A model generated the notes under the pieces. It saw only the letters and a program-made list of their open reading frames with translations. It searched no databases and was not told the DNA's origin. The translations under genes were made by a program, and so were the position numbers. This document shows, piece after piece, positions 1-64,000 of a stretch of DNA of 64,000 nucleotides. The stretch comes from Moniliella sp. 'wahieum' (taxonomy: Eukaryota), in contig RSEE01000149.1 in the NCBI GenBank assembly GCA_003971905.1, forward strand, positions 1 through 64,000, written 5' to 3'. How positions within the stretch are numbered: the first letter of the stretch is position 1; each line of letters begins with the position of its first letter.

Positions 1-26
1 TAACCCTAACCCTAACCCTAACCCTA
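1..26 (-). repeat. Telomeric repeat tract (TAACCC)4 = TTAGGG on minus strand; chromosome end
   Basis: Window begins taaccctaaccctaaccctaacccta; canonical fungal/vertebrate-type telomere repeat at the contig start. Confidence 0.93.
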
Positions 27-159
27 GGGGAGGGCCGAGGGTAGATAGCGAGCTACCCGAAGGGGAGAGAGTTATGCCGAGGCGATAGCTCGCTACGAAA
101 TCGTCCGCTCTATGCAGCATATGCCCTCCGTTTTCCATCCGACGCCCCGTTCAAAGTTA

Positions 160-228
160 CACCCACCCCACCCTAACCCTCACCCCCTCACCCACCCCAC
201 CCTAACCCTCACCCCCTCACCCACCACC
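160..228. repeat. 29-bp tandem duplication of degenerate telomere-like C-rich sequence
   Basis: cacccaccccaccctaaccctcaccccct occurs at 160-188 and 189-217; each copy contains ccctaaccct. Confidence 0.85.
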
Positions 229-391
229 ATGCCTGACACACCCCCCGACACACCAAGACCAGGCGTCGCATCACAGTGAGAGTGGTAGGGGTGGATAGCT
301 ACAGCCTTGTACTACTCAAACTAACTCACTCCCGTGGTCTTCCAGTCAAAAGTTGTCTCAACCCTGAATGGGTGGGGTGGGCATGCCCTTG

Positions 392-405
392 TAACCCTAA
401 CCCTA
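392..405 (-). repeat. Interstitial telomere repeats (TAACCC)2
   Basis: taaccctaacccta immediately before the satellite. Confidence 0.8.
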
Positions 406-758
406 GGTACGGAAGTGGTACGGAAGAAGTACGGAAGTGGTACGAAATGGGCACGGAAGTGGTACGGAAGCGGTACGGAAGAAGTACGGAAGTGGTACGA
501 AATGGGTACGGAAGTGGTACGGAAGTGGTACGGAAGAAGTGCAGAAGTGGTACGGAACGGGCACGGAAGTGGTACGGAAGAGGTACGGAAGAAGTACAGA
601 AGTGGTACGGAACGGGCACGGAAGTGGTACGAAAGAGGTACGGAAGAGGTACGGAAGTGGTACGGAAGAAGTACGGAACGGGCACGGTATGCCACGGAAT
701 CCAAACTACGGAATACTACGGAATACCACGGGAGGGGTACGGAATCACCGCGGAATAC
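406..758. repeat. Subtelomeric satellite, 11-bp monomer GGTACGGAAGT with a 55-bp higher-order repeat
   Basis: 26 in-register 11-mers from 406 to 691 (variants ggtacggaaga, agtacggaagt, ggtacgaaatg, ggcacggaagt, ggtacggaacg), decaying to acggaat units up to about 758. Confidence 0.95.
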
Positions 759-1144
759 CTGGAGCCTCGGATCAGTGAGGTTCAATCTATAGCCTAGAGT
801 GTGCATTATGTTACACAGTTGGTTCTTCAGTTGTAAACGGGCTCCGTACCATTGCTTTCTTCAAATTTCGAAACAGAATAATGAAGATTCATATATGACC
901 CTCTCTTTCACCGTGTGAGGCATCCAGATGCTCGCTTGACATGGTAAAAATGGAGAAACCCGCGGATACCACAGTGCCGGCATCCCACTTTGTTTCGGAT
1001 ACTTCAGGAACGCAGGAGCAGGAGGAGAGAAGTAGACACCCAAAAGAGGGGCTCTGGACGAACAGAGGCCCCAGAAAATCGACATTGGACTGCTTGATAG
1101 TTCAATGATTGTTCAGTGATTCTCATTTGCTTTCCTCTTGTGCT

Positions 1145-2810
1145 TTAGAAGGGGTTGGGCGCATCAATGTTGATCGACACCGCCTTAACCTGAACATAAC
1201 TTTCCAGACCGTATGCCGAGCCTTCACGGCCAATCCTGATGCCTTGTACCCACCAGCCGGCACTTGGGCCGACAAGGCGAGGTACGTGTTGATCCACACC
1301 GAGCCCGCCTCGAGGGAGTGGGCCGTCTTGAGCGCCTTGGAGATGTCGCGGGAAAATATGCCCGCGGCCAAGCCATACATGGAATCGTTGGCCTTGTGCA
1401 GCAGCTCGTCGTGATCCTTGAATTTGTGCACAACCACCACTGGACCAAAGATTTCCTCGCGATTGATCACCGAGTCCTCGGGGGTATCGACAAAGATAGT
1501 AGGCTCAATGAACCACCCGTTCAGCTTGCCCTTTCCAACGTACCGCTCTTCCGGCAAAGGATTGCCACCCGTCACCAGGCGCGCTTCGGCCTTGCCAATC
1601 TGAATGTACTTCATGACGCGGTCATATTGCACCTCGCTGATCTGCGGGCCGAGAAAGGTAGACGGGTCAAACGGGTCACCCACCTTGATGGCCTCAAACC
1701 TCGCCTTGAGGCCGGCGAGGAAAGGCTTATAAAGTTTCTCGGCCACATAGATCCGCGATCCGGCGCAGCAGGCCTGGCCCGTGTTGAAGGTGGCGCCCAA
1801 TGTGCACCATGAAAGCGCCTGTTCCAAATCGGCATCGTCCAGCACTACCACGGGGGATTTGCCACCCAGCTCCAAAGTTACCTTTTTGAGGTTGGTACTG
1901 GCGGCCGCTTGCATCACCATGCGTCCAACACGTGTGGAGCCGGTAAAAGACACCTTGTCAATGTCCATGTGCTCGGCAATCGCGCTACCCGCGCCTGGTC
2001 CGAGACCCGTGACAAGGTTGACCACGCCAGGAGGTAACCCAGCTTGGTGAATTAGCTCAAACAACCTGAGTGCCGACAAGGGCGTATTCTCCGCCGACTT
2101 GATCACCACCGTGTTGCCTGTCGCGAGGGCGGGGGCCAGCTTCCATGCTGTGAGCGTCAATGGGAAATTCCACGGTACGATGGCACCGCATACACCGACT
2201 GGTTCCAAACGGGCATACTGGAACAAGTGTGGGTTCTCCCCAGATAAGACTTGGCCCGTGTGCTTGTCGGCCCAGCCGGCAAAGTAGCGGAACGCCTCGA
2301 CGACTTGGGGGATATCAATTGCCTTGGCCAACGTCACTGGCTTACCGCCGTCGATCGCCTCAATCGCAGCCAACTCGTCCAAGTTCTCTTCGACCAGACG
2401 GACGAGTTTGGTGAGCATCGCAGCACGTTGGGGACCGGTTGTCTGCAAGCCCCAAGTCGTCTTGAATGCGCGACGGGCCGCCTTGACAGCCACATCAACG
2501 TCATCTTTATCGCCTTGGGCAACTCGGCAAGTAACGCCTTGGTGGCGGGGTTGTACACCTTGAGCTGCTCCCCGTCTTGGCAGAGACCCATTTCCCACTG
2601 GAGAGAGCGGGAGGGTGTGGTTAGAACAGATGATTTCCAAAAATGGTCCAGGGAAGCGGCAGCACTCATGAGAAGGTAGGGAGCAGAGTGTGGTACGTAC
2701 TCAATGTACAGACCGCCGCAGAAGCTGGACTTGGAGCCGTCGGGGAACGTGAGGTTAACAGTTGGCACAGGTGATGAGCTGTGAGGAAGAGTTTGCGCCG
2801 TAGAAGCCAT
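1145..2810 (-). CDS. NAD(P)-dependent aldehyde dehydrogenase (ALDH family 1/2); intron 2598-2700; two apparent 1-nt frameshifts
   Basis: Motifs IVPWNFP, FTGSTRVG, LELGGKSP, catalytic GQACCAG, EEIFGPV, GGYKASG. A GT..AG intron joins LYI-DGKWVS. The corrected C-terminus is ...VKAVSINIDAPNPF* (TAA at 1145-1147). Confidence 0.95.
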
Positions 2811-2895
2811 ATTGGAGAAGGAGGAGGTGGAAGAGGAAGAGGAAGAGCGATGGTAAGGATGTAAAACGGGGGAGGGGAGAAGGAAAGAGACGGGG

Positions 2896-2902
2896 TTATA
2901 TA
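2896..2902 (-). promoter_or_regulatory. Putative TATA box of the ALDH gene
   Basis: TATATAA on the minus strand, about 90 nt upstream of the ATG and followed by a CT-rich leader. Confidence 0.5.
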
Positions 2903-3443
2903 CGAGGCGCGCACACCCACTGCAAGATATATAGATTGGTTAATGGCCGAAGCCCATCCGCCGCACGGCAACAGTACAGAGACGAACGTGTGATGTCTGA
3001 CGGGGGGGGGCTTGCAGGGCACCATTGCCTACTGCAGCGCGAGCGAGACGAGTGTCAGCCACTTGTCCCATTAGGGCGTGTGCACAGAGACGGACAACAA
3101 ACGAGTGGGATGGCGGAGTTGGTTGGTTGTCGTCGCTGGGCCGCTGTGTACGAGACAGCTGAGGCCGCGGCAAAGCAAGGTCTCGCAAGTTGTTTTGCTG
3201 CCAAAAACGATGTGGAGGAATATTCCATGCTGCGGAGGATATGGATTGCAACCGACACCAGACTGCTGGTGCGTCTCGACGCCGAGCGCGAAGCGGCAAA
3301 ATTATAGGTGGATTACAAGAAGCACACGTGCTCACCTACAAAAACGTGGAGAGTAGCATCGATGATGAAAACTCTGGCAAAATGGCTGTCTTTGGGAGAA
3401 TGGCAGGACGACTCGCAAGGCGCGGGACAAGAAAGATAAACAG

Positions 3444-3603
3444 TGACTAGTGACTAGTGACTAGTGACTAGTGACGCGTGACGAAGAGCAACTCCATCAC
3501 ACTTTGCTCCGGCCGCCGCCGCAGGAAGGGTGGGTCGAACATGTCTGCCCGGAAAAAGGCAGTTAAATACGTTTAACGATAAACGTTAAACGTTAAACGT
3601 TAA
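3444..3603. repeat. Heptamer palindromic microarrays (TGACTAG)4-TGACGCG and (TAAACGT)3
   Basis: Read directly at 3444-3483 and 3580-3603. Confidence 0.9.
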
Positions 3604-4600
3604 CTGCGCTATGTATCTTCGTGCTGCCACACCGAAGGGCATCTGGTGGCGGCTAGGCCATCGACATCGATCATCTGGCTACTCAGACTGAGTATACCTT
3701 GTCGCGGTCTCACCTGCTAATCCTAGCGGGTGGGAGAGCCTCACCGAAGTCACTCCGCAGCATAGTCACTAGCTACACTACAGAGACGCTCCTCAGGCTC
3801 AGCGATGAGATTCATCCCTCATCGGCCTCATCCTTTGCGAAAAGAAGCACAAGGACCAACAGCAAGTGAAGCCTGTAGCGCCGTCGACGCGTCGAAGCGC
3901 GAACCGCAGTCAAATTAGGCAAGGTGGAGGTCCGAAAAGGAAAATCGGAGGTACACCTGAGCCACAGTATGTCGGCCATCACATGCACACAATACGTACC
4001 ATACACAGGAGGTCTCCGACGTTCAAGAAGACCAGTTGGGAAAAGGGAGAGTCTACGGAGCTTCCGGGAGAACAACGTTTTGCCCCCGTTGCCGGAACTG
4101 CGTTGATGCAGTTGATGGCTTGCCTCGATTACCATGAAAGCACAGGTAGGCAGACTACAGGACACTCTTGGGTGAGCTGGTGAACGGCAAAAGTGTGCTA
4201 CCCAACATAGGTGCCTGCGGTTTGCGGCGTGACGCGCGACATATGTAACACAACCACAGTCAGTTCCAGGCCTGCTCAGGCGCTCGGACCTTGAGGCAGC
4301 CCAACAAGTGCTAACCGCGCCGCGTTACGCAGCACTGGCTCTGCTCAGATCTGCCTCGGAACGGCCTGGTAGGCCTGGTGGCTCGTGCGCGTGGCGTGTG
4401 AAGCGTGACATGGGGCTTGTGTGACATGTGACATGTGACCACGTGACCATGTGCCACCACGACTGGCCCGTGCCTGCAGCCACCGATCGCAGCCACCATC
4501 GGACAGCCCGGCAGTGTCGTTCCGGGTAGCCCCGTTCCGCCGCTGTTGCGCCCCAGGCTGCCTTGGCCGGCGTGCATCATCCCTCCCCCCACTGATAGGC

Positions 4601-6146
4601 ATGCCGTCCAAATCGCGCAAAGCCAAGCACGCCAACCGCGCCGGCCGCACACCCGCCCCAGGCCACGGCGTATCCACCATGTCCCAGCCGCCCACCCTCC
4701 CGAAGCATCCCGACAACGATGCCCCAACGCCACCCGTGTCCTGGACAGCAGCTCGGACGCCGACAGCTCCAAGGACGCCGCTGCCTCGGCGACACACTCC
4801 GCGCCCCTCTCGGCCGACGCAGTGGCTATCATTCACAACCTCGCCCAGATCGGCCTTTCACATCTGCTCGAGACCGTCTCTCAGTCCACGGCATTCCAGC
4901 CCGCAGCTGAAGCCGCCTTGGCCGCCTTGGCCGCGCTGACCGCCAAGGTCCAACAGCACGCGGAGGATGCAAGGGCCGATTCCCAGCAAGACACAGAGTC
5001 GATGTCCACGTTTGGCAAGGAACCTGCCTCTTCCCGTTCGTCCTTCGTCTCGCTCCATCACCGCATGACCGCCGCAGAAGGTCAGCTCGGCGTCTGGGCC
5101 GACGACGCATCTGCCCGGGCCGAGACTGCCTCCGCCGCGGATTCCCAAGATGACGTCTCCACTCAGCCCGCCCTCCCCAGGACCGAGCTGTAGCTCGAAC
5201 TCAACGAGCGTCTCAACGCCGTCGAACACCAGCTGGCCCAGCTCCAACTCAACGCGCCTCCGGTTCCCCCTCCTCCACCGCTGCTGCGGCCACCCCCGCC
5301 CCTCCAGCTGCCGCCGCAGCCACCCCGCGCCGTCCGCCCAGTCCGCCCAGTCCGCGCCGTCCGCCAAGTCCGCGCCGTCCACCCAGTCCGCGCCGTCCGT
5401 CCAGGCCAAACCCTCCACCCAGGCTGTACCCCGCTGCCCCGCAGGCCCACAAACCTGCCGTGACTACTCCCTGGGCACGTCATCCCGATGCTTCCCGGCC
5501 GTTGAGCCGATTCCCAACCTCGGTTATTTGAGCAACGGAGCCGCGCATCTGGTCGCGCCGGGTCCTTGGGTTGGCGCCCCTCCCTACGAGCCCACCCATC
5601 CCGTTCTTGCGCAGACCTGGACCGCATCTTCGGCGGCCCCATCAACACCACCTGGTGGGGTTATCGCGACTTGTTCTTCCGTGTCTGGGGCTGGCGTGGG
5701 GTGTGCGGTGACGCCAACCTGTCCAGGTTTGTCCTAGACAAACTGCCTGAAACATTCGTAACTTGTTCCTCTGCGACCCCCGTTTCACCCACATGGTCTT
5801 CTATGGTGACCTACCAGCTATATTGGAGCAGCTCGACCGTCATTTCGGCCGCCCTGTCACCCGCGACGAGTTCTATCTAGCCGTGTCGGACAAGTGGGCC
5901 ATCCGTCACGAAACGTACTTTTCATACGAAAGGCGGCACCTGGCCATCCTGCGTGCAATTGAGGGCTTCTGTAGTGACAGAGCGGCGGTCCGCTCTCTGA
6001 TCCAGGGCATACCGATGGTGGTGAGCTCCGAGCTGTGGAACGTGGACCTCCCGACCCCCGATGCGGTCAATAGAGCCGTCTACACGATTCTGTGTGAAAA
6101 CGGAAGCGAGCACACCGGTCACTATACCGTCTGGCCCGACACTTAA
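4601..6146 (+). pseudogene. Degenerate retrotransposon gag/capsid-like ORF (coiled-coil, Pro-rich linker, CA-like C-terminus), no pol
   Basis: The C-terminal segment HETYFSYERRHLAILRAIEGFCSDRAAVRSLIQGIPMVVSSELWNVDLPTPDAVNRAV resembles the Ty3/gypsy capsid C-terminal pattern (E-x-x-x-x-Y-x-x-R ... FI.GLP ... P.T). In-frame TAG at 5191-5193 plus frameshifts. Identified by eye only. Confidence 0.45.
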
Positions 6147-6943
6147 CTGTGACAGCGCACTGCTCTGTCTGGTGCCAACGCGGTTCAGCTGGCGCCGTCC
6201 AGCTAACGATCCGATGAGTCGAGGGTGATTCTCCCATTGACGTTGGCTTTCCGCCGAGCTCCTTTCTGATGTGCAACAGGCCGTGAGAGAGCGCAGCACG
6301 GGTGGCTACACGAGCAGTACTCCTGTAGCAAGTTCCTCCGTCATGATACTAGTAGGCACAGTGCTTAATTCCCTTCACTACAATCCCGCAACAGGCTGCT
6401 CTCCTCCCGACTAGCAGCAATGCATTAACCCATATGACCCCACTGTAACAGCACAACGATCCGCGCCATAGAAAGCACCGTCCCGTGCGATCTGCAAAGG
6501 ACCCCACAGTGTCGCCCAGCCATTAGGACTAGGGTGGGGGACCACATGGCAATCCTGGGTGCCGTGGTCCTTTTTGTCCCCTTCTCCATCTCTCCGTTTG
6601 CACGCACCCAGCCCCCGGATATCACTCCCTTGAGTCCTCCGTTTCCGCCGCCAGCAGTAAGCAGCTGCACCCCATCGTACCTCCCGCCTTCGTGCCATCG
6701 TCTCGACCCTCCACCCCTCTTTGTCCAGAGGTACTCCTATCCACCCTTCCTACTAATAGCCTCACGCCTCCCTCCCGACCGCGCACCAACGGCGTATACT
6801 ATGGCGCCACCCTTCTTCCCTCGGCACTGCTCACTCCAGAATGTGAATACGTATGGTTACTCCCACCTAAGTGGTTGCTCTCCGTGAGTAGGGGTAGGTG
6901 CAACTACCTATCCTTCCTTACCTTTTAGCACAGTACCATAAAC

Positions 6944-7958
6944 TCATTTCGACATGGCGGCCGGAACAATATCGACCACAATCGGGTCGCCGCCGTCCTC
7001 AATCGCGGCGTTTACCAGTGTTGTCCGTGCCTCTTGCTTACCCACCAGCGTTGTGGTCCACCCTCTCACTACTCGTGCCGCCAGTCCAGAAACAGAGGCC
7101 CAACTCGCTCCATCCTGTACAGCATCGTGCAGCCGCAGCGCCGGAAGCACGACGTCCCTGCGCCCGTGCGCGTCATGGATGTGGCCCCATACGGCTAGCC
7201 GCGGACGTACGCGTGCCAGCTCGGCGGCTAGGAAACGACAGCCAGTATGCTTTCCGTGTACTAGATCGAGGAGGCGGTGCGGAGGGCCGTGGGGGTGATA
7301 ACAATGTCAGACGAGTTCGGAATGGTGCCGGCCCAAACGTCGGTGATGGGAAGGTACTGGAAGGCAAAGTTGCCATACTGCGGGGTACGCGGGGAGCCGT
7401 AAATCTTTACAGGCACGGCCGAGTGCTCCAAACCAAGCGCGGTGGCAGGAATGACATCCAGTGTGATGGCGCTATCCTGTAAGTACGTGAGGTCGCCCCA
7501 GTCCAGTTCTTGTACAGGGCGCTGATCGCTAAACATGCCGGGGTTTTTGCGGCGGTAATCTTCGTCGAGCAGCAGATCGTGGTTGCCAGCAATGACCACT
7601 TTATGCTTGTGTGGCTGCTGCTTGAGCCAGTTCAGCTGGGCCTGCAGCTCGTCGAATGTGCCGCTCTGTGTCAAGTCGCCTGCATGAATGAGCAGGTCGC
7701 CAGCGGGAAGCACGGGCTGTTGGTTGTGCGTATCAGAGATACAGACGACGCGCACAAATGCGTCCCCAACCGAAAAAGCTGCAGGTACAGGTTGGGATGG
7801 TACATCGTTCTGCCCTGTGTTCCCGCCTGTCTCGCCCTGGGTGGCGGAGCGATGCGCTGGGTGGTGGGCCAACAACCACGAGGCGGCGCGGGCGCGCCGG
7901 CGGGGGGAGGGGGGGCGACTTCATGGCCACGCACAAAAAACGACGGTGATTCTTCCAT
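6944..7958 (-). CDS. Calcineurin-like metallophosphoesterase (MPPED/239FB-like); start approximate; frameshifted near 7290
   Basis: Motifs VCISDTHN, HAGDLT, IAGNHD, then after the frameshift THGPP, GC..L and VWGHIH; ends ...VPAAMSK*. TATATAA on the minus strand near 8080. Confidence 0.88.
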
Positions 7959-10900
7959 AATGGCACTGGAACGAGCTCCTGATGGATGGGTGGTATGGTG
8001 TGGGCGGCGGATGGGGTATGATATGTGAGGGGCGATAGGGGGCGTGGGTTTGGAGACGTTGCTCGGAGATGCTTCTCTTATATAGAGGCCGGCTGGGTCC
8101 AATAGGCATCGTCTCCAAGTGGGTGGTGGGGTGTAGATGCGTAATGCGTAACGGCGGAGAGACAGAGGGGACATCAAAGGGAAGGCACCGGTGGGTGACG
8201 TGGCAGCAAAAGCATCAATATATCGTGAATTAAAGCGTATCGAGATACTGCGGACAGGGCCACACAGGAGAGGCACTTGTTTACGATGCCTGATCCCCCT
8301 GGGTCCGCAGCCAACCAACGCGGCCAGGGCGGTGGTGCAGTGGATGCGACGGTGCCCCGCCCATGTCCGAAAGTCAAAAAGTAGTACTATAGCAAACGCA
8401 GCGTTCTTCGCCAGCCAGCAACCAACAAGTCGCCACAACAAGCCATCTCGGCGCTCGGCAAAAAGCGTATACTAGAGAGAGCACCAAGCTTCTGTGTGCT
8501 GGTGGTGCGCTGCCAGCCACCCTCGGCGATTGTCAGCCTATCCATATCATCCGCTGTCCCGCCGAGCCACGGAGAAGGATGGTGTGGCGCAGTCGCCGCC
8601 TCTCATCTCTCGGCGAGACTGACAGGTATAATATACTGCCTAAGTAATTGGACTATTGCGCCTATACCAATGGCTCTATACCTGGTGTGAACTGCTTCAC
8701 ATGCGTATATCCCGCCACCGTCTATTTGGCTACACAATGTGTGCCTGTGGACCGTCAAGACGTGACGCGCTTGACGCCCTTTTGCCCTTACCCAACTGTT
8801 ATTGTTGCCCTCATCCCCTCTCTCAGGCCGGCTTTCGAGTGGCGCCGGGACCAGGGCGAGGTGGAGAAGGAAGCGATACTGGTAAGCCCGCTGTGCTCTT
8901 GAAGGAGCACAATAAAAGGATGGCCGCTTCTCGCTTACAACCGCTCGATGTGCTCCATGAAAATCGCAGAAGGGAAGCCTCCAGACTGATGCCAAAACCC
9001 GTCTCTGCCCACAGTCAACATGGATTGCTCTGATGCTAATGGGAATGTCAACGTCGTTAACGGCATGGAAATCTGGCCAAGCATAGACCCCATTCACATA
9101 TACGAACAATATGCCGGATGGCAAGAACTCCTTGAAGTTGGGGTATGTCCCTGGCATCCTTCATCATGCACATGCCACGGGCGTTCTCGTCGGTTGGGTT
9201 TGTGTACATTAATGATGATACGAGGAGATCTCGTCAATTCCTGAGATCTCATTGTCCATATACGTGTACATGAACTTACATGATGTGGGTAGTATAAAGA
9301 GCGGCCGATGAAGAATCGCTCGGGAGTGTGTTGGGACCAACCCCAATTAGAAAAGCAGAGGTGTTGGGGGGGAATCGGTCACACGACGACGTATGGTGGT
9401 GGGTACATGCTATTTGTCTCTCTGCTTCCCCATCCAAACGAGGAAGCTGCCGACAGCGGAGGGACATAAAAGCGCATTGCTTATGTGGAGCTATAATGGT
9501 AATGAAGGGAGTGCTCCAGTGGACCTTTTCCTTAATAGCCTGTTATTCATTGAACTCAATTGTGGTCTATGGCGTAACCATATCATTGACCGAGTTTTAA
9601 AGTTGGGACAAAGAAACGCTGTGCCTAAACGCGTTGCTTATTTGTGCCAAGCGGGCCGATTAAGAAACCAGGGGAATCGCCAGCAGGTCTATACTAGGAT
9701 AACTTTTGGGTCTTATTGCTCACTTAGTACTTATACAAGTTTTCTTCCAGCGGATGGTAACATTTTCCCGGCCGATGTACCTTTAGTAACAGGGGGGGGG
9801 GGGTTATGCATTATGCATTTGGGTTCTTACCAGTTATGAGAGCGTGGGCTGTCTCGTCGATTTTATCGCTGTAGCACAGCCTGGCATGAGTGCATGAGGT
9901 GCAAGCGCTGCCCCGGCCCCAACCCCCCGCGTTGGCTCGTTCCTAGCGAACTTTAGTCTGTCAATAAATCACCTCAAACGGTTTGAACATTGGATGGCGC
10001 ATCTGCATCAGATCTCAGATTTTCACGCATCATGCATCATGCATCGTGCTAGTACGCATCGTGCAAGTTGGCCAGCAAAGATGATGCGATACAGTCACAT
10101 GCCACGCACTGAAAAAGAGAGTCCGCCAGCGGCATTTAACAAAACAACTTGCTTGGCAGTCACCGGTTTCTCTCGTTGTGTTTCTCTCTCTCGAGCCTCT
10201 CCTTGGCCCGATCGGTCTAATGCATCATGCATCATGCATTTTGTCCCCCCTCTTTCCGCTTCCTGGCAAGCGCTGCACCAGCACCACAAAATCCGCAAGC
10301 AGAACAGGATAGGTCGCTGTGAGCGCTGGGATCATACGCGTCACGCTAGCCACTTGCCGTTTTCCCAGAGAGCGGCAGAGGGTCTAGGAAAGCAAGGCTT
10401 TTGATGCGCCCGTGTATTGGCCAGTGTGGTGATGGATTAATGCTTGGCTAGACCACGGAGTCTGGCCGCCTGTTGTCACTTGTCATCTAGTCACATGCCC
10501 CTGTCGCTCTTGTGCCTCGGGTGAGGCGGGAGGGAGACAGCGGGGCAGCATGGGTTGTCGCTTAACTGCTTGAGCCGCTAGCGCAAGCGCCTGCCTGTGC
10601 TACGGCGGGGATGGCTCCAGAGGGATGTGTGTTGGGGGTGGAGTTTTTCCTGGGACTGAGAACTGAGGTACTGGGTATTCAGACTGAGTTCGCAGACACC
10701 AGCGCGTCAGCCACTGGGCAGTACTCGTGTACCTGCATCGGCTGTCTCTGCGGACAGTCCCCCGTCCGGCGCGGGCAGAAGGTGAAGCTAAGACCATAAA
10801 GCCATCACTTGCAGCATGGGGTTGACGCGTGACGTGTGACGCATGACGCGGCGGCAGCAGCACACTGAGGGCCTGCGGATCGCCGCAAGACACGGCACGT

Positions 10901-12148
10901 GTGCCCGTCGCGCAACCAGCGCATCCCGCAGCGCCCAGCCCCACCAGGCCCCTACCCGGGGCACGTTGTGTGTGATGGGTCTCAGCCCCCGGCCGCTGCA
11001 AAGACACGTGCGGGCCAGCCCCGGCCAGCCTAACGAGCTAACCGCATACGCGCATAACCGGGAGGCGGCAACTGATACCCGGGAACCAGTGTTCCGTTCA
11101 GAAGGCACCTGTCCCGCTGCTCTGCTGTCCCGCTGCTCTGCTGCCCCGCTGCTTTGCTACCCCAGATCGCCCCGGGCCAAACACAGCTATCGCCGCAACC
11201 GCCAAGGAGCCTCGACACGCCTCTCGACCTGCTCGACTGCTCCCCTGCCCGTCACATGTCACATGTCACATGGCATCACCCTGTTTCCTCTCCACCCATC
11301 TGGCCCATCCAAACCCACAAGCTCACACTACCCCACCGCCACGCGTCCCCGGCGTTACCTGTGCCCGAGTGGGCACCAGCAACTGCCCCTAACAGCCACG
11401 TACTCCTAAGGGCCACACTATGAGAAGTCACTAGGTCACTAGTCACTGAATCACTGAATCACTAGCTCCACTGGCAACTAAGCAGTATCCACCCTTCTTG
11501 GAGAGCCTAGCGTCGTCGTGCCGTGGCCCCCAACAGCAGGTCCCCCAGCACCGGACCAGCAACCCTCGGCAACCCCAACCGCAAAAGGCTTAGTGAATAA
11601 TGGTTGAGGTCCGAAAAGGTGCGATCATTAATTCATTAGTTGAGCCGTGAGGCCCGGCGCCGGAAGCTGGAGCGGCCTCTGAGGCCTGAGGGCCTGAGGC
11701 ACAGTCTCATCGTCAGACACAGGCACGCCAAACCCCCGATAGAGTCCCCACGGGGCTCCACCCATCGCCGCCATATCTCACACCCAGTGCCTGGCTGGAG
11801 CCTGGCAAAGCCAAGAACAGCGCGGCTCTCTCCAGCCGCAGCTGCTCGGTCTCCACATACGTACCTCAAACGTGTCTTGAAGCTTCAGGAGGATGCAGGA
11901 TGCATCATGCATCACATGCCACAGGTATACTGCCTCTCTGAGATGTGAGATGTGGTCGCTGGCGGATACACCGCGTACTGAAGGGCACTCCCTTCGAACT
12001 CCCCCTCCCCTCCCTGCCCCGCCAGCGGGGTAAGTTCGAGCCAAAGCGAGAGAAAACGGGATATAAATACGGCCCCATTTCTCTACTGCCCACTACTTCT
12101 CCACATCCCCCCCCCCACCCCCTCACTCCCCTTCCAGCCCCTTGCACT

Positions 12149-13744
12149 ATGGACGCCCAACTCGAGAAGAAGATTGATGGGACGATGGTCGACCCGATCC
12201 AGGACGTCGACCTGATGGCCGACCCAAAGACCATGGCGATGAACGGGGACAGCGTGGTGCCCAACTTGGCGTTGACCTCACTTCCCTCTATGAGCCCCGA
12301 AGAACGACAAGCACTTGAAAAGCAGCTCAAGCGCAAGATTGACCGGCGCCTGCTCGGTCCTCTGATTGTGCTCTACATTCTCAACTACCTTGACCGCAAC
12401 AATCTCTCCCAGGCTGCTGATTACGGTTTCAAGCGCGACCTCCACCTCGTCGGCAACCAATACTCCACCATCTTGGCCATCCTCTTGTTGGCTACATTCT
12501 CTTTCAGGTGCGTAACTCTATTCCACTGTTGCGGGGTTTCGGAAACTAACTCTGCCTTAATTCCAGATTCCCTCCAACCTGCTATGAACAAAGTGGGCCG
12601 TCCCAGGCTCTACTCCCTGTGGCTGTGGGCGTTTGGGGGTGTGGTTAGTGGGCTAACGGCAGTATGCAATTCATATGGCAGTGTTCTTGCTGTTCGTGTG
12701 TTTTTGGGCGTGACCGAGGCCGCTTTCTTCCCAGGAGCACTGCTGCTGCTTTCGTCATGGTACACCAAGAAGGAACTGGCCACGCGCACTGCGCTTCTCT
12801 ACTCGGGATCCATCATCTCCAATGCGTTCAGCAGCTTGCTCGCCACGGCCATCCTCACCATGGACGGCGTCCGGGGCATTGCTGGCTTCCGCTGGCTTTT
12901 CATCATCGAAGCTAGTGTCACGGTCCTTGTGGCGCTGGCTTGCCCTTTCATCTTGCCCGACTACCCGGAGAACACCAAGTTCCTCACTCCGGAAGAGCGA
13001 ATGATTGCAGTGCAGCGTCTTGCGGAGGATGCCGGAGAAGTGGACCGTGGCTCTGGGGAACGGCAAAGGAAGGACTGTGGCTGACGTTTAAGGACCCGTT
13101 GGTCTGGCTCATGGCGCTCGCTTTGACAGCCGCCACGCTGGCCATGTCGTTCAATGCGTTTATGCCGACAGTGGTGAGGGAGATGCTAGGGTACTCGCGG
13201 ACGTACACGTTGCTGATCACTGCTACGCCGTGGGTGTTTGCTTGGATCGTGGTCTTGTTCAATGCTCTGCACGCCGACAAGGGGGGAGCGGACGCTGCAC
13301 ATCACCATCCCTCTCTTCTTTTGCATTGTGGGGTTCATCATGGCCGCCGCGACGAAGCAAAAGGCAGTCAACTTTACGGGTACATTCCTCATGTGCCAAG
13401 GCTACGCCGGGTTTGTCGTCATCCTCTCCTGGATGGGCACTACCTTTGCCCGTCCTACTCACAAGCGTGTGGTGGCCACTGCCGGTATCAACGCGTTCAG
13501 TCAGCTGGGCAACGTGGCGAGCATGTACTACTGGGGCAATGGCAAGCCGATCTGGGAATCTTCGGTCATCTGCCTCGCCTGTGCTGCGGCGGCGATCGTA
13601 TTGGTGATTGTGATCCGCTTCCTGCTCGTGCAAAAGAACAAGGAGCTCGACCGCAAGTTCGGTACGATCGAGGAGATTGACAGTCGCGCCGATGGCATGA
13701 CGGCGGTCGAATTGGCTCACCTCAAGTTCCGCTACTTGGTCTGA
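12149..13744 (+). CDS. MFS transporter, anion:cation symporter (allantoate permease/Tna1-like) family; intron 12508-12566
   Basis: Motifs LKRKIDRRL, LNYLDRNNL, RVFLGVTEAAFFPG, SSWYTKKELATR, GFRWLFIIEA, LPDYPE..FLTPEER, C-terminal FRYLV*. TATAAATA at about 12062. Confidence 0.93.
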
Positions 13745-15170
13745 TCTATGATCCTCGGCCACTCCTCGTTCCACCCGCCTGGATCGGCATCGAGATGGTA
13801 GATATACCCTTGCACCTTGCCTTCCCTCTGGCCTTCCCTCTGTCTCTCCATATTTTGCTCCCCCTTCCCTTCTCTTCCCTTGTACTTTCATTCGCACCCC
13901 CCACCACCTCGCTCTAGCTGCTACTCGATGCAGTAATGTGACTACACGACAACTGGACAACCGAATCCTCTGCTCCTCTGGGTATAGTAGTAGTATACAC
14001 AGTCACGTTGGAGAGAACGATAGTGGTGTTCAAAGAGCAAACATCGCCAACGATTGCCTCAGGCCGCTGCTTCTCTATACCGCTTTAACCACCCTGCGTT
14101 AAGGTCGATTGTCGAGACGAATGCGGAGGATCAGTGAGTGTGCACGCGGCCCGAGTGGCCTGGGCCGGCGCCCTATGCGTAAGCGTATACGGGACATCCA
14201 AAGGATTGAACCGATGCACTCTCACCGAGGTGAAGGCGCTCCTGGACCTAATTCAAGCCCACGCCCGCGCCCACGTCCACGTCCACGTCCACTCCGACGC
14301 GCCTGGAGAGAAACGCCGACCTTCCCCCTGGTTTGGGACTGTTCTGTGCCTCGGACCGATGGATGGATCGGGTTTCACCTGGGTGCATTGGACAAACACA
14401 GGGGCTATCGCGACACAGTGGCGGGGCGAAGATTCCGCCGGTGCACGTAGGTTGAACGTTGGTGGCAGCCAATCACTGAGTTCTGAGTCTGTTGCCATTC
14501 TGTTGCTACGGGCACGATCTGGGGGCGCCTCCGCTCGCTGGTTCACATGTCACAGCTGCATCACATGTGATGTCACATGTCACAAGATCACGGCATCCCC
14601 ATCGAGGCATCTGCGTCGTTGCCGTCCACAAGGGCGATTAATCGGCAGTGCATCCAAAAGGCGGGTGTTTGCGGTGCGGCGGTCTGAGGGTACAGTGGGA
14701 GGGAGGGTTTGATGGTGGTCGTTGCTGAGTGAGCGATGAGCTCACTAGCAGAGCAGAGGGAGCGATGAGTGGTTGCTGAGCCACTTACAACGAGTACTGC
14801 AGCCTGAAGGGGGGACGCGGAAGATTGGCCAAAGTGGGCGGTTAATAAGAAAAGCCGAGTTGTCGGCCGGCCGGCAGGGGGCGAGTGGGCGGCCATCTAA
14901 CGTCATTTGCCTGAGCCGGGCGCAATTCGATTTGGGTAGGGTTGCCGGGGGAGGCGGATTTGAAACGGGCGCGGGTGGCCTGCCGCGGACATGCAGTGCT
15001 CAGACGGAGTACCCCAGTCCCGGCCCCAGGTGGGCTGGGTCAGTCAGTACTCCGTTCCTCAGGACGGTGTGCGGGGTGGGTATCCACTCCGTCGGGATAT
15101 TGCTCCGTCGATGGCGCTAGCTGGGCTTGCCGCTCTTTCCCACCATCTCCATCTCCTTTGGTCATCCACC

Positions 15171-16741
15171 ATGAGCATTTCCTGTGACACCCTTCTCACC
15201 CCCCTGCTCCGTCCCTCGGCACCTGCCTCCGCCCCTGCGATCATCATCCCTGGTGCGCAGCGCTTGGAGTACAGCTATGCGCGTCTGGCGCAGCAAGTGG
15301 GCCGTGTGCAAGCCCAGCTGGCCTCGTTCAAGTTGCCGCCCGGCAAGGCGGTCTCTGCGTCGCTGATCAACGGCATTGAGTTCACCGCCACCTTCCTCGC
15401 CACTGGTGCTCAGCAGCTCATTTCGGCTCCCTCAACCCCTACAAGCAGAGCGAGGTGGAGTTTTACCTCAATGACACGCAGGCCGGCTTGATGGTGCTGC
15501 ACCATGGGGCGGTGCAAGCCCAGGCGCCCGCCGCGCTCGCCGCTCAAAAACTCAACATCCCTGTGGTGGAAATTGTGGTGGAGCCTAGCTCGGGCGAGGT
15601 CAAGCTGATCCACCCTGGTGGGGCACCTGTACCCCTGGCCGAGGCGGGAGTGCTGCAGGCCAGCCGCAAGACGTGGCGCTTGTCCTGCACACGTCGGGCA
15701 CGACGGGCCGGCCCAAAGCAGTGCCTCTCACGCACGCCAACATTGCCCGTACCATGGTCAACATTGTCAACACCTACCACCTCACGCCCAAGGACCGAAC
15801 GTTGCTGGTCATGCCTCTGTTCCATGTGCACGGATTGGTGTGTGGGTTGCTGGCGACGCTGCTGTCTGGTGGATCGGCGGTGATCCCACCCAAGTTTTCT
15901 GCATCGAACTTTTGGAAGACGTTTGAGGCAGAGGGGTGCACGTGGTACACGGCCGTGCCTACGATCCACCAAATGTTGTTGGCCGACAAGACGCCCAAGC
16001 CGTCGGCGTCGCCTGTGCCGGGACTTCGGTTCATCCGTTCCTGCTCCTCGAGCTTGTCGCCGCCGACGTTTGAAGCGATCGAGACGGCGTTTGGCGCGCC
16101 GGTGCTGGAGGCGTATGCGATGACGGAAGCGGCGCACCAGATGACCTCCAACCCCTTGCCGCCGAAAAGCGCTTCCCCGGCTCGGTGGGGGTGGGCCAAG
16201 GCGTGGAGGTGCGCATCCTCGATGACAAGGGCGATGAGGTGCCGCACGACACGGTGGGTGAGGTGTGCATTCGCGGGCCGAATGTGACCAAGGGATACCT
16301 GAACAACGACAAGGCCAACGCCGAGAGCTTTGTGCACCAGGGCCGCAACAAGGGCTTCTTCCGCACCGGCGACCAAGGGCGGCAAGACAAGGATGGCTAT
16401 GTGCGCCTGGTGGGGCGGATCAAGGAGCTGATCAACCGCGGCGGGGAGAAGATCAGCCCGCTGGAGATTGACGCCGCGTTGCTGGGTGTGCCCGGGGTGG
16501 GGGAGGCCGTGTCGTTCGGGGCGCCGGACAAGATGTATGGGGAGAAGGTGAACGCGGCGGTGGTGCTCAAGGCGGGGGCGCAGCTGTCGCAGTCGGCGAT
16601 CCAGGAGGCGTTGAAGGACAAGCTGGCGCCATACAAGATCCCCGAGACGATCTTCATCTCGGACCAGATCCCCAAGACGGCGACGGGCAAGGTGCAGCGC
16701 ATCAAGGTGGCGGCCGCGTTCCTGCGCCGAGCAAGCTGTAA
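15171..16741 (+). CDS. PCS60: Peroxisomal AMP-forming acyl-CoA synthetase, oxalate-CoA ligase (PCS60/AAE3) type
   Basis: Motifs LHTSGTTGRPKAVPLTH, MPLFHVHGL, RFIRSCSS, LEAYAMTEAAHQM, FRTGDQG, IKELINRGGEKISP, PKTATGK. The corrected end AGC AAG CTG TAA gives a PTS1 signal (SKL). Confidence 0.9.
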
Positions 16742-16903
16742 GGCGACCACGCTGGGGTGGGGTGGGGTGGGGCGTTAAGCGGGGAGCGTGCACCGTTGCT
16801 GTACGAAGCGGGTAGGATGCGTACTCGGTATCATTTTTCTCTCTGCTGTATTTCTGCTCGTACTCTGCTCGATCATTGCTATACTCTCTCTTTCCCTTAT
16901 CTC

Positions 16904-16942
16904 GATATCAATATCAATATCAATATCAATATCAATATCAAT
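16904..16942. repeat. (ATATCA)6 microsatellite in 3' flank
   Basis: gatatcaatatcaatatcaatatcaatatcaatatcaat. Confidence 0.9.
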
Positions 16943-17890
16943 CTCACTATCAATGTCAACATCAGAGCATTGAACATGCGTGGCGAGAAAAAGAGATGGA
17001 TGGGGCTGTTCGCTGGCAAACGGGACTGGAGTTAGTACCTAGTGGAAAGGAGAGGTGGCCAGAGCGACGCGTGCGGCAAGGCCCCAGCAGCCACAGCCAC
17101 TGGCGAGGCACAGAGTGGGTCGTGCATGCTATGTACCATCGAATCCTGTGCCTGTGCACGCGTGGTGTAGACGGTGATATATGATATATGATAGGCGTGG
17201 GAGGGTGGGGTGAGGGAGGCACTAGGGCAGCCTGGGCCCGCAGCAGAGCAGCGTGCGAGGCAGTTCGGAGTTGGGAGGCAGCAAGCCATGCAGCAGGGAG
17301 TGCTTCGATACATCAGCAGCTCGCGGCTCTTGCGGCGCCCCAGCCCATAGCAAGCGCCTGTGTGCGCAGGTGGCGCCGGCAGAGGCGAGCTGTGCGGCAG
17401 CCGAGCCAGCGCGGCAGGCAGGCAGCGTGCAAGGGCAGTGGCTGCGAGCAGGGCGGTGTCTGAGCACCCAGGCTCAGCACCCGAGAGACCAGCCGACAGA
17501 GCACACAGGAAGCCGAGCAGCGCCTATCCAGTATCCATCCCTCGCCCAACCCATCCCACACGCCCTGTCGTCGGCCACCCGAAAATGCAAAATGCGCCCC
17601 ACCGCTCGGCGCTGCAGCCGGGGGCGCACGTACGAAAAAACGTAGCGCTGGTAGGCAACACAAGAGGGCGTACGCACTATGTACCTCGGCTCGATATGTA
17701 TTTTTTTTCTTTGCTTCGCTCCGTCCGCTCTACGCCCCCTCGATGGGCACGAGCCACCCCCCCCCCCCTCCACCCTCGGCTGCGCCTGCTGAAGGACACC
17801 ACCACCATCTGCCCCTCCTCCGGCCCATTCTTTGCCCATGCAGGCCCACGACTTTTATCTGCCCTACCACCCCGCCAAACGACCACAGCG

Positions 17891-20800
17891 ATGACAGCAG
17901 ACGGCAGCAGCAGCCACCAAACAACACCAACCCATACCCTCTCTGCCCACGCCCACGCCCACGGCCACCGTCTGAGCAGTGCCGGCGCCGCCTACGTCTC
18001 CCCGCCACTCCCCGACAGCTTCGCTCCCCTCTCATCCGCCGCTCCGGTGCCCCTCCCGCCGTGGACCCCGACGAAACCCCCCATACCGACCACGACGACG
18101 GCTGGTTCGACCTCCGCCCGACGCCCCTCTCTGCCATCACGCCGATGCAGCTGTGCTTGCCAAGCCCTCCCCTCCCGCTGGGATCGGGGCAGCTGCTACG
18201 GTCACCTCTCGGGTTGACGCCGATCAGCATCCGCTCTCTGAGCCCATACCGGATGCCCCTGTACTAGGCTCTCATGCCTCTGTCGTTCCTTCTTCCGTAG
18301 GCACCAGCACACTGTTGATTCGCTTCTCAGTGGCAAGAATACCTTGTCCTCGTCCCAGCTGAGCGCGCTGGTGCAGGTGCCTGAATTGGCCGCGTTGGAA
18401 TCCCCGTCGAGTTCAGACGAGGCGCATGGCCGCTTCCTCAACGCACTGCCCAGCACGCCGTATGTACAACTCTCTTGGTTTCGAGGAGCGAGCACTGGGC
18501 AATAAGAGACACTGGTCCAATGCTTCCACCCTTCCTTTCTCTCTGCCTATACTGCCACGGCGACAGCCAAAGGGGATGATGCCATCTCCCTCGTGGGACC
18601 CGTGGGCGAGGAAGACGCCTCTTCGCGACTGCAACAGCAAGAAGAACCCGAGGAGGAAACGAATCACTTGGGGAGAAAAGGGAGGGTCAATCCCTACGTC
18701 CGCGCCAGGTGCCATCGGAGGATGATCCGATATGCCCATCCATACCCTCCGCGTGTGGCTCTTGGGCCCATATTTGCCATGGGCTTTTCAGCACTCTACG
18801 TGGCATTTACTCGTGGGACTGGACGTCAATGTGATCCAATCTGCCGTGCTGGTGCAGATCTTTTGCTGGCCGCTAGGCTTCTTATGTCCAAAGTACCGAC
18901 CCTGCTTCTTGGCCGCTCGCCTGGTTCATCAACCCGGGACCATTCAATGTCAAGGAGCACACGTTTATTTGCATCATGGCCACCTTTGGCACAGGCCCCG
19001 AGTGGCCACTGGACGTGCTCATGGTGCACAAAGTTACGTCGCATACTGTACCCACCCAAACCGGGTACAAGATCCTACTCATGTTATCCAGTTCCTGATG
19101 GGCCTATCTTACGCCGGCCTTTTTACCGCACCCTTGTCATGCTGGCCGCATGCTCTGGCCTACTGGTGCTCTCTACCTATCGGCCTTACTTACCACGCTG
19201 CACGGCGTGCGCGCAAGCAAACTGGTCCCGTCAAAAGTGTTCTATGGTACCTGATCGCTGCCTTGCCTGGTCCTGGATCCCGGGGTTTGTTTTCCAGGCC
19301 TTGCAAACCGCCTCGTACGTCTCGAGCCAAAAGCCATATATTTTGTTGGATATGGGAACTGACAAGCAGGTATTGGCGGGATGGTTTTTGGTTCTCGGGG
19401 GGCTAGATGGATTACTTGGTGTGCACCCAATTCCTACGCCGTCAATCTCATTTTGGGGGTCAAGGCGGTATGGGCTTTGGCCTTCGTTCTCACTGGATTG
19501 GGTTACCATTTCTCAGGCCTTACCTTCGCCCCTCATTACCCCTTTTCGCCCAGCTCAACATTTTGGCAGGCTACCTTCTGTGTGGTGTGTACTTCTGCTC
19601 TCATTGCGTTCTCCAGCAAAGGTGCAACGATATATGCCATGGCTCAACAATTACCCCTCGACCGCTTTTGCGCAGCGGTACCAATCAGTCACCTGCTTGG
19701 CCGCCTCTCCTTCCCATCCGGGCCTGCATGGGATGAGAAAGCGTACGAGACCTACTCCAAGCCCTACTGGTCCGCGACGAATTTGATCAGCAAGGGGTGC
19801 GACCTCGCTCTTGTTCCGGCGCTTTTGATTCACTTTCTTCTCTTTGGTCTGTTGCCGACGATGCGCGACTACCAGCGCCCCGTGCACGAAGAGGAAGATG
19901 TGCACGCTCAACTCATCCAACGGTACCAGCCCATTCCTGCGTGGTGGTGGCTGACTCTCTTCCTTGTCTCGTTGCTATGGCCATCGGGGCCTGTCGGGGC
20001 TACGAGACCGACTTGCCATTTGGGCCTTAATGTTGTCCACTTTTCTCGGCTTATCTTTGTGCTTCCGGTTGGCATCATCACTGCGCTCACTGCCATCTCG
20101 CCCGTTCCGGAATCTTTTCAATTGGTGGCTGGGTACGTGGTGCCTGGGAAAGCGAGGCTTGGATGCTGTTCCGGCTGACCTATGGTAAGCGTGGGCCAAG
20201 CGATCCGATGCTGTCGCAGCTCAAGTTGGGGTTGTACTTTAAGTTACCGGCCTCGGACGACGTTCTTGCTATTGTCGCCACCCAATCGTATCGTGTGGCA
20301 TCAGATCGTCTTGGCTGACACGATTGCGACGGCCCGAGTGGGGCCAATGAACTGCTGTACGATGCGGTGGTAGTGGGCAGGTTGGGGTCGCAACGTACCT
20401 TTGGCTCGGCGGCGGACGGTACCGCTTGCTGAACCTCTTCTTTCTCGTGGGTGCACTGGCGCCGGTACCGTTCTGGTGTGTTATCGGTACAACCCGTTGC
20501 CGCCGCTGGAACGGGTTGGGTTTCGCTGGAGCCATGTGAGTTGGCCGATCATCTTGACTGCCACACACGACGTATGGGTGGTACCCTCTTTCGTTGACGT
20601 GCTGGGCTGGGGCAGCTGTGCACCTCACCCTCTCGCCGATCCGGATGAAGAACTACTATGTCGCACTGAACTATGTCTTGTCGTCGGCCTTGACGTCGGG
20701 CTCGGCGGCAACGTACTTTTTGATTTACATGATGCCGATTTTCCAGGGCAAATATGGCACCAGCTTTGCCGGTCCCTCTTGGTGGGGCAACACAATCCAA

Positions 20801-20944
20801 TGGTCCACACTCGAAACTCAGAACACGGTCAACCCAGATGACGTACCCTACCTGTTTTGGAAAAACGCCACGGCGCTTGTGCCGCCCAGCCAGGCCGGCG
20901 CATTTGCCCCGGCACCCAATGGTCAATGGCTCGATCCCCCCTAA
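17891..20944 (+). CDS. OPT-family oligopeptide transporter with long low-complexity N-terminus; many frameshifts; start approximate
   Basis: Hallmark NPGPFNVKEH at about 18930, TLRVWLLG, EEDVHAQLIQRYQPIPAWW, NYVLSSALTSG, WWGNT; ends ...QWLDPP*. Confidence 0.88.
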
Positions 20945-22379
20945 TGCACACTGCATACAGCACATTGTGGGCCCCCTGGTCCAACGGCCAGCATCTCCTC
21001 GGCCGCGCTTCCCTCTCTGCACTGCCGTTGCCGAATTCCAACCGGGTCCTTTTGGTCATGGTTCATCGATCATCGGCCATGGCCGACGTTTGGTGTGCTG
21101 TTACGGTGTGCATGTTCGGTACTACTAAGTAGTCTCTGTCGCACGGCCCCTTCGCTCCATTCGATACTTGCATCGACGGGTCGGCAGCCATATGATTTCT
21201 GTACTCTGTACCCTGTACCTCTCCCTCGACCTTTATGCTGCCGCATTACGCGTTACGTGGCACGGAAAACCCGCTCCCGTTCTCTGGTCACCATGTCACA
21301 TGGCACTAGCCACTTACGACCGTTGCCTTTCTGCGCATTGTATTTCTATGCCAATGGTTTATTCCCAGTCCCATGCCCTCTTTCTCTTTCGTGCCTGATA
21401 GAGGCGCTGAACGCGCCGCTGTGCCTGCTCCAGACCGAGCCGGGAGCGCCGAGGGCGGGCATAAGGGTATCTGTACGTCGTGATAGTCCTACTGCCCAGA
21501 GCCCATGCGCTAGCACGCTATGGATGCTATAGAAAAGTATTATAGGGAGGACGGCCGGGGAGAGATCAACCTACCAACCATCCCACCAACCAACCAACCA
21601 ACCAAGTATAACCAATGACTAACTAACCAACCACAAGGCACAACGGATATCCTTCAAGCAACCAAAGCAACCAACCCCAACTCGCGGGAGAGACTTCAAG
21701 CTAAGCTTCAAGTCTCACGTCTCAGTGCATGCAAGCATCGACATCATCGAAAAAGGTATTTTCCCACGGGCAAGCCAAAGTCAAACGAATGAAAATCCCC
21801 ATCGGCTGCGATCGCAAGTCTGCAAGTCCAAAACGTCACAGGCGAGCGAGTGAGCGGGGCAGGCGTGTAGGGGGGTAGGCGTAGGGTAGCCTAGGCGTAG
21901 AGGGAGGGAGGAGTAGGGGTAGGTATTTCCAGATAGTGCAACTTATCTCGGGGGGCACCGAGACGGCAAGAAAAAACGAGAGAACAAGCCAAAAAAGGAA
22001 AAGAAAAGAACAGAAAGGAAAGTGAATGGTGGATCTTCAACGGGCAGAGGAGGTGGGAAAGCCCAACCTGACCTGCGACGCGTGGCAGCCCGCGGACCAG
22101 GGAGAAGGACATATGGCCGGGAGAGAGAGAAAAGGGGGGGGGAGCACCAAGGGCACAAGGGTCGGATCAACTCCAAGGAAGAAAAGGAGTTGAGAGTTAA
22201 GCAAAGAAGAGATCAGAAGCAGGGAGCGCAACGCCAAGGCAAAAGCCAAAAGCCAAAGGGAAGAGTGAAGATCCGACTTAGGTTGCTCGTACGCCTCACG
22301 GACTCACCCCGAAAAGGCAGGAAGAAAGCGCGGGTGAGGGAAGTATTGGGGCCTGAACTGGCAAGTAACATGTACCTAC

Positions 22380-23250
22380 GCGGGGACTTCAGGCCGAGGT
22401 CGAGACGGCAGACACCCGTACGCTTCAATTGCTCTACACCTCCATCGACCGACGCGGGGGAGACGACTCGTCCGACCGCTGCTCATTCCCTTGCTGCGGT
22501 GGCGGTATCGGCACGTCGTCCTCGCGCCCTACTTGCACGTGGCGGTCCGAACCACGAGATGTGCGCTGCCCAGCCGCATCTTCACCCGCATCTTCACCCA
22601 GGTCTTCCTCCCGCGCCTCCTGGGCCGACGGCCGGCGTGCTTCCTTCGTAGGGACAGGATCGTCCTGGCCACCCATGTCATCCGTCTCATCCACCTGCTC
22701 GCCCTCCCATCCCTCAGTAAGCGCGACGTGCGAGACGCACGCGTCGGACGGGCCGCAGGGGCCGCACGGGACGTACGGGGCGCACGACGGTCCGGGTCCG
22801 GGTCAGTACGAGGCGCAGACGCAGCTGCGGCGCTACGTGACCCGTGTGGCCGGGGCCGGGCACCGTCAGCACGGGGTGTAGCGTCGTTCTGGCTCTGCGT
22901 GCGCGCCAGGCGACGAGGGTAGCGCGGGACGCGGTCGCGGTCGCGGTCGCGCCGGCCTGGGGCGTAAGCGTCACGGGAAGAAACGCCGTACCGGCCGGCC
23001 CGGTCGTCCGGGTACACGGTCTGTGGGATCCGGTCCCGCCGACCTCGTGGGTCAGACAGAGGGGGTACGCGGTACCGCGACGGAGTGGGCTGTGTGTCTG
23101 AGGGCGCGTGGCCAGTGCGTGGGGGTGCGTCGTACCGCCCGCCAGTGGAAGAGGGAGTGGTATTAGGCTCGTGTTTGTCGAGGCGGGGTCAAGGGCGACG
23201 CAGCCAGGGAAAAGCTTCGTGCCAACGAGGTGGTCCAACCGGTCCATTTT
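22380..23250 (-). CDS. Possible low-complexity Arg/Asp/Glu-rich hypothetical protein
   Basis: Overlapping minus-strand frames give MYPDDRAGRYG...RDRDRDR and ...EEDLGEDAGEDAAG with coding-like composition; no recognised domain. Confidence 0.3.
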
Positions 23251-23539
23251 CTGCCTACTGATTTGGCGCGTGTGTCGGGCTGTCCTGTCCGACCCGATTC
23301 GTCGGCTGAGCCACGGGACCGGCGTGGCCGGCTGCGCTCGTCTGGGTCCAACATCACACGCGGATGAGGCGCAAGCCCAACGCCCCGTTCGCCCCGTTCG
23401 CCCTGGTCGCCGCCAGGACCACGGCGCGAAGATAGGGTGTACCGCATGGGATTTGAACGGGGATCGGAGGCACGGCGGAGCAGGCGAGGTGGGCGGCCCG
23501 GATCGGAGCGTGGACGATGGGACGCTGGGACGGGTGGGA

Positions 23540-26500
23540 GCAGAGGGGTTAGGTCTGGGGTTGGGTTTGGGTTTGGGTTTGGGCACTTCGCGATCACGGT
23601 GGGGAGCAGACCAGTCGGGGAGGGCGGTGGCGAGGTGGTGTCGGAAGGCCGGGAGGAGGCGACGGGTATGCAGTAGTTGTGGCGGAGCAAAGTCAGTGCG
23701 CAAAGGAACGTAGCGCAATTGCTTGACATGTTCTTCGGCCATCAACTGTTGGCCCGTAGGGTCCAGTTCGTCGTACCAAAAGCCAGGGTACACTTGGGCC
23801 TCGGTCCCGCGCGCCTCGGTCGGACACAGTCCGTCGTCGGCGCGTACGGAATGCAGTCGCATCAGACGGTACATGAGCCTGTCCACGTCGCTTGCGGCCT
23901 CATGGAACGCAGGGTCGGGGGGCAAGTTCTCTACTCCCAGAGCGGCAGATACCTCATCGGGTGAATAGGCACGCTTCTTGCCCTTGTCCAGGGGGTTGTT
24001 GCGCGCTTCCTGCTCTGTCGTCTCGCCCGGCTCGGGGCGACGGCAAAGAGAAGTTCCCGTCTGGCTTCCAGTTCCTGGCGGACGTTTTGCCACATGGTCC
24101 AAGACGCCAAGCCGTCCACCTCGCGCAAGATGCGCTTACGATCCTCGGGCTTGATCCGCTCGTCGGCCAATAAGGTTTCGACATTGAGCTCGATGTTGGG
24201 CCGGGCGCGATCGGCAGGATGCATCGGGTCGGAGGTAGAGAGGGCGAGGTAATCTGTGCCGATCTGGGCCCACTCCAAGAGAGGTTCAGCGACTGGGGCG
24301 AGGTCGTGCAGAAACTCGAGCAAGTGGTCCTCGTGTCGACTCAACAGCGACACCCATTCGCCCGGCCCGCACTCGTCAGGATGCGCAACAGACCGTTGTC
24401 GCACCAAGAGCAAATCATCAATGAACTCCTTCAGGTCGCCCACTGCGCGGGACAAGTCGACTTTGGCTGTGGTGGCGGCACGAAGACCGTCGTAAAAGAC
24501 GTACTCGAGCAAGTCCTTGACCATTGTCGGAAGCACGGTCCCATCACCACGTCCAACAGTTCTCTCCGGTCGCGCGCACGACGAGCCTCGCGCAACAAGA
24601 GTTTGAGCTGGGCAAAGTCGTACGCCATATCCTCCTCCTCCTCGGTGAGCGTCCATTTTGCCTCGTCTGTCTTGTCCGTCGACGCAGGCGGGCGCGCATG
24701 CTCGAATGCTTCTTCGGCATCTTGGACGGTTGTTTGGTCGTACCGACTTGCCTCGGGCGGGTAGGCGCCATCCACATGACCTCGCCACGGACTGAGGGAA
24801 AATGCGCGCTGCATGTCCAACACCAAATCGGCACCAACTGGTTTGAGCAATTTTTCGCTGCTGCCTCGTTCGGTCCATAGCCCAGCGGAGGCGACTCGAG
24901 CAGAATCACAGTCACCACATCGTCGCCCGACTCGAGCGTTTTGCGTTCAATCGCCGCCCGATCCACACGATCAGAGAAGGTGACATAGTCCATGATACGA
25001 TTGGCTAGTGCGCCCTGTCCTGCCTCCCCAGCGAGGCGCGCAGGGGCCGCACCAGCGTGGCCTTGATCTGGTCCAACTCGCGCGACAAGAAGAAACCTAG
25101 AATACGTTGTAGCAGGCTTTGCGTCTTGTCCCCGTCCTTGGTCGTTTCTGACGCCGAAGCCGGCCGGCCCAACAGCAAGCTCAGCAAGCTCTGGACCATG
25201 ACATGGGGCGGATGAACGTTGGAGCGAAGGAGCTGTTTGGCGCCCCAGTAGGGAAACAGGGCATGGACCGACTTGAGCTTCTTCACCAGCTGGTCCGCTT
25301 CGGGCGAGAGGAGAAAAGGTCGTACAGAGCCGTGGCCAAGGAATGGCGAAATGTGCCCAGGCGCGTTGGCAGACGCGGAGGCAAGTCCTGCACTTTGCTA
25401 GTAGCAAGAAACACATCCCACATCGATTCCAGTCCATCTTCTTGCTCAATCACTTTTTCCTTCAATGCCGCTGCGTCCTTGGCCTCTTCCCGTGCACGCT
25501 CCCCGGCCAGACGCCATTGACGGTCCACGGCCGCCTCCAACGTAGCGTCGCCAGATGAGTTGGACTTGGTGCCAGGGGCAAACAGGGCATCCATCCTCTA
25601 GCAATGAGGGGGAGAGCGCAACGGGTTTGTCAAGACCACGCTTTACCGTCCCCTTGCCCCACTGCTTGCCCACACCCCCATTCCTCTGTCCCCTTCAATC
25701 CGGGGCCCGGACCACGCAGTTCATCTTCCCCACGGATGCCAATCCCACGGGCAAAAACTTGCCCAGGCCATCGACCATGGTGAGGGCCCAAACCCGACGC
25801 TGAGTCAGCTCGCTGCGTTCCAGTGAGGTACTCAAGTTGCGTGCGGCCAGCTCGTCGAGCAGGACCTGGACCCTGTGTTGCCAGAACTTGCTCGGGGCCG
25901 TGTCGAGGCCCGGAAAGGTGCGCAGATGGGTATGAAACAGGTGACGGAGGATGACTGGTTGGGTCACTCGTTCCGTTCGACGGACCACCGCATCGTCTTC
26001 CCAGTTCCCGGGGGCAAGACCATCGTTGGCATACGGGTCGTCTGCCGGGGGACCCGACGGAGGTCTTTGGTATATTCGTTAATCAGGTCTTTGCCCACCT
26101 TGCCCACGGGTGGTCGCAGCGGACTAAAAGGAGGACCATACACGGTAAGTGTACCCAGCTTCTCCAACTGGCTTGTTTCATGTGCCAATTGAAGGGCTAC
26201 GAGCGCACGTACCAGGTAATGCCGTTGCTGCGGGGTCAATTGGGAATCGTGCGACAGATCATCGCCCTCCACATCTCGATCATCCAACTTGTCGATGGGC
26301 GCAGCAGTGAAGGAGGTTCTTGGCCCAGCTGCTCACCGGTGGCTAGCTTTTCTCCGCTTGCCTCGGGCTCCAGGGCGGGAGGGTTTGATAGACGACGATG
26401 AGGGGGGGAGTTCCTTGTGTGGTTCAGTAGTTGGGGTAGATGGGAGTTCTTCGGCAGGATCGAGGGCGGCTGTTTGAGCTCTCTTCGGGCGAACGGGGCA

Positions 26501-27080
26501 ACGAGGCTTCATCCGACGACGGGGGCAAATGAGCGGCGGGCCGTTGGGCCGGGCTAGGGACTTGGCCACCACCATTCTGCAACGAGAGAATTACAGTCAA
26601 CACAGGGCCTCCACTATATTCCAAGGAATTTATACGAAAATAACGTACCTCATCGTCGTCAGTCAGAGGGGCATCATCGAGCTGAGAGATGAGCTGGTGC
26701 TCCTCGTCATAGGACGGCACTCTGCGACGCGGGGCTGCGTTTTGCTCATCCGTGTCGACGTGGGCAGCATATGGATCGGAGGGAGCATGGATCGAGCCGG
26801 GCGGGGGGAGGAGACGGAGAAGGGCTGCGGGGCGCGGCACTGGGGGCGCGCGCGCGGGGTGGGTGGAGGACGTCGTCGTCGTCGTGTGAGCCGGTGAGAG
26901 ATGGGGGCGGGTGGGCGGGAGATGGGCCCGAGGTGTGGCGGGCGGCGCGGCGGGCACGGAGGGGGTGGGCCGGGAGGAAGGGCGGAGGCGGGGCGGGGGC
27001 TGGGAGCGCTGAGGCTGTTGCTCCTGTCGCGGCGGGCAGAGCGGGAGGGGAAAGGGAGCTGGCCGTCCGTCGGGGGGCAT
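23540..27080 (-). CDS. Fungal PX-domain protein (PXB + PX + DUF3818/PXC; Lec1/YPR097W-like); intron 26577-26648; 3' end approximate
   Basis: LTPQQRHYLVRAL..LQ...E, YGPPF, LRHLFHTHLRTFPGL....KFW...VQ.LLDEL...NLSTSLERSELTQRR, HALFPYWGAKQLLR, DLKEFIDDLL, LEFLHD are typical of this family. Confidence 0.8.
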
Positions 27081-28269
27081 GGCGGTGGCAGTGGAGAGGA
27101 GGAGGGTGGGCAGGGAGGGACGGCGGCCGGTGGGGGCGTGAAGGAAGACTGGGAGCTGCTGTCTATGAGTGTGCGTCTGATTCTGAATCTGCATGTGCAT
27201 CTGAAAAAATGCCACAGGACCATCTATCTGTCTGCCGTGGGCTTGGGTAGTGCATGGCCATCGTGGGGTGTGCTGCGGGGGGCGCTGGGTGCGGGTGCTG
27301 CCTGTGCCCCGCACGCGCTGTCTGCAAAGCCAGCGTGTGTGCGCTATCTGCGCCGCACGACGCCTCCGAGCACTCTGGCCCCGCCCTGCCCCGCCCTGCC
27401 TGCCCGTCGCGCCCTCCCCACCCCCGCCACGAACACTGGCCCCGTGGCCCCTACCAAAGTCCGCCGCGCGTGCGGTCGGCCTCGGGGCAGGCCAGCTGCA
27501 CGGATGGGATGATCGGCGTGCGGCGGCAGGGCGCGTGTGTGGGCGCGATGCCGGACAAGACAAGGCGTGTGCGGTGCGCCGCCAAGCTCCAAGCGCCATG
27601 CGCCATGCCCATGCCGCAGCCGAGCAGCAGGGCAGCAGGCAGCAGGCAGTCGAGGAGGCGCACGCGTCCTATTCCCGTCGCAGCCTCCGCTGGCTTGCGC
27701 CGAGGCAGGCGCCCAGGACAGGCAGCAGGCAGCAGGCAGCATGCGACGGCGGGGAAAGCCTCGCTCGGCAGCCGCGCTTGCCCCCCTGCATGCGCCCCCT
27801 TGTGCCCCCCATGGAGGACGTCAGTAACGTCATTGATCAGCATCCATGCACCATGCCCCCGCCCTGCCCCGCCAAGCCCCCCACGCGCCAGCCCCTGCCC
27901 CCCCTTCTCCAGCGCACGAAGCGCACCACACAGCTGCACACCCTCCGCGGAAGCGTCGATCCAGACGGATGGGCTAGGGCACGACGGATGCGAATCGCGG
28001 AATTCTGCATGCAGAATTCAGAATTCAGATGGCCGCACACGCACACAGATGTACTTACACCACGCACAACACAGCTGCCATCGCACCCACTGTATGGGCG
28101 TGTGGCCTGGCATGGCTAGCAGGCTGGGCTGGAGATGACTCTCCCACTCAGTACCACGGTGGGTTGGGCTCCAATGGCTGTATCCTCAACTCAGTCACTA
28201 GTAACGCCTGGTCCGTGCGCGGGGATGCGTGCGTCGGAAGCAAGCCTCAACCTTCCGTCAACGCACAGT

Positions 28270-28930
28270 GTCCAGAGCAACACGCCTGGCCAAGGAGAAG
28301 CGTCAACCAGCAACTCGAAACCAACCTGCGGTTCTACATCTCGACGGTCGAACCCCAACTGCGCTATTACCCTCTTGCCCTCCGCCGAGTTCGTTGCCCA
28401 AAAAAAATGCCGTGAGCGCAATGAAACACCCGCAGGACAAACTCATTCAAGTTGATCCTAATAAGCCACGAGTCTACACCCGCGTTATAACTGCCGGACG
28501 CTCCGCTTCGCCGTTACCCCCCCCCCCCCCCCCCCCCCCCCCTTTACCTTGTGGGCCCTTCAAATTATTGGAGAAAGTCGATGGGAATGCCCACCGGTTG
28601 GACTTGCCCCGCGACCTCCATGCCATCAATAACCCTGTAGTCAACGCGGCCTACTTTGACCCTCTTCGACCTGACCGTGTCGACGCCCGCTCCTATCCCC
28701 CAGAGGTGCCGGCGCCAGAGATTGTTGGCGGTCACACAGCCTGGCCGTGTCAAGGAGATCCTCGACCGTCGGCGCGGTCGACGGGCCTACCCATAGTTCG
28801 TTCATTGGACTGGTCTCCCTACCAGCCGCAACGGGTGGATCCCAGCGTCGGAGCTCAGAGTGTTGTCAGTGCAACGCGACTTGGTCGCCCCCCCGTGACA
28901 TTACCCCTCCATCTTGGCTGCGCGTAGGTA
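28270..28930 (+). mobile_element. Degenerate Ty3/gypsy chromovirus pol 3' end (integrase tail, GPF motif, chromodomain)
   Basis: Frames give VNQQLETNLRFYIS (integrase), GPFKLLEKVDGNAHRLDLP...NPVVN (GPY/F module) and VKEILDRRRGRRAYP*FVHWTGLPTSRNGWIPASEL (chromodomain with an in-frame stop). Confidence 0.85.
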
Positions 28931-28933
28931 TTC

Positions 28934-29428
28934 TCCACTTCCCGACGATGGATAGTGGAGCAAGGGGTATTGGGGTGGTCACGATGGAAACGACCAACTG
29001 GAGCTCGATGGCACATACCTTATCGTTACTCTCGCTTCTCAGCTTCCTTCCCTATCGCTACTCATTTTCTCTCTCTTTCGCTATTGGTCACGATCGTGAC
29101 CGAGTTTCTCTGCTTATCTACAAAACTCGCAACCATCCTCTTCTCTGTCTGTCTTGCGCTCATATAAACTCCAAACCTCTATCCATGATTTCGCCTCGGT
29201 TTTTGGCCTGGTTCATCGCCTCATGCCTTCGTGTTTGGCTCTCCACTTCTCCCCTTAACTCGGTTCCCCGTTACACCGCAGACCTGTTGATCTTTCCTCT
29301 GTCCCGCTTCTATAAAATCTGCGTGTTCTAGTTAGATCCACAGTCCATACAAGTCGCCCACCTTTCCTTTCCTCTCACTCCTTCTTCTAGGCGCTCCACT
29401 CTAGAACTAAGAACGTTCCTTTTTCTCA
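28934..29428 (+). mobile_element. PPT region + LTR (copy 1)
   Basis: Follows the chromodomain; purine tract ggagcaagggg; about 490 bp similar to the inverted copy at 32339-32837; ends in CA. Confidence 0.8.
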
Positions 29429-29924
29429 GTGGCCATCAGCCCTCACCCAGCGGGGAGGGGCCAGCAGCAAAACCGATCGCATTTCGCTCTTCTCTGGCGA
29501 TTCCTCTTGCATCTCTTCGCTGGCATTGGTGGCCAGAAGAGTCAGGGATAAGTGTTGGACGAGATAAGTTTCTTCAGTGCCCTTTGCCACGCGTGTTGCT
29601 CTATGGGGCGGAGTTGTCGAAGCTTTGGGGTGCAGCACGTCTATTACTCATCTCTCCATCGATCGACTGACTGACTGCATGCCGTGTGCGTCACATGTGA
29701 CAGTGACATGTGACATCACATGCATCACGCCAGATGCAGTTTTGCCTTCTGCCTTGTTTTTAGCCACTCGCCCGCCGCCCCGGCCCTTACGTGGGTGTCC
29801 ACGTCACCGTCCAGTACGAAACCCCCTCACCCTTTCTCCCTCCCGTCAACGGCGGCGGGCGATGGACAGCGCGGGACAATAAAAAAATCCGCTGCCACCG
29901 CCACCACCACATTTCTACCCCAAA

Positions 29925-31660
29925 ATGGGCGGCAACGAACGCGACTCGATGGAGTTGAGCCACATGGCGGACCGCGAGCCTTTCCTCCCCGTCACTGCGC
30001 CGCCCATCAGTCGCGTGCCGAGCCCGCTGGCTTCGGGAGGGCTGGCCGAGCCCAGCAAGTCCCTTGCGCCGGGCCGTGACGCCACTCCGTCTCGTGGCCG
30101 CGATCCGCTGCTCTCCTCCCTATGGGCTTCGTCGGGGAAAACCCACTCGGTCAGCTCAGTAGGACACGCTGTGGCGTCTGCCGGTGGCAAGGCGGCCGGT
30201 GGGCGGGCTCTCTTCCAACCCCCTGGCCGACGTTCGCCAACGTCCCGCGCTCGCTGATGACACCTGTCAAACGACGCAGTGCACCGTCCCCGGCGCGGTC
30301 CGTACGGCCTGGTGATCGATTCTATGCTGGCAGCCAAGGCCAGCCGGATCCACGTGTACAAGTTCAATGTGTGTGCGCAGAAGGCTGGACAGGCAGCGCT
30401 GCCTGAGCTGGAGGACGAGCTGTTCAAGGCCAAGAAGGGTGGCCTGAGCAAGTACGCCGGTCGTCCGGAAGAAGCGGCGAATAGCTTGCGTGAACTGATG
30501 GATGCGGCAGTGGAACGTGTGCCTGCCGAACTGCAAAAGTGCACACCGATCGTGGTCAAGGCTACGGCCGGACTGCGTTTGACGGGCGAGAAGGAAGCCC
30601 AGGACATCCTGGCTGCCGTTCGCTCCATGCTTCAGACCCAATACCCTTTCCCTCGCCGACGCACCGGGGCACAATGCAGTGGAGATTATGGATGGGTCGA
30701 GGAGGCAGTGTATGCGTGGATTACGGTCAACTACCTCTTGGGTCGGATTGGAGGCAAGCATACTTCCGCCCCGACGGCGGCCGTCTTGGACCTGGCGGGG
30801 CGAGTACCCAGATCGTGTTGAGCCCCAGGGTCGAGCAAAGGATGCCATGCGCCCTGGTGCGCACGTTTACGAGCTGTCCAACTTGGCAGGCCGCGACATG
30901 TGCTGTACCAAAACTCGTACTTGGGGTACGGACTGATGCAAGTGCGCGAAGCGGTCCATGCCCTCTCTGCCTTCCTCCATGGCCTGGCCCAGGCCCGCAA
31001 CCCACACCGGCCCAGGTGGAAGGACTCTACCGCACAACTGTTTGACCAGCGGCGTGGAGAAGAACATTAACGTGACGCTGTTGCCGCCTGCCTCTGCGGC
31101 GGCCGGTCCGGCCATCAACGGAACCCCGCCCGCGGCCGTGGGCGAGGTCAAGGGGGAACATCGCTTCAAGGGAATGGAGATCGTTGGCTCTAACGCGTGT
31201 ACGGCGGTGGTGGAGACAGTGCTGGACAAGCACGCGCCCTGCGCTGCTGATCCCTGTGCGTTTGCTGGGGTGTACCAGCGAGCTTGGGACAGAGCCTACC
31301 CGAGGGCGCACCGGTAGTAGCACTGTCCTACTTTACGACCGCTTGCACCCGCTCGGCATGGGGCCCACCTTGACCATTGCCGAGCTGCACCAGGCGGTGA
31401 CGGATGTATGCCACGATCCATCGACGTGGCCGGACCGGTGGCCGCCGGCCAAGTACCCGGACGCACTCAAGGAGCTCCAGGGCCGGCCCGAGTCGTGCCT
31501 GGACATGACCTACCTCTACACGCTGCTCACGCTGGGCTACGAGCTGGATGACTCGCACACCATCATCACCGACAAGAAGATTGCAGGAACGGAGCTGGGC
31601 TGGGCACTGGGTGCGCAACTCGCCATCCTGGAACGGACGGACATTGCGTGCCGGACATAG
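29925..31660 (+). CDS. GDA1: GDA1/CD39 family nucleoside diphosphatase (Golgi GDPase-like); frameshifted
   Basis: SRIHVYKF, GGLSKY, KATAGLRL, MDG.EEAVYAWITVNYLLG, DLGGASTQI, NSYLGYGL, CLDMTYLYTLL..GY, ELGWALGA. Confidence 0.88.
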
Positions 31661-32338
31661 ACAGTGAATGGCTACTCTGTATCTGCATTATATCTTATCC
31701 GAAGGGTGGGACAAGTGACGGGGGCTGGTGCTGCCAGTCTAGGATAATGGCCTCGCTCTTGGCTTGCTGGACTAACCAAACTACAAATCTTTTATCTATT
31801 CCTTGCCCCAAGTACAGTTCCTTTAAGGACCTTTTGGGCTCTTCACTATCTACCCGTCCAACCGATGCGCTCAACCTCAAATTCGATCTTCATCTCGATC
31901 TCAATCTCAATCTTGGTCTTGGTCTCGATCTGGCTTAATTAACTCTGACCCGCTTGCATTCACCACATCGGTTGTGCGCCTATCCCCTCTGGCTCGATCC
32001 AATCTCGATCTATCTTCTCTTTTTCTCTTTGTTTCCTCGCTGCTTGGCCAGCCTCCCGGCTCCAATCCATAGTATGAATACTGTGGCGGAGTTGCTGGCT
32101 TCTCAGGCGGAGACGAGACCTTCCTTTAGTACCCATGGGAGACAAGACTCACGGGTGACCGAACGCGTATCAGATCCAAAGTCCAAAGAACACTGCCGTA
32201 CTGGCGTGAACGCAGGAAGGCTGAATAGTGCTTTGCTAGTTGTGGGCAGAGCCAGGCAGCGTCCGAGAAGGAGGTTGCACATTCAGGGCCGGACGTAAGA
32301 GTGGGGAGCTTCATGGGCAAAAGGGGGGGCGAACGAGC

Positions 32339-32837
32339 TGATTGAAAGGGCAGTTCTTAATAGTTCTAGAGCGGAGGCCTAGAAGAAGGGTGAGAGGAAA
32401 GGAATGGTGGGTGGCTTGGGCCATCTCACTTGTGGATCTAAGAACACGCAGGTTTATAGAAGGGGACAGAGGAAAGACCTGCGGGTCTGCAGTGTAATGG
32501 GGAACCGAATCAAGGGGAGAGAAGGAGAGACAAGCAAGAAAGGCACGAGGCGATGAACCAGGCCAGAAACCGAGTCGAAACCATGGATAAAGGTTTGGAG
32601 TTTATATAATGAGCGCAAGACGGAGAAGAGAGGATGGTTGCGGGTTTTGTAGATAAGCTGAGAAACTCAGTCACGATCGTGACCGATAGCGAAGAGGAGG
32701 GATAATGAGTAGCGATAGGGAAGGAAGCTGAGAAGCGAGAGTAACGATAAGGGATGTGCCATCGAGCTCCAGTTGGTCGCTTTCCATCGTGACCACCCCA
32801 ATACCCCTTGCTCCACTATCCACCGTCGGGAAGTGGA
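32339..32837 (-). mobile_element. LTR (copy 2), inverted relative to copy 1
   Basis: Reverse complement reads tccacttcccgacggtggatagtggagcaaggggtattggggtggtcacgatggaaa...ctagaacta..taagaac, matching 28934-29414. Confidence 0.82.
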
Positions 32838-33014
32838 CTGAGTATTTTAGCACGGGAAGTGGAAAGTGAGGGGAGAAGGCGGAAAGAGAGACCAAGATAG
32901 CTAGCAGTACTCTGGACGCTATGCAGCTACGAGGGGGTCAAGTACGAATGGTGCATTGGCGCCCAACCGCAATCCATCGACCGCAACCAACCGGACCCAC
33001 AGGGTGAAACTGCG

Positions 33015-34062
33015 TTAGATGGTAGCTGTGTCAAACACAAAGCGGTACTTGACGTCGCTCTTGTACAGCCGGTCCCAGACATGGTTGATGTCCTTAAAGC
33101 TAACCAGCTCGTAGGTCGCCACAATGCCATGCTGTCCACAAAAGTCGAGCGTTTCTTGGGTCTCCTTGGTGCCGCCAATGGCCGAGCCCGCCATGGACCG
33201 GTTGCCAACCATGAGGGGGAAGGTGTTGAGCTTGGTAGGCCCAATGTGGCCCACGACGGCCAGCACGCCATACGGCTTGAGCAGCTGGAGGTACGGCCCA
33301 AAGTCATGGTCGACACTGATGGTGTCAAGCACAATGTCATACTGCGACGCGGCGGCTTTGAACTGTTCTTCATCGGTGGTGATCAAGAACTTGTCCACGC
33401 CCAGTTCCTTGGCCTCTTGCACCTTGCTCAACGAACGCGACGAGAGCGAATTCGGCGCCCATGGCTTTGGCCAACTTGATCGCCAAGTGGCCCAGCCCAC
33501 CCAGACCGGCCACCAACACTTTCTTACCTGGTCCCGCGCCAAACCGCTTCAAGGGCGAATAGGTGGTGACGCCTGCGCACAGCAGTGGTGCCGCTCCGGC
33601 AGGATCCAGGTTCTCGGGCACCTTGAGTACAAACTTGCCTTCCACCACAATGTTCTTCGAGTAACCACCATAGGTGACTGCCCCATCCAGTTTGTCGTGG
33701 CTGCCATAGGTAAGTACAGGGCCTTTGGCACAATGGTTCTCATCTCCTTGCTGACAGTAAACGCAAGGATGCTCGTCCGTCACACACCCCGACTGGACCA
33801 TGCACCCTACCCCGACCAACTCGCCCAGGTTGAACCGCGGGTCTTTGGTCGCGCCTACACGACCAATAATCTCATGCCCGGCACCAGCGGGAACGGCACC
33901 GGCCCCCAATCGCCATCGCGCGTGTGGCTGTCCGACATGCAATAGCCGCAGTACAAAATGTCGATGGACATCCCCCTCGCGCAGGTCACGGCGTTGCACC
34001 GTTCCCGGGCCCAAGGGGCCTTTGAACTCGAGCGCTTGGTACACGTCCACAGTGGTAGGCAT
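33015..34062 (-). CDS. Zn-dependent NADP alcohol dehydrogenase (cinnamyl-ADH / AdhC-YahK / ADH6-like), intronless; frameshifted
   Basis: YCGYCMSD, GHEIIG, VGVGCMV, GGYSKNIVV, APLLCAGVTTYSPL, GLGGLGH, AGSAIGG..ETQETLDFC, DVKYRFV. TATATAAA on the minus strand at about 34233-34240. Confidence 0.92.
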
Positions 34063-34520
34063 GGTCTAGGTCCGTTTGCAACCAGTCAGTCTCACGGCGG
34101 GCGAAAATGAGGAGAGACGCCAGAGCATGGACGCTGTAATACTCACTGGTGGAGGGGAGAGGTAATAACGAAGAAGAAACGGGAAGACACAGGAGAGCGT
34201 AGCAGGTTGGACGTATTGGATGAAAGAGACTAATTTATATAGCAGTGACGCTGTCGTATGCCTCCATGGAAAAGCAGACGGAGAGACGATAGAGCGCCAC
34301 ACCACAGCCACCGTCCCGTGCTGTCTTCCTGCCGCCTAGATCGGTTCCAGAAAGTTTGGTTCCCGTTCCCACCACTGGGCTGTGACATATCAGCACCAAA
34401 ACCAACCATCTCGCGTGGCGGCCTACTGAGGCTGAGGCTGTTGAGGCATAATGCATGAGGTGTGCCATGATACAAGATATGAGCCTCACGCATCGCATAG
34501 GTTCTAAAAGGTACAACAAC

Positions 34521-34640
34521 GCTTCAAGCTTCAAGCTTCAAGCTTCGCAAGGGCTTCAAGCATTGCATAAAGAGCGACATCAAGCATCATGCATCAAGCT
34601 TCAACCATTTCAACGTTCAACGTTGAGACGTTGAGTTCAA
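34521..34640. repeat. Heptamer palindromic arrays (TCAAGCT)3, TCATGCA, TCAACGT
   Basis: Read directly from the sequence. Confidence 0.88.
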
Positions 34641-36081
34641 CTATAAAGTCGGGGCGGCTGATCTTCAATGCTCTTGCTTCAAACTGCAACGCCTTACTAA
34701 GGACTGAGACGGCAGGTGCGGTCTGTTGCTCTGGTGGTATTACTGGAAAGCACAGCTGAAACAAGCTGAAAGCCGACGCGACCTCGGGGCAGGCAGTTTT
34801 GAACGTGCGCAACGTTGATCGTTGAATGTCCTCCTCGAGCTTGAAGCTTCGAAGCTCTCTGAAGAGATAGCGAGGCTATAGTGACGATAGCGGGGAGGGC
34901 AAGTTACGCGTTACGGCTGATGAGGCCTGAGGGTAGAAAACGTCCACCGTGTTGCTGCACGAAGCCCATTAGGGGTGGACGTGAACGTGTTGAGCCATAT
35001 CGTGTCACAGATGCCGTAGCACCAGCGTCAGCGTCAGCGTCTTTGGCGCCATCAACGCTAACACCCGCGAGACGGTCCCTCCTCTCTCGCTACCTAGTGC
35101 ATCGCCTCCCGTCCATCGCCAAGCAGAGGGTACAGCCCAGTGGTGCACATGAGCCTCATGCCCCAAGCTCCGAAGCTAGCTCCTAGCACGGCGATAGCTG
35201 GAGGTAAGCGAGCGCTGCGTTACCTATATTATGTGCGTTTTCCTGTGCCCACTCGTACTCATCGAGAAGCGTTGAGTTGAGGCTCAACGTTGAGGCTCAA
35301 CGCTCAACGGTATTGGAAATGGACCGCCCACATCACGCATCAACCTGTCAGCAGAGATGCCATGATGCAGATGATGCACTGCCAATGACATGAATGACAC
35401 GACAGACCCTCCGCTTGCAGCTTGCACCGACACGGACAGTGGCCACTGCCAGCGACGTGTTTGCATATATTCCCGTCCATTTTGAGCCGCGCGCTGACAG
35501 GAGGGTGCCCACTAGCGCGCGAGCGCCCTTTGAGCTTGAAGCATGAAGTTTGGCCCCTTTCGGTTCGGCAGCACGGACTACCGGACGCCGGACGACGGGT
35601 CGGAGTGTGGTGTAGCGCGTTGTTAGATCTTAGATCTTAAACGCTAGCGACAAGCACATCAGAGACAACTCCGAGGAAGACAGCCGCCAGCGGAAAAACA
35701 AGAACGCTTCGATTCCACGTCCTCGGCAGTCCGCGCACCAAGTAAGAAGTACCCTTCCCAGCCAGAAACCGGAGCGCCTGACGCCTGACTGGGCCAGCCT
35801 GAGGCCGGCCTGAGGGGGGCCTGAGGCCCGACATGTGACATGTCCTGGGACCTCCATCCCCCTCGTCCCCGGCGCAGGCCGAGACAAGACCACGCCCCAC
35901 TACAGACAACACACACACACAAAGCACATGTCCCACTGGGCTTGCTAGTCCGACCGTTGTGCGTCTGTCTCCCTCCCTTCCTCCACTCGTCCACTCATCC
36001 ACTCATCCATCCACTCATCCATCAATCTCCATCCATTGGTACCCGACCGGTCCGGCGCAGGGCCAGAGGGGAAGGGTAAGT

Positions 36082-39000
36082 CTACTCTTCGCGGAACTGC
36101 TCGAACGACGCCTTGGCATCGAGCAAAGCCTGGCGTTCAGACTGGTAATTCTTCAAGCTAGTTAGGACCTGTTGCTTGACCTGATCGGGGGTCTTGTCCC
36201 ACTGGGCGGTACGTTCCATCTGCTTGGTGAGACGGTCAATGTTGTTATTGGCCAGGGTGAGTTTCTTGTCCAGTTTGGCCACTTCGGCCGCGACGTTGAT
36301 CCGTCCGCGGACGAGGAGGTGGGCGCGCAAGCCCGCTTGGATCGACGCTACAGCGCACCCGGGTGGAATGGCGGTCGAGGTGTGCTCTGGTGCGCCGACC
36401 AGTACCTGTACCGCCTTGGCGCCCTTGACCAGCGTCTCGATCACCGACTTTTCCCCGCGCAGCATCTCGCCCAGGTTGGGCGACTCGGCCTCGAGGTACA
36501 TCTCCAGGTCCTTGATCAGGCCGTACTGCATCGCCACTCCACGCAGTGTCTTGACCGATTCGAACAGGAGCGTAAAGTCGCGCTTGGCCTGCTCGTCTTG
36601 CCACTCGGGGTGGGCCGACTGGCTCGGGTAGGCCGTCAGAGCAATCGTCGGGGACGTTTCGCCTTCGCGACGCGGCAGGCGCTGCCACAGTTCCTCCGTC
36701 ACGAACGGCATGAATGGGTGCAGTAGTTTCAAGCCCTGGTCCAGCACCGTGTAAAGCGTTTCTTGTGCGGAAGCCTTGGCCTGTGCCTCGGCCGAGTTGG
36801 CCACCGCCGCATGGGTGGTCGGTAATCGGCTTGATGGCTTCAATGTACACGTCGCAAAAGTCGTAGAGCCAGAACTGGTAGGCGGCATTGACAGCGTCCA
36901 TAAACTGCCGTTGAGCCAACGAGTGATTCACCTCGACAATCGTTTCCTGGAGCGAGGCCAGGATCCAGCGCTCGACCAGGCTCTGGGCACTCTTGTTGGC
37001 CGGCTTGGCCGCCGCCGTAGTCGAGGCAGGCACAAAGCCATCCAGCTTGAGCAGCGCAAACTTGGTAGCGTTCCACATCTTGTTGCAGAATTTGCGGTAG
37101 CCTTCGACACGCAAAATGTCCAGGTTGATATCGGCGTTGGCGGAAGTGTAGGCGACCAGGGCGAAGCGGAGTGCATCCGTGCCACACTGAGGGATACCCT
37201 TGGGGAAGTCCTTGCTCTGCCCAACCCGAGCTTTGGCCACCTCCTTAGCGTCCAAGTTACCATTCTCCAGTTTGGCATGCAGCGCAGGCAGGTCAATCCC
37301 CTCGATCACGTCGATCGGATCAATCACGTTGCCCAGCGACTTGGACATTTTGCGTCCGTGGGCGTCGCGGACCATACCGTGGCAGAAGATCTCGTGGAAG
37401 GGCAACGACTTGGTCAGGTGCGCTCCCAGCATCACCATGCGGGCCACCCAGAAGTAGATAATGTCCCGCCCCGTCTCGAGGAGAGAGTTGGGGTAGAAGT
37501 GGGCCATGTCGGGCGTCTGGTCCGGCCAGCCCATCAAGCTAAACGGCCACAGGCCCGAGGAGAACCACGTGTCCAGCACATCCTCGTCTTGCCGAAGAGT
37601 AAACTTCTTGCCGCCCGCACGCTTTTCCGCCTCGGCCTGAGCCTCTTCGGGGGAGCGAGCAACAATCCAGTTGGTGCTGTCGAGCTCGTCCGCTTCCTTG
37701 CCCTCCACCTCGAAGAAGTAGGCAGGAATGCGGTGCCCCCACCACAGTTGCCGGCTGACGCACCAGTCGAGGATGTTGTCCAACCACTGGTAGAACTCGT
37801 TCTTGCTCTTGTCGGGGCGGATGGTAAGGCCTTCCTTTTCAGCCAGGGCGACAGCCTCGTCGGCAAGCACCTTGGACTTGACCCACCATTGGGGCTTCAG
37901 CACCGGTTCCACCACATCGCCCGAGCGAGAGCAGATGGGCACACTCATCGGGTTGGGCTGCTCGTCAATGTACAGCTTCTTTTCCTTGAGGGCGTCGATG
38001 ACAGCCTTGCGCGCCGAAAGGCGCTTCATGCCAACGAACGGACCAGCCTCCTCATTCAGCGTGCCATCGTCATTGAGAATGTTGATAAACGGCAGCTTGT
38101 GGCGCACACCGACGTTAAAGTCGTTCGGGTCGTGCGCCGGGGTGATCTTGACAGCGCCCGTACCAAACTCCATATCCACCGCCTCGGCATCCAGTACGAT
38201 CGGCAACTTGCGGCCGGGGAAGAAGGGGTGCTCAACAAACTTGCCGTGGAGATGCTTGTGACGCGGGTCGTCGGGATGGATGGCGACGGCCGTATCACCC
38301 AGGATCGTTTCCGGACGAGTGGTGGCGATCTGGAGAAGACGCTGCTCCAGGGGGCGTCGGCGGGAGCGTCGGCAATGGGGTAGTAAAAGTGGAAGAGCAC
38401 ACCAAACTGAATCTTCTCGTTGCCGTACCCAGGGAGCGAGAGGAGCGTGGGGCCCGTCAACTCCTTCTGGTCCACCTCGAGGTTGGACAGGGAGGTGGTG
38501 AGGTAGGAAGACCAGTTGACGATGCGGTTGGCGCGGTAGATGATGCCCTCGTTGAAGAGGCGGACAAAGGCCTCGGTCACAGCGCGCGAACGCGTGTCGT
38601 CCATGGTGAACGCCTCACGGGACCAGTCGTAGGAAGAACCGAGACGGCGCAGCTGCGTCCCGATCGTCGCCGCATACTCGTCCTTCCAGGCAAACACGCG
38701 CTCTAGGAACTTGGGCCGGCCCAGGTCGTGGCGGGTCAGGTGCTCAAACTTGAGCAGCCGCTTCTCCACCACGGCCTGGGTTGCGATCCCGGCATGGTCA
38801 AAGCCAGGGACGTAGAGGACACGCTTGCCCTGCATGCGGTACCAGCGGCAAAGGGTGTCCTGGATGCTCATCGTGAGCGCATGGCCAATGTGCAGACTGC
38901 CCGTCACGTTGGGCGGCGGGATGGGGATGACAAACGTGTCCTCCTTCTTGTACGGGTCCTCGGCGTGATCTCGCGGGGGGCAAAGAAGCCGCTCTTCTCC

Positions 39001-39360
39001 CACCAGGCGTACCAGTAGGACTCGACCTTGAGCGGGTCGTACGCACTGTCCATCGGCGCCGACAGATCCTTCTTCTCGCCCGTGCCCTGGACCCACACGG
39101 ACTTTTCCAGGACGGGCTTGGGCTCCTTGGCGGGCTTCTTGCCGCCGGCCTTGGCCGGCTTGGGCTGGGAGGCAGCAGCTTTGGCGGCCTTCTTGGCGGC
39201 CAGCTGCTCGGCCTTGGCGGCCTTCTTGGCGCCCTTTTTGGACGGCGCCGCGTCGGGCGCAGCGGCGTCGGGAGCAGCAGCAGACGCAGCGGCGGGGCGC
39301 GGCGGGGGGAGGCGGGGCAGCGGGAGCGGCGCTGGGCGCAGGCTCGGTGGGGGCGCTCAT
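36082..39360 (-). CDS. VAS1: Valyl-tRNA synthetase; apparent 1-nt frameshifts
   Basis: [75 protein letters not shown], and a C-terminal coiled coil. Confidence 0.97.
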
Positions 39361-39570
39361 GCTGTGGAGGGCGTGGGCAGTGGCAGAGGAGGGGGTGGGC
39401 GCAAACAAACGCAAAAAAAAGAAGCAGCCCTTGCATCCACCCGGCCTGCCGTGGAGTGATACCCGCCTGGGAGCCCCGCCCTCTGCCTGTCGCCTCTCTG
39501 ACTCACTCCTTCCCCCGTCTTCGGACGCGCGGAACGGGGCGGAATGCGCCGCTGCACATTTCAACTCTAG

Positions 39571-39611
39571 CGTTCAACGTTCAACGTTCAACATTCAACG
39601 TTCAACATTCA
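39571..39611. repeat. (TCAACRT)5 heptamer array upstream of ValRS
   Basis: cgttcaacgttcaacgttcaacattcaacgttcaacattca. Confidence 0.9.
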
Positions 39612-39796
39612 GGCTGGATGCTGCTGGGCATCCGAGGGGACGTACGTCTAGCTACGGCTACATAATCAGACCTATCCATCCACGCCGCTCAGCCGCTGCA
39701 TGCGCTCAGGAATACAGTACACAAGTACACGCCACAGGCACAGGCCACCCTCCAACACCAACACCAACGCCAACACCAACGCAAGGAAGCGTCCAG

Positions 39797-42700
39797 CTAG
39801 TCCGCCTGCCTCTCCGGCCCAGCATCCGGTGCACATGTAGACCCGTCGGCGTCCGCTGGCGGCGCGTCCGCAGGCTCCTCTGTAGCGCACGCGGGGGACG
39901 CCGCGGGGGGCTGCGGCTGCCCAGCGTTACAGGCAGAGGTAGGCGTCTCGTCTGGGTAGGCACGCGCGGGAGGCTCGTCGTGCGGTAGCAGCGGTTGGAA
40001 TCCCGCGGTGGAATCCAATACGTCCTGCGACGGTCGTGGAGCGCCCGAGTCGGCTCTTCGTCGTCGGTCCCGCCGAAGCACAGAGGCGCGGTGCAAGTTG
40101 CGTGTGCCAGGTAACCGTGCCTCGTCCTCATCGTCGTCGTCGGTAGGGTTGATGGGGTTGGTGGTGGCAGTGGTGGCAGGAGCAGTGGTGTGGGGGGGAG
40201 TGGTGGAAGTAGTGGGAATGGTGGTGTCCATATCCTGGTCCTGGTCATTGTCATTGTCCTCGTTGTCGTCGTCGTCGTCGTCGTCGTCGTCGTACGGGAC
40301 GAGGGTCCACTTGGACGACTGGGACGGGGAGCGTACGTGTCCTCGTTTGGCCAGTTGAGCGCGGGAGCTCGTTGTCAAGCGTTTTCGCTTACGTGGCGAA
40401 GGGGCCGTAGCTTCGTCGTCGGACAAATCGTCTTGGGTCTCGGCGCGCAACGGTGCAACCGCAAGCCGGAGCGACAGGTCGGGCGTGCTGGGTGAGCTGG
40501 GCACAGGCGGCGCAGCCGCTGTGAGCTGGAGCAAGTCGCAAAATACACTGCCTAGCCTGGCATCTTTCGCCAACTGTCGTACCTTGTCCTCGTCGGGCTA
40601 GCACGCCCAGTGCCAGGCGCCGCAACGCTTCGTCAGTGACCAGGGCGTGGAAGAGGCTGAGAGCCGTACTGGTCACCACGCCGGTCCGACCGGAAGCCAA
40701 CTCGGACGAGAGCGAGGTGAGCAACGTATCGATCACGTCGGATGCCAAGAGGTATTCATGTAGTTGGTTGTTTTCCCGCGTGGCACCGACCTTGATGCAT
40801 CGCATGGCGGCTGCGACCAAGGGCCGGTCTTTGGATAAGAGCAACGCCCCACTTTGCTCCCTAGCTCGGTCGAGATGAAAAACTGCTCGGCTCGCTCCCC
40901 ATGCGACGAGAGCATGTAGGAGAGCAATCGCATAGGTGGGCCAGGAGGACCGAAGTGTCCAGCCCCAAAGGCGGGAGGGAGCGGTAGGTTGTGCTGGGTC
41001 CCGAAGTTTCCGTCCCCTCGGTCTGGCGCAGCGTTGCCAGTGAAGGCACCCCACAGAGGGGACCAAATAGGCTACGTGCATCCTCTTGGTAAAACAGGGT
41101 GAGCAACGACGGTTTTTCACCCACGCCCACGCCATCGGCAATGGGATCCAAGAGCGAGCGCAACATGTCCATCATCTGAGACTTGATTCCCATTCCCTCG
41201 CCCGTGTGAAGCAGGGAGCAAATAACCTCGAGCAGATCATTGCCCTTGGGCAGTTCGACGTTCACCTCCTTAGCTTGCTGTTGGTGCGGGAAGACCTTGC
41301 GCGTCTTGCCGTAGGTATGTTTCGGCTTGGCGCGGATCCGCGCCTCGGTAGCCGCGGCAGTGGCCTTAGTTGCCAGCGCTAGGGAACGCAGTTGCCTCCG
41401 ATGCACAATGTACTGCCGCACCGCGGGCGGGTCCAAGTCGAGAAGCATCAAGAGCATGTCGGCGGCTGCGTTGCGCACTTCCCCGGCCACCTCGGGATCC
41501 ACCTCCTCCCACTGGGCAGCGGCTAGCTCCGCATGGCTCACACCCGGTGACAATGTTGGGGAGAGGGTGACCGATGCCCGGGCGGGAGCTGAGCCAGGTA
41601 AGGTCGAGCTAGAGTCACTTGCGGGGGCCGAGGAAGGATCGGGGTTAGCCTCGAGCGGAGAGGGGTTGCGTTGGGGGCCGAGGTGGGGCTGGGGGGCAAG
41701 TCCAGTCCGACGCCGAGGCCAAATGCAATCACGTCCAGTAGCCCTCGCTGGACCAATTGCGAGCACATCTGCACTCGGTTGCCCAGTTGCATTGTCTTTC
41801 CAATCGTGGAGAGTGCTTGAAGGAACAGGACGGCATCGATCCGTTTCGCGTGGCTCACCTCTTCTGCTGGGTGGTCCGAGCCGGAAAGCGCAAAGAGCCC
41901 AAACAAGTCCGATAGGAACGAGGGATCGTTGAGACACCAGGACACAATGTCCAATTGCCAAATGAAGATGATGGACTGAAGTAGGCTGAGAAGGTTGTCA
42001 GGCAAGATGCGAGTCAAAACCACGTCGCGCAAAAAAGTGAGGCGGTACGTGTGTTGGATTTTGGCGCGCACCATCGGGTTGGAGATGGGCACCACTTCTT
42101 TAAACTCGGTCGAATGCGCAATGTAGTCGCGATACGAAGCTTTGCTCTGAGGAAAGACAGGATCGTACTCGAGCAGGCCCACAAGCGTCGGGTATACCTC
42201 GTCCTGCACCACATGCTCATACAGGTGTCCGTCTCCGAGCAGGAGAATGTCTTGGCAAATGGTGCAAATGTGGTGGAGAGCAGGCAGGTTTTCCTGTTCC
42301 TCGGCCAGAGCAAAAGTTTTCCCCAACAAAGCAAACGTACTCAGACTGCACCATCGCGTCCGAAAAGCGTTCACGAAACAGGGACGCAATACGAGCCCCT
42401 TGGGTGGGACCGATCAACGCGCCCATTCCACCGGCAGGAAGACCAGTAAACCCCCCGATGCCCTCGTCGGTGCCACATGCAGCAATCCGGCTACCGACAC
42501 TCTTGACTGTTGTTCGATCGCGGACAAGTTCTCCAGTGTTGGTTCGGGGAGGAGTTGATGATTGTTGAGGTCCGCCAGGCCTGGAAGGCCAGCCACCCGT
42601 TCCACGAGCTCCATCAGCTCATGCGTCTGGGATAGGTTCTCCCCCACCACCGCCTCAAAGCGAGGAGGAGGAGTCCATGGGATCGACGTCTGCATCTGGA

Positions 42701-43984
42701 AATGAGGCACTCAGTACAATGCTCGAAAGCAGAAGGAGAAGAAGGAGAAGAACGTACCTGAAGATCGCATGTGTTTTTGCACCTCGACAAGAAAGTCCCA
42801 GATTTCGTGGCAGCCGGATCTTTCCTGGAACGAAAGAGCCATCTCCGTTCCTGAAGGTTCGGTCCATACGATCAGGGTATCTACTCGTCCAGAACCATCG
42901 GTCAGCAATCTGCGCATTCGCACTCGCACTCGCATTCGCATTTAGAAGAGAGGAACAAGTACGAACCCTGTGTTGCTTGTACACATCGTCCTTCAACAAT
43001 GCGGAAAAGAGGAGCAAGTCGTCCTTGTCAAACTCAGAGGAGACAACAATGATGTACTGGCGTGCCCAGTCCTGGGGGTGCCAGGCTCGACAGGAGAGGG
43101 TTGCGACACGGCAAGGTCAGAAGGGGCAGAATCGGTCTTTTCAGCCTTAGCTTGCCGGTCTCCATCCGCATCCCCATCAACATCTGCATCTGCATCTGCA
43201 TCCGCATCTGTGTCGTCTGGGAACTCGTCCAGGTCCGAGTGGGTGATGGGCAGGGTGGAACAGGCAGCCTCATGCTTGGCAATCAGCAGGGCCCGGTCCG
43301 ACTCTTCATCGTAAACACCGGCACAGTACCCCGTCCCCAAATCGACCCAGGTACCGCCTACCATTTCGTACACCTTGACGCGCCTGGCCGTGCCGCACTG
43401 GTGGAACGAGCCGCGGCTAAAGGTGGTCTGTTGACTGAGCCGCGTAGGATCGCGCACGGGGGTGTCCAGCGCAGGCTCACGCTCAGGCGGAGCAGGTTCA
43501 GCCAAAGCCGTGCCGAGGTCGAGTGGTCCCGACGCGCTGTCACCATGAAATAAGAGCAAGTCTGGCTCGCTGTTGTCGGGGCCATTGGCGGGGGTGGGTT
43601 CAGGGACAGAAGGCGCGTCGAGCGAGGGCCCAGCTGAGTCCTCAGTCGAACACGAGTCGGAGCTGAGAGGAGGATCGCCCACATGGCCCGAAGGCCACGC
43701 TGGTTCCGTACCAAGCTGTGGATCGGGATAGAGGGGAGCAGCCGTAGAAGGGAAAGCGGGATCTGGGGTGGGCGAGTGCTCGTCGGATGCTTCGAGCGCA
43801 GGAGGGCCGGGGCCCCCCTCGGCCGGGTCAGCAGTTGGGCCAGGCAGCAGCTGCGGATCGGATGGGGGAAGGCGAGTGCGAGTGGGGAGGGGACGGAGAG
43901 GGGCGGAGGCGAGGCGTGCTTCAGCGGGGGGTCGCTCATGGCGAGCGAGGGCGGAGGCGAGCGGAGCTGGGGGCTGGATGCCAT
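39797..43984 (-). CDS. PSY2: Protein phosphatase 4 regulatory subunit 3 (Psy2/SMEK); introns 42881-42966 and 42696-42757; ends approximate
   Basis: EVH1-like RRVKVYEM..W.DLGTGYC and DTLIVWTEP..MALSFQE..GC.EIW; SMK-1 region GLLEYDP.F...KASYRDY, KIQHTYRL.FLRDVVL; acidic tail. Confidence 0.92.
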
Positions 43985-45594
43985 GACGACGCGCATCCAC
44001 GTTGCCGGCACGCGCGCGAGGGGGGGGAGAAGGAAGGGGTGCTCTGCGGGCAGCGCGCACGGCACACGCTTGCTACGCAGCAGGACACGGGCACGAGGGA
44101 CGCGAGAGGAGGGGGGGGGGGGAGCGGCGGGCGGGGGGGTGGCGGTGGTGGTGGTGGGAGAGGCGCAAAGGCCAGCGCATGCAGAACGCGTCTGCCCCAA
44201 GCGGTCGGCGGCGAGGCGAGGCTGGTGAGCGGTGAGCGTGAGCGGTGAGCGAGTGACTAGGGAGTGCTGCCTGGCTGCGTCGGGGGCTGGCCAGACTGGA
44301 GCGGGCGAGTGCTGGCTAGTGCTGGCTGATGCTGGCTGGAGCTGGCGTGGCCGCCGCACATCACCCGCTATCACCACACCACGCATCCTCAGGCCTCACG
44401 CACGCCTGCCACACTGCCAGCGCGCTGTGAATCACATGACATGTCACACTGGTTACACCGCATCACACCGCACACAGCGCGCGTGCGGCCCTCCGCCTGG
44501 CCCACGCACCAGCGGCCGGGTGCCCGCGCGGGAGCAACCCTATTCTCCGACGCTTCCGCCCGCAGCGCCCGTGGCCCCTGACGTTTCCGCCTCCGCCCCT
44601 GCGCCCCGTGCTGGACGCTCCGAAGCAGCTGACGTCACGCGTACGATCAGCGACCATGTTCATGCGTCCGCTACCCTCCGCTGTCTCCGCTTCGCCCGCT
44701 TCCGCTGGTCCAGCACGGCAGGGCACACGCGCCCAGCCTCAATCAACAGCCCAGCGCCACATCCCAGCCCTCAACGTACCCCCCGACCCAACGCCGCCCC
44801 CTGGCCGGTGCACGTACGTAAGCGCCCTCGTTTCAACACCCAAGGCATCAACGCCGTGACGCGTGATGGGTGATGCGTCCAAACTCTGTTTCCGCCTGTG
44901 TGCCAGTTTGTCCTCGTCCGTCCAGCGGATCATCGGCTATGGCACCACCAGTGAAGATCACTGGTTGCAGGTGACTCTAGTTTCAATTTCACTGTTGAAT
45001 ATTGAATGGATCTTGTGTTCTGCCCAGTGTCCCAGCCGGCTCAAATGTACTAACCGCCGACGCTCTTCTCCGCAAAAGCCATATGCGCTTGCCTATATAC
45101 CCCCTGGAACTTCAGTACATTGGCCACCCGAGGCGACCACTCGCTGAACACCAACAGATACCATGCACCTGAGTCAATATGACAGGGCATTGCCCCGACG
45201 CCTACTTGCTTGTTTGTCTTCGGGTTGTTCCGGGTGCGCGGCCTGGCAAAGGTCGAACGAACCGTCTTGGGTCGTCGCTGCTTGATCCAGTCGCAGGGTG
45301 GGTCGGGGTGGTCGTGACAAGCGCCACCGCTTCCGCCGTCCACATGCAGCCGCCGAACCCCAGATCGGTCCATGGGCACCTCATCGATTATCAACGCTGC
45401 TCTCTCTCCGTTCCGTGGTCTCTCATCTCAGTCTCGTCCTGCACACCAGCACTAGCACCACGCTCCGTGACCCATCTCCATAGACCAGCCAGTAGCTTTC
45501 TCTTCCGCCAGCTTGAATTGCGCACCGCGCGTCAAACCCGTGCAGGGCACGCGCCCAACGCAGCCGCCGTGTAATCTACAGTACATCGTATGGG

Positions 45595-46929
45595 TGTCAC
45601 GGACTTAGCTCAGCGTAGCGTAGGGCCTCGCGGACAGGATCAGAAAGTTGTACAGTCTCTGGGAGGTCGGAACGGTTCGACTCACGGTAAATCGGTGCTT
45701 TTGCACTTATACTAGTTGGTGAATCCGAGCGGGGGTTCGACGGGGGGGAGGGGAGATTCCTCCTCGGTGTATAGCAGAGGCGGAGGTTTTTGCGGCAAAA
45801 GGCTGTGCAGTAGATTCCGGCCTGGACAGTCCGGATGGCAACGAGTATAACGTGTCTGAGACCGTCCGTACTCATCCTCGGTACTCGCCGACAGAAGAAG
45901 AGGTAGCGCAGGGCTGCGCTGCGCTCTGACGTGAACGAGAGCGGGATCCCAGACTGACGCTGAGTCGGAACGATAGTGTTATGCGCTATGGAAGCTCCAG
46001 GAACGGGGAGCTGGAACGCCGAAGAGTGAGTAGCTGATCAGCTGGAACGGAGAGATGGATAGATAGTAGCTGGAAGTGGAGAGGCGAAGGAGGAAATGAG
46101 AAGAGGGAAGGGAAGGCATCTACGAGGAAAGATTCCCTCTACTGGATGGATTGACCCAGATGTGGGTGGTGGGTCGAAGCGGTCGGTTCGGACGCGAAGC
46201 TCCGGCTAGGGAAACGGCGAGGTGTATGGCCCGAGGGTCAAACGAGGAGGCAAGCAACGGCGACCTGGGAGGGTTCCTGCGGCACTCCGATCCGTTGCAC
46301 GCTGTGGTGGGTTGAGTGCCGGTGATCGCGGTTCTCCCCTGAATGTTCGACGTTCAGCTCACCATCCACCACTTCCTCCGTCTTCCCCGTACTCAGTCGT
46401 ACGCCGTTTCACGATGGGGGTGCACAACAACTGATGCACCCTACGAGGCACCCTACGAGTCAGATCGTTTTCTCCTTATCTATCAATCTCTCTATCTCCT
46501 CGCTCCACCTCGCCAAGCTGACTCTGATGGTTTCGAAACCCAACGCGGCCTACCAGCGGCGCTAACCGAAAGCGGGACAACGGAAAAAAGTAAAGGAAAG
46601 GCCGAATCGGTGTATAGCAGGGTAGAATGGACAGGATGGAGTGCTCTGGAAAAAAGGTATATGGACAAGAGCGTTGGGCGTCGGGCGTGGAGAGTCGAGC
46701 GCAGAAGGACAAAGACGAGGTCGAGGACAAAGACAAAGGGACAAGGATGTACACGTACGCATGGACAAAAAGAGATGGTACAGCGTGGAGAGCCAAGGCC
46801 GTGGATCAGACAGGGGTTATACCCGTCAAACAGGCAGAGTAACAGGCGCGTCGGGGAACAGGGTGAATGGATGATACGAGTCAAGAAAGATGCCCGTCTC
46901 CCAGCCATCCGCCTCTACACATCACATCA
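45595..46929. mobile_element. Cluster of probable degenerate solo-LTR fragments
   Basis: Non-coding. Segments begin TGTCAC (45595) and TGTTAT (about 45977); another is bounded by TGATG (46432) ... CATCA (46924). The 14-mer tcggtgtatagcag is shared at about 45764 and 46607. Confidence 0.4.
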
Positions 46930-47000
46930 GGAAGAGGGGGTGGGGGGAGGGGGAAGTAGGGAGTAGGCACAGAGAGCCGATGCACAGGGGAACGCAGAGC

Positions 47001-48424
47001 TCAAGCTGCCACTGTCGCTGCCGCTGCCGTCGGCTCAAGCGAGGTGGGAGACGTATGGTGCAAAACGGCATAGCCACCCTCGGGGCAGTCGATTCAGCCG
47101 AGTCCGAAACTTCCACCTCGTCAGCTTCAGCTTCAGCCTCGGCCTCGTTCGGCAGCTTGGGCGTCTTCTCCTCCGTCACCGGGGGGGAACGGGAGAACCA
47201 ACGGGACAAAAGCGAAGCACGGCGCGGCTGGGGGATGGCTTGTGGCTTGGAACGTGTTTCCTCCTCAGTGGGAAGAGCAGCGGTTTCCTCGTCCGTTTTG
47301 GCCATGGCAACTGGGCATCCAGCTCAGCCAGCTCCCGCTGAAGGCCGCACGGCGTTCCTGTGCCGCCGACCGCGTGAGCGGGGCGAGAGGGGCCGAGTGG
47401 GGGGCTTCGTTCAGGGGGGAGGAGGAGGCGGAGGGGGAAGTGGAAGCGGAAGAGCGGAAAAGAGGAAGGGGACGCCGCCGTAGCGGCCCCCAGGGCACCA
47501 AAGATACTAGGGAAGGAAGCACCGTCGTCGATGTGGTTTCACCGGGATGAGCCCAGTGTGGGGACCATCTTTCCTCCTATCGCAGAACGGGCCTGATCAG
47601 CCACCGAGCTGACCCCGGCCGCACCGAGCATTGTGCCGGCCTTGTCCAAGGCTGAGGGGGCATACGCCCGAACCGCACTCAAAAGAAAGGCGTTGGTGGC
47701 GGAGGAAGTGCGCTGCTGGGGCGGGTCCTGTGACGGAGGGGGAGGCTAGCAAGCAGGTCAGCCCATTCCATTGATCGTGGGTTGTAATAAGACGTACAAT
47801 GTTCCACAGTGCCTCGCGGGCCTTGTAGTAGGCACCCTGTCCGGCGGTGAGGATCGACTGCTTCAGAGTCGTCCGGGCCTCAACCACAGCTGCGTCAATC
47901 TCGCGCTCGTGGTCGGCCAAGAAAGGACCGAGGTGGGTGGTGTACAAGTAAGCCGCGCCCTGGTAACACAAATGGATCGTCAGTGCTCAGTGGCAACTCT
48001 GGCTGTTGTCGTCGCACAACGGAAGTACCGACAACAACGTACCTGTGTCTGAGGCAGGATCAGCCAGAGTGTAAATGCAAGTTTGCTCTCGGAGTAGAAT
48101 GGCATCCTATGCTACGGTCAGTACGCATTGAAGATGGAAGCAAATGGGCAGAGTGGACCTACCAGCGCCAAGACCAACCCAGGAACATCTCGCACGTCTC
48201 GACAACGGCAATGACGGACCAGTACATGAGCCAGGTCTCCAGCTCGGCCACCTCGGTGGGGGACTTGATCCCCTGTGCCGGAGCAGGCGGAATCCGCCAG
48301 GCGTACTGGCCTGCGGTGGGGCCTGGACGCGATGGGGCCGTGATGGCCTTGTAGGTGGCATAGAGCGGGTAAACGTATCCCGCCACCGAGGTGGTGGCCA
48401 CAATGGGAGATGGAGGAGCAGCAT
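47001..48424 (-). CDS. TB2/DP1/HVA22 (REEP/Yop1-related) ER membrane protein with about 3 introns; ends approximate
   Basis: GYVYPLYATYKAI, WLMYWSV, PFYSESKLAF.LWLILPQTQ-GAAYLY..HLGPFLADHEREID; GT..AG introns near 48108-48163, 47962-48043 and 47750-47795. Confidence 0.85.
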
Positions 48425-50048
48425 TTGTGTGGCAGCGGCAGAGGGGGGGGGGCGGGGCGGGTCGGGAAGGAAAGGGAAGAGGAGGGGGGGGAAGGGAAGG
48501 TGTCGGGGCGGGAGACAGCAGAGAAAGGAACCCCAGAGGTGGTGGGCTGGGGGAGATGGACGGTGGCTGGTGGCCAGCACTGAGGACGGGTGGGCAGAGG
48601 CAGCTGCGCTGATTAGAGCGATAGCGATTCGCACTGACGCACTGATGCGATGCTGCGCTGCTATCTTTCTTTTTTTTGCGATGGACGCCCCCTGTGTCGC
48701 CCGAAATATTTCAGCTTTCAGCCGCCATACGAGGCCTTAGTATTGAATCCGCCTTAGGGTTGGACGTTGGCTGGGCCCGTGCCCGCTCCCAGGTATCTGC
48801 GCCTAGTTGCCCTGCGACCACGCCTGGCCGGTGGGCGTGAATGGATGGAGACAACGACGCCATCAACTTCAATCGAGGGCGGGCCAACGCCAGGCACAGG
48901 GCACCCAAAAATGTGGCCTTAGATTCTCCGGGTCTTACGCTTGATCAAGTTGATCAAGAGTTGATCAACCGGGTGTGGTTCACCTCTTCTCTCCTTTCCT
49001 CATGGATGCTCTCTCATCTGTGTGGCTCTGAGCCGGCACTCGAACGCTTGCAGTGCACAGACCACAGAGAAGACATGTGGATGCGGATCGGATTACAACT
49101 TCCGTATAAATATGCTCGCAAACGCCCCCGTTTTCCGCGCTGTTGAATCTGGCAACCCAACGCCTCCTACTCCAGATAGGGAGGGTGGAGGGGACACTTA
49201 AGAAGTCGCAACGTTCCAAGAGAAGAGGCGAAGGGGACAAGATGCCGCAGAGGGTATACTCTGTATACCCCCGGCCGGTAGTACCAACAGTGCGTTGCGA
49301 AGGGGGAGGGCAAACATGAAACGGACAATCATGAACCGGTGGAGATGCACTCTGCAGCGGTCCTCGAAAAGGGAATGGCGTGTCCTCCAGATACCAGGAG
49401 AGAGGTGAGAGTTGGCCGCAATCTGTTTTGTAACACCCACCACAGTGGGCATGAGCGAGGCGGCACGCTGGGTGGCGGAGCGAAAGGTAAAAGTGGTACA
49501 TATGGCGGGCAGCGAAGCGGGCCCTACTAAAGGATGGAGACGGAGGCTGGCCCACGCACAGTGAAAAGGCGAGAAAAAGAGAGCGGATTGTGATTGTTTC
49601 TTGTGGTTTGACAGGTGGTGCATGATGTAGATTATGGAGTGAGGGAATCAGAATTGGACTCAAGCCTAAGGGCATCCTAGCTTAATGTCTACCCTCGTCG
49701 CGAGCAGGCGCCCTCTGTCCATCGCGCTGCTACATCCGAATTCATCCTGGCGCTGCTACCGTCCATAGTTGGATGCGTTGGTTGGATGGGTTGACGCTAT
49801 ATAGAATCACGTCGTTTGGTAGGACAGTTACGTTGTTCCATGAATTTAGGGCAACAGATAGAGAGGTAAAAAGGGTGTAACTGTTGGGCGTTGCGTCGAC
49901 ATGACGAGACGTAAACGTGACGTACACCAGAACTAGGGTGGGCACGAAGTATAATCAGCAAGGTTGCCAATGATATACGGGAGTCGGATGACAGCCGGGG
50001 AAGGATGGGGAAATGACAGGGGGAGGGAGGGGGAGGGGGAGGGGGTTA

Positions 50049-51930
50049 TCAAGCAGCCGCGGTCTGGGTCTTGGTGCCAGGCAGCTTGGCCGCAATCCCC
50101 TCGGTATCCTTCTCGTCCGGCGAAGAGCTGTGGTCAGCACCGTCATGCCATTCGCCCGCCTTGCCAGCAGGAGAGGATTCATCTTCCACCACGCCTCCGA
50201 CCAGGTTGGCAGCCGCCGCCTGCTTCTCAATCTCGCCCTTGATGTCGTCGCGGGACGTCATGCCTGCGGGGACCCAAGCACGGGATGTCCAGGCACGACA
50301 GTTGGGGTCGCAGTACATCTCGTTGACCTGTTCCAGATTGAGGTCCTTGGTTTCGTACACAAAGAAGAAAGCGATCACCGCGTTGGCCAGGTTGCACCCG
50401 GCAAAGACGTAACCGTAGGCGAAGCCAATGTCGGCCGTGATGGGGGTGGTGAACAAGGCCAGAAGGAAGTTCCAGATCCAGTTGGACAGGGTAGCAAGCG
50501 CAGCTTGGCGAGCGCGGGTGCGCGAGCTGAACACCTCGCCCGTGAACAGCCAAATACCCGGAGCCCAGGTACTGGCGTAGCCAAGGATGAAGAAGCAGCC
50601 CGAGCAAATCATCAACTTGCCAATGCCCTTCGACAATTGGGGTCGCCCAGCTTCTTGATGTGAGTTTCAGGGTTGGCCTTGTTGCCACCGACACCGGCAC
50701 TAGCAAACACAATGAGCCAGGCGCTGCACCAGACACCACCCCAGATAAGCGGCAGACGACGGCCGATGGCCTCCAACATCCAAAGACCAAGGAGGGTGCA
50801 GACAAAGTTGACCGCGCCAAAGATGATCTGGGTGACAAAGGGATCGGTAATACAGGCGTCATGATCTGGGTACCGAAAAAAAGAAGTAGTTGGCACCAGT
50901 CAATTGCTGGCCCATTTGCAGCACGATACCCAAAGAGACGGTAGGTAGAGCGTCTTGTTCTCGCGGTGGAAGACCTCGATCCAAGTGACAGTGTTCGAGC
51001 GCTCCTCTTGCGCAGCGGCAATGATTTCGAAGTACTCGGCCTCGACATACGGGTCCTTGTCGGCCACAGTCTTTCCGCGCACACGGGCCACAGCCTCGCG
51101 CGCTTCTTCGTACCTCTCATGCATCGCAAGCCAACGAGGCGACTCGGGGCAGAATTGAATGGTGACAGCGAGGAAGGCAGCAAAGAACATACCCAGCCCA
51201 ACCGGGACACGCCACTGAGTTGCCTCCGACGAGTGGTGGAACGTGGGGGGCCAGGTGTCACCGTAGATTTCTTTCCAGTGGCAACTGCCGGCACAACGAG
51301 AGGCAATGCCGAAGCAGTAGGCAATCAGGATACCGGCAGTGATAGCCCACTGGTAAGTAGCCACCAGGGTGCCGCGCAGTTGACGAGGGATGGTTTCAGC
51401 CTGGTACACGGGGACAGCGCATGACAAGGCGCCAATGCCCAAGCCAGTAATGAGACGGCCAATGGCATATTCGACCCAACTCGTAAACGAGCAGAGTTGG
51501 ATGATGACGCCGATGAAGAAAACGCAAACCTCGTACTGCATAGCACGGCGACGGCCGAAAAAGTCGGCCAAGTAAGCGCCGGCCAACGCACCAAACATGG
51601 TACCGATCGACATGAAGGAGACAATGAGACCGTCAAGCCAGGGGTTAAGTTCCTTGCACATGGCAGCGCCCTCACAGATGTTGGGGTGCAGCTGTGGGTT
51701 GGACTTCTCTACCGTGGCAAAGCGGATCAAGAAGTCCTTGGTTTGAGTGATACCCGAGATCTAGAGCAGGCACCTTGAGGGTCAGCAAGATAGGGACCAA
51801 GCAGAAAGCGGGGGACGGTAGCACGCACCTGGCCCGTGTCGTAGCCGAAGAGGAAGCCGCCCATGCTGCTGACGAGGCCGACCATGATGGCTTGGTAGCC
51901 GATCGGCGTATTACGGACAGTGAAGCCCAT
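50049..51930 (-). CDS. MFS sugar porter (hexose transporter family); intron 51761-51828
   Basis: GGFLFGYDTGQ-ISG, DFFGRR, GRLITGLGIG, PVYQAET.P...RG, CPESPRWL, IGRR, WIWNFL, VYETK.L.LEQV. Confidence 0.94.
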
Positions 51931-53499
51931 GGTGCCGGGAGAGTGAGCAGAGGAAAGTGGAGGTGCGAGGTGTGGAGGTGGTAGTGGTGTGGGGGGGGAA
52001 GGGGTGATAGGGAGACAAGGTGAACGTAGGCCGAACAGACGGGGCGGGAGGCTTAAATACGCGGGAGGAGAGGGGGGGCGGCAGGCGGCGTGCCTGAGGC
52101 GGCAGGCGCAGGCGTGCAAGGATCGCAGGCGCCAGGCTAGCGTCCTGCCTGAGCGTCCGGCCTCAGCGCGCCCTGGCGACGCGGGCGATGCACTGCGCGG
52201 GAAGAAGGGCCAGCGGTGCATAGCAAGACACACCGGCAGGACAGCAGTGTTGGGCATGCGGACCTCGCACGTCGGGACAGTGGGAGGCAGTTGGCGCCGT
52301 GGGCCGCCGGCGTGTGCCCAGGTGCGCTCAGAGCGCTCAGAGCGCTCTGGTGCGCCTGCATGTGCGGCTGCATCTGCCTGCACCTGGCAGGCGAGGGTGT
52401 GCGACATGCCCCGTGGGGAGCGTGCGGCGCCTGGGCAGTGTCCGCGCGCCAACCCCACACTCCCCGGGCGGCGGTGACCGGTTGGGCCCCCCGCCGCGAC
52501 AAGAGCGGCGAGCTGCTGGATGCGCCGGCGCAGCGGCAAGCCCGATCGCATGCCCCGCTGGGCACGGCGCCTGTGTGTGCGCAGCCGGGGGGGCAGCTGC
52601 AACATGCGCCCGGGTGGTGCGTGGGGCCGTGCGTGATGCCCCCGCCCCGTTGTCGCGCCGCGAGCAAGCGCGGCCCTGTGCGGGATGCCGCCCGCCGCGC
52701 GGCGATATCGGCCCGCATGCGGGCAGTGTGTCTGCAACAACGAGGGCAGTGAGGCTGCCATGGGTGAGCCTCGATCATCGATCACGGGTTCTCTTTGCGT
52801 TCCATATTGAGTAACCGAGTCCGCAGTGCACCAGAGCGCCTCGCCTCGGAGCGCCTGGCCAGGCATGGCCGCGGCAAGTAAGTACGATGGGAGCGCGACT
52901 CAGTAGCATCGGCGGCAGGAACCACCCGGAGCGGCAGGTACCGCTGGCAGCCTGCATACCTCCCAGGGCCTGCTGGCTTGTGTGCGATCAGAGTGTGGCG
53001 CCGTGGCTCAGTACTCAGTGCGCTCAGTACGCTGTGTGTGCATGACGCATGACGCGTGGCGCGTGACGGTCGGGGGCAGCGTGCATCGCGCATGGGACCG
53101 CTTTGTTCCTATGCCAGACATGTGCATGTGGTGCGGGCAGCAGACACAGTGGCAAGCGCCTGCGCTCAGCCACCCAGTCTCACGCACTTTGCCCACCGCA
53201 CCCTCCCCCAGAACCACATCAGAGCACCGGCAGAACACCGCACGGGGGGGTTGTGCCTCTCGGATCCCAACAGCCGCCGCACTACGCCACCCAGCCCCCA
53301 TCCCCCACAGCCGGCGCTTCACCAACACATCCGGCGTCGAGGCCGAAACAGCCCCCCCTCCCATTGACCGGTGACCTCTCCCCCCCAAAGCCGCAAACGT
53401 GGCGTGCAACGGCGGCTGTAGGAGACTGGTCTGGCATGGATGACATGGAGCAACCACGATGAGCGGCACGCCTCCGGCTGTGAGAGTGTGCTCAGCTGG

Positions 53500-56400
53500 G
53501 CCCTCAGCCTCAGGCCTGAGGACTTGCGGCCTGAGGAGGCGCACGAGGGCGTACGCGTTTTTAGCCTCAGGATCCAGGTTGGTACAAGGGCTGGTCTGCC
53601 CACAGTGTTCTGCACGTGCCTACGTTCGACATGCAACGTCCAACGTACTTCGACGTCTTCAACCTCCAACGTCAATGTTTTCAACGTCCAAGCGACGTTG
53701 AGATCTGAGATGCGTTACATCACTAGTCACTAGTCACTTCGTAGTAAAATCCCCTAAAAATCCCCCACCTCGGACTCTTGCCTCCCGTTTTGTGGGGAAT
53801 ACATTTGGTCATGCGATTCGCCTTGCTGCTTAATTAGCTCAATTGATTGCTTATGCCCACCGCTTCTCCACACTCGCTCTCCGCAGTACTCGGCCGCCCT
53901 CGGCTCAGTCACGAGTCAGGCCTCAGGATAAACTGTAGCTATATGGCCCAAGAGGCTGAACCCCAAAACAGTAGTCGACTAGTCACCATCTTGACGTCTC
54001 ATGTCAAAACTGTTCAGGTCCTATGGCAAGTCTCGGGCCTCCCCGTCCCAACCGCGAAAACCTGTGTTGAGTGCGGCTAAGCGCTAATATGCCACCGACG
54101 ACAACGAGGTCTAAGACCCCAGGCTGAGCTGGAGCGTCACATGTCACATGGCACAGGGCCTCACTATGCCAATCCATTACAAGTGCGCCCACAATCTGCC
54201 GTGGGAGACCTTCTATACCCGGTGACTGGTTGGTTGACCACGTGCAGAAAAATACACATTTTGGGAGCATGCACGGTGATACCGGTGATATATGATGCCG
54301 TGGTGACACTGTGACAAGAACGCGTTGCGACGCGTGAACTGTGAATCGTTAAACGGGAAGGCCTAAGGCCTAAGGAATGATTAATGAACTTTGCCTCCGC
54401 TTCTTGTTTGTGGCTGACGTGCGCATAGGACAGTGGGCTGGAGGCCCTCGTAGGCTTAAGCCTTAGGACTTAGGACTTAGGTACTAAGTGCGCACCCAAG
54501 GGACTGGTGTTGCCCAAAGGCTGAGCGGCTGAACGCGCGCTGAGGCTGAGGGCTGGGCTCCCCAACATCAGCGACACTTGAAGCTTGACTTCTGTGGCGG
54601 CGGTGACCGGTGGACGGTGAACGTGTGAACATTGAAGTGGTGCCAATATATCGAGCTCAACGTTCAATGTCAACAACGCACATACCCCGATGGCAGATCT
54701 CAGATCATCGATCATCGATCATTTTCATGCACCTCACCGACCATCTGAATCAGCATGCCTCCATACTCACGCAATGCCCACACCAATCACCGGACGGATC
54801 ACACACCAATCACCGGATGGGTCACACACTGGATGCTGTAGAGCCGATGCAGGCCATAGCAAACCCCACAAAGACATTCCCATTGCACATGTGGACACCC
54901 CCAGTAGTAGTAGTAGTACCTAGTACAGCGATGCGCACTTTCTTTGCCCCAAATAAGAACCCAGCAATCGTTCTTTCCTTGCCAATCCGTCCACGACCTG
55001 AGGACCTGAGCGTCTGAGCAATAAGATCAGGCACTGACCTCAAGTACCGCATTGGGCTGAAGCTCAGGCCCTGAAGCCTTAGCGCCTTCGCTGAGCTCAG
55101 CGCTGCGCAGGGCTGAAGAGACTGCTGAGACGCTGAGGTCTGAGGCTCGGGGTGTACCTAACAGGTACAACGGATGATCGATGAACCGTGGTCTACGTCA
55201 GAACAATTCTGTTCCTCGCACTCTCCATCCGACATGCATCATGCATCCTGTACTAAAAGCGCGGCCATGTGGGGCTTGGGGGCAACAAGGGGGGTACCTT
55301 GGGGAACTGAGCAGGGGGACCTACTGGGGAGACTTATGCGAGGCGGCCCCGTTCCGCCTCTGTTCCGCTCCTTCCTGTTGCGCCTCCGGGCTGCCTTTCG
55401 CCTGATTGCATCCACACCACCTCATCCCCGGCCTTGCTCGCCTGCCACTGCCACAAGACTCCATTGGGGCCTCTGGCCTCAATGGGGCCTCTTGATTTTA
55501 CGTTTAACGTTTAACGTTTAACGTTTAACCCCCTCCGTAACATGTAACAAGCAAGATGGGCCCATTTCTTCACCGTGCCTGCGGCCCTGATCGATGGGAG
55601 AGTGGGATCAATTCGAACAATGATGCTGTGAGATGATCGATGATCGATGTCAGGTAGATATTAGATCCACGGATGCCAACATGTCAATGGTCGAAGCGCC
55701 ATGCGCCAAGCGCCAAGCTTCAAGAGCGAAGCTTAAGCATCCGTGTTGCCCACTCGACATCGATCACCTGTATCCGTACTCTGGCTTCAGACGCCTGGCG
55801 GCCTGGCGAGCCACCGGAACGGATTCTCGTAACCGCACAACCGGGGCATAACCGGGCGTAAGCGCGTGGCCGCATAACCGGTAACAACCGACGGGCGGAC
55901 GCGCGTAGCCACATAACTGGTAACTGAAACATTACACCCGCTGACCGGCCTAAGGCCTAAGGCCTAACGGGCCTAACGGCTTATTAACGGCCTAACCGGC
56001 TAACCGTACTCGGCTTTCTCTGTCCCTTTATTGTTGGTTGTTTTGCGCAAGATGAGCACTCAAAGCAGCTTGAAGCTTGAAGCCATTCGACGAATCTTCA
56101 TCAATGAGATTGCGATCAGAAGGTTCATTGCCGAGTATACCGCGTACACCGTTGCATACCTGCTGATATGTCTTCCTCTGTTTTGTATAACCTCACTTTG
56201 AGACTTAAATTGCATCCCGCGAGGTGACACATGTGTGCATAACGTGCATGTGATATGAGGGAGCCACAGACAGTACATGAGAAGAGAGTGTCCTAAAGCA
56301 CCCCAGAGTACGTGAAGTTTGCGCGTGAGCGAGACCCGTGACGCCGTGACCCGTCAAAGAACGTCTCGCCCAGGCCCAATTGCGAGTATACGCCTCAGTG

Positions 56401-58196
56401 CCCCCCTGGCTCACATAAGAAAGATTCATATTCCTAGCAAAGGGGGCAATAGAAGCTGTGCGAATATGGAGCTTGAAAAATGGCCCTATTGCTCAAGCTT
56501 CCAAGTATCGAGCTTCAGGCGGGTCAGGAGGTCTCAGGGATTCAAGCTTTATTAAGCTTCAGGGGCAGCAGAGTGTCGTTAGAGCTTTAAAGCTTCAACA
56601 ACAGCAGACTTCAAGCTTCAGACCTTCAGAGCTACTATAACCTCAGACCTCGGCGCCCTAGTACAAGCAACACGTTCTAAACCATTTGTCGCGTGGGCCA
56701 AGAGCGCCAAGAACCAACCAAGAAGCAAACGGGAAGAAAACGAGTAGGTACTAATAGTAAGACCAAAAAGCTACGCGTAACTAGGTATGACACTGGTGTT
56801 TGACGTGCGGCGCAAGTGGGATGTTCGTTGCGCACTAGGCACTATAGGCATGGCCGCTCCGAAAACAAGTCCGAGAGCCGAAACAGAGATGCGGGAGGGT
56901 CTTCGGAACATGTCACTCACTCGTCACTGGCTCTACCTCCGCGGTAGTGACTCGTGACAAGTGACAAGTGACTAGTAACTAGTAACTAGCGCGTACGAGT
57001 GAGTGATTCCGGCCCGACTGGATGTGACAGCTGTGCTCCTTGTTGCAAAATCCAAGGCAGGCGGCTAAGGCGGCGTCATATGCATGACATAGCGACAAAT
57101 ATAGGGGCCAGAGGAACTAACAACGAGGGCCTCGCCTGCGTCACTTACACCAGAGTCTCAGGGCGCAACAGGCTCTGCAGCTGAGAGTACTCCATTACTG
57201 GGTATAGTAGTACACATGCGACATGTGATAGCTCAGCCTGCGCGCTCTGACTGGCTCGCCCCAGGTCCCACAGGCTACCCCAGGCACCTGCATGCGCGGG
57301 TGTGGGAGGGGTAAAAAAAAACGGGCGGTTATACAAACTCCCCCAGCATGTTGGCTGGGGCGTACCGGATCGGAAATATATAGGGTGGTGCGAGTGTAAC
57401 ATATTCGATCATCACGACGTCAACGTTCAACGCTCACACGTCGCGTTCAACATCAGTAAAGCACACAGGGGGGCAGGAGAATAGCGATGGATACCTAGGA
57501 ACCATTATGCATTTTAGTGTAGCCAAATGGTCATTCCTACTCTAGTACTAAATGTTGACTACTAGCACGTCTGGAGAATATTCCGTCTCTACGGGGTTAG
57601 TAGTTTCCAACATCGTTCCCACCCCCAGACCTCACATGTTCACATAGTGCTGGCTCATGGCGCTCATGCATCATGCATCATGATCTACCAACTATCGCCA
57701 CCGGCAACTACGGCATCTCTCGCGGCAGGAACAATGTACATGTAACGTGCAGTCAGGTACCCCATCACAACTTCTTTCCACTTTAGCATATTCCCGTCAG
57801 TAACATGTACCACCTCAGGCCTCATCTTGGGGTGAGCAGCGTGGGAGGGGGCAAAGATGAGATCTGAGAAGAGGTCTCTGGTTGACGATAATTAGTGGGC
57901 AACTGGAAATAACTAGCAGACTAGCCATAGAGAGGTGAACGTGGTGACCGGGAACGTTGAACGGATGAACACGGTGAGCGGGGCGAGCACTTAGATTTCA
58001 GAGCGCTCAGAAGAGCCGAAGTGTATGAGGTGTGTATGAGAGTGGGCCCATACTATTTTCGACCTGTGTGCGTTACAGAGGTTTTGGGTGACGGCTCCGC
58101 AGACAAGACCCCAGGCCTCAATATTCAATCCAGTCGACAGAGTGAAACCATTTCTATAATAGAGAGGGGCCAGTGACGCGTGACGCGCGTGACGCG
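53500..58196. repeat. Gene-free region dense in heptamer palindromic microarrays
   Basis: Examples: (TCACTAG) 53720-53738, (TCACATG) 54137-54150, (TAAGGCC) 54359-54375 and 55947-55967, (TCATCGA) 54704-54721, (TTAACGT) 55500-55528, (TGAAGCT) 56067-56083, TGA/TAA-CTAG 56948-56989, (TCATGCA) 57664-57682, (TGACGCG) 58174-58196. Confidence 0.9.
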
Positions 58197-61100
58197 CCAC
58201 CGCATCCGGCAGGGCCGACCGCCGAGCGATTTGGGTCTTGGCAGAAAATACTACGGACAGCTCCCTCAACAACGTCGGTGTAACGTCGCTTTCCTAGTAG
58301 GTTCCTTTCCCGCAGAAGAAGCTTTTAGTGGAAGAATGCCAAGCCCACACGGGCTATGTATATGCCGGAGTATATGGGGCCAAATGTGGGTTTGATGGAG
58401 CAAGGATGGAACTGAGTGGACCACACCCAGCGGGACGAAGGGAACCGCGGAGGCTGAGAGTGTGTGCAATGTGCTTCCCGGAAAGTTGTGGCACGTGAGA
58501 GGATATATATACCGGGGGTCTCCACACCCATGAGAAGCTGCATCAGCTGCTCGAGCAGACTAACGACGGATTGCGAGAAAATTATCCTAGTATCAACAGG
58601 GACGCCCTCCTATGATCGTTTCTCTCTCTCTCTGCTGGCCAGGGTGACAAGCAATATGAGAGGACTCTATGCCACCAAGATTGCTAACAGAAGAAGTCGA
58701 ACAGATGAAGAGACATATAGCTGATAGCAGAGTCATAGTATTATGATGGAGAGGGACTGTTGAACACACGTTATTGAACTTTGTGCTCGCTCTTATGTCA
58801 CTAGCCACCGCACCTGCATCTAAATCCACTCCCACCCCACCCAATTGAGAGGGGATGGAAAAGAGCCGACAATAGACGAACCTGTCCTACTCTTGCAATG
58901 GCTTTCTGGCTCCCTCATTGGATGGAACACGAGTTGTGGAAGCAAACGCCGCATTGCGCCAAAGCCTGGTCGAGACACGTTTCTTGTGACCCTCTGCGCA
59001 GGGTATTTTTTGGTCCAAATGCTATAGGGTTCCTAGCATAGAGCACAGTACAAATGTTGTCCTTTCGTACCCCTTCTGCTAGTCCCCCTCTCCCCTCCAG
59101 GACAGTAGTACTCACTTCCACGTTCGGCACCGCCACTGCCCCATCTTCCATCATCAGCACAAAACATAAACAGCAACAATACGATATACATCTGGTCATT
59201 CCCTACAATCCTCTTCTCAAATGACGAGTCGGGGCAAACCCTTTTTGCGTTCGCTCCTCTCCTTTATCTCTCTTAAAGTGTCTTTGGATACATACTTACT
59301 GTGGGGACATGTGTCGTAAGAGCTATCTCCATCTTCTGATGTCCTGTATTACACATGTCACCGCGAGCGATGCCCAGCATGGGTCCAATGTCCACATTGG
59401 TCTTGTCGGTGGCTATACACAACATATGTTACTGTACTGTACATTTTTGTGTAGGTTTGTTTATGGGATAGAACGGCACCAAGACAGCTGGCAAGATGCT
59501 GGCGCTGGCATTGGAAGGATTTGATTACTGAATCTCAATGGAAGTGGTTCCTCCCTCTGATGTCTACTACGTTCATTCGTGTCCCACGTTGCTACTTCGG
59601 GTATAGGACGCGGATGGCGAGCACCAGAGGATCCTGATATCAGGGCGATCCCCCTGTTTCCCTAGCAGTGGTGGCGCTACCAAGTAACACTCGCAAGATG
59701 AACGGGTCGGCTTAGGCGTAGCGTTTCCCTGTCCCAGCCTTAGGCTCGGGGAATGATATGAATGCAGTATTAATCTTCGTCGTCGTAGTTTCTGTTCCAT
59801 TCCAATGATGTCTACTACTTCCTTAGTAGGTAACAGAGCTGTTGCTTGTGTTCCCACAGGCTTTCTTTGTCTATATTATATTGTGACAATATAGAGACTC
59901 GCTTCTCTCATTGTGGCCTCCACAGGGATTGCTACTGTTTTTAGAGGCATAGTACCTGGGGCGACAACAATTGTGTATATTATATGTTAGAGGAGAAGCA
60001 CTATACCGCTTCCGGGAAAAAGAGGGGGTCGCCTCTTTTCCTGGTTCTGGCACAGGCAAAAGCGTTGAACTGCTTATGATGTAGGAAACGGTCAATGCGT
60101 GTCACCTCTTCAAAGGTTTTTTCGTGTGGAAATATGGTATTATAGAAGGGCAGACAGACGGGGTCTACTACAGGGGTTACTACTACCTTATTATATATGT
60201 TGACCATGTGTTTTTCATTGTGCTCTAAGACTGTGTGTTTCCTTTCTCATCCAGTGATCCCCCCCCACGTTCGATGTTATGCTTCGTCACTTTCACTATC
60301 AGCTATCAGACGTTCACCATTGTGCTTGGGGTCAGCTCCTTAGCTCTTTCAATCCGTCGGGGAACTACTTTCGATCAGTTGGTCGCGAAACTCAAAAAAG
60401 CAACAGCAGTGATGATTGAACCAAGCAAGAACCCTAAGTTGGCTTAATCCGAGAGAGGTGCAAAAGATTATCTATTTTGCAGATGAGTAACGAGGATCGT
60501 ACTCGTTGTCAGGATACGGAGATGGGGGAAAGGGCGCAGATGGATTGCATACATCTATGGACGCAGAGGAGGTATATGTACCTCCTCAGGAAGGGGGCAC
60601 AGTCGAGAGGTGGACACAGGATCTCCCAACTGATAAGAATCACGCCATAGTGCCCATACGGGTCTAGTGGCCAAGGGGCCCCTAGCACGGCGTGAGTCTG
60701 ACACTCGTGTATCACATCCAAAAAGCCTATACGCTATGCGGACCAGACCCGAGTTCCTTGTGAGGGAGAAAGGATGAAAGAGGTATCAGCTGGTCGGAGT
60801 TCCATCACTGGCTTGCTCGCGCTCCACATGCGATTAAGTTCACTGATGTTATTGTTCATGGCCACATGTCGCGAAAGAGCTGATGGTCCATCAGTCTAAG
60901 AAGTTGGAGAAAAGAAGAGAGTTGCAGAAAGATCAGTGGACAATGTCCGATCCAGATCCCCCTCCCCGCACAACCCGTCACAGGCTTGCTCGGGATCGAC
61001 GGATCGTTGAAAAAAGCAGGCACCTATTAGTATTAATAGCACCACTGGATGCATTCTGTTGAGCCTCTGAACCCATCCTTCATGACAACAGCTTGACTCA

Positions 61101-61939
61101 AGTTCTATGCTCGAAGTGAGGACGGCGGTGTCCGAGATATCCTGTCTGGGGTGGAGCACACACACACTTTTTGAGTGAGGAGCTGTGCGACTCTCATTTT
61201 TGTCTTTATGTGGGTGTCCTATACACTAATCTGATAGACCACCATTAGTATATCCCCCGGGCCATGCCACATGTCTGTCGGGAAGATGGGCCTCGTATCT
61301 GTCTAAATATGCATTTGGGTCTGTGCCCGCTCTGCCGCCTTAGTTCACAGTGGTAACATGTAACATCGCATCACCACTGCCCTCCAAAAGCCCTATATCC
61401 TTCCAAAGAAGGGGGGTGCATAGTAGCAACAAAACTATAATGGTGAGAGGTGATATGCAATACAGTCGGTTCTCCCTTCTATACATTACCGCGAGTCACT
61501 GTTGGGCTCGCGGAACGCGTCCGCTGCACGATCCCACTTCCTCATAGCCACATGATGGCGTGCTATATGGAACAGACGCCCGCCAAACGAAGGTGCTGAA
61601 TTCTCGTTACAGAAGTAGGATCAGGAGTTGCACGTAGTGCACACAGGGCCCAGTCTTGAGAGGACAGTTAGGAAGCAGACGAAGGGGGAAGGTCAAAGAT
61701 GAAAGGATTAAAGGGACTCGTGACAGGCCCGCCATGAAAGTGGTGACGAAAGACCAACAAAAATGCAAAAAGGAAAGACGAAAGCGAGAGATCACGGGCA
61801 GCTGTGCTTGCACAGCACAAAAACCAACGTCGTGGAGTCAGGCTCAGGCGAGTAGAGAGACATACCATATCATAAGGAAACAGGTGCTGTACTAGCATGG
61901 ACAGGTAAGTAGGGTAAGCAAAAGGACAGTGGAGTTAGG

Positions 61940-63141
61940 CTAGCGAGGAGAAGGTGGGCGCCGGGTGGGAAGACGGCCAAAGGGGCGGCCCACGGCGCCG
62001 GAAGAGGAAGCATCGCCAGAGGTAGGGGCACGGTGAGACGGCCGCATGCCGCGGAAGGAGTAGGCAGACGAGACGGACGAGAGGGGAGAGGAGGAGAAGG
62101 GAAGCGCCGATTGTGATGAGGGGAGGGAAGGCGTCAATGTCTCAGTCGACGAAGGGGCCTGAGCGGGGCGACAGATCAGCGGCGAGACGGACATGGACAA
62201 GATGGTGTCCAGGCGTCGCTCAGCCTGCGCCATGGTGGTGGGCGAGACATAAGTGCCCATTACCCAGTCCACCCACGGACTGAGGCCCATCGAATAATTG
62301 AACGCCGCACTTGCTGGCCGGCACAGGTGTAAGGCTGGCAGAGGAGGGCATGGGACGATCATGTGCAAAAAGGGCAGATCGGACCAGGACATGGCCGCCA
62401 CACCCGCTCCCGCCGCCATAGCATTGAAGAATGCCGACTCATATACGTGGAGACCCAGGGCGGTGGACACCAAACAACACCCGAGGGCTTCGCGAATCAA
62501 CAAGTCGAAGATGGAGGCGTACCCTGTTTCCCATGTGGTGCGGATGGCGGACGTAGGAGATGGAGACTCGGGTAGAGAGGGGAGTGTGTAGACAAAGTTG
62601 GGATGAGAAGAGTGCTGATGGTTGGTGGGCTGGACGCTGTACTGGCATTGGAAGGGGGTTGAGACTGGGGTCGGGTTGCTAGGATCGGGAAAGGAGTGGT
62701 ATCGCTCGTGGAAGGTGTCAAAGAGAAACGTGTTGGCATGCCACAGCCGGTGAATCAGGTACTGCCACACGTCCAGCAGCAGCCTGTCATGCCCATATCA
62801 AACGTCAGCAGACACTCAACAAACGTTTTGCAGCTGTATGCGATAGACACGCACCAGGCAAGAAGCATGCGCATAAGTGTAAGGTGCACTGGCGACGAGG
62901 TAGGCGAAGCAGAATCTGCCGCTGCCAAGCTATCGTGGTCGCAGCATGCGAGCTGGATCAGCGCCCGCAGCGCCTGGGTGACGACCACGCGTACCCACGC
63001 TCCTGACGATCTCATCGTCTTCGGCTGGCGTGGCGGGGAGACGGCATGTGCCCGACCGGCCACATTTTGCTGGACGATAAACACGACAGCCCAGTAGACA
63101 GCCACAGGCGCAATGACGCAGATGGCTCGAGGTGCAAGCAT
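61940..63141 (-). CDS. Fatty-acid hydroxylase/sterol desaturase superfamily protein, SUR2 (sphinganine hydroxylase)-like, with degenerate His boxes; intron 62784-62854; start approximate
   Basis: APVAVYWAVVF (SUR2-type APIxxYW); spliced LLDVWQYLIHRLWHANTFLFDTFHERYH resembles DTWQYFLHR.MH....LY..FHS.HH; NYSMGLSPWVDWVMGTY resembles NFSQPFF..WD..LGT. Confidence 0.65.
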
Positions 63142-63750
63142 CGTCCAAGCAGTCAATGCCGGTGATGGTGGCGGTGGTGGTGCCTGTGGTGTGGCGGCTC
63201 GGGGGCATGTGGCCCTCCTCGACTAAGCGCATGCAGTGGTGACCGGCGAACCGCCTTCGAGCCAACACCTGCATCCGGCGCCACCAGCATGGCGCCAGTG
63301 TGTGGTGCACTAGGGTTAGCCCGACCTCGCCCTCAAGCTTCACCTGAACCTCAGGCAAGAGGGTTGGAAGGGTAACTGGGCCAGACGCAACAACACTGCC
63401 AAAGCCAAAGCAAACGCCAATGCCTGCGGGTGTCGCTTCCTCTTCATACGACCGCGTCGGTGTTCCAGGCGGCAGAAAAGGTGGGATGCGTTCCATAGGT
63501 AGGCGCTGCAGAGACGGCCATGCTGCCTTCTACCGCCATATGGGATGCAGACCAGCCCTGGCAGGCTACGGGGAGCCTTCGGCAGGATTGGCGAGCACTT
63601 GACGCGGCCAGAGGCAAATAGCAAGATAGCAGAAAGTTCAATACAGAGTTCAGATGAGAATCAATGCTGTGTACATGAAGATGAGCAAGGGGGCGGAGCA
63701 GGCTGGGTTGTGCGAGGCAGTGGTAGAAATAAGTCGAGTCTGGTTGCGGA

Positions 63751-64000
63751 TCAAAGATACTTCCCCCACCTTGCGCGGAGAACGAGGAGCAGAGCAGTAG
63801 CCGCCAAGGTGACCAGTCCGGCAAGGGAGAAAGAGGTGGTGTAGCAGCTGCGGCCCAGACGACAGATGGCGTCTTGGCCGGCCTTCGCATCGGAGACAGT
63901 GGCATAGAGCATACAGAAGGCAAAGGAACCCAACGCGCAGGCGTAGGACAGCAGCCCCCACGACCGGCCAAAGGTGGACAAGCCAAAGGCAGAGGCTACA
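63751..64000 (-). CDS. C-terminus of an Mch1/nodulin-like MFS transporter (truncated by the window edge)
   Basis: AFGLSTFGRSWGLLSYACALGSFAFCMLYA....C..GRSCYTTSF plus a last TM helix matches the FG..NWG...C.G..CY pattern of this family. Confidence 0.6.
   Translation of the reverse strand, partial: VASAFGLSTFGRSWGLLSYACALGSFAFCMLYATVSDAKAGQDAICRLGRSCYTTSFSLAGLVTLAATALLLVLRARWGKYL

Follow-up and report, generated by a model that had tools for sequence, protein, structure and literature searches.

We find that short tandem repeats with a period of 7 bp in this DNA follow one rule: the unit is a T-N-A trinucleotide plus a 4-bp palindrome, which is equivalent to an odd palindrome of 7 bp (xyTNAy'x'). 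That short period-7 repeats fall under a single rule points to an unusual way of making or keeping repeats. Our preferred reading, to which we assign a probability of about 40%, is that they are microsatellites made in place and restricted to one motif class, i.e., self-complementary T-N-A-centered heptamers.

Repeat rule and array census

All counts refer to one 64-kb window (the whole stretch of DNA that was analyzed), located at a chromosome end. The host is a smut-related fungus (Ustilaginomycotina), and the nearest named proteins are ~55% identical. The arrays are listed below by window position; no strand is assigned.

3437..3483: (TGA-CTAG) x4.9, perfect at 3442-3475, then TGA-CGCG, TGA
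3569..3606: (TAA-ACGT) x3.4, perfect at 3580-3603, degenerate copies to the left
4405..4457: (TGA-CATG) x2.9, perfect at 4420-4439, degenerate copies on both sides
9804..9819: (TTA-TGCA) x2.3
10022..10050: (TCA-TGCA) x2.7, perfect at 10027-10045
10217..10243: TAA-TGCA then (TCA-TGCA) x2.9, perfect at 10220-10239
10823..10850: TGA-CGCG / TGA-CGTG / TGA-CGCA / TGA-CGCG, imperfect
11248..11276: (TCA-CATG) x3.1, perfect at 11251-11272
11426..11465: (TCA-CTAG)-type, degenerate, with insertions (AGTCACT, periods 7 and 8)
11676..11700: (TGA-GGCC), imperfect, one extra base
11890..11954: composite of (AGGATGC)2, (TCA-TGCA) x2.1 at 11900-11914, TCA-CATG and (TGA-GATG) x2.3; 78 bp upstream of an MFS transporter coding segment
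14570..14584: (TCA-CATG) x2.1
17175..17193: (TGA-TATA) x2.7
29691..29716: (TGA-CATG) x2, perfect at 29703-29716, degenerate copy to the left
34518..34548: (TCA-AGCT) x3.7, perfect at 34521-34546
34578..34641: composite of TCA-AGCA / TCA-TGCA / TCA-AGCT, (TCA-ACGT) x2.3 at 34609-34624 and TGA units; two palindromic cores and a one-step intermediate side by side
35276..35309: TCA-ACGT / TCA-ACGC units with TGA-GGC, degenerate
35623..35639: (TTA-GATC) x2.4
35775..35843: (TGA-CGCC)2, degenerate TGA-GGCC units, (TGA-CATG) x2 at 35830-35843
39568..39611: (TCA-ACGT) x3.1, perfect at 39571-39592, then alternating TCA-ACAT; directly upstream of a leucyl-tRNA synthetase reading frame
52771..52784: (TCA-TCGA) x2
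53008..53070: imperfect TCA-GTAC units, then TGA-CGCA / TGA-CGCG / TGG-CGCG
53500..53740: degenerate TCA/TGA-GGCC and TCA-ACGT, TGA-GATC at 53699, (TCA-CTAG) x2.7 at 53720-53738
54135..54159: (TCA-CATG) x2.1 at 54136-54150
54358..54387: (TAA-GGCC) x2.6 at 54358-54375, then TGA-TTAA, TGA
54455..54483: (TTA-GGAC) x2.9, core one mismatched pair off a palindrome
54701..54724: (TCA-TCGA) x2.9 at 54703-54722
55233..55247: (TCA-TGCA) x2.1
55495..55531: (TTA-ACGT) x4.3 at 55500-55529
55632..55649: (TGA-TCGA) x2.6
55694..55724: (CAA-GCGC)-type into AAGCTT units, spacer one base from T-N-A
55830..56000: degenerate TAA-CCGG and TAA-GGCC, (TAA-GGCC) x3 at 55947-55967
56067..56083: (TGA-AGCT) x2.4
56480..56625: dispersed TCA-AGCT / TTA-AGCT cluster, interrupted by other sequence
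56947..56991: composite of TGA-CTCG, (TGA-CAAG)2, TGA-CTAG, (TAA-CTAG) x2.7
57662..57684: (TCA-TGCA) x2.7 at 57664-57682
58173..58197: (TGA-CGCG) x2.1, overlapping period-9 TGA + 6-bp palindrome CGCGCG at 58177-58197
61353..61366: (TAA-CATG) x2

An array was counted when a perfect period-7 run of at least 15 bp had a non-trivial unit; one poly-C run was set aside. The window holds 41 such arrays, compared with 0.985 on average and at most 6 in 200 dinucleotide-preserving shuffles, and the same criterion yields 5 arrays for period 8 and 10 for period 9. In 26 of the 41, the unit has the form that the initial annotation had proposed, T-N-A plus a 4-bp palindrome (shuffle mean, 0.005). T-N-A is accompanied by a core with one mismatched pair in 8 arrays and with two in a single array (GAATTCA), and 6 arrays are without T-N-A. 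GAATTCA can alternatively be read as the sole C-N-G-centered odd palindrome among the 41, and palindromic arrays centered on A-N-T or G-N-C numbered zero in the same set, which confirms the specificity for T-N-A over the other three symmetric spacers.

The suggested comparison with shuffles and other spacers was carried out window-wide on 10-mers composed of two such spacers flanking a palindromic core, and T-N-A alone was in excess (98 vs 7.2 in 100 shuffles; A-N-T, 6 vs 7.4; C-N-G, 33 vs 30.0; G-N-C, 24 vs 29.2). T-N-A pairs 7 bp apart were mildly enriched when one core pair was mismatched (70 vs 43.5) and not enriched when two were (59 vs 67.8). Thus, a palindromic core and a T-N-A spacer are both required for the excess. 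In addition, a 4-bp palindrome recurs after 3 bases 96 times, compared with 26-60 times at any other spacer length between 0 and 8, and 42 of those 96 spacers are T-N-A, which has a background frequency of 4.2%.

At least 12 different cores had been reported, and each listed coordinate, when read, carried the unit given for it. Indeed, 15 of the 16 possible 4-base palindromes occur in T-N-A context, AATT being the only one that does not. TATA, in the perfect array at 17175, is an addition to the original list; GTAC (53008), CCGG (55875), and TTAA (54378) are present as single or imperfect units only.

The impression that arrays avoid coding exons also held: predicted coding segments contain none of the 33 chains in which at least three T-N-A are spaced 7 bp apart, and none of the 30 perfect arrays that reach 14 bp or more. 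This absence is in part inevitable, since a TGA or TAA recurring every 7 bases puts stops in all three frames of one strand.

Copying and loss of units

Neighboring units tend to share their middle base. TGA-TGA and TCA-TCA pairs occur 58 and 57 times at 7 bp, compared with about 14-20 at neighboring distances and a baseline near 14 for TGA-TGA, and N is the same in 80 of 98 neighboring unit pairs. Since N is inherited along the array, growth proceeds by direct tandem duplication; the counts show 7-base units copied head to tail, as in replication slippage.

The arrays contain few copies, from 2 to about 5 (two full copies in 23 arrays, three in 5, and four in 2), and decay through substitutions and small indels, with degenerate arrays seen throughout the spacers. 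Their turnover leaves non-coding DNA rich in A....T-bounded hexameric palindromes (237 vs 112 expected), with 14 of the 16 members above expectation, whereas the T..A, C..G, and G..C classes of non-coding DNA are at or below it. This excess persists outside arrays (169 vs 106-118). Isolated, non-tandem T-N-A-centered odd palindromes are at most mildly enriched, which counts against the preferred reading.

Proposed origin of the arrays

Ordinary, unselective slippage is inadequate, as the initial annotation had argued, for arrays confined to the T-N-A palindromic motif class. We postulate that only units self-complementary around a T-N-A center are born, persist, or expand. A slipped-out strand of such units could form a small hairpin with a 4-5-bp stem and T-N-A as its 3-base loop, and this hairpin would both stabilize the misalignment and shield the loop from loop repair. 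Hairpins can escape loop repair, and long near-palindromes are unstable; because of that instability, long arrays would be lost again. The hairpin needs about 11 bases and therefore accounts less well for the initial duplication than for the growth of arrays with at least three units. Cores may change and stay palindromic when a point mutation is matched by correction of the base that pairs with it in the near-palindrome. Candidate examples are CTAG beside CGCG and the adjacent TGCA, AGCA, and AGCT, and palindrome-keeping transitions between adjacent units number 4, compared with 0.51 in shuffles.

Dependence on unit length fits a minimum stem: T-N-A palindromes are absent from the 34 period-5 arrays, none of the period-6 (n = 39) or period-8 (n = 5) arrays is self-complementary, and one of 10 period-9 arrays is T-N-A plus a 6-bp palindrome. 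Predicted single-strand folds place T-N-A in a 3-base loop in 6 of 8 rule arrays (8-base loops in the other two), with modest fold energies (-2.3 to -7.8 kcal/mol; z from -2.6 to +0.45 vs shuffles). For model three-unit arrays, mean nearest-neighbor fold energies are -6.03 (T-N-A), -6.13 (A-N-T), -8.08 (C-N-G), and -8.42 kcal/mol (G-N-C). Hairpin stability alone predicts the wrong classes and does not separate T-N-A from A-N-T (26 vs 0 arrays), and standard DNA energies do not account for the T-N-A requirement. T-N-A may matter as the sole symmetric center of the four that combines weak pairing (two A:T pairs) with a constant pyrimidine-purine step (TG, CA, or TA). Such steps are flexible, and this center could favor local opening or kinking.

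Alternative explanations

It is rather unlikely that the repeats are written by a symmetric (dimeric) nuclease, nickase, or domesticated transposase that reads the T-N-A center in symmetric context, with staggered cuts and fill-in giving a 7-bp tandem duplication and each new unit serving as a new target. Such an enzyme would account for a period constant at 7 and for a T-N-A specificity (26 vs 0, 1, and 0) beyond DNA energies, and an odd palindrome is the site expected for a dimer that cuts symmetrically around a single base pair. T-N-A is also the target duplicated by IS5 and PIF/Harbinger transposases, which have a 9-bp extended target preference around the 3-bp duplication (PMC2836001). 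However, no common duplication phase emerges, since any one of the seven phases is compatible with only 15-18 of 30 arrays, in a test weakened by later mutations at array ends. If a protein read T-N-A alone, heptamers whose flanks are not palindromic should be duplicated as well, and these show no enrichment (59 vs 67.8); that a single protein reads 15 kinds of palindromic flank is implausible. A scan of 250 of the 328 ORFs of at least 90 aa in the window revealed no nuclease or transposase domain, though the gene could sit elsewhere in the genome.

We regard as unlikely that the arrays are selected cis elements, either as symmetric sites that work in both orientations in promoter-side spacers and are recognized by a protein specific for DNA structure or shape, as for bacterial ribbon-helix-helix heptads, or as a means of keeping stop codons in every frame of spurious transcripts. 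Their placement is in keeping with such a role: all 30 arrays lie in gaps with at least one 5' gene end, several of them 78-303 bp upstream of coding starts, and none is in the three convergent-gene gaps (5.0 of 38.7 kb of gaps), although this absence is weak, with about 3.9 expected and the arrays clustered and not independent. Contiguous 7-bp heptads that each bind one protein dimer, as in pSM19035 parS, are an established protein-binding architecture (PMC9499535). Moreover, at least 122 bacterial loci contain T-N-A + CATG arrays, whereas our own estimate gives an expectation of about 1. One such array is on a staphylococcal contig whose flanking DNA matches mainly conjugative plasmids, and in a related plasmid without the array, the DNA matching that flank adjoins a parA operon. 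On the other hand, 15 cores in 64 kb are incompatible with one sequence-specific protein, no ribbon-helix-helix proteins are known from fungi, and the arrays are short, decaying, and irregularly placed, as neutral turnover would give. As for stop codons, T-N-A alone among the symmetric centers carries TGA/TAA, but the stop-bearing strand has no consistent relation to the neighboring gene; by eye, stops are on the sense strand in three of the four arrays nearest a start.

Two origins suggested in the initial annotation fare poorly. Excision footprints of PIF/Harbinger or similar elements, inserted at T-N-A and imprecisely excised, could on paper produce the unit, as two bases left per inverted end make a 4-bp palindrome between T-N-A copies. 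They are very unlikely: of 110 excision events reported for this superfamily, 109 were precise (PMC2836001), 15 cores are more than a single element family could leave, so that many families would be required, and mismatch repair at N would give mixed rather than inherited N. A repeat search of the window found neither a dispersed family nor a short inverted-repeat element, and the scanned ORFs contained no transposase domain. Similarly improbable is an origin at broken or stalled DNA ends, through fold-back (hairpin-primed) copying or inverted duplication. The arrays are almost self-complementary and T-N-A-loop hairpins are predicted, but fold-back copying yields perfect inverted repeats, and TCA is therefore expected after TGA; such pairs stay at baseline at 7 bp (13 and 15 vs about 12), same-N pairs are enriched about four-fold, and even-length palindromes are not enriched in the window. 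A sequencing, base-calling, or assembly artifact is the least probable, as it would not respect gene boundaries, and the arrays are non-coding only, vary by site, and show graded decay through point changes and indels.

Comparison with known repeats

Our literature search found no description of a T-N-A + 4-bp palindrome rule. The heptamer ATTCACG, the putative Ustilago repeat named in the initial annotation, would read as TCA + CGAT, and its core is not palindromic.

A symmetry rule for heptamer arrays

In the non-coding DNA of the window, our analysis uncovered a real and strongly non-random family of microsatellites, made of palindromic heptamers that obey a single rule. All array counts come from this one 64-kb subtelomeric window. 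With a poly-C run excluded, perfect runs with a period of 7 and a length of at least 15 bp numbered 41, compared with a mean of 0.985 and a maximum of 6 in 200 dinucleotide-preserving shuffles; by the same criterion, period 8 gave 5 arrays and period 9 gave 10. The repeated unit is T-N-A (N being any base) plus a 4-bp palindrome in 26 of the 41 arrays, against a chance share of 2.7% (64 of 2,340 heptamer classes). Another 8 arrays combine T-N-A with a core carrying one mismatched pair, 1 has a core with two mismatched pairs, and 6 lack T-N-A. The rule can be put more simply: a unit reads as an odd palindrome of 7 bp, xyTNAy'x', or equivalently as an A....T-bounded hexameric palindrome plus one free base. 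The latter wording is that of the initial annotation and describes the same rule; all of the places it named were read, and each contained the stated unit.

The initial annotation had also proposed weighing T-N-A against the other symmetric centres and against shuffled DNA, and within the window this comparison revealed enrichment of T-N-A alone. More specifically, odd-palindromic arrays numbered 26 for T-N-A, 0 for A-N-T, 1 for C-N-G, and 0 for G-N-C (shuffle means of 0.005, 0.005, 0.055, and 0.055, respectively). Pairs of centres 7 bp apart that enclose a palindromic core were likewise in excess for T-N-A and at expectation for the three controls (Table). The excess depends on the core: T-N-A pairs with one mismatched core pair numbered 70 against 43.5 in shuffles, and those with two numbered 59 against 67.8.

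Table. T-N-A and control centres: pairs 7 bp apart with a palindromic core (expected values from shuffles), and predicted mean folding energy of model three-unit arrays
Centre	Pairs observed	Pairs expected	Mean energy (kcal/mol)
T-N-A	98	7.2	-6.03
A-N-T	6	7.4	-6.13
C-N-G	33	30.0	-8.08
G-N-C	24	29.2	-8.42

When repeated 4-bp palindromes were counted with no assumption about T-N-A, a spacer of 3 was the commonest (96 cases vs 26-60 at the other spacers from 0 to 8), and the spacer was T-N-A in 42 of those 96, against a background of 4.2% of non-coding trinucleotide frames. Of the 16 possible four-base palindromes, all but AATT (15) are found between two T-N-A; 10 distinct cores are present in the perfect arrays and 15 in all. 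Collectively, the centre, core, and spacer controls demonstrate that a T-N-A centre and a palindromic core are both required, and that a whole class is enriched and not a few motifs. The units are self-complementary, and T-N-A-centred palindromes with arms of at least 6 numbered 34 against 2.9 expected.

Arrays grow by direct duplication

The free base N is inherited along an array, which identifies the arrays as direct tandem duplications. It is identical in 80 of the 98 neighbouring pairs, and same-N neighbours at 7 bp (TGA-TGA, 58; TCA-TCA, 57) far exceed the roughly 10-25 seen at neighbouring distances. Among same-N neighbouring pairs, TGA/TCA is commoner than TAA/TTA (60 vs 20). Fold-back extension, one of the mechanisms put forward in the initial annotation, predicts the complement, TGA beside TCA, and failed on this point, given that such neighbours are at baseline (TGA-TCA, 13; TCA-TGA, 15). 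The inherited N also speaks against footprints whose N would come from mismatch repair. As for a fixed-phase staggered cut with 7-bp target duplication, each of the seven phases fits only 15-18 of the 30 perfect arrays of at least 14 bp, in a test that used run boundaries and is blunted by later mutations at array ends. The copies are head-to-tail and near-identical, and the repetition is direct with an asymmetric position inherited, as in microsatellites.

Full copies number two in 23 of the 30 arrays, three in 5, and four in 2, and no array in the window extends beyond about 5 copies. Many are embedded in longer arrays that have decayed through point changes and small insertions, and the period-7 arrays reported by TRF have 79-100% matches. 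Under a strict criterion, strong lag-7 self-similarity covers at least 862 bp of the 39.6 kb of predicted non-coding DNA, compared with 79 bp of predicted coding DNA, and among lags 2-15 it has the largest coverage in predicted non-coding DNA. In addition, A....T hexamer palindromes are in excess in non-coding DNA (237 vs 112 expected; 14 of 16 members above expectation), and the excess persists outside the arrays (169 vs 106-118), whereas other hexamer palindrome classes are not enriched (T..A, 101 vs 117; C..G, 153 vs 191; G..C, 177 vs 194).

Genomic setting

The window encodes ordinary fungal genes, several of which, by Pfam searches of ORFs, spread over more than one reading frame, which suggests introns. 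They include genes for an aldehyde dehydrogenase, MFS and sugar transporters, an AMP-binding enzyme, an OPT transporter, a PX-associated protein, GDA1/CD39, an alcohol dehydrogenase, leucyl-tRNA synthetase, PP4R3, and a fatty-acid hydroxylase. The closest named relatives of the aldehyde dehydrogenase are from Ustilaginomycotina at ~55% identity (Tilletiaria, Ustilago, Exobasidium, Pseudozyma, and Tilletia), with up to 72% identity to unnamed sequences. Given the telomere repeats, the gene content, and these relatives, we treated the window as a chromosome end of a smut-related basidiomycete. Neither tRNA genes nor Rfam RNA families were found in it, and a protein-based scan with the PP4R3 exon against genome contigs of bacteria and archaea only gave no match. 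GC content ranges from 50 to 66%. Its features are as follows.

1-26: telomere repeats, (TAACCC) x4.3, followed by subtelomeric satellites
160-245 and 406-678: satellites behind the telomere, a C-rich 29-mer x2-3 and then the 11-bp repeat GGTACGGAAGT x24.8, with a 55-bp higher-order period
5325-5423: GC-rich tandem repeat of 9 bp, GTCCGCCCA x8, with higher-order periods of 18 and 27 bp, within or next to a predicted coding segment
16905-16964, 47121-47137, 31883-31931, and 43159-43210: period-6 arrays of a 4-bp palindrome plus TC (TCAGCT, TCGATC, TCTGCA)
28517-28542: run of 26 C
28934-29378 and 32390-32837: inverted-repeat arms of ~450 bp, 82-98% complementary, on both sides of the GDA1/CD39 nucleoside phosphatase gene
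52324-52347: period-9 odd-palindromic array GCTCAGAGC with a C-N-G centre
52900-61960: ~9 kb with no ORF matching Pfam and no codon-model signal, GC 50-55%, and the densest concentration of heptamer arrays in the window
58177-58197: period-9 array of TGA plus CGCGCG

The inverted-repeat arms are the only long inverted repeat in the window and have no target-site duplication at their outer ends; they could be an invertible or duplicated flank and are not an obvious transposon. In the stretch at 52900-61960, some genes may have gone unrecognised; alternatively, it may be a special region of the chromosome.

As the initial annotation had judged by eye, the arrays avoid coding exons: no array or chain lies in any predicted coding segment, although this absence is partly forced because T-N-A carries stop codons. 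Our coding map comes from a rough self-trained codon model and supports only non-coding status and the side of genes. On this map, all 30 arrays lie in gaps with at least one 5' gene end, and the three convergent gaps (5.0 of 38.7 kb) contain 0 arrays against about 3.9 expected. With clustered arrays and a rough gene map, we regard this promoter-side bias as a lead and not a result. Such placement would fit a regulatory role or, equally, a mutational process helped by promoter DNA being open or negatively supercoiled.

A proposed hairpin filter on slippage

The most likely cause of the rule, to which we assign a probability of roughly 0.4, is a structural filter on slippage, in which palindromic slipped-out units able to form hairpins would be preferentially kept. 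In yeast, a slipped-out loop that folds on itself escapes loop repair, and long palindromes are unstable; combined, these two properties would leave numerous arrays, all of them short. When eight rule arrays were folded as single strands, the predictions placed T-N-A in a 3-base loop with stems of 4-6 bp in six, the other two having 8-base loops. The effect is confined essentially to period 7, and the distribution over periods fits a minimum stem of four pairs: T-N-A palindromes are absent from the 34 period-5 arrays, present at period 7, and rare at period 9, where the single array of this type, at 58177-58197, carries the rule over to a 6-bp core. At periods 6 and 8, no array is self-complementary. 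The period-6 arrays look like derivatives of the heptamer rule that lost one base and were then amplified; an (ATATCA) x10 array adjoins a (TGA-TATA) array, and a 4-bp palindrome repeated after 2 bases occurs in 47 cases, somewhat above spacers 0, 1, 4, and 6.

Folding energies of the rule arrays ranged from -2.3 to -7.8 kcal/mol, with z-scores from -2.61 to +0.45 against shuffles, i.e., only modestly more stable. Among model three-unit arrays, T-N-A was together with A-N-T the least stable class (Table), and standard DNA energies, as modelled, do not single it out. We postulate that weak pairing combined with an always flexible pyrimidine-purine step, unique among the symmetric centres, may let T-N-A open or kink more easily. 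The first duplication, from one unit to two, lies outside the hairpin explanation because a hairpin needs about 11 bases.

Adjacent units with different palindromic cores occurred 4 times against 0.51 in shuffles. Two of these cases are symmetric double substitutions, CTAG beside CGCG at 3465 and TGCA beside AGCT at 34587, and the one-step intermediate AGCA precedes the latter pair. Correction within a near-palindrome would yield such core changes, two cases being an illustration and not a test.

Alternative explanations

The strictness of the centre, 26 arrays for T-N-A vs 0 for A-N-T, leaves an enzyme or a protein that reads the arrays as contenders. We consider it unlikely that a dedicated enzyme writes the heptamer repeats; this strictness speaks for it. 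Its specific form would be a DNA-processing activity of this lineage, for example a structure-specific nickase or a domesticated nuclease of the IS5/PIF-Harbinger type, that targets symmetric T-N-A in open DNA on the promoter side of genes and leaves 7-bp palindromic duplications behind; the arrays would then be a genome-wide enzymatic mutational signature, whose products may serve as orientation-independent, structure-forming promoter or insulator elements. This fuller proposal strikes us as improbable. Maintenance of the arrays by selection we likewise rate as unlikely, yet enzyme and selection both count as live rivals of the structural filter.

Little room is left for transposon footprints, fold-back copying, or an artefact. 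The initial annotation had pointed to PIF/Harbinger elements, and this suggestion is disfavoured: according to the available text of PMC2836001, excision in this superfamily was precise in 109 of 110 events, which contradicts extra bases left after excision. The window yielded no terminal-inverted-repeat element flanked by duplicated TWA, and a repeat search found neither a dispersed repeat family nor a short inverted-repeat element. No transposase (DDE) gene was recognised by Pfam in 250 of the 328 window ORFs of at least 90 aa, the 78 unscanned ones lying mostly at 26-44 kb.

Significance of the rule

Microsatellite motifs are normally explained singly; here, a single rule of symmetry tells which heptamer classes, out of 2,340, form arrays. 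If hairpin-assisted slippage is responsible, this genome is a natural experiment on secondary structure and loop repair in repeat birth, with a built-in control, T-N-A vs A-N-T, that current energy models do not explain. If they are enzyme-made, the rule is a new mutational signature. Either way, the arrays occupy a noticeable part of promoter-side DNA (at least 862 bp in 39.6 kb of non-coding sequence), with a two-fold excess of A....T hexamer palindromes, and they should be highly polymorphic markers.

Heptad arrays in bacteria

A scan of genome contigs of bacteria and archaea for three units of T-N-A plus CATG, the only centre scanned, uncovered at least 122 bacterial loci in many phyla, compared with about 1 by our estimate of chance. 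These arrays (L001-L122) mostly have 3-4 copies and occur in Prevotella/Bacteroidaceae, Saccharibacteria, Parcubacteria, Streptomyces, and Staphylococcus, among others; heptads of the GTNAC type, such as GTGACAA, are found beside them, and several Bacteroidales loci carry two inverted arrays 150-200 bp apart. Of 131 bacterial arrays, 91 had the same N throughout. Within 684 kb around the arrays, 12 of 214 other period-7 arrays were T-N-A palindromes, vs 8 for A-N-T, whereas the fungal window has 26 of 41. Judged from sequence, the bacterial arrays therefore resemble protein sites of a single motif each and lack the fungal grammar.

One Staphylococcus aureus contig (L013, positions 4960-5026; L123) carries GTTAC/GTAAC heptads in both orientations, ending in (GTAACAT) x3.7 right after a small gene. 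The DNA adjoining this array has matches in 58 plasmid records, of which 47 are typed as conjugative; in a related plasmid that lacks the array, the matching DNA adjoins a parA operon, beside a parA gene and a small ORF. The S. aureus array is probably a heptad operator or centromere.

Comparison with known systems

Quasi-palindrome correction by template switching is a known mechanism of point mutation and not a generator of tandem arrays; by copying a change from one side of a core onto the other, it would account for CTAG to CGCG and for TGCA through AGCA to AGCT, the only two clear cases in the window. Cyanobacterial STRR sequences are abundant intergenic heptanucleotide tandem repeats with a few fixed, non-palindromic motifs, and thus share intergenic heptamers with the fungus but not a symmetry rule.

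In the available text of PMC2836001, the PIF/Harbinger (IS5-type) target is a TAA/TTA trinucleotide central in an extended 9-bp preference. A 9-bp palindrome as the putative target of maize PIF found no confirmation there, the term "palindrom" being absent from the paper. The fungal T-N-A centre recalls the targets of IS5 and PIF/Harbinger, but the window showed no element and no inverted ends, the 250 ORFs scanned showed no transposase, and TGA/TCA prevails over TAA/TTA.

The parS of pSM19035, as presented in the available text of PMC9499535, consists of 7-10 heptads, 5'-WATCACW-3', described as non-palindromic and bound by a ribbon-helix-helix protein. The fungal arrays resemble such systems in having a few contiguous 7-bp units, a non-coding location, and a TCA/TGA core. 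Each bacterial system, however, pairs one heptad with one protein, whereas the fungus has many cores. A ribbon-helix-helix operator or centromere was rejected for the window, in which 10 cores in perfect arrays and 15 in all leave no single heptad consensus. Near the arrays, no cognate small DNA-binding protein or ParA gene was found among the ORFs scanned, the Pfam matches being ordinary fungal genes.

A literature search, with most subscription journals outside its reach, returned no account of the rule in fungi or elsewhere, and Ustilago does not figure in the available text of the tandem-repeat survey PMC3152781. A search with six motif words gave no paper containing at least two of them. 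The closest working analogy is the hairpin-forming microsatellite. CAG/CTG, CGG, and the mini-loops of TTTA/CCTG are of this kind, and palindromic loops escape yeast mismatch repair. As in these repeats, the fungal slipped-out strand self-pairs and growth proceeds by direct repetition. Hairpin microsatellites, however, are single motifs of 3-4 bases, whereas the fungal rule of symmetry, with its fixed T-N-A centre, covers a whole class of 64 possible heptamers.
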